DNA of 64,000 nucleotides from a virus (Duplodnaviria > Caudoviricetes): IMG/VR virus record IMGVR_UViG_3300029288_007060, positions 32,001 through 96,000 of that record; one strand, 5' to 3'. Shown in pieces: positions 1 to 64,000 of this stretch. The notes below the pieces were generated by a model that was not told the origin of the DNA, did not search any database, and saw only the letters and a program-made list of their open reading frames with translations. The number at the start of each line of letters is the position of its first letter. Within the stretch, counting starts at the first letter, position 1. The translations under genes were made by a program, and so were the position numbers.

Positions 1-86
1 ACAGAATTGGATAAATCCATTGCGAATTGTTTGTTGTGCACCGCATACGATAATATAATTTTGTCTAGATTCAAACTTGTATGCAT
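1..86 (-). CDS. N-terminus of a gene running off the window (possibly replicative helicase)
   Basis: ATG at 86 gives MHTSLNLDKIILSYAVHNKQFAMDLSNS, open to the edge and starting 4 nt after the DnaC-like stop; product guessed from context only. Confidence 0.35.
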   Translation of the reverse strand, partial: MHTSLNLDKIILSYAVHNKQFAMDLSNS

Positions 87-90
87 GTTG

Positions 91-753
91 TTAGCCCTTG
101 CTCTTTCTAAAGTCCGTACCGATAATCGGATATACTGTTAAGTATTGGTTATTTAATGATTCTATGCTCTGAATACATGGCCCATAAAACATGTTGGTGA
201 GCCCGTCTGTTTCGTTGGAACAAATAATCGTAGGCAACATATTGTGTGATCTGTGTCTAAACACATTTTCATATATTCCGCTAAAAAGTTCTTTTACATG
301 GTCACTTATAAAAAAACGCGAGTCTAGCTCGTCTATAACCAAAAAATCTACATTTTTTGATTTCTCTCTAATATCATATTTCGAATTCATTATTTCGTTA
401 AACAAGTCTGCGGCGGTACAATATAACACAGAAAAATTATTTTTGATGGCCCTTTTTAAGATTATGATTGATGCCATAGTCTTGCCTGTTCCCTGCGTTC
501 CTGCAAAACATATAGACTTGCCTTCGTAGTAATTCTTATTTAAATTATCAGCATAATCCTTAACCAAATCTTTGATGGTTGCCGTATTATGAAAATCTTT
601 GAAGTTTAATAGCCAGTATCCAACCGGTATATTTGATGACTCCATAATATCTATATAGCTAAATTTTTTTGTACACTCAATGCATGGGCCAGTACACCCA
701 TGCATTGTGCTAATCTTGCCCTTTATGTATTCTTTTTTCTTTTGATTAATCAT
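91..753 (-). CDS. DnaC/IstB-like AAA+ ATPase (helicase loader)
   Basis: Walker A GTQGTGKT, Walker B FLVIDELD, LPTIICSN, C-terminal GTDFR, N-terminal Cys cluster. Confidence 0.8.
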   Translation of the reverse strand: MINQKKKEYIKGKISTMHGCTGPCIECTKKFSYIDIMESSNIPVGYWLLNFKDFHNTATIKDLVKDYADNLNKNYYEGKSICFAGTQGTGKTMASIIILKRAIKNNFSVLYCTAADLFNEIMNSKYDIREKSKNVDFLVIDELDSRFFISDHVKELFSGIYENVFRHRSHNMLPTIICSNETDGLTNMFYGPCIQSIESLNNQYLTVYPIIGTDFRKSKG

Positions 754-756
754 TCG

Positions 757-1341
757 CTATTCTTTCTTTTTAAAACCCTGAACCCTTGTTATTAGTTCGG
801 ATGGAGACAGTTCTTTTGACATAAAATCATTCATAGAAAATGTATTTTGCGCAGTCTCCACAACTTCATCAGTATTTATATACACTTCTCCTGGATAATA
901 ATCAATAGATTTTTGTGTTCTATTCGTCAATGCGTTCTTTACATCAATGTTGGAAGCCAGTATATTTGCTATAGTGTCATTCCATACAGAGATATCCAAT
1001 GAGGGCGGAAGAAATATAGAAGTTATCTTGTCATTATTTACAAAAATATTTAATATATTGTCATGAGAAAGTTGATTCTTTGGTGGTTGTGGGGTAGGCC
1101 CCAGTGGCTGTTTTTCTTGTCTATTTTCATGCTTGGATATGATTTTATTTTCTAAAGGCAATGATGATATTGTACAATATTTTACATTGTCCCTTGGAAT
1201 AACCCATATATATGTTGTTTCAGAGTTCTGTACGTATAATTCTCCTTCAGTTACTTCTATGAGAATTCCATAAATCGATGACTCGTCTTTATCAGATGAT
1301 TTTAAATGAACTTCTATCATATTACCTATTAGATTTTTCAT
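757..1341 (-). CDS. hypothetical protein with Sm/LSm-like N-terminal domain
   Basis: LIGNMIEVHL...IYGILIEV...LYV...VIPRDNVKY resembles the Sm1/Sm2 pattern. Confidence 0.45.
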   Translation of the reverse strand: MKNLIGNMIEVHLKSSDKDESSIYGILIEVTEGELYVQNSETTYIWVIPRDNVKYCTISSLPLENKIISKHENRQEKQPLGPTPQPPKNQLSHDNILNIFVNNDKITSIFLPPSLDISVWNDTIANILASNIDVKNALTNRTQKSIDYYPGEVYINTDEVVETAQNTFSMNDFMSKELSPSELITRVQGFKKKE

Positions 1342-2067
1342 TTAATTTTCTCCTATATTTAATTTGCCATTTGTTATTAATCCCATTTGAGATGCGACAT
1401 CTAAGACTTTTCTTTCCAGGCCATCATCTTTGATATTTTTATCATAATATTTCACATGATTTAACAAGGCTCCCAAATCATTCATTGTTCCCAGCTCCAT
1501 GGATTTAAAAATGTCTGGAAAATTAGTTTCACAATGCTTTATAAAATTTTCTGGTAGTTTTGAGGCTCTAGTTAAGATATGCTTTTTTGCACAATATATT
1601 TTGTACTTTTGTATAAGCGCGGGAGTTAGAATGTATCCGAAATTAGTAATTGTTGTGCTCTTACTAATTCCTTTGCCAAATATCCAAATTATATATTTTC
1701 TTACATCGTGTATATTATTGTCAAATGCGGCAAGAAGAATCCAAGCATCCCTGCATTCTTTTATACTGTATGGATTTGGACTTTTTGGAATAAATGTATA
1801 GTCGATTTTATAAAATTCTTTATAACAAAAACAAAAAATTCCTAAGATACAACTAACTGTATTCTTAGGATTATTCCAATTTTCTTTTGTTTTATATAAT
1901 TCTAGATATTCCTCATAGAATTTTTTCCATGTTGTGTCTTTATGACCGCAAGTATCGCATATAAAAATTGGGATTATTCCGTCAAAAGACAGATTATATT
2001 TGCCGAGACATTTTGTCCCGAGAACTGTTTGCGCACAGGCACTTGGCTTTTTCCTGGTCTTTTTCAT
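1342..2067 (-). CDS. hypothetical protein with N-terminal Zn-ribbon-like cysteines
   Basis: C..C..CDTC pattern; strong GAGGAG RBS; in replication cluster. Confidence 0.6.
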   Translation of the reverse strand: MKKTRKKPSACAQTVLGTKCLGKYNLSFDGIIPIFICDTCGHKDTTWKKFYEEYLELYKTKENWNNPKNTVSCILGIFCFCYKEFYKIDYTFIPKSPNPYSIKECRDAWILLAAFDNNIHDVRKYIIWIFGKGISKSTTITNFGYILTPALIQKYKIYCAKKHILTRASKLPENFIKHCETNFPDIFKSMELGTMNDLGALLNHVKYYDKNIKDDGLERKVLDVASQMGLITNGKLNIGEN

Positions 2068-2096
2068 CTTTGTCTCCTCAGTTTAAATATTACACT
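2065..2096 (-). promoter_or_regulatory. conserved promoter-RBS element AGTGTA-N10-TGAGGAGACA-N3-ATG, copy 1
   Basis: same words and spacing as at 14413-14444. Confidence 0.55.
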
Positions 2097-2114
2097 TTTG
2101 GGAGATAAAATTAC

Positions 2115-3653
2115 TTACCAAGAAGAACTGTCTGTTGCAATTTTTTTAGATTTAGTTGATTTCTTAGGAATTTCTTTTTCTTTGGGTCTCTCTGGGAGTT
2201 TTATCTTAAACCCAGATTCCGTTCTATATATCTTAATTCTTTCGGCCGTATGATTTAATAAATATTTAGCATTATCGATAAAATCTACTACGATTGCATC
2301 CTTCTTGTTTGGGAATGGTCTAATTACTCTCCCAAGACGCTGTAAGGCCCGACCTGACGATTTTCCTGACCCAGCCAATATCAATGCGTCCAGAATCGGC
2401 AAGTCGATTCCTTGGTCAAATATCACACTTGCTATGATTATTTGTATGTCGCCTTTTATAAAATCTTTACGAATCCTATTTCGTTCGGAAGACTCTACAT
2501 CTCCTTTGGCAAAATAAGTTACATACTTATCCTCCAATTGTTCTAATAATATATCGCCATGCTTTATATTTTTAACAAGAATTAATACTTTTCTTCCGGC
2601 ATCAACCAACTTAATAGCCGATTTAATAATTTTGTCGTTTCTAACTTCATTTTCTACTATGTATTCTTTATATATAGATTGGTATTGGTCTGAAATATTG
2701 TCTTTTTTAGGAACATCAACAAAATAAATTGTGGGTGCCACTAAATAATTGTCTTTTATAAGCTCTGATGCTGTTATTTCTATTATAGTTTTCCCACAAA
2801 CAGATTCTAATAATAAGTCGGCGTTATCATCTCTCCAGGGGGTGCCAGAAAACCCATATTTGTATCTGGCCGAGCAACTTGTATTGTTTATCAGTTGTAA
2901 TGTATCTGTGGCAAGCATATGACACTCATCAAATATTGCCAACTCTGCCTCTTTAATTGCCTTTACTATTCTGTTTTTATTAATAGACTTTACGTCTTCT
3001 TTTCTAGAATAATCCTCGTCGTCCATGGGAACATACTTTTTCCCCAATACGGCAGATGCTGTCCACACGGTGCATATATTGATTCGCTTCACATCTGCTT
3101 GCCCGTCACCAATAATTCCAATTTTCATTTTTAAAACTTTTTCAAACATCTCGTGCATTTGATACAGAAGATCTATACCAGTAACATAAATCATAGTTTT
3201 GACATTCATATTGGCTATAAGTTGGGCTATCATAACAGACTTCCCTGAGCCCGTGGCCGCTTGGATTATTCCACCTTTTTCACGAAGAGCAACTTCTAAA
3301 ACTCTTGTTTGATATTCTCTTATTTCGATATTTTGTATGACTATCGGGTCATTAAATAGAATCTGTTTCCTATTGTCTATTTCCTCAAAAGCCACGCCTT
3401 CATTTTTTAGAATAATTTTGACTTTATTTAATAGCCCTGTATGAAATTTTAATTTATCTGTAAGAAGATGGCGCTTGCCATCCCAACGATTCCATTTTCC
3501 TGCTTTGTTGTCCCACCACCCCTTACGAAATGCTTTAGTATATTCGTGACCCAACACCCAATAACTTAATATTGAGTCTAGGTGTTTAATGATATCGACA
3601 TTGTCAATATCAGCAATCTGACAAAAAACATTATCAATTATTATTTTAATCAT
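2115..3653 (-). CDS. uvsW: UvsW-like superfamily 2 DNA helicase
   Basis: AATGSGKS, DECH, GFSGTP, QRLGRVIR, DFID motifs; ATG at 3653 avoids overlap with the upstream ORF (track start 3704). Confidence 0.85.
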   Translation of the reverse strand: MIKIIIDNVFCQIADIDNVDIIKHLDSILSYWVLGHEYTKAFRKGWWDNKAGKWNRWDGKRHLLTDKLKFHTGLLNKVKIILKNEGVAFEEIDNRKQILFNDPIVIQNIEIREYQTRVLEVALREKGGIIQAATGSGKSVMIAQLIANMNVKTMIYVTGIDLLYQMHEMFEKVLKMKIGIIGDGQADVKRINICTVWTASAVLGKKYVPMDDEDYSRKEDVKSINKNRIVKAIKEAELAIFDECHMLATDTLQLINNTSCSARYKYGFSGTPWRDDNADLLLESVCGKTIIEITASELIKDNYLVAPTIYFVDVPKKDNISDQYQSIYKEYIVENEVRNDKIIKSAIKLVDAGRKVLILVKNIKHGDILLEQLEDKYVTYFAKGDVESSERNRIRKDFIKGDIQIIIASVIFDQGIDLPILDALILAGSGKSSGRALQRLGRVIRPFPNKKDAIVVDFIDNAKYLLNHTAERIKIYRTESGFKIKLPERPKEKEIPKKSTKSKKIATDSSSW

Positions 3654-3657
3654 ATAA

Positions 3658-3918
3658 TTATTTATTGAGTATATTTTTAAGCCTTGGTTTTCTCCTAACA
3701 TCACGGGGGCTTATTGGGTCCATTTCTACAAATTCATCTGCTTCGATATCATCTTCGCGGGTCCTATCTGTGTCTTTTCTATTTCCCCAAAGCGCTGATT
3801 CTAATTTATGTGCCAATTTTGTGATGCTGCTACCACACCCAAAACCATTTGCTCTCGCGTGAGATGTCTGATACGATAATATTTTAAACTTAATTGCACT
3901 AATGAATTTTTCTAGCAT
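3658..3918 (-). CDS. small hypothetical protein
   Basis: 86 aa ORF packed between tubulin-like and helicase genes. Confidence 0.55.
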   Translation of the reverse strand: MLEKFISAIKFKILSYQTSHARANGFGCGSSITKLAHKLESALWGNRKDTDRTREDDIEADEFVEMDPISPRDVRRKPRLKNILNK

Positions 3919-3919
3919 A

Positions 3920-5320
3920 TTACTTTCTCCTCTTGTCTACAATTCGCTTTGTTAATTTTCCCATGGCCGAATTTTTACTAGTAATTTTCTTATACAATGC
4001 ATCAGTAGCACTAGTTGTTTGCGTCTTTCCCATGTCTATATTCATTGAGGTGGCACGACCATCTTCTTTGGTTTTTAATGCCTCCATATGTTTGTCTGAT
4101 TCTTCTTTTAACTCAGATATACGTGCTTCTGGCAGACCCAACCCACTGAAGAAACTATACACTCTCAACACATCATCATTCCCAGAAACCTCGTATACTC
4201 CTCTAAACACTCTAACAGAATCATTACACAATTTACTTATCATACTGAATCCGTATTCAATATTCGTTGCTGGAACCTTTTGTAATACCTTCTTTGTTCC
4301 CGTAACAATAACCCCTGCCGACCGCGTTTGTGATAAGTCAAAATCACCTGATAAGAGACCGCTTTCTAGCGTAGTAATCATTGCTTCCGCTATCGCAGAA
4401 TCTTCCATATAGTTTGTTAGTTCCATCATACCATAAAGAGCACAGTCTCCAGTTCCTATAAATAATTTCGAAAAATCCATAGGATCCAATGAGGTATATT
4501 GTGATGGATTAACGGAAAGTTGATTAAACAAGTGCAGTGGTTCTACTATAGATTTGTTGGCAACCTTCCAAAATTCGCTCATCGAGAGCCCGGAAAACAT
4601 AAGCTCTATCTTGGCGTTATCCACAACAATTAGCGAATTGATAACATCGTTCTTGGCTAATTGCGCCAACTTTGAAAGAGTTTGTATAGCATTATGCTTG
4701 GCTAACGCATCTTCACTGGCCATAGGAAGAACATATAAAACCGAAAGAGGCTTGCCCATTTGAGACATTAAATTTACCATAGTTTCTGCAGAACCACTAC
4801 CGGTGCCACCACCACCGGCAATCGCTAACATCAAGATTGTGCTATCTGAAAAATTATCATTCAGAACGCCTTCTATGGTTTTTGAATATTCTTCCGCTGC
4901 GGCCCTTCCAGTTTCCAAATCTTTCGCCGCGCCACCCAATGCATAATCTAAAAATAATTTTTGTTTTTCCGGTATATTTATACATTTTAAATCCTGCACA
5001 GCTGTATTAACGGCCAAAACATTATATCCTCTAGCATAAAACTCTTCAGCAATCTTGGACCCGCATTGTCCTACGCCAACAACCCCAATATTCACGCTTC
5101 TGTCTGCCTGTTCTACTAATTCAATCATCTCTTCCTCCATCTTGGATTTTTTAACCCTGATTTTCTTCTCCTTAAGTAATTTTTCGAATTCTTCGTTTTT
5201 CTTTGTGATTTCTTCGTTCGTATTTATATTTGTTGCGTCACCATTATTATCTATCACCACAACTTTGTTAGTATTTTCTTCCATATTATTCTCCATTATG
5301 TTTTTTAAAAAATGATTCAA
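3920..5320 (-). CDS. tubulin/FtsZ-family GTPase (PhuZ/TubZ/CetZ-like)
   Basis: GVGQCG, AVNT, GGAAKD, signature GGGTGSG, VVDN, T7-like LDPMDF; true start probably 5284 (MEENTNK). Confidence 0.9.
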   Translation of the reverse strand: MNHFLKNIMENNMEENTNKVVVIDNNGDATNINTNEEITKKNEEFEKLLKEKKIRVKKSKMEEEMIELVEQADRSVNIGVVGVGQCGSKIAEEFYARGYNVLAVNTAVQDLKCINIPEKQKLFLDYALGGAAKDLETGRAAAEEYSKTIEGVLNDNFSDSTILMLAIAGGGGTGSGSAETMVNLMSQMGKPLSVLYVLPMASEDALAKHNAIQTLSKLAQLAKNDVINSLIVVDNAKIELMFSGLSMSEFWKVANKSIVEPLHLFNQLSVNPSQYTSLDPMDFSKLFIGTGDCALYGMMELTNYMEDSAIAEAMITTLESGLLSGDFDLSQTRSAGVIVTGTKKVLQKVPATNIEYGFSMISKLCNDSVRVFRGVYEVSGNDDVLRVYSFFSGLGLPEARISELKEESDKHMEALKTKEDGRATSMNIDMGKTQTTSATDALYKKITSKNSAMGKLTKRIVDKRRK

Positions 5321-6026
5321 ATTTCTCTACATTCATTGATATATCGGATGGCAGTATGACATTTTTTATCTCATTTTTTGACATCGGCTGAACATTTTCG
5401 TTCCTACGCTTTGCCAGCTCAAAAATAGATTTTCGCTTTGTGCCTACATTATACACTCCAAAAGCATCATTTTTTATAAGAAAGCTTATTTTTCTTGCAA
5501 TAATATCAATATAATCTGCCGAAGTATATATATCTGAAAAAGCCTTTTGGTATTGCCAAACAGATGGCTTAAAACTTGTTCTAATAATCAAATCCTTTGT
5601 TCCAATGTATGCTTCCCCAGCAAGTTTCGTAAATGAATAAAAATTAACCGGACATGTAATATCTGTCTCTTTATAATTTCCCGCCTTTCCCTCATAAACG
5701 TAATCTGTGGAAATGTAAGTTATAGACGCACTACAGTCGCACATTTCGCTAATAATATTTTTAGTGCCAATAATATTGGTCTCTATTGCTTGTTTTTTAT
5801 TTATTTCTGCCCCGGCAACATTGGTGTAGGCCGCACAATGTATTATTTTTTGTATATCACGCAACTCATTTGCATGCTTACAACAATACTCAACTATAGA
5901 ATGAGTATCGCTTATATTACACTCAACCCTGCCAGCCATTGGAAAATACTCAATACCGAATTCTTCGCCAACTTTTTGGAGTTCTTTGCCTAAATTTCCA
6001 CTGGCTCCTGTTAACAAACACTTCAT
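5286..6026 (-). CDS. rmlD: dTDP-4-dehydrorhamnose reductase-like SDR
   Basis: LTGASGNLG, HCAAYTNV, YISTDYVY, YSFTKLAGE; ATG at 6026 overlaps the rmlB TGA. Confidence 0.85.
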   Translation of the reverse strand: MKCLLTGASGNLGKELQKVGEEFGIEYFPMAGRVECNISDTHSIVEYCCKHANELRDIQKIIHCAAYTNVAGAEINKKQAIETNIIGTKNIISEMCDCSASITYISTDYVYEGKAGNYKETDITCPVNFYSFTKLAGEAYIGTKDLIIRTSFKPSVWQYQKAFSDIYTSADYIDIIARKISFLIKNDAFGVYNVGTKRKSIFELAKRRNENVQPMSKNEIKNVILPSDISMNVEKFESFFKKHNGE

Positions 6027-6973
6027 TTTTTTATAAACCAACTGCCATTGGAACGATACCACATTATTGTATGAGCGATAGCATCTTCAAAACTATATTG
6101 CGGCTTCCAATCTAAATTTTTTAATTTTGTGCAATCAACCGAATATCTTGTGTCATGTCCTGGCCTATCTTTAACATATTCAATAAAACTTTCGTCGGCG
6201 TTCATTATAGTCAATATAGTCTTCAATACCTCTATGTTTTCTTTTTCTGCCCCCGAGCTAATATTATAGGCCTCCCCGGGTATTCCTTTTTCAATAATAG
6301 ATTGCAACGCCCTAAAATGGTCTTTTACATATATCCACTCTCTTTTATTCTTACCATCTCCATATAGCGGTATTTTTTCCCCTTTCATTATATTTGCGAT
6401 AGCTTTTGGAATGAATTTTTCTATATGTTGCCTTGGGCCATAATTATTACTACACCTTGTGGTTATAACTGGAAGACCATAGGTTGTGAAATATGACTGT
6501 CCTAACAAGTCTGCTGAAGCCTTAGTGCTTGAATAAGGACTTCTTGGCTTTATTTGATCATTTTCTTTGGAATGTCCTGCCTCAACACTTCCATATATCT
6601 CATCAGTACTAATGTTAATAAACTTCTGTGGCGTATGCGCTTTAAGTGCAGCCTCTAACATGCTATGCGTTCCGACAACATTGGTGTTTACAAAGACTTT
6701 TGATCCTAAGATAGAATTATCTACGTGGCTCTCTGCCGCTGCGTGTATAACTATATCTGGCTTTTCTATTTCGAATATTTTTTTAACCAAATCATAGTCA
6801 CACACATCTCCAATGTATAACTTATGTCTCTTAACCTGCGGAACATTCAATAATGACCCCGCATATGTCAATTTGTCGATACTCACTATTTCATCTGTAG
6901 TGTGTTGCAGAAAATACAACACAACATTTGAAAAAATAAATCCGCAAGAGCCGCTTATAAGAATTTTGCTCAT
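6023..6973 (-). CDS. rmlB: dTDP-glucose 4,6-dehydratase
   Basis: DKLTYAG, AAESHVD, ISTDEIYG, SPYSSTKAS, SNNYGPRQ, DRPGHDTRY. Confidence 0.95.
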   Translation of the reverse strand: MSKILISGSCGFIFSNVVLYFLQHTTDEIVSIDKLTYAGSLLNVPQVKRHKLYIGDVCDYDLVKKIFEIEKPDIVIHAAAESHVDNSILGSKVFVNTNVVGTHSMLEAALKAHTPQKFINISTDEIYGSVEAGHSKENDQIKPRSPYSSTKASADLLGQSYFTTYGLPVITTRCSNNYGPRQHIEKFIPKAIANIMKGEKIPLYGDGKNKREWIYVKDHFRALQSIIEKGIPGEAYNISSGAEKENIEVLKTILTIMNADESFIEYVKDRPGHDTRYSVDCTKLKNLDWKPQYSFEDAIAHTIMWYRSNGSWFIKK

Positions 6974-7188
6974 GTCTTATCCCTTATAATGTATTTTTTA
7001 ACCCATTCAAGATATTTGGGCATTTTTAATGGCGGTAACTGCTCTTTTATATTTTCGGGCATATCTGTGCCATTCGCTAAATTTAGCAAATCATTATACT
7101 TATTATAATACACCATTATTTTACGAAGATTGATAAATTTCTTCTCTTTTAATAAAAGGAGGTATAAATATTTGGGCTCTCTACGCAT
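6970..7188 (-). CDS. small hypothetical protein
   Basis: 72 aa ORF translationally coupled on both sides (TAATG, ATGA). Confidence 0.55.
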   Translation of the reverse strand: MRREPKYLYLLLLKEKKFINLRKIMVYYNKYNDLLNLANGTDMPENIKEQLPPLKMPKYLEWVKKYIIRDKT

Positions 7189-8177
7189 TATTTTTCGTCG
7201 AAAATTATCGAAACAAAATTTTCTATTTCATCTTTTGATACTTTGGCAATCTTTGCTCCATGCAGAGCTGCTTCACAATATCTCTGGATAGATGAGCCAC
7301 AATCTGCCCAATATCCCTCTACGCTCTTATTGATAAGAGAATTATTCTTTGCGTAATGGTTGTTAACTGCACTGATTTCCAATTCTCCTCTATCACTGGG
7401 TTTTATTTTATCTATTACACCAAATACATCGTTGGTATAAAGATATAGTCCCACCACGGCCATATCGCCTATGTGTTCTTTTGGTTTTTCTATTACTTCT
7501 GTGACTTTTCCATCTGAACTCATTACTGCTACGCCGTAATCTTCTGGGTTATTTACTTTTTTTGTAAAGATACAGGCTTTATTATCTCCCATATCTAAAC
7601 CCTTATCTATTTGCTCATAATCAAAGATGTTATCTCCGAGTATAGTAACTATTGTATCATCTGGGCGAACAAAATCCTTTGCTAAATATAGAGCCTCAGA
7701 AATTCCCCCACTTCCTTCCTGAATTTTATATGATATATCCAGCCCCCACTCTTTTCCACTACCCAGCATATTGATAATGTCTTTAGCCCCATCTCTATCA
7801 ACTATGGCCAGAACCCTATAAACTCCAAATGCGCGCAATGTTTTTAGTGGATAAAAAATCATTGGGACTATTCCAATCGGCAACTCATGTTTGTTGTGAA
7901 ATTTGGTCAACGGAAACAACCTTGTTGCGCGACCACCACACAACAAAACTCCTGCATTCTTATTGTGTATATTTTTCCTACTAATTTCAGATAATTCTGA
8001 ACAACGTCCACATGTTGTTATCAAATTAGACAAATTCCAGGCCAGGCGGCCCTTTCTTTTTGTTAATTGATGTACAAATAAATTTTGTGATGTTCCACAA
8101 TGCCTACATTTATTAGCGTCGCGCTCAATACATAATTTTTTTGCATCTTGAATATATCCCATTTTATTTCTCCACAA
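7188..8177 (-). CDS. rmlA: glucose-1-phosphate thymidylyltransferase with N-terminal HNH-like Zn domain
   Basis: LCGGRATRLFPLT, NKHELP, LGDNIF, EKPK, PSDRGELEIS; N-terminal RD..CRHC...H...NL...CGRC; probable start 8163. Confidence 0.9.
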   Translation of the reverse strand: MWRNKMGYIQDAKKLCIERDANKCRHCGTSQNLFVHQLTKRKGRLAWNLSNLITTCGRCSELSEISRKNIHNKNAGVLLCGGRATRLFPLTKFHNKHELPIGIVPMIFYPLKTLRAFGVYRVLAIVDRDGAKDIINMLGSGKEWGLDISYKIQEGSGGISEALYLAKDFVRPDDTIVTILGDNIFDYEQIDKGLDMGDNKACIFTKKVNNPEDYGVAVMSSDGKVTEVIEKPKEHIGDMAVVGLYLYTNDVFGVIDKIKPSDRGELEISAVNNHYAKNNSLINKSVEGYWADCGSSIQRYCEAALHGAKIAKVSKDEIENFVSIIFDEK

Positions 8178-8481
8178 TTATTATGTCGTCTTCTATCTTA
8201 GTTCCTACTTCCAATATGGTTACATCACCCTTAAGAGCTGTTAATCTATGCATAATTTTAGGAGCAATGTGATATTTGTCTCCCTCGTTTAGTGTCTTAT
8301 TCTTTCCTTCTACGGATATCATTAAAGTTCCTTGAAGCACAAATATCGTCTGATCCATAATTTTATGATACATGTATGGGGTTTTTTCATTCTCCATTAT
8401 CACTATCATATGTGCAGAATACTTAGACGTGCTGGCCCAGCACAACTCAAATCCGTATGATTTTTTAATATAGTCCGGCAT
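8164..8481 (-). CDS. cupin-domain protein (sugar isomerase-like)
   Basis: YMYH...IFVLQG...EGDKYHIAPKIMHRL. Confidence 0.75.
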   Translation of the reverse strand: MPDYIKKSYGFELCWASTSKYSAHMIVIMENEKTPYMYHKIMDQTIFVLQGTLMISVEGKNKTLNEGDKYHIAPKIMHRLTALKGDVTILEVGTKIEDDIIIVEK

Positions 8482-8490
8482 CTTTATCTC

Positions 8491-9063
8491 CTATATTCCT
8501 TGGCGCAACATGCTGGCCAATATAAAAGCGTGTCCTAAACTTCTTTCAGAACAATTTAACACATCAGAAAATGACATTCCTAATTTTTCATTATCGTAAG
8601 CGTCAAAATCCCACAAGTATATTACGTCTTCTTTATTGTATAACTCTTTTAATTTTTTGTAAGCCATTGAGCACTTAACCGCCTTGAAATACAATGGAAT
8701 ATATATTGTTTTTCGGGCATCAATATATCCTAACTTCTTTCCATCCCATAGAGAATATTCTGGTATTGATCCTTTGCCCATTGGATATCTTATAGCCTTA
8801 GGATTATTCCAACCTTTAATAGCCCAATCCCAATACGATTTTGTTGGCTCACCATTTATATCTGTATGACATTTGTAAACCTTACAATACTGATATGCAT
8901 TCTCTACTGTCTTGGAAACATATCCTTCGTATAATCTGCATGGCCCTAAAAAGAAAGGGCTTAGTCCTTTGCTCCACCCACTTGCTCTAGAAACAACATA
9001 TACAAGAAGAGCATTGTTTGGTAATTTATCTTTATCTTTCGGGCCTATGACTTTGACTTGCAT
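8491..9063 (-). CDS. DUF6939/NADAR-like protein
   Basis: LSPFFLGP, VENAYQYCKV, ARKTIYIPLY, GHAFILA pattern. Confidence 0.5.
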   Translation of the reverse strand: MQVKVIGPKDKDKLPNNALLVYVVSRASGWSKGLSPFFLGPCRLYEGYVSKTVENAYQYCKVYKCHTDINGEPTKSYWDWAIKGWNNPKAIRYPMGKGSIPEYSLWDGKKLGYIDARKTIYIPLYFKAVKCSMAYKKLKELYNKEDVIYLWDFDAYDNEKLGMSFSDVLNCSERSLGHAFILASMLRQGI

Positions 9064-9920
9064 TATTTAATCTTTTTTGATATAACGCCGGGGATTTTTT
9101 CCCAATCTTTTTCTGGACGCCCCTCAAGATTCTGTTTCCATGCCGCTTCAATAATCTTAGGGTCAATTTCGTGCCGTTTACTAAAATCAATTAAGGCATT
9201 GATATCTTTGGGAAAACATGATCCTGATACACAAAAGCCTCCGTCATGTCCTGGGACATCACAGTGGCTGCGCCCAATGCGGCCGTCGGCCAATACCATA
9301 TCTTTTACATCATCGTATTGTATTTCTAATTTTTGACACAATTCATAAATGAAATTAAAATAGTTGACTTTGACCGCAAAAAAACAATTGGCCGCGTATT
9401 TTGTTAATTCTGCGGACTTCCAATCGGTTTTATAAATTGGCATTGAGTTACCAAAACGATGCCTATATAACTCTTCAACCCTATCTACTGGTTCTTTCTC
9501 TCCCCCAAGAATATTACGGGCCGCGCAAATAAAATCCAATTTGTTATTTCTGGCCGTAAGGAATTCGGGATTAGATACAAATTTTAAATTTGGATATTTG
9601 TTTTGAAACATTTCGTTGGTTCCTGGCAACACCGTACTCTTAATTATAGCAATTTTGTTACCTTCCGCTGACACTTTGTCATGCACTTCTTTAACCGCAC
9701 CCTCTAATATTGTTAAATCTTGATTTCCGTCTTCTTCATACATAGGCGTCGGAAGACAAAAAAACAGGTACTCACTGCTATTTATAGTGTCTTCAAGCGT
9801 ATTAAATCCTTTCTTAAATTTATCATAAATCTTAATATTGGCATGCAGCCCAAACCCATGACAAACTGCCGACCCAAGAAAACCAAATCCAATTATACCT
9901 ATATTAAAATCATTTGCCAT
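9063..9920 (-). CDS. ugd: UDP-glucose/GDP-mannose dehydrogenase family protein (short form)
   Basis: IGIIGFGFLG, CLPTP, KSTVLPG, NPEFL, SAELTKY, GSCFPKD. Confidence 0.85.
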   Translation of the reverse strand: MANDFNIGIIGFGFLGSAVCHGFGLHANIKIYDKFKKGFNTLEDTINSSEYLFFCLPTPMYEEDGNQDLTILEGAVKEVHDKVSAEGNKIAIIKSTVLPGTNEMFQNKYPNLKFVSNPEFLTARNNKLDFICAARNILGGEKEPVDRVEELYRHRFGNSMPIYKTDWKSAELTKYAANCFFAVKVNYFNFIYELCQKLEIQYDDVKDMVLADGRIGRSHCDVPGHDGGFCVSGSCFPKDINALIDFSKRHEIDPKIIEAAWKQNLEGRPEKDWEKIPGVISKKIK

Positions 9921-9929
9921 TTGTGCTCC

Positions 9930-10883
9930 CTATTTACACCCAGTTTCCCACCATTTATAAGTTTTTGCCATTCCTTCGGAAAACTTAACTGTTGGGTTGT
10001 ATCCCAAAATATTCTGTGCCTTAGATATATCTGCTAAGGACTTTAAAGGATCTCCCTATCTTCTTGGAGCATCCACTCTGTTTAATTGCTTTCCCGATAA
10101 CTTACAAACCTCATCATATGTATCCATCACAGAGTAGCACTCACCGCATGCTATATTAAAACACTCTCCGCCCAAAAAAGATTCGTGCTTGGCCGCAAGT
10201 ATATTGGCCTGGACAACATTATCAACATAACAAAAATCTCTTTCTGCTTTGCCCTCGCCATCTATTCTGCACACCCCATTGTTAACTGCAGCCTCTAAAA
10301 AGGCCGGAATAACTGTAGCATATGCTGATCCTGCTCTCTGGTTTACCCCAAACACGTTGAAGTAACGAAGACAAACAGTATCCAACCCGTGTATTTCGCC
10401 GTATACCCTACAATAATACTCTCCAGCGGCCTTGTGAACCGCGTAGGGCGATTTTGGACTCAGGTGTGCAGTTTCTTTGGTTGGAAACTCGGCAACGCCA
10501 CCATAGACCGATGAGGACGAACTAAATATTACTTTTTTAACGTGTGCTAGTCTGGCCGATTCAAGAACATTTAATAGGCCCGTAATATTGTTTTTATTAG
10601 TTTCTAACGGAAAATCTATAGAATATTGGACTCTTGGCAGAGCAGCTAAAAGAAATACAATATCGCCATCTTTAAATTCGGTATAAAGGTCTATGATATT
10701 TATATCCTTGCGTATAAATTCAAAATCCCCTTTTAACCCATCAAATCTGCTATTTTTAACATTTCCATAAAATCCTGTCGCCATATTGTCTATGCCAACT
10801 ACATCATAGCCTTGTTTTACTAGCTCGTATGTAATGTTAGAGCCTATAAAACCTGCGGCGCCGAGAACTATCATTCTAGACAT
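9930..10883 (-). CDS. NAD-dependent nucleotide-sugar epimerase (WbpP/GalE-like) interrupted by an in-frame TAG at 10056-10058
   Basis: GAAGFIG, SSSSVYG, YAVHK, LRYFNVFG, RDFCYV; after the TAG the frame continues GDPLKSLADISKAQNILGYNPTVKFSEGMAKTYKWW to a stop at 9930. Confidence 0.85.
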
Positions 10884-11143
10884 TATTTAAGCACCTCTAT
10901 AGTATCTTTTATATCTTTTTCACTAACCAGCCCTACCAAACGATTCACTTCTAATCCATCTTTAATAAAAACCAAAGTAGGTATAGACATTATTTTAAAT
11001 TGGGTCGCTAGAGCTGGATTTTCGTCTACGTCTACTTCTTCGAAATCCGCATCTTTAATTTCAGATTTAATTTTGGTATAAATTGGTGCTAGACGCTTAC
11101 AAGGCCCGCACCAAACGGCGGTGAATTTAAGAACTTTCAACAT
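10883..11143 (-). CDS. trxA: thioredoxin
   Basis: WCGPC active site, IMSIPTL. Confidence 0.95.
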   Translation of the reverse strand: MLKVLKFTAVWCGPCKRLAPIYTKIKSEIKDADFEEVDVDENPALATQFKIMSIPTLVFIKDGLEVNRLVGLVSEKDIKDTIEVLK

Positions 11144-11160
11144 TATATTCTCCTTTTTTT

Positions 11161-11748
11161 TTATTTAATAGCCTTTATGCAATATACAAATCTGTCTTCT
11201 TCGCCAGACCCACCAAACCCCTTTATATTGGAACTGGAGAACTGTTTTGTGAGTAGTTGCCACCCATCTCTGGTAATTCTCCAATAGTCTTTAACTGGAT
11301 TTTGTCTTTTGGGCAGGCCGGTGCCGTCACCAAAAAACCTATAGTTGTAGGGTGCATCTATCAATAAAATTCCGCCCGGTTTTAAAATCCTATACATTTC
11401 GTCCATGGCTTTAAATGGATTCTCATAACATTCTATGGCCTGATTATTTATAATGCAGTCCCATTTATCATTCCAGTCTTTCGGCATAGCGTGGACATCT
11501 CCAAAAATATTAACTTTATTTTTAGAATCTCCGTAGAGTGGCTTATCAAACGTTATATATGATTTAATCTTAGATTTGTTTAATAGACTGTATGGAACGT
11601 CCCACCCTCCAGCAGATATATTTATTATATCTCCACTGACTTTTGGAATTTCTTGTTCTAGCCACTGAATAAGATAGAATCTAGTTTCACTATACAGTTT
11701 ACCAGCATATTCTTTGTTTTTCTTTTTTGGAAACCCGTCCATAGCCAC
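11161..11748 (-). CDS. class I SAM-dependent methyltransferase
   Basis: EMYRILKPGGILLIDAP, DYWR motifs. Confidence 0.75.
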   Translation of the reverse strand: MAMDGFPKKKNKEYAGKLYSETRFYLIQWLEQEIPKVSGDIINISAGGWDVPYSLLNKSKIKSYITFDKPLYGDSKNKVNIFGDVHAMPKDWNDKWDCIINNQAIECYENPFKAMDEMYRILKPGGILLIDAPYNYRFFGDGTGLPKRQNPVKDYWRITRDGWQLLTKQFSSSNIKGFGGSGEEDRFVYCIKAIK

Positions 11749-11753
11749 TCTCC

Positions 11754-12404
11754 TTATAAATCTATAACCACCGGATTATGTATCACATTATAATTGTCAT
11801 CGCAAATAGAAACATTTGCGAATATCCTGTTCCTTACTTTTGCTATCTGATTGGATTGCTCATGTATATGGCCGAATAGATGACATTTGAGGTTGGCTAA
11901 CTTATTGGCCCTATCTAGCAAATCCCAGCACCCCACCCTGTCTCCGGAATATGATACTTCGTCTAATATTCCGTGTGGTGGGCCATGAGTTATTAGAACA
12001 TTTGTGTCATCTGGTATTTGGGCCCATTTATCATGAAGATGCTTTCCTCTAGGCAAATTAAACGCCCAGTGTCCAAACTCCGGACTATAAGGACTTCCAT
12101 AAAACTTTATGTTTTCTATAACAACCTCGTTATCCTGTAGATAAATTGCATTTGGAATAAATAATTTAACTACCGACACATCTTTTTGGATAGGAAAATC
12201 ATGATTACCGGCCACAATTATCTTATGCTTGTGTGGTAATGATTCTATAAATTGCCCAAATTTTAATGTCTCTTGTATTGACCCACGACCAGCACTATAG
12301 TCTCCAGCAAATATAAGCACATCTCCATCTGGAATACTTAAATTTGCGTGTCCATGTGAGTCACTAAAACACACCAATCTAACCATTGCTTTCCTCATTT
12401 TCAT
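11754..12404 (-). CDS. calcineurin-like metallophosphoesterase
   Basis: SDSH, AGD, GNHD, THGPP, FGHIHE. Confidence 0.9.
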   Translation of the reverse strand: MKMRKAMVRLVCFSDSHGHANLSIPDGDVLIFAGDYSAGRGSIQETLKFGQFIESLPHKHKIIVAGNHDFPIQKDVSVVKLFIPNAIYLQDNEVVIENIKFYGSPYSPEFGHWAFNLPRGKHLHDKWAQIPDDTNVLITHGPPHGILDEVSYSGDRVGCWDLLDRANKLANLKCHLFGHIHEQSNQIAKVRNRIFANVSICDDNYNVIHNPVVIDL

Positions 12405-12891
12405 TCACAGAAACACACAAATCCTCGTTTTGCATATCTGCTAGTTCTTTTCCTATTTTTTCTGCGTCTTCTGCTGACAACTCGCCGTCAAGCCTCAATT
12501 GTTCTATTTTATTTTTAGCGTCTTCAATTGAGGAACCAGCAGTATTTTGGTCTTGTTCTTCTGACCCTTCTTTACAAGAATCTATAATCTCCTGCTCCAT
12601 TTTGGATAAGTCAACATTATCGTGTGTTACTACGTCCAGGACATCTCCTTGGTGTGCATTTCTTATCATGTCTGCCAAATTTTTTGAGTATTGGGCTAGC
12701 CAACCATTTGTAAAAACTGTTTCTCCCTTACCCGGAGGATTAAAACTATCTCTAACCAAGCGCTCTACTTTTCCTATCGGAAGCTCATCTCTCATTAACA
12801 AATAGAAAAAATCAACCAGCGGATCGTCATAAGTTATATGCCCTGTAATATCTCTAAGTTCCTTAGTTCTGGCCTCGTCATCGATTTTCAT
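12379..12891 (-). CDS. hypothetical protein
   Basis: 170 aa ORF overlapping both neighbours; acidic C-terminus. Confidence 0.6.
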   Translation of the reverse strand: MKIDDEARTKELRDITGHITYDDPLVDFFYLLMRDELPIGKVERLVRDSFNPPGKGETVFTNGWLAQYSKNLADMIRNAHQGDVLDVVTHDNVDLSKMEQEIIDSCKEGSEEQDQNTAGSSIEDAKNKIEQLRLDGELSAEDAEKIGKELADMQNEDLCVSVNENEESNG

Positions 12892-13571
12892 TTACCCAAC
12901 TCCTTTAAAAAAGAATATTCGAATTGTTCTTTTTCTAACACGGAACATATTTTATTATATCTTTCCTCGTTCATATAATTGTTGGTCCAATCGCTGGTAT
13001 GTCCGTAGGCCACCATGACTGTTTCATTTGGAGGATTCGATAATAAATCCCAATTTACGCTCACCCATTTTAAATTTTTAATTGTGCCTTTGTATTTATT
13101 ATAATACACCGAATTACCAGCAATAATAAATTTTTGTTCAGTCAAAAAGGCCACGGCGTCTTTAGAAATATACCACCCTGGTGGCCGGAAGACACTATTA
13201 TACATAATGCCGGCTTTATTAAACTCATTTTTTATTTTTAATATAATCTTCGATGTTTCTGTTTTGTTCAGAAACTCGAACTCGTTGTTGTTAGAAATTG
13301 GATACTTTGTGGTCGTTCTACGATGATGGAACCCATGAAGATTTATATTGTAATTGTGTGGTAGGTCTTTGACTTTCTTAATCCATTCCTGATATTGTGA
13401 AATATAATATGGGTTTTGGCCCAATCTGGCATATGCTGCCGGAACAAATAAATCTATTTTAATTTCAGGATATTTGATTATTAGTTTGTTGCACCAATCT
13501 ATTGATTCAAAATTAAGACCGGCGTGAGGGTGCGGAGACATATCATCTAGTGATAAATTAAACTTTCGCAT
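12888..13571 (-). CDS. polysaccharide deacetylase-like (DUF2334)
   Basis: SLDD, LHGFHH, FRPPGW, YGH motifs. Confidence 0.75.
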   Translation of the reverse strand: MRKFNLSLDDMSPHPHAGLNFESIDWCNKLIIKYPEIKIDLFVPAAYARLGQNPYYISQYQEWIKKVKDLPHNYNINLHGFHHRRTTTKYPISNNNEFEFLNKTETSKIILKIKNEFNKAGIMYNSVFRPPGWYISKDAVAFLTEQKFIIAGNSVYYNKYKGTIKNLKWVSVNWDLLSNPPNETVMVAYGHTSDWTNNYMNEERYNKICSVLEKEQFEYSFLKELGK

Positions 13572-14415
13572 TTTTTAAACTTGACCATATCTCATCATGT
13601 TTTTTTACAAAGTTTTCCCAAGTTAGATTTTCTACTTGTTTTCGCATGGACAGCATGGTGTCATATTTTCTATATTCCATATATTCTTTGGTCGCCCAGA
13701 ACCGCTCTAGTCTTGCCATAAATGCGTCGGCGTCGCCAAACTTCACTTTAATTATCCCTTCATTAAATTCGTCCGCTAATCCCACGCTCTCAAAACATAT
13801 AATTGGTACGCCAACGGCAAGGCCCTCCACGATTGACATAGGGCCGCCCTCTATCTTTGAAGGAGAAACAACCGCATCCAATGAGGCATAGAATTTTGGC
13901 AAATCTTGTTCTTTTACGATTCCTCCGCTAATTCTTAAATCTACAAATGATTGTTGCGCGGCTATCCTTTCCAACAACCTAGGGTTTTTTCTATCTGACG
14001 AGGCATACTGTCTTCCAACATACCCAACTATCAATTTATTTTTCGAAGTTGGCCTCTCTGCTTGCCTAAGAGCAAATTTACCGCTATCAACCCCAGGAAT
14101 GGCCTGAACAACATTGGCTCCTGCACATGTTAAAATATCCGTATACTTTTTGCTCATTGTTATTGCAACGTCTGCTGTTTTAGAACAAGAAATAAACTTA
14201 TCAAATAAGTCTTTTCTCTGCTCCTGGTGAGACGAAAAAACAGTGCATGGGTGTGCGTTGTTGGTAGCTTTCTCAAAATATGGAAGGTAGTGAGCAACAT
14301 CGCATTGTTCGGAACTGTTTACGAATATTTGATGTTTGGAAAACTTGCGAAACATAGATATAAATTTTGTGTAGACCCATCCATTATCTGAGCACCGAAT
14401 ATTTATTTTAAGCAT
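13558..14415 (-). CDS. GT4-like glycosyltransferase
   Basis: GYVGR, SPSKIEGGPMSIVEGLAVGVP. Confidence 0.85.
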   Translation of the reverse strand: MLKINIRCSDNGWVYTKFISMFRKFSKHQIFVNSSEQCDVAHYLPYFEKATNNAHPCTVFSSHQEQRKDLFDKFISCSKTADVAITMSKKYTDILTCAGANVVQAIPGVDSGKFALRQAERPTSKNKLIVGYVGRQYASSDRKNPRLLERIAAQQSFVDLRISGGIVKEQDLPKFYASLDAVVSPSKIEGGPMSIVEGLAVGVPIICFESVGLADEFNEGIIKVKFGDADAFMARLERFWATKEYMEYRKYDTMLSMRKQVENLTWENFVKKHDEIWSSLKNAKV

Positions 14416-14444
14416 AGCTGTCTCCTCACTGTATATGATACACT
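14413..14444 (-). promoter_or_regulatory. conserved promoter-RBS element AGTGTA-N10-TGAGGAGACA-N3-ATG, copy 2
   Basis: same words and spacing as at 2065-2096. Confidence 0.55.
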
Positions 14445-14456
14445 GAATATAAGGAA

Positions 14457-15227
14457 TTATTTTAACTTTAGGATTGTTTTTATAAGATTGTTATACTTTT
14501 CGGCTGTAATATTTATATCTATTTGATCTTTGGGCGGGATTTCCACATTTCCAAGATTGATTATTTCTTTTCCGTGCGCGACGGCTTCTATAATGGCATT
14601 AGACACACCGTGCGTTTTTGTCGGACAAATATACGAATTGCATCCTTTTATATATGCTGAGGCAACATCCACATCCACGAGTCCTGTCCAATTAACCCAC
14701 GGGTATCGCTTCTTTAGAATTCCATATGTGTCCTCTGCAACATGCTGTCGGGACCCCAGCACCGTAATATTTCTATTATTATATTTTGCATATTTTATTG
14801 CTAACTCCACCTCTTGGCCCAGCCCTATTCTGGCTGGGGCATATAATATATCTGAGAAAATTGGGGAAATTTTATTAATATATTCAATGTCTACCCCATT
14901 ATATATTAGATTTTTTTTCGAGTGCGTGGAGGCGTTCCATCCAGACAAAGAGCTACATATCACGGCACTTAGGTCATTCGGTTGCTTTAATTGATATGAT
15001 CTTGGACCAGTCATTCTTTGTATCACTGGTATATTTAATCTTTTGGCCTGGTCATAAAATTTATTAGAATTGGAATATATAACTAAATCAGCAGACTCAC
15101 TTACCTTATTTGTGAATAGCCATTTATAATTGTTTAGTTTGGTTGCGACTCTTTTGTATCCTATTTCGGCACCCCCAACAGCCCACACTTCAAGACATAT
15201 ATTTATGCATTTCATATTAGACCACAT
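14457..15227 (-). CDS. GT4-like glycosyltransferase
   Basis: GGAE, IYNGVD, HGVSNAIIEAVAHG. Confidence 0.75.
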   Translation of the reverse strand: MWSNMKCINICLEVWAVGGAEIGYKRVATKLNNYKWLFTNKVSESADLVIYSNSNKFYDQAKRLNIPVIQRMTGPRSYQLKQPNDLSAVICSSLSGWNASTHSKKNLIYNGVDIEYINKISPIFSDILYAPARIGLGQEVELAIKYAKYNNRNITVLGSRQHVAEDTYGILKKRYPWVNWTGLVDVDVASAYIKGCNSYICPTKTHGVSNAIIEAVAHGKEIINLGNVEIPPKDQIDINITAEKYNNLIKTILKLK

Positions 15228-15260
15228 ATTATTACGAGTATTGAATACCTTTTATAAAAA

Positions 15261-16346
15261 TCACCGGGCTTCTTTTAAGATTTTAACAACAACATCTGCT
15301 ATTCTAACATATGATTTGCCATCTCCAGAAAAACAATACTTTGTAACATATTCTTTACATCCCTTAGAATTGGCAAAATAAGCATTGGCGTTTAAGACAC
15401 TGGCTAACTCACCCATATTAATATCTCTCATCGCATCTTTTGAATATGGCCAATTGGTTACATATTTTGTACGATTGATGTTCAAGAGAGGTTTCTCAAA
15501 CAATGGCGTCTCCATAGCTATACTGCTACGAACATTTAGAACCACATCACAGGCCTTAAAGGCCTTATATCCCTCGTCAGCTTTGACCACTACGGCATGC
15601 GGAGCAAATTTTTCCCAAGAATAAGCGCCCTTGTAGTATTCATGTTTGTGAATAATGCCAGGGCATACAGGCATTTTGGCTGTGTAGTCCATTGGATGCG
15701 CCTTAATCATTAGTTCGTAATCAGGGCACCTATCTTTAACTATTTTTGCTATTTGTGCGTATTCATTATCTACCCCTATCTGATGGTTTGCTTCTGCTGG
15801 ATTGGCCGGAGTAAGTAATGCTAGCTTTTTGTGTGAGTCCAAACCATATGATTTCATAAATTCTATTTTATCTACCTGAGTTGTGGCTGCAGCATCAAAA
15901 TGAATAGTGCCCGTAACAAAAATGTCCGCATAATGCCGAAATTTCTTCAGTATTTCATTTTTCATATACTGACTTTTTGCCGTGATATATTGTGCTGGAC
16001 ATTCTCGTACAGAAATATCAATGGCGGCGGGATCCAGCATAATAATTTTTCGTTTAGCGCTTCTGACACTACTTGCAATTTTGGCAGCAACGCCCTTGTA
16101 TGCAAACCTCGTCACCAATATATCTTCTTTATCTATAAGAGATAGTATTTCTGTCGTCTTTTTTATTATTTTTATATCTAGTGATTGATACACGACGGCG
16201 AGAGAAGGCTCAATCAACCGATAGTCTCCTTCCTGCAATACATACAAAGCTTGTAAATTTCTACTTTTTATCTCATTATATAATGGAATGTCCAAATAAG
16301 GAAATGTGGGAAGGAATTGATCACTAAACATTATCACCTTAGACAT
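15261..16346 (-). CDS. GT-B fold protein, CDP-glycerol transferase/sialyltransferase-like
   Basis: VTGTIHFD, IKAHP, CDVVLNVRSSIAMETPLFEKP. Confidence 0.6.
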   Translation of the reverse strand: MSKVIMFSDQFLPTFPYLDIPLYNEIKSRNLQALYVLQEGDYRLIEPSLAVVYQSLDIKIIKKTTEILSLIDKEDILVTRFAYKGVAAKIASSVRSAKRKIIMLDPAAIDISVRECPAQYITAKSQYMKNEILKKFRHYADIFVTGTIHFDAAATTQVDKIEFMKSYGLDSHKKLALLTPANPAEANHQIGVDNEYAQIAKIVKDRCPDYELMIKAHPMDYTAKMPVCPGIIHKHEYYKGAYSWEKFAPHAVVVKADEGYKAFKACDVVLNVRSSIAMETPLFEKPLLNINRTKYVTNWPYSKDAMRDINMGELASVLNANAYFANSKGCKEYVTKYCFSGDGKSYVRIADVVVKILKEAR

Positions 16347-16396
16347 ATTGGCACTCCTTTTATAGTTTTAATAGACCGCCAAAAATAATCATATAT

Positions 16397-16996
16397 TTAT
16401 AAACTCTTGGTAAACGAGTCTTTGTGCTGCGTATATCTATATAGTGGAACTGGTATATTATAAATCTGTTTTCCGCTTTTTACAAAGCGTTGTCTAAAAT
16501 CAACATCTTCTCGCGGCAAATCAACATTGTACAGCCCCAATTCTACTACATGATCTAACTTATACATAACACCACAAGCTATTGGCCAAGTGGTACCATT
16601 CTTTCTGCATAATATTTTCTCATTTTCATCAACTTCTACATAATCTGAGCTTGTGGCGTCCATTTCGCCTTTGTTGCTCGATAGAAATAAATGATGCATC
16701 TTTAACCAATCCCGAGACACATAATCGTCTGCATCTAGTCTAATTATATAAGTGCCCATTGATAAGCGCAGGGCTTTGTTACAACTGGCTGCGACACCTA
16801 GATTCTTGTCGTTAAAAATTAATTTTGGCTGTGCCAAAAATGAGCAGAGAATAGACTTACTATTGTCCGTGCTATGATCGTCTATTATTATAATTTCATA
16901 TTCATCCTTATTAAATGATTGATTTATCACAGAACGAAATGCTCTTGCAATATATTTTTCATAATTATAATTAGTGATAATCACAGATATTTCCAT
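16397..16996 (-). CDS. GT2 glycosyltransferase
   Basis: ISVIITNYNY, IDDHSTD, RLDADD; ATG at 16996 has a GAGGT RBS (track start 17053). Confidence 0.9.
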   Translation of the reverse strand: MEISVIITNYNYEKYIARAFRSVINQSFNKDEYEIIIIDDHSTDNSKSILCSFLAQPKLIFNDKNLGVAASCNKALRLSMGTYIIRLDADDYVSRDWLKMHHLFLSSNKGEMDATSSDYVEVDENEKILCRKNGTTWPIACGVMYKLDHVVELGLYNVDLPREDVDFRQRFVKSGKQIYNIPVPLYRYTQHKDSFTKSL

Positions 16997-17083
16997 TAAA
17001 CCGACCTCACAAAAAACCAACACTTTCAAAAATCTATGCGGGTATTCATCCACACAATTCTTAGAAAATATTAGTAGAAAATT

Positions 17084-17830
17084 CTATTGCCTAACAATTT
17101 TTCCGACATGTTTTGAAAATTGAACTAACTGACTGAGCTCATTTTTATTCAGCGAACAAATATGATCAAACCCTCCTGGTAAAGCCGACATTGCTTTGTC
17201 TAGTGTAAAATGAACCTCTATACATTTTGCCCCTCTAGATAAAGCAACCATGGCGGGATAAGGTGTCATGGCGTGAGACGAGAACCCATAATAAATAGAG
17301 TCCTTAAATGATTTTGGAAAATCAATATCGCAGTATTCCGTTGGATATTTTGCTATACAATAAAGATTGCGACAATTTGTATACTTAACATCAAATGGCT
17401 CTGCACCAAACCCAAGACTAACAAATGACTCTTTCCCAGATAATAGTATCTCCTCCGCCAGCTCTCTATTAAATTTCGAAACGCGTGATGCAACCTTATG
17501 CCTTTTAATCCCCATACTTTCTAGTTTAAGGAATCTTTCCCTATCAAATGCGGAACACCCAAATTCTATACCTTCTGTGTCGCACCACTTCATTAATTGT
17601 TCTATTTTATTTTCATTCAACTCAAACATCTTTACTTGTTCGTAAATTTCTTTATTATAAGTGTCTTTTGTTTCGTCTCCAAATAAATCAAAACAGCTAT
17701 ACCATTGAAATTTGGCAATATCAGCTCCGCATTCCGCGGCATCCGCTATAAGTTTTCTGGCAATATTCATATTTCCCATAAAATTAATGCCTATGTCTGC
17801 TATTATTAACATTTTTATACTCCGTGGCAA
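17084..17830 (-). CDS. neuB: NeuB/PseI/SpsE-family nonulosonate synthase lacking the C-terminal SAF domain
   Basis: [47 protein letters not shown]; probable start 17812. Confidence 0.85.
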
Positions 17831-19932
17831 TCGTTGTCTATCATCTCTTTAACCAAATCTTCAAATTTATACTCGGGCTCCCACCCCAAAATTGATTTTG
17901 CTTTTGAGTAATCTCCAACCAAAACTTCTACCTCAGCTGGACGATAAAAATTTGGGTCTATTTCTGTGTAACACTCGTAATCTCCTAAACCGGCATACTC
18001 AAAGGCAGTTTTGCAAAAATGGCGAACCGTGTGAGTGATGCCTGTTGAAAGTATATAGTCATCTGGGTTATTGTGATTCATCATCATCCACATTCCTCTA
18101 ACCATATCTTTTGCATGCCCCCAGTCCCTCATAGCATCAAGGTTTCCCAGTCGTATTTTTTTAATCTTTCCCAATTTTATATCCCTGATTCCTAGTGTTA
18201 TTTTCCTTGTAACAAAATTGGGGCCTCTGCGAGGTGAGTTACCAACTATAATTGTTCCAACACCACCCATAAAATATCCAGACTCCGTACAGATGTCATA
18301 TACATAACCTAAATCTTTTTCTTGTAACTTCTTAATTTCTGTTCTATCTCTTAATAAATGATGTGATTGTTGAACCTGTTTGTTATTCTGCACTTTACGA
18401 ATAAATGTCCTAGAAATTCCTGTCTCTCGACAAATATATCTTTGTGAAAAACCTTTTTCGATAAGATTGCGTACTACCGATTCTTTGTTTGGGCCTTCGG
18501 GAGAGAGCAAATTAATAGAATAATAGTGCCCGTGTGGGCCATTCTCATACGTGATATTCCAATCTTGCCTAGTCACATTGCTAATTAACAGCAATAAACC
18601 TTGTGCTAGTTGGCCGCTATCAGTTTTGAAATTTTTATAAAGATAAGTGCATGGATTAGACTTTAATCCATCAGCCATATTGTATCCATTTAAAAAAGCT
18701 TCTTGTATTTCGATTGATGAGTTAAAGATTACTTCTGGCACTTTCTTTTGTCGTTCTGAATTATAAATATTATATCTTAAATCAGAAGCAATGGGCCAAT
18801 CTTTTACAGATAACAATCTGGTCTGTCTAGAATTACCATTATATCCAGAGTTATATATCTTTCCTAAAGTTACTCCCTTCCCAGTAATACAGTGCCATAA
18901 AAATTTGATACGTTTAATAATTGAAGGATTCATGTTCGATATATGAATTTGGGGAATTTCTCTCTCCGAAACCCAACCATCACCAACAATTAAACCAACC
19001 AGCTCAGCTTCTTCTTTTGTGAGAAAATACATTGGATTATCTTTTAGCTCTGGATATACTCCATGCTTTAACTTGGAACCCAACGTAAAGCTGTCAGCTC
19101 TAAGCCTTTCTCCATCTAAACTAAATAGCTTGTGATGTCTGGTGGTTTCCACTACACCGTGTCTTGTATTAGTAATCTGGCCATTAAAGTCAGGGTTATT
19201 GCCGTCTACTGGACGTACGGTGATGGCTTTTAATGCAACCCATTTTTCACCATCCCATATAGAGATGTTTTTTGTCTCAAAATTAACAGTGTTCTCATTA
19301 CCATTAAATTCTAGCAAATCTTTAACCCTCACTATATTTATCATATTAGAAGAGTCATTTTTAATCAATAAATTTGTGTGCTTATCCAAACATTCGTGAT
19401 TGAATAATATTCCATTACAAGCAAACATCTTGTAAGCTTCGCGATAATTAACTGTTGTCCAATATCCAAACAGTTTAGCTATTCCGTACGGAGATCTTGG
19501 ATGAAATGGAGAATTTTCTGTCATCTTTGATATTCCCGAAATTCCTCCAAATAGCTCTGATGTAGAGGCCTGATAAAATTTTGTATATATTCCAGAATTT
19601 CTAATAGCCTCTAAACAATTAAGAACGCCAATTCCTGTGCACTGTGCAGTATATATTGGCTGTTCAAACGACGAGCCTACATGACTTTGGGCCGCGAGAT
19701 TATAAAATTCATCCGGCCTAACTAATTTACACAGCTTATTAAGAGAGCTTGTATCTAAAATATCTCCTTCAACAATTTCAATAGAATTTTCCAAGTGTTT
19801 AGAACATCCTAGAGAGTTATCTGAGCTTCGGCGCCTAAGCCCGTATACTTTATAGTTTTTTTCCAGCAAAAGTTCCGACAAGTAGCTTCCGTCTTGTCCG
19901 GTAACACCTGTTATTATAGCATTTTTTTGCAT
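17815..19932 (-). CDS. gmd: GDP-mannose 4,6-dehydratase containing an intein
   Basis: [43 protein letters not shown]|intein|SPRRG, RDWGHA. Confidence 0.95.
18238..19392 (-). mobile_element. intein (385 aa) with LAGLIDADG endonuclease and an HTH insert
   Basis: begins CLDKHT, block [15 protein letters not shown] and [10 protein letters not shown], ends VYDI...IIVGN before Ser; excision restores NHESPRRG. Confidence 0.92.
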
Positions 19933-19933
19933 A

Positions 19934-20497
19934 TTAGTATCCTAACTGTTTCCATTCATTTTCAAGCAATGACATTACTATTGAATTTCCATATTTGCCA
20001 TTATGAAAAAAATTGTCTCTTAAAATACCCTCGTCTTTAAACCCCAACTTTCTATATAAATGAATTGAATCATTTCCCTCATAGACCTCGGCCCATATTT
20101 TGTGCAAATTTAACTCATTAAACCCATAATTATATAATAAAATTAGCGCGTCCTTGCCCTTGCCCTCTCCTATATCTTTTCCTAAAAACACTCCAAATTC
20201 TGCAGAACGAAGCCTCCAGTCTATATAATGTAGGCCAGTACACCCGATAAGATATCTTTCTTCGATTCTTAAATCTTCCGAAACAAAATCAAAATTTTTA
20301 CTCATAATTTGGAAATAAACATGGTCTTTGTTAGAGTTGTTGCCTCTTTCCTCGTACCACTTATCCTGCGTGTCTTTTGTGATATCTCTATATTCCCTAA
20401 ACCATTGGCGCTTTTTTGGGTCATTTCTCCACTGTCTCATTTGTTCGATATTTTTCTTATCTATTTCTTCTAAAACTACTTTATTTCCTACTAACAT
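19934..20497 (-). CDS. PseH/RimL-like GNAT N-acetyltransferase
   Basis: [35 protein letters not shown]. Confidence 0.8.
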
Positions 20498-20523
20498 TTA
20501 AATACTCCCTGTGCCAATATTTA

Positions 20524-20628
20524 TCATTTTATAACTAACTTTTCATCAAATAAATTATACCATATGAACTCTGCTAACGCGCTTTCATATTTTCTTATAC
20601 TACAGAAATTGATAATACCAATTGCCAT
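20524..20628 (-). pseudogene. 34-codon remnant ORF, possible C-terminal gene fragment
   Basis: MAIGIINFCSIRKYESALAEFIWYNLFDEKLVIK* fills an unusually long gap. Confidence 0.3.
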
Positions 20629-20630
20629 CA

Positions 20631-21251
20631 TTAAAGTTTTACAACCAATAGCTCTCTAGCTCCATTGGTTCTAACATCCGCTGGCAACTCAATTACCTCT
20701 GGTTCGTATCCAATCTTACGATAAACACCAACCAAATCCTGATTCCACTGTATTTGGTTGGACACCTTATAGCTTGGTTTTAGCTCTTTAGGCCCGGCGC
20801 AAACATCACCACTTCCTAATTGCTCCATATGCATTACGTATTTGTTTGCCTTATCAGCAATCTTACGAACAGCATTCTCTAATTCGTTTGGGGTTATATG
20901 AATCAACACACCACTTGTAAAAACCAGATCGGCTTTCTTGTTGAGTTGCGGCAAATTATGCAAATCAAGTTCCACCAAATCACACTCAGGCAGCTTATTA
21001 CGCGCAAATTCCACCGCGAGATGATTAACCTCAATGCCCGAAATACTAACTATCGGAAATACATCTTTAATATACTTTAGGTTGCGTCCAGATAAAAACC
21101 CAATCTCCATCACTGAGTCAAAATCATAATTTTTTAACACATCACAAAACCATAAACTACGCTTTGTTGCTGGTGGTGAAATCCAATACGCATTAATCGT
21201 ATCCATCTTAACCGTGGACCAAAATTTAGTCTGTAATTCGTTGCTAATCAT
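20631..21251 (-). CDS. SAM methyltransferase, pseudaminic-acid-associated methylase-like
   Basis: MEIGFLSGRNL, GIEVN, DLVFTSGVLIHI. Confidence 0.75.
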   Translation of the reverse strand: MISNELQTKFWSTVKMDTINAYWISPPATKRSLWFCDVLKNYDFDSVMEIGFLSGRNLKYIKDVFPIVSISGIEVNHLAVEFARNKLPECDLVELDLHNLPQLNKKADLVFTSGVLIHITPNELENAVRKIADKANKYVMHMEQLGSGDVCAGPKELKPSYKVSNQIQWNQDLVGVYRKIGYEPEVIELPADVRTNGARELLVVKL

Positions 21252-21263
21252 CCTTTGCTCCTT

Positions 21264-22055
21264 TTATACAAATACATTACTTAAACGGCTCTTGATTGGC
21301 GCCTTCAGCAAACCATCCGAAAAATCAACCACCTTAATCGAACCAAAAATAGTAGGTATTAGCTTATCAATTAGCTCCGCAGATTCTTTAAAGTATTGCA
21401 ATGTTTTGACTCGTTTTCCGTTCAATTCTACTTCAATTATCTGGTGCGCATTTTTTGGTTTTACTTTAGCTGGCCTATTGCGATACACATCATCCTTGTA
21501 GAAATGATCAAACTCATCTTTGAAACACAAATCGGCACCTATAGTATACACTTCTTTGGCACCTAAAATGGTTGCTAAATGAATCGCGCACAACATTACC
21601 GTTCCAAGGCTAAAACCCTGTGTTCCTGGAGCGCCCTGAAGCAACCCCTCTTCGCTTCCGTTATTATATCTCCTTATGTCAACACCGCCAGTATTACAAA
21701 ATGACGCACGATTAGACTTGTGTGTGTTGTATTTTCTGTCATAATACTCAATGCCCTTCCAGTTCAAAATACGCACAACATCTGTTCTGTATTCGCCACA
21801 ATTTAACCACTTATATACTTCATTGGTAGAGGTCTTACTGGTTTTTTCTGTTACCAAATGAATGTCAGCCTGTTGGTCAAACTCCTTAAATGCGTAATTA
21901 CACGCTATTATTGCATCAAAATACTTCCTTATTAATTGTTTATAAGGTATTAGCTGATTTGTGCTTGGGCCACTACCAATAATAAGCACCTTCGATCCTG
22001 GAAATTTGCCTTCTATTGCGGCAGGTGTAGGATAATTCAAATCTTCATATGACAT
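21264..22055 (-). CDS. Maf/MptE-like (DUF115) putative nonulosonate transferase
   Basis: VLIIGSGPS, IIACN, LGAKEVYTIGADL, HFY. Confidence 0.7.
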   Translation of the reverse strand: MSYEDLNYPTPAAIEGKFPGSKVLIIGSGPSTNQLIPYKQLIRKYFDAIIACNYAFKEFDQQADIHLVTEKTSKTSTNEVYKWLNCGEYRTDVVRILNWKGIEYYDRKYNTHKSNRASFCNTGGVDIRRYNNGSEEGLLQGAPGTQGFSLGTVMLCAIHLATILGAKEVYTIGADLCFKDEFDHFYKDDVYRNRPAKVKPKNAHQIIEVELNGKRVKTLQYFKESAELIDKLIPTIFGSIKVVDFSDGLLKAPIKSRLSNVFV

Positions 22056-23227
22056 TATAACTCCAAAAGTCGTTGTTGAACTCTGCTGTATGCTTGCTTA
22101 TCATCCAATATTCCATGATACTCTTCAACAAACTTGCGTTTGTTTTCTATATCGCTATTATTCATTTGCTTTAGTATCGTGTCCTCTAATAATTCTGCAT
22201 TTCTTGTGTCTATCAATTCTGCGGCCTTACTATTAACTGTGTAAAATGGATCATATTCTGATGGAGATACCTGAGTTCGAACCAATACGAGGGGTTTTCT
22301 TAAAATACACGACTCAACCTCTACAGTCGATGTTCCATGCGTTACAATGGTATCGGCAAACAAATAACGGTATATATGCCAGGCCGAACTATTTATAGTA
22401 TACACGTTGTCACTTTTAATCGCCTTCATATAATCGCTATAATAACCAGCAAGCCATTCCCATTTTGAGGAGTAACCATCAAAAAACTTAATAGAAGCAT
22501 CAATCGGCGCTTTTACTTTTAGCATTATTAACCAGTTATGCTTTCTGGCTAATCTTTCAAGCTCTATAATAGTCCAATAATAGTCTTCATTATGCTTATG
22601 GAAATCAACCGAACCATATGGGCCAAACCCGAAGAACAATATCACTTTAGATGGATTTTTGATCCTTGTCTGTGATATAATCTTATCCTTATACTTATTG
22701 GTATAATCTGAAGTTAATAAATCTAGTTGTGGCATTGCGTTTAGTAGTATTTTTTTCTCATCAAACGTTCTGTCTGCAAATTTAAGCCAGGGTTTAAACA
22801 TGTTGCCAGCGCCACAATATAAATCACAGCCACTCCATGTTGCGTTAACCCTTGGCGTCATATTAGTTTCTTGAGTTATTTTAATGGCATCTGTTCCTAT
22901 CAACCCATGTGATACATATACTCTTTTGCATTTCACAAATGATGGCATATCTGGAACGGAAGAGGCTATTATGTGTGGATTAAACCATTTGACGATATTT
23001 TCTAATTCCTTCTCCCATTGTGCGCACTGTTTTCTGTTTTTATATGGAGTGATATGTTGTATATTTGTAATTCCAAACTCAGAATATGTTCCGGCTGTAT
23101 TTACTGCCTCTTCTGGCCGTGGGGCCAAAACCATCTCTTCTAAATCCGTATGCGGAACAAAGCTCTCGAACACTCTGCTTTGTATTGGCATGCGTATTTC
23201 GTACAATATCCGTTTAGACATACACAC
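22055..23227 (-). CDS. GT-B fold CDP-glycerol transferase/sialyltransferase-like protein
   Basis: YVSHG, MPQLD, ADTIVTHGTSTVEVESCILRKP; paralog of the next gene. Confidence 0.6.
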   Translation of the reverse strand: MCMSKRILYEIRMPIQSRVFESFVPHTDLEEMVLAPRPEEAVNTAGTYSEFGITNIQHITPYKNRKQCAQWEKELENIVKWFNPHIIASSVPDMPSFVKCKRVYVSHGLIGTDAIKITQETNMTPRVNATWSGCDLYCGAGNMFKPWLKFADRTFDEKKILLNAMPQLDLLTSDYTNKYKDKIISQTRIKNPSKVILFFGFGPYGSVDFHKHNEDYYWTIIELERLARKHNWLIMLKVKAPIDASIKFFDGYSSKWEWLAGYYSDYMKAIKSDNVYTINSSAWHIYRYLFADTIVTHGTSTVEVESCILRKPLVLVRTQVSPSEYDPFYTVNSKAAELIDTRNAELLEDTILKQMNNSDIENKRKFVEEYHGILDDKQAYSRVQQRLLEL

Positions 23228-23239
23228 CTTTTGTATATG

Positions 23240-24337
23240 TTATAGACTACAGATGCCGTCTATAACACGATTGTGCATTTCCCCATCAATAGTAAGCCCC
23301 ACCCTTGACAAAAATAACGCCTGGTTGTTAAGTTTATCTTGAGGATTTAACAACGCCTGATTAATACTACACTCCATGTCGTTAATATTCTTAACCCTAA
23401 AACAAGTATCGTCTATTTTATCTGTAAAAGCAAACTCGCCCAATGCGTCCTTTTTGGTGTTAACTATAATCAATTGCTTGCCCAACGCGTATGACTCGAC
23501 CTCAATAGTAGAACATCCATTTATTACCATCAAATCACTGGCAGCATAATAATTAGACAAACCGCATGATGTCTTGATGAATCTTACAAACGGACTACTC
23601 TGCAGCTTGGCATATGGCTCAATATACTGTTTTGTCCATCCGCCCCAATGCGCCTTGTGTGTTGTAAGAAATTCATGCATTTTTTTATATACCTGTCTCG
23701 GCTTAATTAATATAAGCCAACCATTTCTACTTGCTATTCGTTCAAGCTCGATACACGTCTTAAAATAATCTTCGTTGTGGTCATTAAAATCAACCCTGTC
23801 TCTGCAACAAAAACCACCAAAGAAAATCGTTGTTTTACCCTCACACCCTACAAGACTCTTAGTATTTAAACCTCTCAATTCAAATACACTATCTAATTGC
23901 GGTATTGCGTTCGTTAATACGTTAGAGCCTGGGCTTACAGAACCAATCCAATCTTTAAAAACATTTGTTGCGCCACAATACAAATCGCAGCCTCGCCAAA
24001 GATCCATATTCCACTTATCTTTGCGCACCATATCCTTAACATGCCTGCCAACCATTCCATGAGATATATAGATGCGCTTACACTTTGGCGTTAATTTAAT
24101 TCCTCTCGTTAAGTTGCTAAAATCTGCCTGAATAAAACAATCTGGTTCAAACTTATTAATTATTTTCTGAGCCTCTCCTGAGTTTTGATAGTAACATATA
24201 TTGCGTATTTTCATCCTTCCGTAGTGATTTTGTGGGCTGTCTGGTTTTGGCCCAACAATTAGGTTGTCATTATTATTATTAAATGATTCAAAAACGCGCT
24301 GATGTGCAATTGAAGACAGCATATAAATAAATTTCAC
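23240..24337 (-). CDS. GT-B fold CDP-glycerol transferase/sialyltransferase-like protein
   Basis: YISHG, GCDLYCGA, IPQLD, HNEDY, SDLMVINGCSTIEVES shared with 22055-23227. Confidence 0.6.
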   Translation of the reverse strand: MKFIYMLSSIAHQRVFESFNNNNDNLIVGPKPDSPQNHYGRMKIRNICYYQNSGEAQKIINKFEPDCFIQADFSNLTRGIKLTPKCKRIYISHGMVGRHVKDMVRKDKWNMDLWRGCDLYCGATNVFKDWIGSVSPGSNVLTNAIPQLDSVFELRGLNTKSLVGCEGKTTIFFGGFCCRDRVDFNDHNEDYFKTCIELERIASRNGWLILIKPRQVYKKMHEFLTTHKAHWGGWTKQYIEPYAKLQSSPFVRFIKTSCGLSNYYAASDLMVINGCSTIEVESYALGKQLIIVNTKKDALGEFAFTDKIDDTCFRVKNINDMECSINQALLNPQDKLNNQALFLSRVGLTIDGEMHNRVIDGICSL

Positions 24338-25431
24338 TTTTCCATCCTTATTGAATCTGATAACAACACATTACTTTTTATTATCTCGCACACCCTCTTG
24401 CAAAAACCACCATCTACTGGTCCCATATACTTTGTAATTACGTCCGATGAATCTAGAATAGGAACATCGCCTTTTGCGAGTTCTACCAACTCTTGTATAT
24501 TATACACCGTTGGCACACTACTTTCAACATCATACTTATTGTACCCTACGTTTGTCCTTCCGGGTAAAAAATTTATCGTAGGCTTCTTTAATAGCAATGC
24601 CTCTAGTATGGTTGTGGAAACTCCACATGCCACAACTATATCGGCCAAGTACAACATTTCCTTTAGCGCAGAGCCATCGAACCTAGGCTGCTTAAGAACC
24701 ATTATACCATTCCTGTCCCTGAGCCAGTACTTTCTAAGCAAATCATCCGACCTTTTAAGCTTAACCGAGCTCTTTTTCACCTTGCTGTAATACCTATGCG
24801 AATAAGGGTGTGGCTTTATTACCACACAGGTATCTTTATCCTTAGCAATTTCCTCTAACGCCGGTATTACTTCATTTAATTCATCTGTTGCATCTATATA
24901 CTCGCCGCCATTCGTATCTGAAAACAGAAGCGGCCCAAACGCAGGAAAAAACACTACCCTCTTGCTACCATCCAGACTGTACTTTTTTCTAAGCCCCTCT
25001 TTTGATAATTTAGACAACGAAATATACTGTTCAAATCTTACATACCCTGTTATTTCACACTTTGTTCTATCTTTCCACAGATCTGCATATTTTTGTCCGG
25101 CAGCCAACACTACGTCTGGACAAAAATAATAATCTCCGTGCCTCCTTTTCATATCTTCATAGTAAAAAAAGGCATGCTTAGACGACTCTACGACGATAGG
25201 CTCTCTAGACGCCATGAAAATCTTAAGTCCTTTGTTCCTGTACTCTCTTAGCAGTTCTTGATTTTCCCAACAATCCCCAGTTAACACGAACTTGAAGTTA
25301 TCTATATTAGAACTGTGTGGACTGATAGACTCAACTAAATTAACTCCGAATTCTTTGGGATTCCACAAGGTGGTATCGCTATAGTCTGTTATGCGCGTCT
25401 TCTTATCTATGTGGAAAATGCCATTTATCAT
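24334..25431 (-). CDS. GT-B fold CDP-glycerol transferase/sialyltransferase-like protein
   Basis: ITGYVRFE, VIKPHP, ADIVVACGVSTTILEALLLKKP. Confidence 0.65.
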   Translation of the reverse strand: MINGIFHIDKKTRITDYSDTTLWNPKEFGVNLVESISPHSSNIDNFKFVLTGDCWENQELLREYRNKGLKIFMASREPIVVESSKHAFFYYEDMKRRHGDYYFCPDVVLAAGQKYADLWKDRTKCEITGYVRFEQYISLSKLSKEGLRKKYSLDGSKRVVFFPAFGPLLFSDTNGGEYIDATDELNEVIPALEEIAKDKDTCVVIKPHPYSHRYYSKVKKSSVKLKRSDDLLRKYWLRDRNGIMVLKQPRFDGSALKEMLYLADIVVACGVSTTILEALLLKKPTINFLPGRTNVGYNKYDVESSVPTVYNIQELVELAKGDVPILDSSDVITKYMGPVDGGFCKRVCEIIKSNVLLSDSIRMEK

Positions 25432-25439
25432 ACGCGCCT

Positions 25440-26189
25440 CTATACTCTGACCGGAATGTTATACTTACTCATCTCTATTTTACAATCTGTGGGTGTAATG
25501 CTCGTGAAATGGAATAAACTAGAAATCGCCACTGCATCAGCTCCCTTTTGGATGGCAGAAACACAATCATTAACGCCTGACGCGCCGCCACATAATACTA
25601 CTGGTACATTAAATCTACTCACTGCATCTATCAAGCTCAAATCAAACCCACACATCTTACCGTCTCTATCTACACTATTAATTATTATCTCTCCTGCCCC
25701 ACAAGCCTTAACGCTATCTAAATAAGGCTCCAGTTCTATACTAACACCTCTGCTATGTGAGTAGGCATAGAATTGGTTGCTGCACTTTACATCTATAGAC
25801 AACACTATACACTGGCTACCAAATACGTCCGCGGCCTCTTTTATAAACTCGCTGCCACCGAAGGCGGCGGAATTAATAACCACTCTATCTGCTCCTGCCA
25901 TCAACACATTTTCTATATCTTTGCATGACTTTATACCGCCGCCGACAGTGAGCGGCATAAAACACTCTTCGGCCATTTCACTTATTGTTGAGATATCTAT
26001 CGTTCTTCCCTCTTTTGATGCATCTATATCTAGAATCACTAGCTCGTCTACATCCCTGGAATTATACACTCTAACCAATGATATCGGATTACCCAGATTA
26101 CGTCTAACTCCAAACTCTATGGTCTTAACAACAGAGTAGTTACTATCTATCAAAATAACTGGTATAACCCTATGCTTTAACACCAGCAA
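25440..26189 (-). CDS. hisF: HisF-like cyclase subunit (WbuZ-type, sugar amidation)
   Basis: RVIPVIL, DELVILDI, PLTVGGGI, FGSQC, GAGEI, DRDG; next to a WbuX-like gene so unlikely to serve His synthesis. Confidence 0.85.
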   Translation of the reverse strand: MLVLKHRVIPVILIDSNYSVVKTIEFGVRRNLGNPISLVRVYNSRDVDELVILDIDASKEGRTIDISTISEMAEECFMPLTVGGGIKSCKDIENVLMAGADRVVINSAAFGGSEFIKEAADVFGSQCIVLSIDVKCSNQFYAYSHSRGVSIELEPYLDSVKACGAGEIIINSVDRDGKMCGFDLSLIDAVSRFNVPVVLCGGASGVNDCVSAIQKGADAVAISSLFHFTSITPTDCKIEMSKYNIPVRV

Positions 26190-26772
26190 ACTCCTTTAAT
26201 ACAGCCATTCCAGCACCTCTACTCTTCTCCGGATGAAACTGCGTGCCACATATGTGCCCCTTCTGAAATGCCGACACAAAGCTCACTCCATATTCTGTGG
26301 TTGCGTATTTACAGTCTTCGGCCAACTCAACACAGTAGCTATGAACGAAATAGAAGCATGGTTTAACTACACCCTTTAATATGCCCACTTCGCCAACACT
26401 TACATCATTCCATCCGACATGCGGTAGCCTATACTTGTCGCCACACCCGAGTCTTTTAACCGTGCCTTTAATCAGTCCTAGCCCTGAAGACAAACCACCC
26501 TCTTCTCCATTATCCATAAGTATCTGCGCGCCCAAGCAAATGCCAAGTATGGGCTTGCCTTGCAACACCTCATTGATCAAACACTCTCGAAGCCCCGTCG
26601 CGGACAACTTCTTTGATGCGCTCTTAAAAGACCCTACGCCAGGAAGTATAATACGATCAAACTCATGCAAATCATCACCTTTAGTAACAATAGAATTATC
26701 TAAACCCAAACTATTTAATGCGTTCGCCACACTAACAACATTACTCATACCCAAATCAATTATGGCAATCAT
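26170..26772 (-). CDS. hisH: HisH-like glutaminase subunit (WbuY-type)
   Basis: LPGVGSF, GICLG, PHVGWN, YFVHSY, QFHPEKS. Confidence 0.9.
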   Translation of the reverse strand: MIAIIDLGMSNVVSVANALNSLGLDNSIVTKGDDLHEFDRIILPGVGSFKSASKKLSATGLRECLINEVLQGKPILGICLGAQILMDNGEEGGLSSGLGLIKGTVKRLGCGDKYRLPHVGWNDVSVGEVGILKGVVKPCFYFVHSYCVELAEDCKYATTEYGVSFVSAFQKGHICGTQFHPEKSRGAGMAVLKEFAGVKA

Positions 26773-27905
26773 ACTGGTTTGTACTTCCTTATTACATTAC
26801 CATCACCATCTTTAACTACTTTACGATTAATAGTATCAAATAGCTTCTTATTGGTAAACTTATCTAGGTTGTTAAAGAACTCTGTTTCAGTTATGTTGAG
26901 ATACCTTAAAAAGTCTGGTATATACTTCCATGGTATCTTGCCTTCACTAGTTTTCTCATACTCAATTAGTGCCTGCTGCCTAGTTATTTTTCCGGCCCGT
27001 ATTTCTATACACAGCTGGTCTGTTGCTCTTCCATACCCATACTTAAGGAACTTCATGTAGTCGTGAAGTCCCCCGACCCACTTACAGTCTAGATTCTCTA
27101 CGTCATTATAGGCGCCCTCTACTGGGCCGCCTGGATTTTTACTCCATCCTAACCTTGATACCATATTGGCGTTTTCTACTGAGTCCCATTTAACATAATG
27201 TCCAAGAAACAGGCCTGACACTCCAACTTCCCTTATTTCAGTATCATCTGGATAGTGAAAAGTCTTTATGTCGTTCAAGTTTATACCATCGTTCTTTAGG
27301 TCAGATATCCTATATCCCAACATTTGAAACTGCTCTAGCCAGTTCTTATCTAGATAGTTGTTGTCCTTTTTAGAAGCAGGACCGCCGTATTCGAACTGCG
27401 AGTTTTCTCCCCACACCAACAATGGTATTTTATACTGTACTGCCACTCTAACCGGGGCAGTAAAGATGCCAATGTGCTCTGGCCAGCAACAATCGCCTAG
27501 CTTAAAGAATCCTATGCGCACCATCTCCTTGTAGTTCTTTATATTGGCCGCTACATGGATAATATCAAATCCCAGCTCGCGCATAAATACTAGATTCTTC
27601 CACCCCGTATCAGTTAACTCACAAGGAACGTGGTTAACTACTAAAGGATTCATCTTAAACCTATCACGCATAGTAAGTGCCTGAAAACAACTATCTTTTC
27701 CACCACTACCAGGTATAATACAGTCATACTTTGAGCCATCACCGCGATATTTGGCCAGTATAGACTCAAACTCTGCATTTCTTTGTTCCCAGTCTATTTC
27801 ATGTTTCTTGACGGCCGAAACACATGCATCGCACATGCCATTCGCATCAAATACCTGCTCCGGCCGTGTATTAGGCATTATACAACACTTACAATAGTGC
27901 ATCAT
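26769..27905 (-). CDS. N-acetyl sugar amidotransferase (WbuX/PseA/PtmG family)
   Basis: N-terminal CxxC..P.TRP..CDAC, PP-loop SGGKDS, WGEN, HDYMKFLKYGYGRA, IRAG. Confidence 0.9.
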   Translation of the reverse strand: MMHYCKCCIMPNTRPEQVFDANGMCDACVSAVKKHEIDWEQRNAEFESILAKYRGDGSKYDCIIPGSGGKDSCFQALTMRDRFKMNPLVVNHVPCELTDTGWKNLVFMRELGFDIIHVAANIKNYKEMVRIGFFKLGDCCWPEHIGIFTAPVRVAVQYKIPLLVWGENSQFEYGGPASKKDNNYLDKNWLEQFQMLGYRISDLKNDGINLNDIKTFHYPDDTEIREVGVSGLFLGHYVKWDSVENANMVSRLGWSKNPGGPVEGAYNDVENLDCKWVGGLHDYMKFLKYGYGRATDQLCIEIRAGKITRQQALIEYEKTSEGKIPWKYIPDFLRYLNITETEFFNNLDKFTNKKLFDTINRKVVKDGDGNVIRKYKPV

Positions 27906-28840
27906 TTTCTCTTTAACAATACCTGAAGCTTATATCCCAATTTGCTCTCCAGTATTTCATCTTTGTTGATTCCTAGAACTAACTTATCGTTTGTAAAGCT
28001 ACCTGTGTATGGGTCTTCGTAATTTAGATAATTGTTTATTACTGGTATTTCTGCAATAACAGTGGACAGATGCTTGATTTCCATTCCAACTAATTCGGCC
28101 AATGCTCCGATAGCCTTCTCGCCATACAAGTTAACGTGCTCAAGCCCATCAAACATATTGCACTTGCATTGCATTATTCTGGACGCTAAACTATATACGT
28201 TCGGTGTCTGTATGAAAACCACTCCACCTTCATTAAGCCTATTTAATAAGGATTTGATGAATGTCTTACCATCTTTGATATGTTCTAACACATCCCACAT
28301 AGTAATTGCATCAAAGCAACCATGCAATTCGTTTACATCATTAACCACATTAAAACACGCCGCTCGTGCTTGTTCTGCCTCTGTTTCGTTAAGCTCTATG
28401 CCAACCACATCATGCCCACGTTTGCTTGCGCACTTTAAAAACTGGCCAGAAGAGCAACCAATATCTAATACCCTTAACCCGACAGTATGTTTCTCTATTA
28501 TGTCAAGACCAGAATTATATAGGGTATCATAAAACACACTATCCTCTTCTACCACAACTGATTGCAGATTGTGATTAGACTCATAATACGCCTTTAACTC
28601 ATCATCTTTAAAAACTGGGTTAGTAAAAATAAGACTGCAACCAGGACACTTTACGTAATATCCGCCAGACTTGTATAATAAAAAATCTGCATCACTGCTA
28701 CCACAAATAGGACAGTTGCGTGATTCTGTAAACTTAGCATCAAATACCTGCTTTCCAACATCCATATACCTGATGTGATTAGCCATAGAGGCGCGCCACA
28801 TCTTGATTCGGTTTAGATGCGTTTCCTTAATTTTATTCAT
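27902..28840 (-). CDS. class I SAM methyltransferase with N-terminal Zn finger
   Basis: CPIC...CPGC, VLDIGCSSG, WDVLEH, QTPN, EH. Confidence 0.85.
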   Translation of the reverse strand: MNKIKETHLNRIKMWRASMANHIRYMDVGKQVFDAKFTESRNCPICGSSDADFLLYKSGGYYVKCPGCSLIFTNPVFKDDELKAYYESNHNLQSVVVEEDSVFYDTLYNSGLDIIEKHTVGLRVLDIGCSSGQFLKCASKRGHDVVGIELNETEAEQARAACFNVVNDVNELHGCFDAITMWDVLEHIKDGKTFIKSLLNRLNEGGVVFIQTPNVYSLASRIMQCKCNMFDGLEHVNLYGEKAIGALAELVGMEIKHLSTVIAEIPVINNYLNYEDPYTGSFTNDKLVLGINKDEILESKLGYKLQVLLKRK

Positions 28841-28846
28841 CGCTTA

Positions 28847-28976
28847 AACACCTATAATAGCCTTGTGCCATTCAAATATTTTTCTATATTGTCTTTAATA
28901 ATTTCTTTTGACATTGTCATTAAGCTTTCATCTTTTTTTCAAAAATACCTAATTGCCCAATTAACACCTATAATAG
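28847..28976. repeat. 14-bp direct repeat AACACCTATAATAG
   Basis: exact copies at 28847-28860 and 28963-28976. Confidence 0.7.
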
Positions 28977-29138
28977 TATCAAACTTATCTCTCAGTTTTT
29001 ATTTATGTTTTATTAAATCTCCGGCAGAATATCCATTTCCAATAATTAATATTTTGGAATCTGGGAATTTATTTTTAACGTCTTGCGGTGTTTTGTGTTT
29101 TAAATTATAATAATCGTCTGATGCTCTTAATATAACAT
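28939..29138 (-). pseudogene. degraded N-terminal fragment of a Maf/MptE-like gene (paralog of 21264-22055)
   Basis: YYNLKHKTPQDVKNKFPDSKILIIGNGYSAGDLIKHK*KLRDKFDTIIGVNWAIRYF* aligns by eye with YEDLNYPTPAAIEGKFPGSKVLIIGSGPSTNQLIPYKQLIRKYFDAIIACNYAFKEF; start out of frame, internal TAA. Confidence 0.8.
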
Positions 29139-30422
29139 TTATCTCCTATTGAATATTTGTATGGCGTGCTGGCCCTCGAAATACCTGTCAATATTGTGCT
29201 CTCCCACTGCATGAGCCAATACTTCTAGACTTTCGTTAGTTGCATTTATTATCTTGTCTATATGTTTTGCTTTAGTCGCCCACGTTATATAAAATTGTGA
29301 GCCTACTAATATTTTTCGTTTCAACATCTCCTGAAAAAACAAATCTTTAAGTTCTGTTCCGCCATCATAAAACCTAATATTCATTCTTGGAGCCATGCCT
29401 ATCATGGCTGCGCAGATCCCGAGATTTTTACATTTTGCATTAAAATTATCCTTCACTCTGTTTCCCTGATACCACACATGCTTGTAAATCTCGTCTTTGT
29501 TTCTTTTTAATTCTTTCAGTGTAGCTATTCCGGCAGCAAGACTAAGAGTTTCTCCACTAAATGTTGAGGAAAAAAATATATTCTCGAATTCTAACATTAG
29601 GTTCTTTTTACCCGCAATAAAGGCTAATGGCATACCTGTTCCTATTGCTTTTCCCATGGTCGTGATATCTGGAGTTACCTGAAAGTATTCTTGCGCTCCT
29701 CCGAGAGACCATCTAAAGCATGTAATCATTTCGTCAAATATAAGTATTGTGTTATATTTCGTACACAATTCTCTTACCTTTTTCAAATACCCTGCTTTAG
29801 GCTCTTCCAACGACACAGGCTCCATGATAACTGCTGCATACTTATTCGTCTTTAATTTATTTTCAATATCTTCAATGTTATTATATTCAAAAGTATCTAT
29901 AAATTCCTTCAGTACGGCAGGGACACCAAAATATCTTTCGGCCACTGAACAAAAATTATCTCCCCAGCCATGATACCCACCCTTTGCCATTAAGATGTTA
30001 TCCTTGCCCGAATAGGACCTTGCCACACGAATTGCTGCGGTAGTAGCATCTGATCCATTTTTACAAAATCTAACCATTTCAGCACATGGAACGGTGTCAC
30101 ATATCATCTGGGCCAATTCCAGCTCAAGAGTTGATGGTAAACTAAAATTAATTCCTTTCTTTAGCTGTTTTTTAATAGCCTTGTTTACTATATTTTGAGA
30201 CACGAAATTTGGTCCTAATGCGGCCACGGTATCGATAAACTTTTCTCCGTCCACAGAAGTAACAATGCACCCATCTTGTGATTCTGCAAAAATAGGAAAA
30301 TAATCTCCCATGGGCCACATTAGATAGCATTTACTCATTGTTTGGGTGGCACGAGGTATTTTTTCTAGTGCTAATTTTAAGATATCCATTGCTTTTTTGT
30401 TCATATAACAATCCCTTACCAT
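29139..30422 (-). CDS. class III PLP aminotransferase (glutamate-1-semialdehyde aminomutase-like)
   Basis: RFCKNGSDAT, GYHGW, IMEP, IFDEMIT, TTMGKAIG, SSTFSGE. Confidence 0.9.
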   Translation of the reverse strand: MVRDCYMNKKAMDILKLALEKIPRATQTMSKCYLMWPMGDYFPIFAESQDGCIVTSVDGEKFIDTVAALGPNFVSQNIVNKAIKKQLKKGINFSLPSTLELELAQMICDTVPCAEMVRFCKNGSDATTAAIRVARSYSGKDNILMAKGGYHGWGDNFCSVAERYFGVPAVLKEFIDTFEYNNIEDIENKLKTNKYAAVIMEPVSLEEPKAGYLKKVRELCTKYNTILIFDEMITCFRWSLGGAQEYFQVTPDITTMGKAIGTGMPLAFIAGKKNLMLEFENIFFSSTFSGETLSLAAGIATLKELKRNKDEIYKHVWYQGNRVKDNFNAKCKNLGICAAMIGMAPRMNIRFYDGGTELKDLFFQEMLKRKILVGSQFYITWATKAKHIDKIINATNESLEVLAHAVGEHNIDRYFEGQHAIQIFNRR

Positions 30423-30868
30423 CTGGTCAATTTTTTTATAATCGAATTAACCACGCTGTCAATCAATTCGCTTGAGCTTTGTATTTTGTCTCCGCCCAGA
30501 CCCCATATCATTTCGGTTCCGAGCTCCTCACATGTGGCAACCTCTGGCGTATTGCTAATCGTTCGATCTCCGCCGTTTCCAAAAAAATCTGGCTTAAGTG
30601 TCCGGAGCGCACAACAAACAGTTCCTCCATTTAAATCGTCGGCAGGAATTACATCTTCTACATATTTGAGGGCTTTTAAAATTTCAGCCCTGTCTTCCCA
30701 ATCCATAAGATGATAGCCTTTTTTGCGTTCTAGCCACAAATCAGAATTTAGAATAATGATAACTTTGCCATAAACCGCCGCATCTTTAATCATATCTAGA
30801 TGTCCGCGGTGCAGCGGATCAAAGCCACCGGATAACGCTATTATTTTTCGTTCATTAGCTTCTGTCAT
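30416..30868 (-). CDS. HxGH cytidylyltransferase (TagD/RibL-like)
   Basis: SGGFDPLHRGH, NSD, GNGGDR, KIQSSS. Confidence 0.85.
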   Translation of the reverse strand: MTEANERKIIALSGGFDPLHRGHLDMIKDAAVYGKVIIILNSDLWLERKKGYHLMDWEDRAEILKALKYVEDVIPADDLNGGTVCCALRTLKPDFFGNGGDRTISNTPEVATCEELGTEMIWGLGGDKIQSSSELIDSVVNSIIKKLTRW

Positions 30869-31629
30869 TTTATTTCCTCGTATGTTAATTCCAAAGATTT
30901 ATTTAAATCCTGGCAAATATCATAATTTTTTGTCAGTTTCAGTAATAATTTATAGTCTTCTTCTGTATCCATTGTAAATTTTGGTATAGACGTGCTCACT
31001 AAATTTTTTCTGTATTCATTTCTAAATTCCAGTCCACCAAATCGCAAAGTCGGTTTATAAAAGGATGGCGCACAATGCTCAAGATTATACTTATCGTGAA
31101 TATTTAATTTGGCCCAACACAACATTCTGTAATTAAATATTTCTACATCTACGCCGTGCGGATATGGGTTGGCTTTGCATATCGCATCATTGTTTCCCAA
31201 AAACCCCTTCTTGTCATTTAGCAAATAATATTCTATCATCTCATCTATTCCATCAGAAAATCCTTCATACATGGGGTTGTCACACGTAAGTCTCACTATT
31301 ACTTCTGCGTGGTATAGACGAGCCGCACGATAAAATCTATCTACTAGGTCGTTTTGTTCTCCTGGGCCAATAAAAAGAGAAAATCTATCATCGATAAAAT
31401 TGTCCATCTCCCCTTTCGCAATTCTGCTTTCAATTTCAATTTTGTCTTCTGCAGGCATCGCTAAAATAATTTTGTTCGGATATATTGTTTTTTTGCATCC
31501 ACTCAAAATTCTCTGAATACTATATTTGCCATTCAAATCGGCATAAATTTTTCTTGGAAATCTTGTTGATTGGCTTCTGGCTTGTAATATTATTACTATT
31601 GACATATTGTTCCTGTACTTATTTATCAA
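30865..31629 (-). CDS. SpsF/PseF-like acylneuraminate cytidylyltransferase
   Basis: ILQARSQSTRFPRK, IVRLTCDNP, PHGVDVE, EH, FTMDTEED. Confidence 0.85.
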   Translation of the reverse strand: MINKYRNNMSIVIILQARSQSTRFPRKIYADLNGKYSIQRILSGCKKTIYPNKIILAMPAEDKIEIESRIAKGEMDNFIDDRFSLFIGPGEQNDLVDRFYRAARLYHAEVIVRLTCDNPMYEGFSDGIDEMIEYYLLNDKKGFLGNNDAICKANPYPHGVDVEIFNYRMLCWAKLNIHDKYNLEHCAPSFYKPTLRFGGLEFRNEYRKNLVSTSIPKFTMDTEEDYKLLLKLTKNYDICQDLNKSLELTYEEIK

Positions 31630-32779
31630 AACATTTTAGCTCTTCTGGCGTAAATTGTTCGACCTTATTGGACGAATAATCAAATGCTTTAATTTTGCTT
31701 TCTTCTGGATAATTAAAATCCCAGCCACAGTCTATATCTGACACCCCGGGAGGAACTATTTTATAATATTGCCCACAATCGACAATATATTCCATTTCTG
31801 TTTCAGATATTAGTCGTTCATGCAGCTTCTCAAATCCCCTTATTCCTATAAATTCTACTGGAATATTTGGATAGAAAGTCTCTGCGAATGACACTATTGT
31901 TGCGGCCTTCAGCTTTGGAATAAATATCTCTCCTCCGATGGCATTATTAAGAGCATACAGATTTAAACTAACCGCCTCATCAATTGACATAAAAAATCGA
32001 GTCATATCTTTGTGTGTTATTTTTATCTTATTATTCTCCGAAACTTGTTTTGCGAACAAGTGCCTAATTGATCCGTTAGACCCGTAAACATTTCCGTATC
32101 TTGTTGCCGTAAATATACAATTTCTATTTGTATAATTATTGCCATTTATGAATATTTGCTCAGATACGAATTTTGTTCCACCGTATAGAGTTGCCGGCTC
32201 ACAACTCTTATCGGTCGACACCAACAACGCTTTTTTAACATTGTTGGTGATACATGATTCTAAAACATTCATACTTCCTATTACGTTGTTTTTTATAGCT
32301 TCCAGGGGATTATAGGTGCACGTTTCCACTCTTTTCATACACGCTGCATGAATACAAATATCTACTCCCTTCAGCGCCATGTCTAATCTGGCCCGGTCTC
32401 GTATATCTCCGACCAAATATCTTATATTCTTTTTGCTTTCAAACTTTTGCTTCATGTTAGCTTGTTTTAATTCGCATCTGCTAAATACTATTACTTTTTT
32501 TGCATAATCACAAATTTTTGACGTAAGAGCTTGGCCCAAAGATCCTGTACCACCTGTTATTAACACTATCTTCCCCAATATGGCGTCCGTATCCGTACCG
32601 CTGCGCTTATATTTCTCTTTTCCACTCGTGTCTAAATATTGCTCATGAGTATAATACCTTCTTCCTGAAGGATTCCGCTGAGCTTTTAGTTTGTTATTCC
32701 TATCCCAATTTTGTAGAGTTCTGATAGAAACGCCTAATTTTTTTGACATTTCTCCAATTGTATAAGTCGTCATGCACAT
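31619..32779 (-). CDS. pseB: UDP-GlcNAc 4,6-dehydratase (PseB/FlaA1) with N-terminal MerR/IS607-type HTH
   Basis: ITGGTGSLG, FSRCELKQ, GDIRD, HAACMKRV, STDK, YGGTK, RYGNV, MTRF, GIRGFEKLHE. Confidence 0.9.
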   Translation of the reverse strand: MCMTTYTIGEMSKKLGVSIRTLQNWDRNNKLKAQRNPSGRRYYTHEQYLDTSGKEKYKRSGTDTDAILGKIVLITGGTGSLGQALTSKICDYAKKVIVFSRCELKQANMKQKFESKKNIRYLVGDIRDRARLDMALKGVDICIHAACMKRVETCTYNPLEAIKNNVIGSMNVLESCITNNVKKALLVSTDKSCEPATLYGGTKFVSEQIFINGNNYTNRNCIFTATRYGNVYGSNGSIRHLFAKQVSENNKIKITHKDMTRFFMSIDEAVSLNLYALNNAIGGEIFIPKLKAATIVSFAETFYPNIPVEFIGIRGFEKLHERLISETEMEYIVDCGQYYKIVPPGVSDIDCGWDFNYPEESKIKAFDYSSNKVEQFTPEELKCFDK

Positions 32780-32888
32780 GCCTCATTTTATAACATTGGA
32801 ACACAACATACGTATGCCCTACCAATAAAAGAAAATATTGATAGATTTTTAAAATTATTTTGGTATTTTTGTGGTAATATGTGGAAAA

Positions 32889-33968
32889 TTATGACAACAA
32901 GATATCATTAACTATAGATTCTGTCCCATTATAATGTGCGCCTATATATTTGTTCATCCAACTCTCTCTTTGCGCCCTATCTATACACTTTTTCTCAAAA
33001 GCCCATTTTGAAGATAGTATTGTTGCCGGCGAAATAGTTTCGACCACACCATTGAAATTATAAAGACTGTTGTCAGCCGTAGAAAAATACTTTATTAGCA
33101 TGTCTTTTTGCCACTTCCATCTTCCTAATGGTAATGGTATATTTAAAACATAATTCCCACCGCATACAGACTCATAAATCCCGCTTGAATAAAACATTAC
33201 GGTCGTACAACATCTATCTAATAATGAAGAAATTTTAGTAGGATACATAATGTCCCCATCCTCTATTACCTCTTTCGCAAACTCTTTAATTTCTGTTGGC
33301 ATCCATTGTTTTTTTCTTGTTTTTATAATAATCTTGTCATTGGATGCAATTTTTGCTATTATATTGATAAAATTCTTTGGTTTTCCAAAACACACCCCTA
33401 CGTGTTCTGGTCTAATATTAGGCAACAACACCAAGGTTTCTGTCCCATTTGAGGGACCTTCTTTTATACAATCGAATAACGGGGATCCTATATATCTGCT
33501 ATATGGATTCTCAGAAAATAATCCCAAAAAATTATGTTTGGTTTCCATTAAGAATTTTGTAGAATTATAAGTCCTATATATGGAATTTACACAAGCTTGT
33601 TTTGTCTGCCACAATGAATCTGTTAAGTATGATATCGAGTATGTTTTTATATTAAGAGATTTAAGAGAGTCTAGGTATTTTCTGGCCCACATCCAAATTT
33701 CAACACTTACCATTTTTGTAATATGGTCGGCTGCCATCAGCCTTCTAAGCTCTTTGTCGTTTGTGAATCGTCTTATATTTTTCGCACCAATCACATTTAA
33801 TTCGGATGATTTCGTAATACGAGATAAACTCGGTCTATTATACTCTTTTTCTTGTTTGCCACAATCCATGTAGTATAAAATATATCCTACATGCCTAGCT
33901 TGCAGCTCTGTCATAATTGGGGATAGGAGTTTTAAATATGGCAAATCTCTAACAACTATAGCTATCAT
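32889..33968 (-). CDS. divergent GT-B fold protein
   Basis: IGSPLFD, IIIKTRKK, MFYSSGIYES; layout similar to 15261-16346. Confidence 0.5.
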   Translation of the reverse strand: MIAIVVRDLPYLKLLSPIMTELQARHVGYILYYMDCGKQEKEYNRPSLSRITKSSELNVIGAKNIRRFTNDKELRRLMAADHITKMVSVEIWMWARKYLDSLKSLNIKTYSISYLTDSLWQTKQACVNSIYRTYNSTKFLMETKHNFLGLFSENPYSRYIGSPLFDCIKEGPSNGTETLVLLPNIRPEHVGVCFGKPKNFINIIAKIASNDKIIIKTRKKQWMPTEIKEFAKEVIEDGDIMYPTKISSLLDRCCTTVMFYSSGIYESVCGGNYVLNIPLPLGRWKWQKDMLIKYFSTADNSLYNFNGVVETISPATILSSKWAFEKKCIDRAQRESWMNKYIGAHYNGTESIVNDILLS

Positions 33969-34492
33969 ACATTCTTCTTATTATGGTAACATACACTACA
34001 TAACGCAGTATATGTTTCGTTTCCGCCTACAGTCACCTTTTCTTTTTTATTTCCAGCAAGATAGTATGTGTAATTTCCATCTTCTGAGCCGCATTCTGTA
34101 CATATGGCGTTTAGTTTTGTTATCTTCTCGCAATATGGCACTAGTCCAATAATTTCTTCGAACATTTCTGACTCGGAAGTGGCATGTAGCGCGCTTACAA
34201 TAACATGTTTTCCCATCAGGGAGTATTTGTTGCAAAAATCTTTGAGACCTTTGTGGAATTGCCCTTCATCTATGCCTATAACATCATACTTCGTGGCATC
34301 AAACTGATTTATATTCACAAATTGTTCTTCTAACCACGATGTGTCTTTTATGGAATGACTCAAAAAAGGCCTAGAGTCTATTTCTGGCCTAAGCATTATC
34401 ACCTTTTTATTTGCTATTTTGGCTCTTTCTAACAATCTTATTAACTCTGTTGTTTTGCCACTATACATAGACCCAAAAATTAATGTTATCAT
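33965..34492 (-). CDS. tdk: thymidine kinase
   Basis: GSMYSGKTTEL, IDEGQF, KLNAICTEC, VGG..Y.ALC..C. Confidence 0.92.
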   Translation of the reverse strand: MITLIFGSMYSGKTTELIRLLERAKIANKKVIMLRPEIDSRPFLSHSIKDTSWLEEQFVNINQFDATKYDVIGIDEGQFHKGLKDFCNKYSLMGKHVIVSALHATSESEMFEEIIGLVPYCEKITKLNAICTECGSEDGNYTYYLAGNKKEKVTVGGNETYTALCSVCYHNKKNV

Positions 34493-34956
34493 AACAAATC
34501 TCCGTTCATTGGACGATATAATCTTTTCCCATCCACATATAAATCCTTTGGGCTAATATAATACATTTCTGGTTTATAATCAGCGTATGCCACGACTGCC
34601 TTTTGATAATATATTTTTGTTTGCAATATATCATTTGTCTGCATCCATATATACTTTACCGGACGTGTTGGAGTTCCTGCCCATCTATTTCTTATGTTTT
34701 CTAATTTCATTTGTGACTCATAAAATTCTAAATAGGCTCCGTAATCTCCGATTACTATTCTGCTGTATCCTGCAGCAATTTCGGTTCCTATTTTGTTGAG
34801 AAATATTGATTTATCCGTGCAATGATCAATATCTAATCTTTTTAAATACTCGCCTCTAATTAATTCAGACTCGTGTTCTGGTAATTTTGAATACCACCCA
34901 TTGCTTATATTTCTTGTAACCTTGTCTATTATTTTTACTAATTCTTGATTGATCAT
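34489..34956 (-). CDS. hypothetical protein
   Basis: 155 aa, ATGA-coupled on both sides. Confidence 0.65.
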   Translation of the reverse strand: MINQELVKIIDKVTRNISNGWYSKLPEHESELIRGEYLKRLDIDHCTDKSIFLNKIGTEIAAGYSRIVIGDYGAYLEFYESQMKLENIRNRWAGTPTRPVKYIWMQTNDILQTKIYYQKAVVAYADYKPEMYYISPKDLYVDGKRLYRPMNGDLL

Positions 34957-35666
34957 TTTATAATATTTTCAGAAATTTGTTTCCACTTTATAAGTTGTTT
35001 GTGTGGAGAACAAAAATTTTTCTTGATGGCTTTTCCGACAAGATTAGACCCTCTTCCAAAATGAGCCGCGATGGGTTCTCCGTCTAACCAATATTCATCT
35101 GACTGAAATCCGCTATCGAATATCTTACCTTTTCCACTTTTGCAGTCTACAAAATCAATTGTCTTTATTTCATTTTGAGAAACAAACTTTGCTATTCTCC
35201 ATCCAACATCTTCTTGTGGTTGGTATGACCTATTTATAATGTTGGTTTTTCCTGGTCTAAAATCTATCTTATGTAATAATTCCGTTTCAAAAACCATAAA
35301 ACACACATGATATAGGCCATTTGCTTTTAAAGCAGCCATCATCTTGTAATTATTGATAGAGTTCCATTTATTAGATAAAACCACACAATCTGATTCAATG
35401 ATGGCCGTATACTGCGTATTTGACAGTGATATTATTTTATTTAAACTTTCTCCGTGTTGCAGGCTTCCCTTAGAACTTGAGATATTTTTCACAATATTAA
35501 AATTATTTAGGCCTGAGTATTTTCCCATATCGCTCATTCCATTATCACAAACGATGAACTGGGGCGCATCCTGTGTGTACTTTAATACCGACCTTACCAT
35601 TAAATCAAACAAATTGGTTTTATTATCATTATACACAACAGAACATATAGTTGTGCTATTAGTCAA
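34953..35666 (-). CDS. GT2-like glycosyltransferase
   Basis: IVCDNG, HGESLN, IIESDC, DVGW, HFGRG; TTG start with GGAG RBS. Confidence 0.65.
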   Translation of the reverse strand: MTNSTTICSVVYNDNKTNLFDLMVRSVLKYTQDAPQFIVCDNGMSDMGKYSGLNNFNIVKNISSSKGSLQHGESLNKIISLSNTQYTAIIESDCVVLSNKWNSINNYKMMAALKANGLYHVCFMVFETELLHKIDFRPGKTNIINRSYQPQEDVGWRIAKFVSQNEIKTIDFVDCKSGKGKIFDSGFQSDEYWLDGEPIAAHFGRGSNLVGKAIKKNFCSPHKQLIKWKQISENIIK

Positions 35667-36060
35667 AAAGCTCCCCCTTAACGTTCCTAATAAATATTTT
35701 TAAGTAATATAAGAAACTTCTTTCGTATTTTAATGTACTGTATTCTTTAAAAACTTCTCTTTCCTCTTCAGAAACAGGCCGTGTAGCAAAAGCTGTATTT
35801 TGCTCTAAATCATTTTCAAAGAACATGACTGATTTTATACGAGAGCTTATTTTATCGAATGCTGTATTTAACTCTTGCTCGTTTTTAACACTCAGAATAA
35901 CTAGTGTGTGAGAGTATAGCAGAGAATAATTGGCCCTGTCACAAAACAAAATTCCGCTCTCTAAAGCGGCATGGCAGGCTTGCACCAACCTTCTTTCTGG
36001 CGACAAGTCTTTTCTTACGAATATATACACATATTCTTTTCCTAGCTGTTTAGTTATCAT
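35659..36060 (-). CDS. PTH2-like peptidyl-tRNA hydrolase
   Basis: YIFVRKDL...VQACHAA...LVILSV..E.EL...F.E.DL...TAFAT.P. Confidence 0.7.
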   Translation of the reverse strand: MITKQLGKEYVYIFVRKDLSPERRLVQACHAALESGILFCDRANYSLLYSHTLVILSVKNEQELNTAFDKISSRIKSVMFFENDLEQNTAFATRPVSEEEREVFKEYSTLKYERSFLYYLKIFIRNVKGELFD

Positions 36061-36061
36061 T

Positions 36062-36394
36062 TTATTTGTCCAGTTGTTTTATCTTAAAGGTTAGTTTTAA
36101 ATATTCGTATGAGGCATGGAGAAAAATTGCCATTCCTATAATTTCATTAACAATTTTGGAGCTTTGGTGATATGATAAATTATCTCTTAAAGACTCGTAA
36201 CATGCTTTCTTTGTTTTGTTTCCTATAGCATATTTTAAAACGGTATTTAAAGTATCATTATTGGCCCCAAAGCCAGCATACTTGGTAAACTTCTTACCAA
36301 AAAAATATCTGTAACAAGATTTTGGGAGTCTATTGATGGTGGATTCGTCAACATATTCTTTTTCACAAACTTGATATTGTCCATATAAACTCAT
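36062..36394 (-). CDS. hypothetical protein
   Basis: 110 aa ORF with AGGAG RBS. Confidence 0.6.
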   Translation of the reverse strand: MSLYGQYQVCEKEYVDESTINRLPKSCYRYFFGKKFTKYAGFGANNDTLNTVLKYAIGNKTKKACYESLRDNLSYHQSSKIVNEIIGMAIFLHASYEYLKLTFKIKQLDK

Positions 36395-36403
36395 TCTCTC
36401 TCC

Positions 36404-37399
36404 TTATAAGCCCATCGCTTTCAAATATCTATTTATCATCTTGTCTAATGTTAGCTCTTTAACTGCGTATCCTCTTGCTTGCTGTTTGAACTCTGCCAAA
36501 TTAGGAATCACGCTCTCTATACCATCTGCTAACTTTTTTATATATGCGCTACCATAATTCCAATGACCACCACTGTCTACAATTATACCCTGTTTCCTAT
36601 CAGAAATCAATTCTGAGTTGCCACCCCACAAGGGAATTATAACAGGTATTCCAGAACTAATTGATTCTATTACGGAATTATCGCAACTTGACCCCATACG
36701 AGGATACAAACCTATATCTGCATTTTCAAAATATTTAGAAATTTTTGAATTGGGGATAGAGCCGTGATAGATGATATTTTTATCCAACTTGTATTTGTTG
36801 TATATATGTTGACATTGAGAATCCATTACCCCGACCATTATCAATTTAACCTTATGATTGCGAGACTTTAACTCTTCATATGCTCCTATTAAACTTTCCA
36901 TTATATAATCATTTCTCATAACACCATGAGAAAAAATATTAACAAATCCATCAAATTTTCTTTGTTTTGGACAAAATGTATTGATGTCTGCTCCATTATG
37001 TATAATTGAAAAATTTTCTTTTCTCTCCGCTATTTCAGAATCGATCAGTCGTTTAGAAAATTCTGATTGGTATATCATATGGTCTACATTTGCTACGTCT
37101 CTTTTAATGGCATTATGAAGCGCGTCCATATCCGACCTACGCTCTCTTCCGGGTCCGCCGTGCCAATATTCTCTAAAATAAGCCCCGTCTAATCTAACAT
37201 ATATTTTCGTTTTCTTTCTATCCACCTGTCTTAGGGCCTTTCCACTTTCAATTATACAAAGACATTTGTCTGCCCTGTGAGGCTTATCATATGATATAGA
37301 GTGTCCCTTTTTGGCAAACCCATTAGCCAAACGATATGCGCTCACGGTAGGGCCACCAGAGGTGGCAGAACCACGCAAATTAAAATAAATCATGGCCAT
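36404..37399 (-). CDS. GT4 glycosyltransferase
   Basis: GGP, YQSEFS, IHNGAD, SCDNSVIESISSGIPVI, GGNSEL. Confidence 0.88.
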   Translation of the reverse strand: MAMIYFNLRGSATSGGPTVSAYRLANGFAKKGHSISYDKPHRADKCLCIIESGKALRQVDRKKTKIYVRLDGAYFREYWHGGPGRERRSDMDALHNAIKRDVANVDHMIYQSEFSKRLIDSEIAERKENFSIIHNGADINTFCPKQRKFDGFVNIFSHGVMRNDYIMESLIGAYEELKSRNHKVKLIMVGVMDSQCQHIYNKYKLDKNIIYHGSIPNSKISKYFENADIGLYPRMGSSCDNSVIESISSGIPVIIPLWGGNSELISDRKQGIIVDSGGHWNYGSAYIKKLADGIESVIPNLAEFKQQARGYAVKELTLDKMINRYLKAMGL

Positions 37400-38112
37400 T
37401 AAAATAACTTCCTATCGCTAATAACCACCAATCCTTCGTCCTTTTCTTTTCTGCCATTATCAAATAAGTGTCCACGCATTTCTATAAGCAAAGAGTTGTA
37501 TTTTTTGTCGTTTAATAGATTATCAACAATCTTTTTAACAGAAAATTTGTTCAAACAATAATCGTCGAAGATAAAAACGGCCCCTTCCTTTGATACCTTT
37601 TGTGCCAACCTAATATCTTCGGATATGACCGATTCTTTATCATGTTCCCCGTCGATAAAGCATAAATCGAATTTGTTTGAAAAATTTGATATAGTTTTGG
37701 AAAAGTGCTTTCTCTCCAAGAACTTAATCTTTTTCTTTTCTTCTCCGCCAATTTTTTCATATAGTTCTTTGTTAGAAACTGTTGCCGCACGGTGTCCCAC
37801 AGAGGTTGACTGTTTTTGAGAAAACCCAACTATATCTATGGTAACAATTTCTTTGATGTTGCTATTTAAGGCAACGGAATAACTGGCCGTTCCTCTTCCG
37901 GTTCCCATTTCAAAAAAATTATCGGATTTGAAGAACTCAGAAATTGCTTTTATAACAAACGGTTGTTCCATGCCATATAAAAGAGAAAATTTGGTGATAT
38001 TATTATCGACGCGAGTCTTTGTCAAATAACATATTTTTTCTATTTTATCTTTATCCTTTGTCCAATCATAGCCTATTTTCTCAAAAAAATCAACAAGCGC
38101 TATAGTCTCCAT
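37399..38112 (-). CDS. class I SAM methyltransferase (Methyltransf_24-like)
   Basis: EMGTGRGTAS, FDLCFIDGEH, IFDDY. Confidence 0.8.
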   Translation of the reverse strand: METIALVDFFEKIGYDWTKDKDKIEKICYLTKTRVDNNITKFSLLYGMEQPFVIKAISEFFKSDNFFEMGTGRGTASYSVALNSNIKEIVTIDIVGFSQKQSTSVGHRAATVSNKELYEKIGGEEKKKIKFLERKHFSKTISNFSNKFDLCFIDGEHDKESVISEDIRLAQKVSKEGAVFIFDDYCLNKFSVKKIVDNLLNDKKYNSLLIEMRGHLFDNGRKEKDEGLVVISDRKLF

Positions 38113-38880
38113 TTATATTAATCCTTCTTTTGTAAATATTTCTTTAAATTCTTTTTGCATGTCCTGCCAATCCTTAGTCTGCTGGGGACTATGTTGCCTT
38201 TCGACTTGTTGGTCGTGCTGCCTCCAAAGATACAACACTTTATCTATTTTGACAACCGGATGCCTCATTAGCATTCTGCCGGCTATATTATAATCTGTGG
38301 CATATTGATATTGTGTATTAAAACCGCCAATATCTCTCAAGCATGGTATATTGAAACATCTCATGTGGCCAATGGGGTTTTGAGATATAAATATTTTTCT
38401 AAGTTGTTTTTGGCCCTCGACAGTAAATTGGTTCTGCACAAGTTTGGCTTTAGCGTGATTCTTGACAACAACCCTGTTCTTTTTATCGATTATAGAAAAC
38501 CCCGAATAAGTCTGCCCTACTTCTGGGTGAGTATTAAACATATTGTCTGCCTCAGAAAGCGCATTCGGGGCAAGCATATCATCGGAATCTAAAACACAAA
38601 ACAAACCGGCATCCTTATAGTTATTTGGTAGCCACTCATTCAAAACGAAATTATACGCCTTTTGTTGTCCTATGTTTTCGTTCATTTTAATAAAAAACAT
38701 ATTAGTGCATTTTTTCTTAAAGGCGTCACAAACCAAATCAGCCCCGTCACTTGATTTGTTGTCTATCACCAAGTGCACCCACTTGTCCTTTGGCAATGAT
38801 TGATTAATAGCGGATTGTAATGATAAACCAACCAAATGTTTTCTATTATGCACAAGCGTAACCAATATTATTTTAGGCAT
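38113..38880 (-). CDS. GT2 glycosyltransferase
   Basis: VIDNKSSDG, LDSDD, IGGF, ATDY, LYLWRQH. Confidence 0.88.
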   Translation of the reverse strand: MPKIILVTLVHNRKHLVGLSLQSAINQSLPKDKWVHLVIDNKSSDGADLVCDAFKKKCTNMFFIKMNENIGQQKAYNFVLNEWLPNNYKDAGLFCVLDSDDMLAPNALSEADNMFNTHPEVGQTYSGFSIIDKKNRVVVKNHAKAKLVQNQFTVEGQKQLRKIFISQNPIGHMRCFNIPCLRDIGGFNTQYQYATDYNIAGRMLMRHPVVKIDKVLYLWRQHDQQVERQHSPQQTKDWQDMQKEFKEIFTKEGLI

Positions 38881-39674
38881 TATTTTCTGTCCTTTAATAT
38901 CAAATCGTTTGTGAATATTTTTTGGTCACAAGGCTCAAAATTAGGATCAAACGTCACAAAGACATTTCCCGTATTTCTCATGTTTGTTAGATATCTTGAT
39001 AATGCAGATAGTTGCGATGAGCCTTTTTGATGCGCTTTATTTTTTTCTTTTCTATATGCTTTATCCTTATCTGTATCAAGGTGAATGCCCTTTGGAAGTA
39101 TGTATGCGCTAATCAGCCCCAAATATGACAGCCTGTAATACATACAAGCATCCTCGTGCCCATATGTTGAAAAATAATTATAGAACCCTACCTTCTCAAA
39201 AACTCTTCTTGGTAAACATAGACAGGCTCCACCCAAATTGCCGTTTTTCGGCCTACACCTCACTCCATTTATTATTTTGTCCGAGTATTTATCTGGCTCT
39301 ACACAAACGCCCGTTATTCCTAATTTTGGAATTTTATCGCAGGCCTCTGCAAATAATTTATCATATGAGTCGGGAACAATTATATCGTCGTCAATTGTCA
39401 TAAGATAATCTCCTGATGCTTTGACTAGTCCACTATTTCGTCCCCCAGCAACGCCCAAATTCTTGTAATTAAATACATGCTGAATCTTTGTGGTGTTTTC
39501 ATTCCCCTTAACCTCAAGTAAATAATCCCTTAACCCTGGCTCAGATGAATTATTGTCCACCAAAATCAGCTCGTGTTTTAGTGTAGTTTTTTTAATTAAA
39601 TTTTCTATTGTTTGAATAGAATAATGCTTTCTGTTCCAGTTAAGGATAATAATGCTAAGTAGTTTTTCACTCAT
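38880..39674 (-). CDS. GT2 glycosyltransferase
   Basis: SIIILNWN, LVDNNS, NLGVAGGRN, IDDD, YGHED. Confidence 0.9.
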   Translation of the reverse strand: MSEKLLSIIILNWNRKHYSIQTIENLIKKTTLKHELILVDNNSSEPGLRDYLLEVKGNENTTKIQHVFNYKNLGVAGGRNSGLVKASGDYLMTIDDDIIVPDSYDKLFAEACDKIPKLGITGVCVEPDKYSDKIINGVRCRPKNGNLGGACLCLPRRVFEKVGFYNYFSTYGHEDACMYYRLSYLGLISAYILPKGIHLDTDKDKAYRKEKNKAHQKGSSQLSALSRYLTNMRNTGNVFVTFDPNFEPCDQKIFTNDLILKDRK

Positions 39675-39677
39675 CTT

Positions 39678-41732
39678 TTATCTCCCGTCTTCCTTAAATT
39701 TTATAAATGTCCTCGCTTTTCCGTGGTCTATAATAGATGTTGGAGTCCTTATCAATTTAAATTTATTTTGCCATTTTTTTGATAGCGCGTTTAATAACCT
39801 CATAAATTCATCTTTTCCAGAAAATAGACTTCCAGAGGATTCGTGCACGAGAGGGCATAATATTCCATAATTAAGCATTCCTTTGTCTAATGCAGAAAGA
39901 GCAATGTCTGCTCCATAAAAATGAAACCCGTCAAAGGTTTTCTCATCAAATTTTAATCCACTATTTTTTCTTATAACCATACAATGTTCGTCTAATGTTT
40001 GGGACAGATAGACTTTGGCAGATTTTGTAGACTGCCATTGTATTTTTCCTTTCATGTTATGAACTACACCAATCGTGTCATCATTTTGGTTAATTCCCGC
40101 AGTACCCAGAACACCCCATTTTTTATTAGTTTTCTCTATCTCTGATATTCTATCAAACAACATATCTATCCACTTTTCGTAAAAAAGAACGTCTTGGTGA
40201 CACAAGACTACCACATTTCCTCTTGCTTTTGATATTCCTATATTTAATGCTTGAGACGCAGAATATTGATTATTCATATTATAAATTGGAACTATCTCGT
40301 ATTTTTTATTTGTTATATTCTTATATAAGGAGTGTATTACGTATTCATTATATTGCTCTATATTATTCACACAAGTAACAAAGGAAATGTCTGTTTGATA
40401 AATATCTTTGTTTATATTTTTTTTGAATTCTGTGAAATCGGTGTCCACGCGATGCATCCATCGGGTTTTGAATATCTTAATTCCATTTTGTTGTAAGGTT
40501 CCCGATGTTTTAAATTTATTTTGTGATACGCTTTCTGAATGAATCACTACGGCATTCGCAGCATAAAGTATCTTTTTCCCCAATTCGTGTACAACTTTAA
40601 GACATAAATCTACATCTTCGTAACAAAAATAATAGGCTTCGTCGAAACCCCCAACCTTATAAAAATCTTCTTTGTTTATTAGAAGACAAGCCCCGGTAAC
40701 CGCCTGAAAAAATCTATCGTGATTCGCAAACCCTTCCGGAAAATACTTTAAAACCGATTTTCCTAAATTGGCTGGCCCATCTGGTATAAAAACTATACCG
40801 GCATGCTGAACAGCATCTTTGCAATATTCAAGTCTGGCTCCCACAATTCCTATTTTTTTATTATTCTTTATATTTGACATCATCTCGGTCATCCAAAATG
40901 GCTGTGGTTCGGTATCGTCGTTTAAAAACAAAAGAAATTCTCCGGAAGACAAATCTGCTAACTCGTTATTAATCGATGAAAATGACCCCTCAGAAGTCCC
41001 TCTGCTTATTATTTTAATTCTACTGTCGTTAAGTTGTTTTATATACTCCGCCGTCTCATCCGAAGACGAACTATCTCCTATTACCCATTCCCAATTTGGA
41101 TAATGCGTATTTTTTATAATAGCAAGATGGCATTTTTTAAGAACCTCTAAATTATCTCTCGTTGGTGTTATAATACTAACCATCGATACGTCTTCTGGTT
41201 TCTTAATTAAGACTTTGTCTGCGAATTCATTATGCCTGCGCTTTTTAATCCTCTTGAATTGAACCTTAACTCCGTCTTTATCAAAAATGATAGATTGCGG
41301 CGCAAACTTTCTGGCGGGAGCAGTATTCTCAGCTTTTTCTATCGAAACAATTTTTATAGACTTTACAAAAATACACCCAGTTGAGTTATCTGGACGACAA
41401 ATTCTAATATACATAGGGGTTGTGTTTGACACATCTGGCGTACATAATGTAACAGCATACTCTCTTATATCTGACGAGCTTATTATAAGAGGTATTTGAT
41501 TTCCGTCATAATTTTTCCCAGAATAGAAATTAACTGTAATGTTTCCATTACCCGCCATTCTTGAAGCATTTATTATTATTTTATATCTAGTTTTGGGACT
41601 TAATAGGCATTGAGACATTATAATCGAGTCTTTTCTTGGCATAGAGACGCATAACCCTCCATGCTTTATGAGTGTGCGTATAGACCTTCCCCTCCAACTA
41701 TACTTATCTCCGCCGATTGTTATAACACTCAT
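39678..41732 (-). CDS. multidomain glycosyltransferase: beta-sandwich + GT2 + second GT2-like domain
   Basis: VSIITPT, FLNDD, AVTGACL, YEDVDLC; second domain LCHQDV, FDGFHFYGAD. Confidence 0.85.
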   Translation of the reverse strand: MSVITIGGDKYSWRGRSIRTLIKHGGLCVSMPRKDSIIMSQCLLSPKTRYKIIINASRMAGNGNITVNFYSGKNYDGNQIPLIISSSDIREYAVTLCTPDVSNTTPMYIRICRPDNSTGCIFVKSIKIVSIEKAENTAPARKFAPQSIIFDKDGVKVQFKRIKKRRHNEFADKVLIKKPEDVSMVSIITPTRDNLEVLKKCHLAIIKNTHYPNWEWVIGDSSSSDETAEYIKQLNDSRIKIISRGTSEGSFSSINNELADLSSGEFLLFLNDDTEPQPFWMTEMMSNIKNNKKIGIVGARLEYCKDAVQHAGIVFIPDGPANLGKSVLKYFPEGFANHDRFFQAVTGACLLINKEDFYKVGGFDEAYYFCYEDVDLCLKVVHELGKKILYAANAVVIHSESVSQNKFKTSGTLQQNGIKIFKTRWMHRVDTDFTEFKKNINKDIYQTDISFVTCVNNIEQYNEYVIHSLYKNITNKKYEIVPIYNMNNQYSASQALNIGISKARGNVVVLCHQDVLFYEKWIDMLFDRISEIEKTNKKWGVLGTAGINQNDDTIGVVHNMKGKIQWQSTKSAKVYLSQTLDEHCMVIRKNSGLKFDEKTFDGFHFYGADIALSALDKGMLNYGILCPLVHESSGSLFSGKDEFMRLLNALSKKWQNKFKLIRTPTSIIDHGKARTFIKFKEDGR

Positions 41733-41736
41733 GTTT

Positions 41737-42567
41737 TCATCCTTTATATTTATAAATCATGTGATTCGGATTATTTTGATAAAACTCCAAATCATTAAAA
41801 TATTTTCCTGACCAAATGTTTTTAAACAAATTTATATTTTCGCTAAACTTAGGGTTGTTTTTCCCATCTTTTGATATGCCTTCATCATGAATCAATATAG
41901 AATCTGGACAATAGACACAATTTTTCTTCAACATTGATTTCATCTTTAAGCACAAATCAATGTCCTCATATTGATAAAAATAATCTTCACAAAAACGCCC
42001 CACGTCCTCAAAATCTTTTCTCCTTAGCAGCATGCATGCCCCTGTTACCGCCTGGTAATATCTTGGAACAGAAATAAAGGGCTTGACACTATCGTAAGGT
42101 TGCCTGTAACACATATGGTATGGGAGATTATTTGTTTTGTGGCTAAAAAACACACCGCAATGCTGTATCTTTTTATCGGGATACAATAGTAATGACCCAA
42201 CAATGCCAGCATTAGTATCTGTGTCTAGTATTGTCTGCATATTGTAGAGCCAGTTGTCGTTAACTGGTATAGTATCGTCATTAAGAAACATTATATAGTC
42301 TCCGGAGCCCAATAGAGATGCTTCGTTATTATTCGAAGCAAACGATCCGTCATTTTTCTCCTTAGATGTAACCTCTATTCTGTCTGTAAAAAGTATATCG
42401 TCGATATACATAGAGTCATATATTACGTTGTTTACCTCTTCGTTGGGGTCGTTGGCCAATAAGTAGATGTGATAATCTACTCTCTTCGTTTTTTCTATTA
42501 TTGAAGAAAGACATAATTTTAGTTTGTCGCAATTTCTGTATGTTGTGATAACAATATCTATCGACAT
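41737..42567 (-). CDS. GT2 glycosyltransferase
   Basis: FLNDD, IQHCG, QAVTGACML, YEDIDLC. Confidence 0.9.
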   Translation of the reverse strand: MSIDIVITTYRNCDKLKLCLSSIIEKTKRVDYHIYLLANDPNEEVNNVIYDSMYIDDILFTDRIEVTSKEKNDGSFASNNNEASLLGSGDYIMFLNDDTIPVNDNWLYNMQTILDTDTNAGIVGSLLLYPDKKIQHCGVFFSHKTNNLPYHMCYRQPYDSVKPFISVPRYYQAVTGACMLLRRKDFEDVGRFCEDYFYQYEDIDLCLKMKSMLKKNCVYCPDSILIHDEGISKDGKNNPKFSENINLFKNIWSGKYFNDLEFYQNNPNHMIYKYKG

Positions 42568-42869
42568 CGGCTTCTCTTATAATAATATCTGTAATAATCG
42601 TTTAAGTTACTTCCAGGAAGAAATTGTTTAATTTCATATTGTCTAGACAACAAATCCAACACTATATGCCCAGAGTCTATGAGGACACAGAGCAATGTAT
42701 TTATACAATATTCAATGGCACAAATTGTGTCTTGCGCTATACGCTCGCCGACAAATCTATCTTGAACCTTTTCCAATACAAACAACTGAATGAGTTCGGT
42801 GGCAGGAATCGATATACTAATCGCATTAGTTGTGTCACTTCTTTTAACTATAATATCTTTAATCATCAT
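42558..42869 (-). CDS. hypothetical protein
   Basis: 103 aa ORF filling the gap between GT genes. Confidence 0.45.
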   Translation of the reverse strand: MMIKDIIVKRSDTTNAISISIPATELIQLFVLEKVQDRFVGERIAQDTICAIEYCINTLLCVLIDSGHIVLDLLSRQYEIKQFLPGSNLNDYYRYYYKRSRCR

Positions 42870-42877
42870 TTTGTAGT

Positions 42878-43612
42878 CTACGCAATCTTAGGGAGAGAAT
42901 ATGGCTGTATGTGTTTTATTATCTCGCCATACTTCTTACGATTTTTGTTATATTGTTTTGGTATATCTATTCTTGATTCAGAAAATGTTGTGTGATTAAA
43001 ATGTGCTATACCGAGATTTGGAGAGACGCCCATTTTAAATCTTCCGTCTTCTTGCACAATCTTACAAAATAATGCGTCTTCAAAAAACCCAGACCCAAAC
43101 TCTGTGGGAAATAGACCGACAAATTCATACACTCGCCTTTTAGATAACAGACACCAAGCCTCTAGGTATTGAAATCTAAAACGTCCATACTTATTTTTGT
43201 TATTATTAGGAACATATTCATTATTGCTGTCTAACTCTCCTGCTTTCGGGGACGTTAAATCCCAATTGTTTGTTTTTAAGCTTTCGGTTAAGTTTATTAG
43301 CCACTTTCTGTCCAATATCTTAACATCATTGTTTAGTAGCAAAACCAATTCTTTGCTTGACTTAATAATCCCAGCATTAATAGCTCCGGCAAATCCGATA
43401 TTTTTATCATTATCTAGCCATTTTATGCTTTTGTACTTGTTTTTCAGAATTGAAACCATATTATCGTTTGGGGACCCGTCATTCACAACTATTATTTCTG
43501 TATTGTTATCTATTCCGTCTGTCCCTATAATTAAATCATCAAGACAGTTTTTCGTCATCGCCAACAATTTGGCACTGGTTATATAAATCGGTATAATTAT
43601 AGATATATCCAT
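42878..43612 (-). CDS. GT2 glycosyltransferase
   Basis: ISIIIPIY, VNDGSP, NIGFAGAIN, LLNND, FFED. Confidence 0.9.
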   Translation of the reverse strand: MDISIIIPIYITSAKLLAMTKNCLDDLIIGTDGIDNNTEIIVVNDGSPNDNMVSILKNKYKSIKWLDNDKNIGFAGAINAGIIKSSKELVLLLNNDVKILDRKWLINLTESLKTNNWDLTSPKAGELDSNNEYVPNNNKNKYGRFRFQYLEAWCLLSKRRVYEFVGLFPTEFGSGFFEDALFCKIVQEDGRFKMGVSPNLGIAHFNHTTFSESRIDIPKQYNKNRKKYGEIIKHIQPYSLPKIA

Positions 43613-43613
43613 A

Positions 43614-44828
43614 TTATATCATTCCTTTATAGGTGCCAAGAACGTAAGGGTTTTCTTTTCCTTCGATTACATTGATTATTTTCTTAGCTGCATTCTTCCA
43701 ACTAAATTCGTCTACCATTTTGTCCATTTCCGGTTTGAGTTTTTCTAATATCTCATCGTATTTTTTAAATGACTTCTGCATTAGTTCAGACGTATGATTG
43801 ATATCGGGCTCACCAGATTTATTTCTTTCATCATAGTGCCAATATTGCTCGTTTAACTCGGCCTTTACTAATTTGGTATCAATCAACAGGGAATTCTTTT
43901 CATTCATAAATTGCAAATTACCAGAGTAATTCGGGGCTATATTAATCATTCCTCTTCCAGTTGCCCCTCCGCTTGCCATTGCCTCGATCATTGGTATACC
44001 CCAGCATTCGCTTGCTGTAGTGGTAACATGAGTATGACAAGAATTATATAGAGCGCCCATATTGTCTATTCTCTTATCTATTATTTCGATTTCTGGAATA
44101 TTTTTCCCGTATTTTTTAACCAAATCAATAAAAATATCTCCTAAAATTACTTCAAAAATTTTTCTTCCGCCTGTATTTTTAGAAGCATCCCACATACCAT
44201 CTGAATGTTTGTATATTTTACTTTTGAGCACCAAACACACATCATCATTTTTTGTGAATGTTTGACAATATGCATTTAATAGTATATGGAGTTTTTTTCT
44301 ATAATGCGGCGCGCATACAGATAAAAATCTATAAGATTTGTTAGTTTTTAATCTTATCGGAGAAATGGAAGGATTGAATTTTTCTACATCTACCCCATGA
44401 GGAATAACAAATATTTTTTCCAATGGAACGCCATTATTATAGAAAATTTCGGCTGCGAAATCTGATGGAGGAAAAAACAAATCAACATACTTGTAGAACT
44501 TCTTCCAATGTGCCGGCCACCATTTATACTCGTATGCATAAATTGCGCCTTTTAATTTAGAATTAGAAAGAAATCTGGATGGTAAATTTTGAGGGACAGT
44601 ATAACAAAAATCTAAATCTAATTTCCTCTTCCCCGGGCCGAACTCCTGTAAGGCTAAAACAGAATCTATCATCTTATTTTTCTTTTTGAATAGGTTCTCA
44701 TTTATACCATTAGTTGACACTACATATGTATTATGTCCCAACTCGTCGAAAGCATTGAACAATTCTGTCATAACAGACGACCACGATAAGTTGTCTGCCC
44801 ACCAAGTGTTTGATCTTATATTAAGCAT
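43614..44828 (-). CDS. GT4 glycosyltransferase
   Basis: PSDF, VIPHGVD, RKK, SECWGIPMIEAMASG, FSW. Confidence 0.88.
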   Translation of the reverse strand: MLNIRSNTWWADNLSWSSVMTELFNAFDELGHNTYVVSTNGINENLFKKKNKMIDSVLALQEFGPGKRKLDLDFCYTVPQNLPSRFLSNSKLKGAIYAYEYKWWPAHWKKFYKYVDLFFPPSDFAAEIFYNNGVPLEKIFVIPHGVDVEKFNPSISPIRLKTNKSYRFLSVCAPHYRKKLHILLNAYCQTFTKNDDVCLVLKSKIYKHSDGMWDASKNTGGRKIFEVILGDIFIDLVKKYGKNIPEIEIIDKRIDNMGALYNSCHTHVTTTASECWGIPMIEAMASGGATGRGMINIAPNYSGNLQFMNEKNSLLIDTKLVKAELNEQYWHYDERNKSGEPDINHTSELMQKSFKKYDEILEKLKPEMDKMVDEFSWKNAAKKIINVIEGKENPYVLGTYKGMI

Positions 44829-44849
44829 ATAATACTTTCCTTAACAAAA

Positions 44850-44886
44850 TGCCGTATAGCATAATTATATTATACACTATACGGCA
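44850..44886 (-). terminator. 10-bp hairpin, probable intrinsic terminator between structural and glycosylation blocks
   Basis: TGCCGTATAG (44850-44859) / CTATACGGCA (44877-44886), followed by TTTTG on the minus strand. Confidence 0.6.
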
Positions 44887-44904
44887 CAAAAATATTAATT
44901 ATTT

Positions 44905-47658
44905 TTAAAATGGAACTATTGCATCTGCCAATTCGGCTCCGGTCATGTTGGCCTCAGTGTTTAAAAATCCCGCCTTTTTCAAATATACAGTCAGAATTAT
45001 CTTGGTTCTCAATTCTGGACTTATACTAGAATAATTAGCATCTATTATGTTTATCCTCAACAAACCAGTGGACTGTGTATATAATAATCCACATGTCGTA
45101 ACATATGCGGGCGAATCCGCTGATAGGGATTGCAGGCCTACAGACACTCTAACCTGATTATCATTTAATGCATCAGCACCAACATATGTTCCGTCATAAA
45201 ATTTCATTTTGTCTTTTATAAATGTGTCAAATATGTCTATATCTCCTTGGGTATCCGCCGCAGGCAAATCTATAATAATTTGGCCTACCTCAAAATCTAC
45301 CGAATAGTCCGTTCCGTCCTCATTTAATAGATTTCCTCCTAACAACAAATCCCCGGATATAGACGATGTGTTTTCTCCACCGTTCTTATCAGACCCTGTG
45401 ATGTCATCTGATACTAATGTTGTAAACGATTTAGAAATAAATCTTCTCATATCCTCTATTATTATATTTTCTGGTACCCAGATAGACAGTAATTCTATCT
45501 CGTACTCTATAGCGGAAAATGGGACATCATTAAATGATGCATCATCTGCTATCATATCTGGCGTGGTATCATCTATATTTTCTACGGTTAAAACCAATCT
45601 TGTTAAAGTACTTCCTACGTCGAATGGTACTCCACCCGAGGACACATAATCTTGAATATCTACTGCGTCTGCTACACTTATTATAGAATCTCCAGTAACA
45701 TCCGCTCTTATAATTTCTTCTATATCAACTGTTCCATTGACAATTGCGTTCTTTTGATCTGCTGACGCAACAGTTCCCAACACTAGCCCTGTTGAATATC
45801 CGTCTAATTCTATCGCTCGTGTAACATCCGCCGCATCTATTGTTCCATCGGCATCGACATCTCCGTATGCATCTTCAAAAATTTCAGATTTTATTATTCT
45901 ATATTTCAAATTGGGCAGGCTTGTATTTGGTGTTAAAATAGACCCCACCAAATTATTAAGTGTCAAATCCGAGTCCGGCTGTATGATGGTGAAAGTATTT
46001 GTCCTCAATAATCCAGGAAAATCTGTCATTCCTGTTATTGATATACTTCTCGACGGATTTGTGTCTCTTACATTTGCCAGCACGATTGTTTCATCTCCAG
46101 AATCTACCAGTGCCGTTAATGAGCTTTCAGACACAATAGAAAAGGATGGTACATCGTCAATTCTGGTAAAAACTTGATTTCCAGTCGCCGGATGGGGAAC
46201 TGGGGTGCTATAATCCTTAATTGCCTGCACTATCATATAATTATATACAGTAGGGGATGTGCTTAAGAGACTGTGGGCTCCTTCGCTATACGGCACCTCT
46301 ATTCCTGTTATATCGTCTTTGACAATTTTTTGAGAAATTATTTGAATTCCATTGTCATAAGCAGTTCCGCTAGTAACTCTAACGGCACTAGTGTACACTC
46401 TAAACCACAGATTGCTTCCATCGATATCTGTCCATTTATTTTGAGAAAATATGGAGAGAATCATATTAGAGTCTGCGCTTATGTTTGTGGCTTCTGGTAA
46501 AATAAATGTTCCTGAGCTTGTATCTCCAGTTCTTCGTATTGTTAGAATATAATATTGTCCATCTGTTATTGTGGAAGTGCTTGGATTTGAAATCGCCGAT
46601 CTCGTAAATACAAAATCCACCACCTTAGGGGACGAATCTAGAACAATGCCCAAGTCTTCTAATTCTGCCTGCGAAAATGACATTTCGGCCAATGATGATG
46701 GCTCTGGGTCAAATTCTATTGCAGACTCTGGGGTAATATCAGTAGGACATGCGGTAGTGGTCTGTAATTTTCTTATTTCTAATGTTATATTTCCTGTCCA
46801 GTCATATTCATGTCCAGCAACCGCCAATGTATCTTCTTCTACAGAAAGCAGAACTGACACTTTTTGTATATTGTTTGTTTTTGCAAGAAATTTTTCTCCT
46901 ATTATATCTGTAGAGTATTCAGACAAACTCCTGCTTTGGGCCGCGGTTATATTTATTTGCAAATCTTCAACATTTAACGTGTCGACTGCGGCTATTTCGT
47001 CCAATATCTCCCCCAACGTAACAGACATATTAGATGGTTTGAAATCGATAAAGTCCATGCTTGGCTCTATAATCTGCTCTGCCATAATAACATCGCGCAC
47101 AACCGTCATAGGCACAGACTCGTATATTTTTAAAACTCCGCCATTATCTATGCAGGCCGTCCCGGTGATTAAGGTATTGCCATTTCCTCTAAAATCTTGT
47201 GTCATAAATGCAAGTATTTTGGTGAAATAATTTTTGGTCGTTTGAGTTTCATTTTTGGTAAATGTCAAGACTTCGTATACGAACGTTCCTCCGAAAATTT
47301 CTCCAAAAATGAATACCTTCGTGGACAAGTACCCTAAAAGATTTGAGCCCGAGATTTCTACATCTAACATGTTTCCTTTAGAAGTATCTGATGGTTGTAT
47401 AAATACCACATTCCCCAGGTCGTCTTCTTCATAAATAGGGGTCCCGTCGAAGTCAATGTCAGTTATCAAACTTGATATAGACGCTGGCGCATCAGATGAA
47501 TCAAACAATATTGTTTGAACCGCTGTCTCTTTTTCGACGCCGCTCCCTATAGAAATATTTGTTGTATTTGCAATGGTATTGTGCCAAGCTTCTTGTTCCA
47601 CATTTAAGTCTGTGTCCACCACTTGTTGTCCATCATACCAAGAATTTCTTAAAACCAT
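44905..47658 (-). CDS. acidic virion structural protein with dockerin-like domain
   Basis: N-terminal W.DGQ.V..DL..EQ typical of baseplate/tail proteins; YGDVDADGTIDAADV and RADVTGDSIISVADA repeats. Confidence 0.65.
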   Translation of the reverse strand: MVLRNSWYDGQQVVDTDLNVEQEAWHNTIANTTNISIGSGVEKETAVQTILFDSSDAPASISSLITDIDFDGTPIYEEDDLGNVVFIQPSDTSKGNMLDVEISGSNLLGYLSTKVFIFGEIFGGTFVYEVLTFTKNETQTTKNYFTKILAFMTQDFRGNGNTLITGTACIDNGGVLKIYESVPMTVVRDVIMAEQIIEPSMDFIDFKPSNMSVTLGEILDEIAAVDTLNVEDLQINITAAQSRSLSEYSTDIIGEKFLAKTNNIQKVSVLLSVEEDTLAVAGHEYDWTGNITLEIRKLQTTTACPTDITPESAIEFDPEPSSLAEMSFSQAELEDLGIVLDSSPKVVDFVFTRSAISNPSTSTITDGQYYILTIRRTGDTSSGTFILPEATNISADSNMILSIFSQNKWTDIDGSNLWFRVYTSAVRVTSGTAYDNGIQIISQKIVKDDITGIEVPYSEGAHSLLSTSPTVYNYMIVQAIKDYSTPVPHPATGNQVFTRIDDVPSFSIVSESSLTALVDSGDETIVLANVRDTNPSRSISITGMTDFPGLLRTNTFTIIQPDSDLTLNNLVGSILTPNTSLPNLKYRIIKSEIFEDAYGDVDADGTIDAADVTRAIELDGYSTGLVLGTVASADQKNAIVNGTVDIEEIIRADVTGDSIISVADAVDIQDYVSSGGVPFDVGSTLTRLVLTVENIDDTTPDMIADDASFNDVPFSAIEYEIELLSIWVPENIIIEDMRRFISKSFTTLVSDDITGSDKNGGENTSSISGDLLLGGNLLNEDGTDYSVDFEVGQIIIDLPAADTQGDIDIFDTFIKDKMKFYDGTYVGADALNDNQVRVSVGLQSLSADSPAYVTTCGLLYTQSTGLLRINIIDANYSSISPELRTKIILTVYLKKAGFLNTEANMTGAELADAIVPF

Positions 47659-47746
47659 TTTTTTCTCCTTTTTTTCATTTTCTACTTGACAATTTCACAA
47701 ACCGTCTTGATAGATATCATTGTATGTGTTAAGCAGGAAAACATAT

Positions 47747-50700
47747 TTATTTACTAAATTTAATAATAGCAGTTGTATTAGCTGGCTTTATTACATTTAT
47801 CAGTGATTTTAATAAATTTGTTAAATAATCATTTCCTATTACTTTATCAAATGAATCTATAACATCTACACTAAATTTAAATATACCGTTAGATGCGTTT
47901 GTTACTTCTGAAAAATCTTGTATCTTGAAAAGCAAAGCATCAAAATCATACAAGGCCGTTGTATTTAAATCTTGTATTACCGGTAGAGCAAAGTCTGTAT
48001 TTTGCTGATAATTAACATCAACGAATACGCCTGATACATTTTTTATTGATTGCAGTCTTTGAATGTCAGAGAATCTAATATTGTCCATAATAGCATTTGC
48101 TCCATTAACACTAAAAATATCAGCCCCTATAAAAATACTTGAAAATACATCTGACATATCAATATTATCTACCAAAAACCTATTAGTCCCTGGTCTTATT
48201 TCTGCTTGTCCGTATACAATTCCTGTTCCATATATAAGGCCTGTTCCGTATTTTATCGTACCTCTTTCATCTCCATCGACAAATAATCGTAGCCTGTCCA
48301 AACCGTTGCTACTGTTTGTTTTCCACATAATCATTATCCTGTGCCACGTATTCCTTTGCCAATCGACATGAACACTTAGTAAATGTTCTATGCTGGATGC
48401 TTTCACAAAGAAATTAACAAAACCGTAAGGATCGAGGAATAGACTAACTCTGTCGCCGCTGTTATTTATTGGAATATACGTCACTTTGACTAAAGTGTTC
48501 TGAGACGGAAGAGGTATACCGAGAGTAATTGTTTTATTATCAATCGTCGATATACCCCCACCATCAAAATAATTTGTGCCTGCATTATAAATATCACTAG
48601 CAAGCCTTACGCTTTTTACAGAGCTGGCCTTCTGGTTTAATAAAACTGATATCTTTGTGATTGAACTTACTGTTTCGTCCACAGAAGATAGCATGTCTAA
48701 ATAATAATGATATTTAGAATTGTTATTTGAATCATCTAATGGGCTAACCCAAAACTCAATAGTCCCCTCATCATTATCGAAAATCGAACCGGCATTGTTT
48801 ATTATAAAGGGATGATTTTCTTTTAATTTAATACCGTATTTGAAATTATCATTAACACTTTTTGCTATTTCAAACCCAGAATCAAATCTGTCAATAAATT
48901 CAGAGGAGTCCGTATTTTCTTTGTCCCAATGAAGCAATAATAATGTATTATCGTCAGCAGTGAATTCAAAATCATAATTATAATCAGTGGTTATTGTTCT
49001 GTCCAATGTTCCTAATTCTTCTCCTACTCTTGTGTCGGTAGACATATAATCCAAAATTCTGACCTCATCAAGCACTGCGTCAACAACATTACTGCCGTTA
49101 AAATCGCTTCCTATTTGCATATAAGTTGGTTGCTCGTTTAAATTAATTCTTAAAAAAGTGGGGTAGTCTATTTCGTAGAAACAACCATTTAAAATAAATG
49201 GAATCCCTGCGCTTCCAAAAATTTCAAATCTAAAAAATCCATTGGAGTATTCTGCGATTTCTGCGTAATCCCCATTGTTTTCGGATTCTGTTATTGGTAA
49301 TTTCTCCCTAATAGTGAAAGTTCCCGCTGCCAATAAGGAATCTAGTGGAACAATATTAACGCTAATGTAATCAATATATCTCCAGTATTCAGAAGAATAT
49401 TTGATAGCATTAGAATCAAATGTTATAATTTCACTTGTATTTCCGGAATATGTTGTTCCATATATAGTGATAAAATTATAATCAACATTATAATTTATAT
49501 TATCTCCTATTAAAGTAATCGCTAATTTTCTGCCGTTTGTTCCATTGCTCGGCTGACAGTAGGCATCAAAGTTTCTTTGGAGCACATCCTCTAATGATAA
49601 ATCAACCAACACGCTGTTCAATGAAAATCCATTATTTTGTGATACTAATGAATTATCAAAAAGTATCTCAGTAACCTTAACTTCTCCTAAATTTACCGGA
49701 GGCATTGAGTTAGTTTTAATAGTATCAAAACCTCCATCATATATATATTTTTTCTCAAGAACCCTGCTGAACAAAAGCCCCAAAGTTTTAACAACAACGG
49801 AATCACCAACATTAACTCCATTTGTTATAGATAAAACATTTGTATAATTTGATCCGCGCGATATATAATAGTCTGGATATCTTGAATTAACGCCATTTAA
49901 TTCCGTCTCCGTTCCTTGAGAGTCAATAGTTATTACAATGAATCTTTGATTATTAGCTGGAGTTTCTATAGTATTGGTTGAAATATTAATACCATAATGA
50001 ATATTCCCAAGCGATAGTGTCAAATTTCTGTCTAATGTTAAAGAAGTATCACCTACTCCAGTAATATTATAATAAGTGCCTAAATTTGGCGAGCCTATAC
50101 CGTCTGGTGTGTCATCAAGAATATATAATTTATCTCCTACTTGAATTCCATTAGAAATAAAGTCTCCTTCATTTGATATAAACATATTAGAAGAAGATGC
50201 TGATGATCCGTCGAACCCCCCTACTATTGCTACAGCAGACGAGGATGTGACTGTCTCAGAAGAAATATCTCCGAAATAAGAATTAGATGGCTCTGGACGG
50301 CCTCCGTATTTATATAAATTAGAAACCTCTTGTCCGTCGATGAATAAATGCATCTCATCTTTTTCAAAAGGAGTGTTTAATTTCCAGGACACAGCAATAT
50401 GATGTAATTGACCGAATTCCCAATCCTTTATATTTGTCGATAAATTATACTTATTAGACTCGGCATCAAAAATTCTGAAATTCAAAAAGCCTGTTCCGTC
50501 TTTAAATAACGAAAAACGATTAGTATCTGGAGACTTGGCCATATCCACTATATAATGAAAATCTCCAGAAGAAAATGACACGCCGTCTTCTGCAATATTA
50601 TCATCATTGATATCAACATCATATCCGTCTATGTTGGCAGAAAAATCTATTCTGTTAGTAAAGCTTGTAATGGTATCATTTATTTCATTTACAGAATAGC

Positions 50701-53700
50701 CGTCTTGACCAGATGGATAAGATATATTATAGAATTCTCCAGTTGTATTAATTGTTCCTGAAAATGTATGATCAGCGTCTCGTGTTTGCTTCCATGTAAT
50801 CACCCATTGGTTATTATCATTATCATACCATATAAAATATCCTACATCATCGTTGTCTTCTGGTTGACTCATACTAAGTTTATTATTTCCTAATTCTAAT
50901 GTGAACGGAATTGTTTCTGGATTTTCTCCAGAAAATCCAATATGCACATCTTCTATATTAGAATATCCGTCCATAGATAAATCGAATGTAATAGACGAAT
51001 CATTTTCATCACCATCCCATGAAGGAACTATCCATGTCTCAAATGTTCCTTCGTCTAATCTTATGTGTGATAGAGCAGGAACGTCAACTTTTTGCGACCC
51101 TGTGATTAACAACCCCTCGTCAAATTTTCCGAAATCATATGATTCTGTATTATTGTATTTTAAATTTTCCAAATACAAATTACTATTTCCTAACACCCAA
51201 CCATTTACATTTTCTGTTATATTGGGTTTAACTTCAGTGAAAGATTCAACAAGATTTTCTATAGACGGGATAGTTGGTCCTGTGATAAAAGATTGAAGCG
51301 TTCCACCCAAAATAGACCTGTACATCTCTCTTTCTATATTGGGAGAGAATGTGGTTAGCTCCTTTATCTGTGTTAATGATCCGAAATTAGATAATAACTG
51401 GTTTCTTAATGCTCCGTATCTATATGTTACGTAGTAATTTTGTCCAGAAACAAGAGAGTTGCTAATACTCCAATCTATACTATTATTTCCATATTCATAC
51501 GATACTAGAATTTCGTCTTTGAGATATTTATAATCTACAAATAATTCTCCGTAATTATAATCAATAACCACCGAGTCTCCATTTTGTAGGTCATTGTCAT
51601 CACCCAATGTGATTATATTTTCTGTGAATGAATCACTTGTTATATCAAAATAATTATTAAGAGATTCAAATGGCAATGTTTCTAATTGAGAGGATTTATA
51701 AATCCCTCTAACCGATATGATATCAAAATCAACCACTATAGTTTTTGGTGCCGATAAAGATGTGTCTACTAAGCTCCAAACTATATTTTTAGCATCAGAT
51801 AGAAAATTTTGGTCAACAATAACCTGCTGTGAATCAATAACACTAATTATGATAAATATTTGGGCCGGCGGATCGTTTGAAGACCCTACCACAAGGGTTT
51901 TCCCCACATCGCTGTCTGTAAAAATAGAGGAATTCGAAGAAAAAATGTTATCGCCTTGTACTGAGACTCCATCAATTCCACTTTGTGATGTCCCCACTAT
52001 CATAGGTCTATTGTTGTCGTTATTCAAAAATCTCTGACCAACGTATTCTATGCCTTCTGTATCAAATGTATTGTCAAAAGCATCGCCTATAGTGTAAGAT
52101 TTTGTGATGGAAACTAACGGATTAGGACTACGATATATATTATAGATATCAAGTATATGACTGTTTTTTGTTTTGACATATTTGTATTTGTAATTTATTT
52201 CGCCCACATCAACACTTTGGGCTGAGCTTACGGCTACATAGACTATCCCGTTATAATAGTCTATTAAAAAGTCGCCAACCGCTTGAAGTTTATCTAAATT
52301 GGCCGATAAATCAGTATATAATATATCTTCAAAAAAGAACTCTCTAGAAAATAACGTATTTGAAAATGAGACAGATGTATTAAAGTTTGAGCCGACAAAT
52401 CTTTCATAAAAATCAGAAATGCCGGAATTCTGTAGATTAATTTTGAAAATCCTTAGGCTTAAGGAATTAGTCAATTCGTCTGACACATATAAAGTTTCAT
52501 TATCAACAGATGAGAATGAAACTTTTTCTCTCAGAGAATCCAGCTGTGTTGGCGCATTTCTTCCAGAAAAACTAATGCTAGAGTCATCAAATCTAGAGAT
52601 GCTATAAATCTCGCCTGTTGTTTCGTTCATAACTTTGAAAACATCCGTTATGGGGTATTTTTTCGTTATTAATTTGAAATCAGATATTAGCCTATTTTCT
52701 ATCCTTTCATTTAAAGCCTCTTGGTGAGACAGCACTCTATAATCGGTATTTTCAGCAAAAGTTTCTTCGTAATAAAATGTTATTTTAGCTTCTAATCCAG
52801 ACAAATCTCTAGATGAGTTTATTGCTATTTCATTTTTGTCTTCATCTATGCTATAATCTAAATTTTTTGTAAAGATTTTTCTAAACAGGTATGTCATTGC
52901 CGGAGGATAATCTCCAGTTCCGTTATTATCTTTATCTTCACCAAACACATTAACTTCTCCCGTTGAATAATTAATGCTATAATCTCCTGGTCTAGAAGGA
53001 GAACGAGAAATACTAAAATCTATTTCTTTAGTAAAAGCGGGGTGTGTCGACACAAACGCTTGTAAGTCATCGGTTGTTATTGTGCTTAAAAATGTTATAC
53101 CGCCAGACTCTAATAATTGATCTAAATTATTTATAATAGGAGCATTATCAACAGAGAATCTATTTACTATGGCCGGAGCGACCTCGCGAGTAACTAATTC
53201 TATTGTCGATAACAATACATTGTCTATATCTATTGTTTTTCCTAATTTTTTGTATACATATGAAACTTTTAATTGATCACCAGCTTGAGGAAATAAAAAC
53301 CCGCCAGAAAGACCGGTTATTGAATTAGAAGATAATTCTATCTCATCATCGTTTAAGTTAACATTAATTCCTGCCAAAGAAGTATCATATCTATTATCTC
53401 TTAGTATATATCCGAATTGCGATATATCGTATTCTGTTGTGGCATTATTTCTTATAAGCCCAACTGAAATTAATTGAATTACATTATGATTACTAACTTT
53501 AATAGTTAATCCTGAAAAATGATTCGCTATATCAATATCGTCAGTAACCAATTCGTTTATTACATCTTCGGCCTGCAAACTAATAGGGTCTAATGTTAAA
53601 CTCTCAATTATAGGATTAATGTGCACATTTGGCCTAACAAGAAAAGATGCTTTTCTAGATTGATTAAATTCTATAAATCCGCTTATATTATTTCCTGATG

Positions 53701-54274
53701 GTGATGATGAAACTCGAGATATTTCAAATGCGCCCTGATTTAATAATTTGTCGGTTGGGCCATCTCCTCTGATAATTGATTCGTCTTCCACAAGAATAGA
53801 TAAATAATTTCCAGACTTGGTAATGTCTATAGAATCGGATACTTTTTGAAATTGATCCGCAGAAGAAGATATGAGTTTTCTTATAATAGTGGATTCACCA
53901 GAGTCATAAATGGACGGTATACTTTCTATAATAGAATCTCTAATGTTGTTTGTGGTTTCTCCGGGACTTACAATAAATACAGAATTTTTATGTCCGTCTT
54001 CTATAATTATCTCGTTCTCTGATGATTTAAATAAAACAGTTTCAGTACTAAAAAATTTAAGGTTATACTGAATGTTTGGGAACAAGGGGCTAAATGTTAT
54101 GTTTATTATATCGCTATCAATACTAAGAGATATTATATCGGGGTCATCTACACTATATATAGTGGATGAAATAGAAACATTATCTATTCCAATAGAGGTG
54201 TCGATATAGTCATTAAATAAAATACTTGCGCTAGAGGTTGTTAAATTAACAATCCTTAAAATTGAAAATGTCAT
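47747..54274 (-). CDS. giant baseplate wedge/tail protein with LamG (concanavalin-like) domains
   Basis: GTFETW, HHIAVSW..LFIDG, GTIEFW, WHRI..LFVDG, DEVRI; C-terminal INVIKPANT; follows baseplate J. Confidence 0.7.
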   Translation of the reverse strand: MTFSILRIVNLTTSSASILFNDYIDTSIGIDNVSISSTIYSVDDPDIISLSIDSDIINITFSPLFPNIQYNLKFFSTETVLFKSSENEIIIEDGHKNSVFIVSPGETTNNIRDSIIESIPSIYDSGESTIIRKLISSSADQFQKVSDSIDITKSGNYLSILVEDESIIRGDGPTDKLLNQGAFEISRVSSSPSGNNISGFIEFNQSRKASFLVRPNVHINPIIESLTLDPISLQAEDVINELVTDDIDIANHFSGLTIKVSNHNVIQLISVGLIRNNATTEYDISQFGYILRDNRYDTSLAGINVNLNDDEIELSSNSITGLSGGFLFPQAGDQLKVSYVYKKLGKTIDIDNVLLSTIELVTREVAPAIVNRFSVDNAPIINNLDQLLESGGITFLSTITTDDLQAFVSTHPAFTKEIDFSISRSPSRPGDYSINYSTGEVNVFGEDKDNNGTGDYPPAMTYLFRKIFTKNLDYSIDEDKNEIAINSSRDLSGLEAKITFYYEETFAENTDYRVLSHQEALNERIENRLISDFKLITKKYPITDVFKVMNETTGEIYSISRFDDSSISFSGRNAPTQLDSLREKVSFSSVDNETLYVSDELTNSLSLRIFKINLQNSGISDFYERFVGSNFNTSVSFSNTLFSREFFFEDILYTDLSANLDKLQAVGDFLIDYYNGIVYVAVSSAQSVDVGEINYKYKYVKTKNSHILDIYNIYRSPNPLVSITKSYTIGDAFDNTFDTEGIEYVGQRFLNNDNNRPMIVGTSQSGIDGVSVQGDNIFSSNSSIFTDSDVGKTLVVGSSNDPPAQIFIIISVIDSQQVIVDQNFLSDAKNIVWSLVDTSLSAPKTIVVDFDIISVRGIYKSSQLETLPFESLNNYFDITSDSFTENIITLGDDNDLQNGDSVVIDYNYGELFVDYKYLKDEILVSYEYGNNSIDWSISNSLVSGQNYYVTYRYGALRNQLLSNFGSLTQIKELTTFSPNIEREMYRSILGGTLQSFITGPTIPSIENLVESFTEVKPNITENVNGWVLGNSNLYLENLKYNNTESYDFGKFDEGLLITGSQKVDVPALSHIRLDEGTFETWIVPSWDGDENDSSITFDLSMDGYSNIEDVHIGFSGENPETIPFTLELGNNKLSMSQPEDNDDVGYFIWYDNDNNQWVITWKQTRDADHTFSGTINTTGEFYNISYPSGQDGYSVNEINDTITSFTNRIDFSANIDGYDVDINDDNIAEDGVSFSSGDFHYIVDMAKSPDTNRFSLFKDGTGFLNFRIFDAESNKYNLSTNIKDWEFGQLHHIAVSWKLNTPFEKDEMHLFIDGQEVSNLYKYGGRPEPSNSYFGDISSETVTSSSAVAIVGGFDGSSASSSNMFISNEGDFISNGIQVGDKLYILDDTPDGIGSPNLGTYYNITGVGDTSLTLDRNLTLSLGNIHYGINISTNTIETPANNQRFIVITIDSQGTETELNGVNSRYPDYYISRGSNYTNVLSITNGVNVGDSVVVKTLGLLFSRVLEKKYIYDGGFDTIKTNSMPPVNLGEVKVTEILFDNSLVSQNNGFSLNSVLVDLSLEDVLQRNFDAYCQPSNGTNGRKLAITLIGDNINYNVDYNFITIYGTTYSGNTSEIITFDSNAIKYSSEYWRYIDYISVNIVPLDSLLAAGTFTIREKLPITESENNGDYAEIAEYSNGFFRFEIFGSAGIPFILNGCFYEIDYPTFLRINLNEQPTYMQIGSDFNGSNVVDAVLDEVRILDYMSTDTRVGEELGTLDRTITTDYNYDFEFTADDNTLLLLHWDKENTDSSEFIDRFDSGFEIAKSVNDNFKYGIKLKENHPFIINNAGSIFDNDEGTIEFWVSPLDDSNNNSKYHYYLDMLSSVDETVSSITKISVLLNQKASSVKSVRLASDIYNAGTNYFDGGGISTIDNKTITLGIPLPSQNTLVKVTYIPINNSGDRVSLFLDPYGFVNFFVKASSIEHLLSVHVDWQRNTWHRIMIMWKTNSSNGLDRLRLFVDGDERGTIKYGTGLIYGTGIVYGQAEIRPGTNRFLVDNIDMSDVFSSIFIGADIFSVNGANAIMDNIRFSDIQRLQSIKNVSGVFVDVNYQQNTDFALPVIQDLNTTALYDFDALLFKIQDFSEVTNASNGIFKFSVDVIDSFDKVIGNDYLTNLLKSLINVIKPANTTAIIKFSK

Positions 54275-54277
54275 TAA

Positions 54278-57200
54278 TTATCTCTCCTCAGCCTGTATGC
54301 TAACCGTTCCAGCGATTAAATATTCATTTTTGTTTGCAGAAATACTTAATAAATTTCCCGAATCCTCATAACTAAAATTCAATATTCTTACTCTATCTAT
54401 TCCTTGAACAGAATATAATACATTTATAATGTCAGATGCATCAATGGTAGTCCCAAGGCTGGCAGACGATAGTAGTGATACAACCATATTGTTGGCGTTT
54501 TGAATCACGGTTTGTTCTTGATCATGAAATTCTGGAAATAATACTATCAAGATAGATGCGTCTATTATTTTTTGTTGCGCCGATTTCACTAAAATATCTG
54601 CCGTTATAGGACGAACGTTTTCAATGGCAAGAGTGGCATCATCTATTATAGAATTATAATTGTACGTTATTGTTATTCTTTCATTTTCTTTTGGTGCAAC
54701 ATAATTATAATCTACATTATATACTGTATTATCACTTGGCTGATTAAAATTATTTATATAAAATACACCAGACACCACATTCGATATATTTTTAAAACCA
54801 GAGCTAACAAATATTCTATCTACAGATAAAAATACTTTACTTGTAATTTGTTCTCCATTTTTTGAGAAGTATACTGATTCAGAATCGTCGGTGTTGATAT
54901 AATAAAATGTTACTCTTAGGATATCTCCAGTAGACAATTCGTTGTCAATGTTATTAGACGTTTCCGGCAAACAAATTTCTGTTTCAGATAAACTATTGTC
55001 AGACAGAGATGTATCCATATCATTAGAATTATCTTTCATTTTGTAATTAATAATATCATATACGTTATCAACAGACACAACTTCGTTATTTGTGTCAACA
55101 CTAACCTTTTCCACAGAATACAATCTGGACATTCTTATTGTTGATGGCAGCGAGGACAGCGCAGAATCTTCTTTTATCAATGTTTCTAAATCAATATCAA
55201 ATCCAGATGTTGATGTGACTGTCATTAACTTATCTTTCACAGCATGAATGGTCGATCCTAATATAGATAATGTGCCACCCGACGGAATAGAACCGACATT
55301 TATTCTTAAGTTACTTCCAGGCAAACGAAGATTTTTTGTTATCGCCGTGCCACTATATAAATTAGAGGATGGTTGTTCTCCAACCACAGCAGAATCTAAA
55401 ACAAATTTATTTCCGCTTTTTATTGCTGGAAGAGACGAAATATTATTTTCGGGCATCAATGACGAAACATTAGCGATATAATTAACCAAGACATTGGTTC
55501 CGTTGCCAATAGTGCCACTCACAAGAGTTATTGTGTCATTTGAGAAAGAACCGGTACCATAAGCATCAGAGGAGAAAATATTTGTATAATTATATTTAAT
55601 CGTTGCTAAGTCTCCATCAACTGCTATTGTATCTGTGGGAAGCGCTATATTGTTCGTTCCAAAAAGAACCCCGTCCATAGCGTCTGTATTGTAAAGTTCA
55701 GCATCATCTGACAATCTCTTAATATTAAGTATCGTTGTCACAACACTTCCAGAAGTTAGACTTATTGCGCCATCAGCAACATAGGCTGTTTGCTCGCTAT
55801 GATCAAGCACAGATAGAACTTTAAAAATTGGGTGAGATAATACTATAGTAAGATTTCCATATCCATCATCGGACACGACAGCTGGTTCATTTTCTATTAA
55901 GTTGGAAAAACTCCAATCTATAGAATCCTGAACTGTTCTATTGGTATTATTAACGGTAAGGTTGTCAAAATCAAATACATTGTCAAAAGACTTTACCCAA
56001 ACATAATCCACTTGTAATATATCATTTCCCGTTGGCAAGGTGTTGCCGCTGATAGTTATATTTCCTGTGAGGTTTAATTCCCCCGCATTTCCATCAGGAT
56101 TTTGGTCCGAAACCACATATCTCTCTCCGGTGGTTAAGTTAATAATTCTATTTACATTTCTTATAGGGTAATGTTTTAAATAAACAGAGCTTCTGCTGTC
56201 GGAATTAACATATGCACTCTCATTTGTTATTGTGAAATCTTGAGACGCAGATTTTATTTCGTCAATTCCAGAAAATTTAAGGGCATCAAAACCATTAAAT
56301 ATACCTTTGGTTGTGTTTTCGTCTTCTAATTCTATCGTATCAGAAATCCATCTTAAACGATCAAAACCAAATGGACTTCCGCCAAAATCACCAGAATCTT
56401 TTAGTAATTCATAATTTCCATGAACCACCCCAGCAGAATCTTCATATTTTTGTATAAAATTAGCGCCAGATGAACTTCCTATAACCGAAATTATACTGTC
56501 TATTGGTTGAAATGGTAAAGTATCATTCGCTATAAGATTTACCCGTCTTTGAGAGATGTTGGTTCCAGCCACCTCGCCTCTTTGGCCGATTACAAAATCA
56601 TTTGTAGGATTAGTAGGGTCATGAACGCCACTAGCATCGTTGTAAATAAAGGAGTCTATTTGCGATACTTCATTGCTGCCAAGCACATAAATATCTACCT
56701 TGCCGCCAGTTCCCTCTGATATAATGGTTGTTTCTCCGCTCGAATCCGTTGATACTTGTGTTCCATCTCGAATAAGAAGCGTGTCCCCGGGAACAATAAC
56801 TACAGAATCAGTTACGCCTGGAACAGAATCAATCACAGAAGAGTATCCCAGAGCTGTTCCGGTATTACTTCCAGAAAACACACCTAAAATTCTAGCTCTA
56901 AATGCATCGTCACTTTCTGGGTCGCTGCCGCCAGAGAACGACTGAAGATTTGTAACATTTGATATTCCTGAGATGTTATGTGACAGTAAAGAATATGGGC
57001 CAATATTTCCAGCAGACCCAGATGTAAGAGCCTCTACATTAACCTCAATCGCATATATATCAGTTATTGACGCAAGATTTAATTCGTCTCTTAATCGTGT
57101 AGCCGTGGCCTTATACACATTTGAGCTTGTAGCGCTCATTAAATAGTTATCTGATACCCTATAACTTATACCATTATTAGCAACAATAATATCTCCCACA

Positions 57201-57508
57201 GAAATAAAAACGTCAGACTCGAGACTATTAGTTGTTAATACTGCTAACCCACCGGAATTACCGCCAGAGTTTTTTTTGACACCAAAATTAGAAGCCAATT
57301 TTACCAAATCTGTTCCATTTGACGAGAAAAAGGACGAGAGATTTGAGATATTTCTTAACTGTATATACAACTCAGATATTTGCTGAGCAGGCGCGTCAAT
57401 AAACAAGTCTCTTGCCACAGTTCCTGGTTTAGTGTCAAGATCATTTTGAACCAATCTCAAATAGTCTATTAGTGATATCACTATATCATTAAACGATTTA
57501 AAAATCAT
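54278..57508 (-). CDS. baseplate J/gp6-like wedge protein with a large insertion
   Basis: DTKPGTVARDL, G.DL..LA.NFGV, GSAGNI, FSGGSDPESDDAFRARI, GKVDIYV. Confidence 0.85.
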   Translation of the reverse strand: MIFKSFNDIVISLIDYLRLVQNDLDTKPGTVARDLFIDAPAQQISELYIQLRNISNLSSFFSSNGTDLVKLASNFGVKKNSGGNSGGLAVLTTNSLESDVFISVGDIIVANNGISYRVSDNYLMSATSSNVYKATATRLRDELNLASITDIYAIEVNVEALTSGSAGNIGPYSLLSHNISGISNVTNLQSFSGGSDPESDDAFRARILGVFSGSNTGTALGYSSVIDSVPGVTDSVVIVPGDTLLIRDGTQVSTDSSGETTIISEGTGGKVDIYVLGSNEVSQIDSFIYNDASGVHDPTNPTNDFVIGQRGEVAGTNISQRRVNLIANDTLPFQPIDSIISVIGSSSGANFIQKYEDSAGVVHGNYELLKDSGDFGGSPFGFDRLRWISDTIELEDENTTKGIFNGFDALKFSGIDEIKSASQDFTITNESAYVNSDSRSSVYLKHYPIRNVNRIINLTTGERYVVSDQNPDGNAGELNLTGNITISGNTLPTGNDILQVDYVWVKSFDNVFDFDNLTVNNTNRTVQDSIDWSFSNLIENEPAVVSDDGYGNLTIVLSHPIFKVLSVLDHSEQTAYVADGAISLTSGSVVTTILNIKRLSDDAELYNTDAMDGVLFGTNNIALPTDTIAVDGDLATIKYNYTNIFSSDAYGTGSFSNDTITLVSGTIGNGTNVLVNYIANVSSLMPENNISSLPAIKSGNKFVLDSAVVGEQPSSNLYSGTAITKNLRLPGSNLRINVGSIPSGGTLSILGSTIHAVKDKLMTVTSTSGFDIDLETLIKEDSALSSLPSTIRMSRLYSVEKVSVDTNNEVVSVDNVYDIINYKMKDNSNDMDTSLSDNSLSETEICLPETSNNIDNELSTGDILRVTFYYINTDDSESVYFSKNGEQITSKVFLSVDRIFVSSGFKNISNVVSGVFYINNFNQPSDNTVYNVDYNYVAPKENERITITYNYNSIIDDATLAIENVRPITADILVKSAQQKIIDASILIVLFPEFHDQEQTVIQNANNMVVSLLSSASLGTTIDASDIINVLYSVQGIDRVRILNFSYEDSGNLLSISANKNEYLIAGTVSIQAEER

Positions 57509-57524
57509 TTTTATCTCCCGGTTG

Positions 57525-57950
57525 TTAAGAAATAATAGTAAACAACTCTTCTAATTTTGTGAGTCTCTTACTAAACACTGTTATTAAAATATTTAATTGG
57601 CGGCCATCGGACAAATCTCTTTCTACATCAATGCCGCCAACACTCTCTATTAATTCGGACAAAGAAACTCTTTGAACTGAAGATTGTGATATTTGTAATG
57701 CCTTAAGTCTATCCAAACTCTTGCTTATGTTGTTTTGTATGCGTGATAATTGAAGCAAATCAGAAAAATTTCTTCCTATATCATCAGATATAGAACACCC
57801 ATACCACGGGTGATTTTTAACAGAACCCATGGGAGTAATGATAATTTTAATTATGTCCTGCCTTAATTTAGGCGTATCTGTAACAATTTTAACTGCACCA
57901 TTTGGTTGCACAGACAGATCATTATTAATTAAAGATATATCAAATGACAT
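57525..57950 (-). CDS. gp25/GPW-like baseplate protein
   Basis: LRQDIIKIIITPMGS...HPWYGC, directly upstream of baseplate J. Confidence 0.75.
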   Translation of the reverse strand: MSFDISLINNDLSVQPNGAVKIVTDTPKLRQDIIKIIITPMGSVKNHPWYGCSISDDIGRNFSDLLQLSRIQNNISKSLDRLKALQISQSSVQRVSLSELIESVGGIDVERDLSDGRQLNILITVFSKRLTKLEELFTIIS

Positions 57951-57962
57951 TATGTTCTCCGT

Positions 57963-59285
57963 TTAATTCTTTTGCATTGTTCTATTGGTTTTATGTCTAG
58001 ACGATTTATCTATATCAATAGCGAGATTGTTTATTATTTTTTGTGTTTGTGTCTGAAGAGCACCGATAGAATTAAGAATATTGGCCTCATCAATGGAGTT
58101 AACATAGTCTATTCCCGTTTGCTTTTTTAATCTAATTCTGCCTTCTTTATTAAGCAAAGAAATTACTGTTTCTATATCAACTTGAAATAATGCAAGAATA
58201 ACCGACACCGCATCCGTTCCAGATAATCCGCTAAATGTCCCCAATAACAAATCTAAATTTCTAAATGTTTGTTTTATTTCATTCTCTAGCCGTATTTTTT
58301 TATCGGTAGTATTTTTTGTTGATTTAGAGATAAGTCCAGCATCACTGAAAACAGCCTGTAATAAGCATGAAGACAGAATACATTCTTTAAGATTTCTAGA
58401 CGCCTTGTCTGCCTCAGAAAGCACATCATCAAAATTAAATAAGGACAGTCTGGCTTCTTTAATAGCCAAATATTGTTTTTGCTTTATATCTTGATTATCT
58501 AAATCGCCCTCATTTTCGCCATTATTAAATATTTCTGGGTTTTGTTCTGGTGTTCCTGAAGGTATAACAATTGATGAGGTTTCTTTTGTTATTTTATCAA
58601 TTCTGTTTTTAACGCTAGACATCTCTACAATTATATTCCCTAATGCTTGATAAAGACTAAACTCTATATCTTCAGATTGTTGCTGAAAGTCACTATACAT
58701 ATCTTCCATAATTTTAGCTTTCTTTGTTGAATTAAATGCCCCAGCCTGACTTAATCTCAAATAAATTATCATTTCTATAAGAGGCCTTTTGTATTTTGTT
58801 GTGCTATTTGAGCTATCATCCTGTAATTGAGTGTCAGTCATAAAAGCTCCGCCAATTCTTCTTCCCTGAGGAAAAATCTCTAAATTAGCATCAACAATCA
58901 TGGGAAACAGCTGTAATGTTTGGGCATTTCCATTGATATGATCTTTGATTGTTGATGTATTAAATTTGAAGGCGTTTAATACTTTGGGATTATTGGAATT
59001 CATCTTCTTGCTCATAGACTTAGAGATGTTTTCTCTATTGATTAATTGTATCGATAAAGTAGAATCGTCTATATCCTTGAAAACATTGCCATTATTTTTA
59101 TTTAATGGCGGTGTTTTTTCGTTTGTTATAATTGCAGGCAAACCAATAGCACGATAAAAGGCATTTATTCTGGATTCTGTTGATTCTTCTGATCCTGCTC
59201 GGCTGCTTGATCGTATGCCATCAATATCTTTAATAATATTAGTAGAAAATTCTGTGAAATCCAGGTCTTTATTAAAATTTGCCAT
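57963..59285 (-). CDS. hypothetical (probable virion) protein
   Basis: 440 aa, mostly helical, within the baseplate operon. Confidence 0.6.
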   Translation of the reverse strand: MANFNKDLDFTEFSTNIIKDIDGIRSSSRAGSEESTESRINAFYRAIGLPAIITNEKTPPLNKNNGNVFKDIDDSTLSIQLINRENISKSMSKKMNSNNPKVLNAFKFNTSTIKDHINGNAQTLQLFPMIVDANLEIFPQGRRIGGAFMTDTQLQDDSSNSTTKYKRPLIEMIIYLRLSQAGAFNSTKKAKIMEDMYSDFQQQSEDIEFSLYQALGNIIVEMSSVKNRIDKITKETSSIVIPSGTPEQNPEIFNNGENEGDLDNQDIKQKQYLAIKEARLSLFNFDDVLSEADKASRNLKECILSSCLLQAVFSDAGLISKSTKNTTDKKIRLENEIKQTFRNLDLLLGTFSGLSGTDAVSVILALFQVDIETVISLLNKEGRIRLKKQTGIDYVNSIDEANILNSIGALQTQTQKIINNLAIDIDKSSRHKTNRTMQKN

Positions 59286-61171
59286 TATTTTCCTCCCGGC
59301 TCTCTGTCAACATTATCAAGTATAGTATGTGCTGTATTATTAGTGCTTTGTTTTGAAGTAAGTCTTCGTTTTGGCAAAACTGCGCCAGACACGAACTTAA
59401 TCTCGATTTCTTTTGTTACAACAGAATTATTATCGAGTTCTTCTATGAATTCTCCGTTTATTCTGGCGGTAACCGTGGCCGTCCCAGAAAGTAAAGATCT
59501 AATCTCTGCTGTAACTATACCCGTACTATTATTAAGTGTTTGGTTTGTTATAACACCAAAATCAGTAAAAATATCTACAGTAATACCGACTCCGTCAGGT
59601 AGATTACTGGCAAGCAAGGCGCCAGTTGAATCTCTCGGAATAACGGATATTACAGCCAGGTCACTACCGCCAGCTTTTACAAAATTCTTATTGACATTAA
59701 GTTCGCTATTTAAAGTGTTTGATATGTGAGACAATATGGTGTTCATTATTCTTTTCATATTGTTTCCAAAAGCATTTAAATCGTTTGTTATATTTTCTTC
59801 TTCTGCGTTTATTCCTGACACATCATTATTTGCCACCGAGTCTCTGGTTCTGGATATTGAATCGTTTAATCCCGATAACATGTCATCAAATTGGTCCCCA
59901 ATATCAGCTAATTCTGGAATTTGTTCTGCAGCTGGGGTTTCTGTATCTCCGAACTGATTATCTAACGAATCTTTGGCATCGATAACGGATGGATGGCATC
60001 CCAAACCAACAATATTATGCGCCACCAACATGTCCCAATTTGGAACTATTTCATATCGCACAGCACCTATCATCTCAGAAAGAGTGGGGTCTACCACTAT
60101 AATGTCTGGATTTTTTATTTTTAAGATAGGAATAATCTTCTCATTTCCTCTATTATTTGTAACACGCACGCTAAAATGAGAAGAGTTTCCGGTTTGTCCA
60201 GCCGACACAGCCTCGTCCACAGGCTCATCTAGTTGAGAATCTAATTGCTGTTTTAAACTTTGCATATATGGAGTAATTTTATAAAGTTGGCTGTTTCCAG
60301 TTAATGTTTTAATCTTCCACGCCATTAAAGGAAGAGAGTCGGAAAAAGAATATTTTAAAATTGCGCCGATTCCCTTGGGGGGATTGGTTAAAACCGGAGG
60401 ACATGTATCATCTCCACAACAAGTTTCGTCTCCATTGCCTTTTTTACAAGGTCTTCCGCCAGCAAGTCGTAATATGGCCATAATCGTTTCTAATATTGGT
60501 TTTAATACATTAAGCACACCTATTTGATTCAGAATCTCTACCAAAAGAGCCTCTATCTTTCTTCTCTCTGCTTTTATTTGTGCTCTATTACTGTCCGTGT
60601 CATTAAGCAGGGCGATTAAAGCACTAACATCATGTTTTATCAGTTCATATATTGGGATTATTGTCGTTAACACAAACAATATGGCGGCCAATATTAACTT
60701 TATAATGCCCAATACCAGCAGGATTCCAGCGAGTGGCGGGAACAAAGCAATAAATGGAGGCAACCATTTTCTAAACAGTCTTATTACCGCTCTTATAACA
60801 GCAAACCAATTAGGCATCGCACATATAATTTCTATCAAGCCTCTTATAACTCCCATTATGGGTAAAAGCAACATGTATGCTGACATAAAGGGAGATAATA
60901 ATGAAAGCAAATTATTAATAGCCGTCCCCATGGATTTCGTAATTCCAGGCTCAGACATGCTTTGCATTATTGAGCCACCTGGCAATTTATACTTTAAAAG
61001 ATCATCAGATATCATAGAAACGCCGTCTGGAAGAGGCAACGATGAATCGTAGGGTAACGTAAAATTCGGTCCGGCGGAGGTCACAAGAACCTGAAGGACG
61101 CCTAATACAGTAGGATTATTTATAAACCAAGGATTTGACATAATATTTCCTTTATGGAGTATTTCTTCCAT
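59285..61171 (-). CDS. virion protein with hydrophobic helices and C-terminal Big_1/invasin-like Ig domain
   Basis: FIALFPPLAGILLVLGIIKLILAAILFVLTTIIPI; VISVIPRDSTG...GTATVTARING. Confidence 0.6.
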   Translation of the reverse strand: MEEILHKGNIMSNPWFINNPTVLGVLQVLVTSAGPNFTLPYDSSLPLPDGVSMISDDLLKYKLPGGSIMQSMSEPGITKSMGTAINNLLSLLSPFMSAYMLLLPIMGVIRGLIEIICAMPNWFAVIRAVIRLFRKWLPPFIALFPPLAGILLVLGIIKLILAAILFVLTTIIPIYELIKHDVSALIALLNDTDSNRAQIKAERRKIEALLVEILNQIGVLNVLKPILETIMAILRLAGGRPCKKGNGDETCCGDDTCPPVLTNPPKGIGAILKYSFSDSLPLMAWKIKTLTGNSQLYKITPYMQSLKQQLDSQLDEPVDEAVSAGQTGNSSHFSVRVTNNRGNEKIIPILKIKNPDIIVVDPTLSEMIGAVRYEIVPNWDMLVAHNIVGLGCHPSVIDAKDSLDNQFGDTETPAAEQIPELADIGDQFDDMLSGLNDSISRTRDSVANNDVSGINAEEENITNDLNAFGNNMKRIMNTILSHISNTLNSELNVNKNFVKAGGSDLAVISVIPRDSTGALLASNLPDGVGITVDIFTDFGVITNQTLNNSTGIVTAEIRSLLSGTATVTARINGEFIEELDNNSVVTKEIEIKFVSGAVLPKRRLTSKQSTNNTAHTILDNVDREPGGK

Positions 61172-63164
61172 TTCTTGATATAGTTTTTTCTGTGGCAGTT
61201 ATATTTCTTAGCCCTTCTGAATCAGCCGTGCCATACATGTTAATATTTCTTCCATCTAACAATAAATCTGCACCAGCGATAATCGAAAAGTCTCCGCTCG
61301 AAGACATTACGACGTTCCCTTTTATATCTATCTGCATACCATTTTCATCAATTATAATTCTGTGACTATCTCCAGTAGGGCGGTTTAAATGTATTTCTAT
61401 TCTGCCCGGCCTGTCTTCCTTATCTTCTGAAGAGGTAAATCTTTCGTCTGTCCCTATGCCAGCCCCGCCTATTTGTATAATAACGTCTCCGTCTGTTTGA
61501 TGTATTATACTGCGACCATTTTTATCTCTGCCATAATGGGAAACAAGACCACCGGCCAAGTCAAGCACTAAAGATTTTCTATCGGATGTATCTGCACCAA
61601 TAGAAATTTCTGCGCTTCCATCTAAATTTAAATTTAAACTCCTGCCACCAGCATTGGCATCAGAATTGGTGTGGTAATTTTTAATTCCATTATCATCTGT
61701 CTGTAAATCTAATATTTTATTGTTTATGTGGGTGTTGATGGGACCGATACGATTCCCGTTAAACACCGACGGAGCTATTTCCAAGATGTTGTGGTGAGCG
61801 GTCCCGACAGAAACCGGATTTTTAATACTTGCTGGAATATAATTAGAATCATCTACAACCACGCCAGTCGCTGGGCCAAACGGAAGAATCCGCACATCTT
61901 TTTGTTCTGGATCTTTAAATTGTCCTTGATTTGCTAAATTTTTATCTGGATTTCTGGACACAACGTATCTTCCCAAAACCGGTATATTTCCCGTTTCAGA
62001 AGAGGCAGGGATATTGATTTTTGTTAATCCCTCGCCATCCACATCTACGCTCCATCTGCTGTGTTCTTTTGCATTATTAGAGACTTTTTCGGTAGAAAAA
62101 TCCACATCCGACGACTCTTTTCTTGAATTAATCTCATAATGGTATTTAATAGACCTTCTTAAATAACTATACATTCTTCTCAGACTCTGAGAGCTATTAT
62201 TTCCTGTATTAAAATCATTATCGGGTATCTGAATTTTATTTCTATTTATATCTAGTATATTGCCATAAATATCTACAACAGTTCCCTCTACCTTTTCAAT
62301 CAGATGATTAAAATTCCTAGGGTTTAAATCAAGGATATCAGTTCTTCTATTTTCCCTAAACGAAGGATCGGTAGATATATTAGGTTGGTCTGTATTATTT
62401 TCTCTAACCAAGGTGGAAGCCTCGGATTCATTTTTCAAATCTCTGACGCCAAAACTATCTGCAAACTCGTACGTCAAATTTCTTTTTTCTACCAATGCAG
62501 GGTTTCTGATAGTTAACTTTGATATCTGATTGCTTCTGAGACTTACTTCCTGTTCACTTAATCTTCCTATATCTGCTAACAACGAATCATAAGCCTCACC
62601 ACTTAAGAAATTAACAGTAGATGTATCGTTAGGATCTTCGTATTCGCTTTTGTCTCTCCTTATAACCCCTTCTATATTTCTGCCTGCTTCTGTGAATCTA
62701 TAAATGTTGTTGGTGCGAAGAAAAAGGGCCTTAGAAAACTTGGAAAGTTCCAAATCTGTTTCTAATTCTCCCGCACCAGACTCGAAAGCTATATTTCCAT
62801 TTTTAGAAAAATAGATAGCTGAATTTAAAGGTCCTTTTAAATATATTTCTCCGCTCGAAACATCTGGATATGAAGATGTATCAACCGAGCTATCAAGAAC
62901 GCCGCTTTGTGAAAAATAATAACTTCTCTCAGGAACAACTGACACTATATAAGCTTGTTCCTGTGGAGCCATAGCTATTAATACACGAGTATTTTTCTTA
63001 ATGCCTACAAAAATACCTCCTCCTACACCTGCGTGAGGGTGGGGTATAGGACAACGAATATTATGCTCGCCTTCTCTATCGATGAACATACATTCAACTT
63101 GTGTTTTAAACACGTTGACCACTATAGCTAATCTTACGGCATATCCGCCGGGAACTCTACTCAT
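61152..63164 (-). CDS. gp5/VgrG-like baseplate spike
   Basis: N-terminal OB-fold-like P.PHAG.GGGIFV...RVLIA; C-terminal beta-helix-like IIIDENGMQIDIKGNVVMSSSGDFSIIAGADLLLDG. Confidence 0.65.
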   Translation of the reverse strand: MSRVPGGYAVRLAIVVNVFKTQVECMFIDREGEHNIRCPIPHPHAGVGGGIFVGIKKNTRVLIAMAPQEQAYIVSVVPERSYYFSQSGVLDSSVDTSSYPDVSSGEIYLKGPLNSAIYFSKNGNIAFESGAGELETDLELSKFSKALFLRTNNIYRFTEAGRNIEGVIRRDKSEYEDPNDTSTVNFLSGEAYDSLLADIGRLSEQEVSLRSNQISKLTIRNPALVEKRNLTYEFADSFGVRDLKNESEASTLVRENNTDQPNISTDPSFRENRRTDILDLNPRNFNHLIEKVEGTVVDIYGNILDINRNKIQIPDNDFNTGNNSSQSLRRMYSYLRRSIKYHYEINSRKESSDVDFSTEKVSNNAKEHSRWSVDVDGEGLTKINIPASSETGNIPVLGRYVVSRNPDKNLANQGQFKDPEQKDVRILPFGPATGVVVDDSNYIPASIKNPVSVGTAHHNILEIAPSVFNGNRIGPINTHINNKILDLQTDDNGIKNYHTNSDANAGGRSLNLNLDGSAEISIGADTSDRKSLVLDLAGGLVSHYGRDKNGRSIIHQTDGDVIIQIGGAGIGTDERFTSSEDKEDRPGRIEIHLNRPTGDSHRIIIDENGMQIDIKGNVVMSSSGDFSIIAGADLLLDGRNINMYGTADSEGLRNITATEKTISRNGRNTP

Positions 63165-64000
63165 TTTCTTGGTCCTTAAATATCAACACTATTTCAATTA
63201 TATTTTCAATTTTGCTGGTATCTTGTCCTATAAGATTAAACACCTCTTCTTTTGGAGCTCTAAGAGAGTTGTTTGTTTCTTTTAAACTATCTGCCGTTAT
63301 CAATATTGGCTCACTTAAACTACCTATTTGATTTGCTTGCAATGACATGTAAATATATTTTTCAGAAATCTTGGCAAATTTATCATTGTCTTGATCATAT
63401 TTTCCAGTAGGGGCGGACAAAAATTTCTTAACCGCTGCTATTCTCTTTTCAACTTTTGGCTTGTTGTCTTCATCAACTAAAAATCCTCTAACCTCTACTT
63501 TGGGATAAGAATCAGAAGAATTGTCTGTTATGTGTGCCGAGGAAATAGATAATGCGTTTTTAAATTCATTTATATTATAATTAGCCATATCTCCAGAAAG
63601 CATAGAAATTCTTTCGTCATCGGATTCTTTGGAAGGAAATATGATAGACGCGAGATGTCGGCCCAAACTAAAGCCTGCTGTTTGTCTGGAAGTGGTTATT
63701 TTATTAAATACTCTTTGCGTTTTTATTAGACCCTTTCCTATCACATCGAGTGGCGTAGGAATATACTCCCCTAGTGGATGTCCATATTCTAATGTTAGCG
63801 TGGTGGTAAAAGAACCCCCATATGAAAAATTATGAGAAACAGAGCTTACATAAAATAATGTGTCTCTAGAATTAATATATACAACATCCCCTAGTTGATA
63901 GTATTCATTACCATATAACGTCAAACTTCCCCTGACTGCTTTTTTTCTATTTTGATTAAGAAGCATTAATGCATATGGAGCACATTGAGTCTCGGCATCT
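63157..64000 (-). CDS. baseplate hub (gp27/GpD-like), C-terminal part, truncated by the window edge
   Basis: GSLTLYGNEYYQLGDVVYI...FYVSSVSHNFSYGGSFTTTLTL; frame is open to 64000. Confidence 0.7.
   Translation of the reverse strand, partial: DAETQCAPYALMLLNQNRKKAVRGSLTLYGNEYYQLGDVVYINSRDTLFYVSSVSHNFSYGGSFTTTLTLEYGHPLGEYIPTPLDVIGKGLIKTQRVFNKITTSRQTAGFSLGRHLASIIFPSKESDDERISMLSGDMANYNINEFKNALSISSAHITDNSSDSYPKVEVRGFLVDEDNKPKVEKRIAAVKKFLSAPTGKYDQDNDKFAKISEKYIYMSLQANQIGSLSEPILITADSLKETNNSLRAPKEEVFNLIGQDTSKIENIIEIVLIFKDQENE

Follow-up and report, generated by a model that had tools for sequence, protein, structure and literature searches.

The usual substrates of GT2, GT4 and TagF-like glycosyltransferases are wall polymers or polymers linked to lipids. 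Canonical Maf proteins carry out O-glycosylation of flagellin in the cytoplasm (PMC4065374), and members of the BFO_1060 family function as nonulosonate (Pse/Leg) transferases (PMC5420450). In cyanophages, large sets of glycosyltransferases (13 in S-SCSM2R) have been read as host-envelope remodelling (PMC12801897). Phage glycosyltransferases can also place multi-sugar glycans on DNA (Pyle et al. 2024, via PMC12619734; PMC13326640), and a thymidylate-synthase homologue is the entry point (5hmC, 5hmU, 5hoC) of the DNA glycosylation routes covered by PMC13326640.

The locus described here belongs to an uncultured huge phage, kin of Bacillus phage G, and coordinates are given as positions in the 64,000-nt window (positions 32,001-96,000 of IMG/VR record IMGVR_UViG_3300029288_007060, for which CheckV estimates a completeness of about 39%). 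The viral nature of the contig was confirmed by its status as an IMG/VR virus record and by a major head protein (phrog_2522 match, E 2e-76; 53% identity to phage G), sheath, Baseplate_J protein and sheath initiator, and both strand bias and GC were even along its length. Window 5286-44828 is occupied by an unbroken minus-strand block of about 40 kb, roughly one quarter of the 158-kb fragment, with about 45 soluble enzymes which make or join activated sugars; all 47 of its ORFs with a length of 80 aa or more were on the minus strand and closely packed. The original prediction of a co-oriented block between contractile-tail and replication genes was borne out. Both flanks are also on the minus strand. 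Upstream, 44905-57950 encodes proteins of 917 and 2175 aa, which are probably fibre or outer baseplate components, together with the Baseplate_J protein (78 bits) and sheath initiator (Sheath_initiator 22.6 bits); the related contigs G001 and G002 have these genes in the same order. Downstream, on the replication side, 91-5320 encodes a tubulin/FtsZ-like protein, a ResIII/UvsW-like helicase and an IstB-like ATPase, in the same order as in the related contig G001.

Pfam and NCBIfam searches matched the predicted gene tally almost gene for gene. Where about seven GT2 and four GT4 transferases had been predicted, six GT2 genes (seven PF00535 domains) and three GT4 genes (Pfam) were clear and one gene of each type was weak, while the expected five other GT-B-fold proteins and single Maf-like transferase were all recovered. 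The first island gene encodes a 404-aa GT4-like GT-B protein (43614-44828; Glyco_transf_4 32.6 bits), which shares 53-54% identity with counterparts in G001 and a second related contig, G002, where it is likewise first after the fibre gene. It is followed by GT2 proteins of 244 aa (42878-43612; PF00535 55.9 bits) and 276 aa (41737-42567; 39.3 bits), a 684-aa double-GT2 protein (39678-41732; PF00535 89.6 bits, split over two stretches, and a Glyco_tranf_2_5 match; 57% identity in G001) with an N-terminal region of about 185 aa without assignment ahead of the GT2 domains, and GT2 proteins of 264 aa (38880-39674; 65.9 bits) and 255 aa (38113-38880; 43.3 bits). The remaining clear GT2 (218 aa; PF00535 102 bits) was at 16397-17053, and the weak GT2-like protein (237 aa, 34953-35666; 45% identity in G001 and G002) matched PF00535 at a sub-cut-off 16.8 bits. 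GT4 proteins were located at 36404-37399 (331 aa; Glycos_transf_1 53.1 bits) and in the pair at 13558-15227, where the gene at 13558 is of GT4 type (285 aa; Glycos_transf_1 44.6 bits) and that at 14457 (256 aa) is a weak, sub-cut-off match (Glyco_trans_1_4 23.4 bits).

The five other GT-B-fold proteins are those at 15261, 22055, 23240, 24334 and 32889. Three of them matched NF046086, the T. forsythia BFO_1060 Pse/Leg-transferase family, below its cut-off of 200 bits: the 361-aa protein at 15261-16346 (44 bits; Epimerase_2 23.7 bits, also sub-cut-off) and, within three tandem paralogues at 22055-25431, those at 23240 and 24334 (49 and 28 bits), with 22055 a paralogue of these. An AlphaFold2 model of a tandem paralogue showed a GT-B fold of generic type, with similarity to TagF, to epimerases and to capsule polymerases. 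The fifth protein (359 aa, 32889-33968), of a mainly viral family, had no family match in Pfam or NCBIfam and was placed by Atlas structure search, with TagF, LpxB and PseG-like neighbours at TM 0.64-0.75; it is 40-47% identical in G001 and G002. The Maf-like protein (263 aa, 21264-22055) is a Maf-core-only candidate for nonulosonate transfer which matched MptE-like at 34.6 bits, exactly the Pfam cut-off, and differs from canonical Mafs in that the N- and C-terminal Maf domains are absent. Its AlphaFold2 model (pLDDT 92.6) had Maf structure 5MU5 as best Foldseek match (E 3e-7); a profile of the Maf-core family found canonical Mafs of 650-670 aa at E 1e-10 to 1e-6 and gave no sequence match to 5MU5 (E 0.89).

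All four predicted nucleotide-sugar routes (dTDP, GDP, UDP and CMP) were matched by enzyme families. A dTDP-sugar block at 5286-9063, kept in G001, comprises DUF6939, a 105-aa cupin, an RmlA-like protein, a 72-aa ORF, RmlB and an RmlD-like protein, with RmlB above its NCBIfam cut-off (407 versus 365 bits) and RmlA (169 bits) and RmlD (111 bits) below theirs. At 9063-10883 Pfam and NCBIfam identified a TviC/GalE-like NAD epimerase and a short Ugd-like dehydrogenase (285 aa; C-terminal domain absent, GxGxxG intact), the short form being kept in G001 and in an unrelated phage, G004, which has a small cluster of glycan genes as well as NeuB. Together with the PseB-like protein described below, these two represent the UDP route. 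GDP-mannose 4,6-dehydratase (17815-19932; GDP_Man_Dehyd 386.8 bits in two stretches) is interrupted by a 385-aa LAGLIDADG intein (residues 181-565; junctions NHE|C...VGN|SPRRG; weak LAGLIDADG_3 and Hom_end matches).

At 31619-32779 the island encodes a fusion protein in which a MerR-type HTH is joined to a UDP-GlcNAc 4,6-dehydratase of PseB-like type (MerR 46.5 and Polysacc_synt_2 271.8 bits; PseB 320 bits versus an NCBIfam cut-off of 408); the fusion is also present in G001, G002 and L010. It further encodes a CMP-sugar synthetase-like protein (30865-31629; CTP_transf_3 41.2 bits, KdsB-type matches weak), a small TagD/RfaE-domain-II-like cytidylyl- or adenylyltransferase (30416-30868; CTP_transf_like 44.7 bits, TIGR00125 above cut-off), a class III (HemL-like) aminotransferase (29139-30422; Aminotran_3 137 bits; 49-55% identity in relatives), a 248-aa NeuB-family synthase (17084-17830; PF03102 121.5 bits, below the NeuB/PseI equivalog cut-offs) and a PseH-like GNAT N-acetyltransferase (19934-20497; Acetyltransf_3 61 bits; PseH 62.6 bits versus a cut-off of 93). 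NeuB and the CTP_transf_3 protein represent the CMP route. PseB, PseH and NeuB all fall below equivalog cut-offs. The DegT/PseC-type aminotransferase and SDR that come next after PseB in G001, G002 and L010 are absent in this phage, and neither a PseC/LegC-type aminotransferase nor a clear PseG was found on the island. Judged by its gene content against the canonical scheme, the nonulosonate route is incomplete here, and with a single NeuB on this contig compared with three in G001 and four in G002, the original description of the system as self-sufficient was overstated. An acetamidino cassette at 25440-27905 (a WbuX N-acetyl-sugar amidotransferase with HisH-like and HisF-like proteins; GATase and His_biosynth matches) coincides with a local GC peak of 0.40-0.41 and was not found in G001 or G002; its WbuX scored 342.6 bits (cut-off 203) and is about 70% identical to bacterial WbuX.

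Four methyltransferases and a deacetylase had also been predicted. SAM methyltransferases were matched at 37399-38112 (Methyltransf_24 40.8 bits), 27902-28840 (Methyltransf_23 83.3 bits) and 20631-21251 (Methyltransf_25 37.9 bits), and the fourth is the one at 11161, in the stretch 10883-12891 (Methyltransf_11 31 bits), which also holds an unknown 170-aa ORF, a metallophosphoesterase (Metallophos 41 bits) and a thioredoxin (81.6 bits). The deacetylase corresponds to a polysaccharide-deacetylase-like DUF2334 protein (12888-13571; 54.4 bits). A 175-aa thymidine kinase (PF00265 138.5 bits) and a 155-aa unknown ORF lie at 33965-34956; both of these, thioredoxin and metallophosphoesterase are non-glycan genes scattered in the island. 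Of the small ORFs, one of 103 aa (42558-42869) had no Pfam family and no homologue in G001 or G002, and two of 133 and 110 aa (35659-36394) had only a sub-threshold PTH2 match and are not kept in relatives.

Syntenic islands (56 kb and more than 55 kb) were present in the two related contigs G001 and G002, in the same position directly behind the fibre genes. The order common to both is fibre genes, the GT4-like gene, then the island, and in G001 the island ends as it does here, with RmlD and then the tubulin-like gene. The head protein of G001 is 88% identical to that of this phage, and its island is alike in composition, with seven GT2, four GT1-type, two TagF-like and three NeuB proteins and DegT. 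Homologues in G001 were found for 34 of the 47 island ORFs at a median identity of 51%, compared with 47% for tail genes and 53.5% for replication genes; the island is conserved to the same degree as the tail genes. As predicted, exporters and membrane primers were lacking: over the roughly 150 kb that the three islands make up together, a Kyte-Doolittle scan found no polytopic (Wzx/Wzy/ABC-type) protein, defined by at least two hydrophobic segments, and no priming transferase of PF02397 or PF00953 was found in any of them.

The tripeptide DGY was eightfold enriched in structural proteins of this phage (37 observed versus 4.6 expected) but not in its island proteins (1 versus 2.3), and DGY/DAYG motifs are present in the giant 917-aa and 2175-aa flank proteins. 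Structural proteins of G001 (97 versus 7.5) and G002 (22 versus 2.7) were also rich, in contrast to the phage G tail locus, which is without an island (2 versus 2.6), and to G004, with no enrichment. The link between motif and island is confounded by phylogeny, the three genomes rich in DGY being members of a single clade.

From the position of the island, the solubility of its enzymes, the Maf-type enzyme and the DGY motif, we give an even chance to the glycan being carried by the phage's own outer particle proteins. The soluble enzymes would make activated sugars in the cytoplasm of the infected cell, namely a dTDP-6-deoxyhexose, a GDP-4-keto-6-deoxymannose derivative, UDP-hexuronate-type and UDP-6-deoxy-HexNAc-type sugars and a CMP-activated, sialic-acid-like nonulosonic acid, possibly with an acetamidino group in this phage. 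About 17 soluble transferases would then assemble the glycan stepwise directly on the acceptor, without lipid carrier, flippase or polymerase, with the nonulosonate added by the Maf-core enzyme and the four BFO_1060-like GT-B paralogues and the product tailored by the methyltransferases, acetyltransferase and deacetylase-like enzyme. The likeliest acceptors would be fibres, baseplate and sheath, modified before or during assembly. Acceptor, step order, the identity of each sugar and a role in shielding or adhesion are as we infer them.

Priming and export could instead be provided by host enzymes, and it is possible, if rather unlikely, that the phage enzymes feed or extend lipid- or wall-linked polymers of the host (LPS O-unit, capsule, teichoic acid, S-layer or flagellin glycan), for instance blocking superinfection or keeping progeny from sticking to debris. 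GT2 and GT4 enzymes, TagF-like GT-B folds and a TagD-like cytidylyltransferase, all encoded here, typically belong to the synthesis of wall polymers, the cyanophage sets offer a precedent, and a host making the same sugar could supply the missing PseC-type step. This reading has to accommodate three islands with zero membrane components, a position kept behind the fibre genes, conservation equal to that of core genes and a Maf-type enzyme hinting at a protein acceptor; as none of the three related fragments carries an integrase, long-term lysogenic conversion is not indicated.

Addition of the sugars to hydroxylated or hydroxymethylated bases of phage DNA, evading restriction, is very improbable. 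The described DNA glycans and the thymidine kinase within the island would fit it, and since about 60% of the genome lies outside the contig, DNA-modification genes (or exporters) may be encoded there. However, no thymidylate-synthase homologue was found on G000, G001, G002, G003 or G004, the half of the genome in which the island is found is the structural one and not that of nucleotide metabolism, and with some 17 transferases, O-methyltransferases, a Maf-type enzyme and a nonulosonate route the island exceeds the scale of the cited DNA systems. The 'provirus' class of the IMG/VR record and the close bacterial homologues of many island proteins, WbuX among them, might suggest a bacterial polysaccharide locus misjoined to phage sequence, but the chance of this is close to negligible: two independent contigs, from other samples, have the island flanked by the same phage genes, neither strand bias nor GC changes along the contig, and both contig ends consist of phage genes, with no integrase present. 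Together with the virion-directed glycan synthesis preferred here, and at the same even weight, the island would be a vertically inherited, phage-owned feature of uncultured huge phages that form a small clade allied to phage G.

The window comprises bases 32001-96000 of contig G000 (158,007 bp), an IMG/VR virus record with a completeness of ~39% as estimated by CheckV. Its viral context was confirmed by a major head protein (phrog_2522, E 2e-76), 53% identical to the counterpart in Bacillus phage G, together with a tail sheath, a head-protease domain, and Baseplate_J and sheath-initiator proteins encoded adjoining the island. As no terminase, including Terminase_6C, was detected on the fragments, the viral assignment rests on the head, sheath and baseplate genes. 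No integrase was found on the contig, although IMG/VR classes it as a 'provirus'; this label stands against phage genes at both ends and against the linear class given to its collinear relatives, and the bacterial-looking island may have misled the IMG/VR boundary caller. The contig sequence outside the window yielded no tRNA genes. A 466-aa tubulin/FtsZ-family GTPase (PF00091, 59.8 bits; 65% identical in the related contig G001) was encoded on the minus strand at 3920-5320, immediately downstream of the island, and may be a PhuZ/TubZ-like phage cytoskeletal protein. The only protein of the window with several hydrophobic segments, four of them within residues 88-168, was encoded at 59285-61171 (minus strand). 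It matched a tape-measure PHROG weakly, contained an Ig-like domain of the Big_1/invasin type and was kept in both related contigs, G001 and G002.

All sizeable ORFs in the window, and 144 of the 154 ORFs on the whole contig, were on the minus strand. The island itself (5286-44828) held 47 ORFs of at least 80 aa, most of which overlapped or were separated by only a few bases. In order of transcription on the minus strand, Pfam and NCBIfam identified a GT4-like gene at 43614, five GT2 genes at 42878, 41737, 39678, 38880 and 38113 (one with two GT2 domains), a methyltransferase at 37399, a GT4 at 36404, a weak GT2-like gene at 34953 and a thymidine kinase at 33965. These were followed by a GT-B-fold protein at 32889, which had no family match and was recognized by structure search, a fusion of a MerR helix-turn-helix with a PseB-like dehydratase at 31619-32779, a CMP-sugar synthetase-like protein (CTP_transf_3) at 30865, a TagD/RfaE-II-like cytidylyltransferase at 30416, a class III (HemL-like) aminotransferase at 29139 and a second methyltransferase at 27902. 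WbuX, HisH and HisF occupied 25440-27905 and three tandem GT-B paralogues 22055-25431, after which came the Maf-like protein at 21264, a methyltransferase at 20631, a PseH-like GNAT at 19934, an intein-bearing GDP-mannose 4,6-dehydratase at 17815-19932, NeuB at 17084, a GT2 at 16397 and a fourth GT-B of the same BFO_1060-like type at 15261. The distal part of the island encoded a weak GT4-like gene at 14457, a clear GT4 at 13558, a DUF2334 protein at 12888, a metallophosphoesterase, a methyltransferase and a thioredoxin, a TviC/GalE-like epimerase, a short Ugd-like dehydrogenase at 9063-9920 and, at the end, DUF6939, cupin, RmlA-like, RmlB and RmlD-like genes. The scans thus matched the tally made in the original prediction (about 7 GT2, 4 GT4, 5 other GT-B and 1 Maf-like transferase) and recovered the 4 methyltransferases, the deacetylase and the dTDP, GDP, UDP and CMP routes that it had claimed.

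With respect to the individual sugar routes, RmlB scored above equivalog level in NCBIfam (407 bits against a cut-off of 365), whereas RmlA (169 against 320) and RmlD (111 against 224) were both under their equivalog cut-offs, and the RmlC position was occupied by a 105-aa generic cupin. The 285-aa UDP-glucose-dehydrogenase-like protein had an intact GxGxxG motif and no C-terminal UDP-binding domain; this short form was kept in G001 and in the unrelated phage contig G004, and is therefore not a pseudogene. The longest non-coding stretch of the island was a 299-bp gap at 28841-29138, overlapped only by a 97-aa ORF on the plus strand. No Rfam match was obtained in this gap or anywhere in the window. 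Promoter and terminator scans scored no better than shuffled sequence and were therefore uninformative on operon structure.

The nonulosonate genes exceeded domain-level thresholds and fell below those for assigned function. NeuB (121.5 bits) and CTP_transf_3 (41 bits) were over their Pfam cut-offs, while equivalog scores were under cut-off for NeuB (125 against 400 bits) and PseI (75 against 340 bits), and the PseB-like dehydratase reached 320 bits against 407.75 for TIGR03589. When the 158-kb contig was searched by tblastn with the DegT of L010, a metagenomic neighbourhood of a Maf-like homologue, no PseC-type (DegT-family) aminotransferase was found. The MerR-PseB gene of G001, G002 and L010 is followed by genes for a DegT aminotransferase, an SDR and a 280-aa product, and all three are missing in G000; the latter also has one NeuB copy where its relatives have three and four. 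Because the DegT enzyme is missing and NeuB is single, the route is incomplete by the canonical scheme. Either the gap is filled by the conserved HemL-like aminotransferase or by the host, or the route is degraded in G000. The MerR-type helix-turn-helix comprised residues 6-48 of the dehydratase fusion, which was conserved in four contigs (G000, G001, G002 and L010) and places a DNA-binding domain on a sugar-nucleotide enzyme.

The Maf-like protein (263 aa, 21264-22055) gave a confident model (pLDDT 92.6) whose best PDB match was the Magnetospirillum Maf 5MU5 (Foldseek E 3e-7, TM 0.56), followed by archaeal MptE and animal sialyltransferases. PF01973, the MptE-like/DUF115 domain, was matched at 34.6 bits, exactly the gathering score. 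A profile of the family yielded 261 matches among 1.84 billion representatives; the strongest 44 were mostly 230-280 aa, and matches of 650-670 aa at E 1e-10 to 1e-6 were canonical Mafs with Maf_flag10_N and MptE-like domains. The same profile gave no significant match to 5MU5 when run against the PDB. Both Maf_flag10_N (PF20157) and the C-terminal flagellin-binding region of the ~600-670-aa Mafs were missing from the phage protein. Given the fold match and the reach of the profile to canonical Mafs, the protein is, as predicted from profile and model, a remote, core-only relative of Maf. The four GT-B paralogues gave sub-threshold matches (28-49 bits against a cut-off of 200) to the BFO_1060/Tanf_01245 family, that of the transferase which adds a Pse/Leg derivative to the O-glycan of Tannerella forsythia (PMC5420450). 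When modelled, one paralogue showed a generic GT-B fold resembling TagF and CMP-binding capsule polymerases, which would fit a CMP/CDP-donor enzyme; as the fold is only generic, a role as nonulosonate transferase is tentative. Like the T. forsythia enzymes, the paralogues are soluble GT-B proteins encoded beside a CMP-nonulosonate locus, but they are shorter (~365 aa against 445 aa), and the T. forsythia glycan, unlike the phage island, belongs to a membrane-linked general O-glycosylation system (PMC5420450).

Among bacterial systems, the Maf flagellin islands of Campylobacter, Aeromonas, Clostridium and Geobacillus resemble the phage island in clustering a nonulosonate synthase, a CMP-activating enzyme, PseB- and PseH-like enzymes, an acetamidino-forming amidotransferase, methyltransferases and a DUF115/MptE-like transferase, all soluble and cytoplasmic. 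The phage island differs in that its transferase is the 263-aa catalytic core only, set among ~16 more transferases and three other nucleotide-sugar routes. It also differs in the lack of a flagellin, none being matched with Pfam across every window ORF of at least 80 aa or with PHROGs across a further dozen or so large ORFs elsewhere on the contig.

The original prediction that the island enzymes are soluble, and that neither an exporter nor a membrane-bound priming transferase is encoded, was upheld for the DNA in hand. A 19-residue Kyte-Doolittle scan of all island proteins found at most one hydrophobic segment in each, and these single segments fell on Rossmann or GT core strands. The islands of G001 and G002 were likewise without a polytopic protein, and priming phosphoglycosyl transferases of both superfamilies (PF02397, PF00953) were absent on G000, G001, G002 and G004. 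The lack of export and priming functions is firm for the DNA in hand; ~60% of the genome lies outside it. Bacterial O-antigen and capsule loci likewise combine Rml, Gmd, Ugd, GT2, GT4 and WbuX/HisH/HisF, but they have Wzx/Wzy or an ABC transporter together with a phosphoglycosyl transferase. Having neither exporter nor priming enzyme, the phage island is by definition not such a locus.

Relatives in IMG/VR were recovered by alignment-based scans; scanning it with a single sequence, either the Maf-like protein or the 917-aa protein, a putative fibre or outer baseplate component, returned no match. Two contigs, G001 (206 kb) and G002 (103 kb), were collinear with G000, and all three shared the order of tail and baseplate genes, the 2175-aa and 917-aa proteins, a GT4-like gene and the island. 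The island was thus in the same place in each relative, extending to ~56 kb in G001, where it ends at RmlD followed by the tubulin-like gene, and to more than 55 kb in G002. A G001 homologue was present for 34 of the 47 ORFs of the island; median identity was 51%, compared with 47% for tail/fibre genes and 53.5% for replication genes. This similarity to core genes indicates that the island was already present in the ancestor of the clade and is as constrained as the core. The Pfam tally of the G001 island (7 GT2, 4 GT1-type, 2 TagF-like, NeuB, 2 CTP_transf_3 and DegT) was like that of G000. About 25 close metagenomic homologues of the Maf-like protein were found, each ~260 aa, and their neighbourhoods (L007/L010, L008 and L009) carried NeuB, CTP_transf_3, GNAT, class III aminotransferase, methyltransferase and GT2 genes along with additional genes that varied, for example those for formyltransferases and radical-SAM enzymes.

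Only G000 had WbuX/HisH/HisF and the intein-bearing dehydratase, which were missing from G001 and G002. The WbuX protein shared ~70% identity with bacterial homologues, and its cassette had the highest GC content in the window (0.40-0.41, compared with about 0.35). Together with the absence in relatives, these features give the cassette the appearance of a recent acquisition from bacteria. Because the ~70% identity matches to WbuX were scattered over many phyla, they gave no indication of the host. The intein (~18238-19392, 385 aa) had LAGLIDADG motifs and interrupted a 320-aa extein at the conserved active-site stretch NHE|SPRRG, starting with Cys, ending with Gly-Asn and followed by Ser at +1. 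Phage G had no such island after its baseplate genes. Among 50,697 GenBank phage records searched by tblastn, there was no match to the Maf-like protein or WbuX, and only 3 records matched NeuB. Literature searches brought up no account of a comparable phage island for nonulosonate synthesis or virion glycosylation.

Gene content gives good support to a carrier-free cytoplasmic glycan assembly line as the mechanism. With respect to its acceptor, we infer virion proteins, and give this about an even chance, on the grounds that the position of the island at the end of the tail/fibre block is conserved, that no lipid-carrier machinery is seen and that a Maf-type enzyme is present, canonical Mafs being enzymes that glycosylate protein in the cytoplasm prior to export (PMC4065374). 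Remodelling of the host envelope is possible but somewhat doubtful; the GT2, GT4, TagF-like and TagD-like enzymes have a wall-polymer flavour, and transferase sets of cyanophages are usually read in this way (PMC12801897). Modification of the phage DNA would be very improbable. The phage DNA glycosylation routes based on 5hmC, 5hmU or 5hoC start with a hydroxymethylase or hydroxylase of the thymidylate-synthase family (PMC13326640), but no homologue (PF00303) was present on G000-G004, of which all but G003 are incomplete fragments. The remaining probability falls to mixed or other uses.

The structural proteins also lend indirect support to a virion acceptor through a motif that would be a candidate site. 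In the structural block, which runs from 44905 onward and continues on the contig past the window, the tripeptide DGY occurred 37 times against 4.6 expected, about 8-fold, with no enrichment in the island (1 against 2.3) or the replication region (4 against 2.1). Eleven copies were in an 1805-aa protein and 8 in a 1599-aa protein, and a DAYG motif was also enriched in the giant structural proteins. Permuted tripeptides were mostly near expectation, with YDG (15) and the related DAY (14) enriched approximately threefold. The flanks of the DGY copies were not conserved, which argues against a repeat-domain artefact. The pattern was repeated in G001 and G002 and was not seen in the tail locus of phage G. 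In the left part of G001 (positions 1-18000, L014) there were 60 DGY against 2.5 expected, a count which implies, at the level of sequence, one more giant protein rich in DGY, beyond the part of G001 that is collinear with G000. G004, which carries a small NeuB cluster, showed no DGY enrichment. G003 and G004 were considered as an independent test of the association between DGY and the island and were rejected, as both are unrelated phages without the Maf-core gene. Since all DGY-rich genomes belong to one clade, the association is not independent evidence. We regard as rather unlikely, in its full form, a new cytoplasmic protein-glycosylation system that would use a short exposed D-G-Y or D-A-Y-G motif in the fibre, baseplate, sheath and neck proteins as its acceptor site, possibly through tyrosine, and in which ~17 soluble phage transferases would build a complex methylated glycan capped with nonulosonate. 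The chemistry would be swapped among relatives to give a variable sugar coat, with the acetamidino cassette and GDP-mannose dehydratase contributing in G000, and additional copies of NeuB together with DegT, formyltransferase and radical-SAM genes in other members.

The island is real, viral, conserved and unusually large. By analogy, its nearest functional counterparts would be the Maf flagellin islands, mycobacteriophage virion glycosylation and the clade-specific clusters of giant viruses. Mycobacteriophages Che8 and Corndog reportedly have few transferases and no sugar-nucleotide synthesis, and their virion glycosylation is said to have been demonstrated experimentally; the islands here, in contrast, span 40-56 kb with their own precursor routes and are known from sequence. 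As Freeman et al. 2023 is summarised in PMC12619734, virion glycosylation in these two phages resembles the present case in that soluble glycosyltransferases encoded by the phage are the proposed means of modifying its structural proteins. The fibril clusters of Megavirinae and those of chloroviruses are autonomous glycosylation gene clusters (PMC10117803, PMC8456856, PMC9614988), which similarly group viral nucleotide-sugar pathways for rare bacterial-type sugars with transferases, vary in content by clade and supply glycans to virion surface structures. These viruses, however, infect eukaryotes and have unrelated virions, whereas the island here belongs to a tailed phage and is rich in nonulosonate, Maf-core and acetamidino chemistry. 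Cyanophages S-SCSM2R (13 glycosyltransferases) and P-SSM2 carry gene sets for cell-wall synthesis or modification (PMC12801897) which also combine many glycosyltransferases with sugar epimerases and dehydratases in a large myovirus genome, their function likewise being unproven, but their genes are dispersed, include neither a nonulosonate nor a Maf module and are read as host-surface or DNA modification. We rate the island as a variant of a kind already known, virus-encoded autonomous glycosylation.

As a set of soluble, lipid-carrier-independent enzymes, including cut-down Maf-type transferases, the island also offers candidates for protein glyco-engineering. If it is the particle that receives the glycan, a complete and diversifying glycosylation machinery can be owned by tailed phages as well as by giant viruses, and phage surfaces could bear sialic-acid-like sugars. 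This would bear on the adhesion of huge phages to surfaces and mucus, on the way in which "host-like" metabolic islands lead virus-detection tools to mislabel phage DNA, G000 being classed as a provirus, on the escape of huge phages from debris trapping, and on their recognition by hosts and immune systems.
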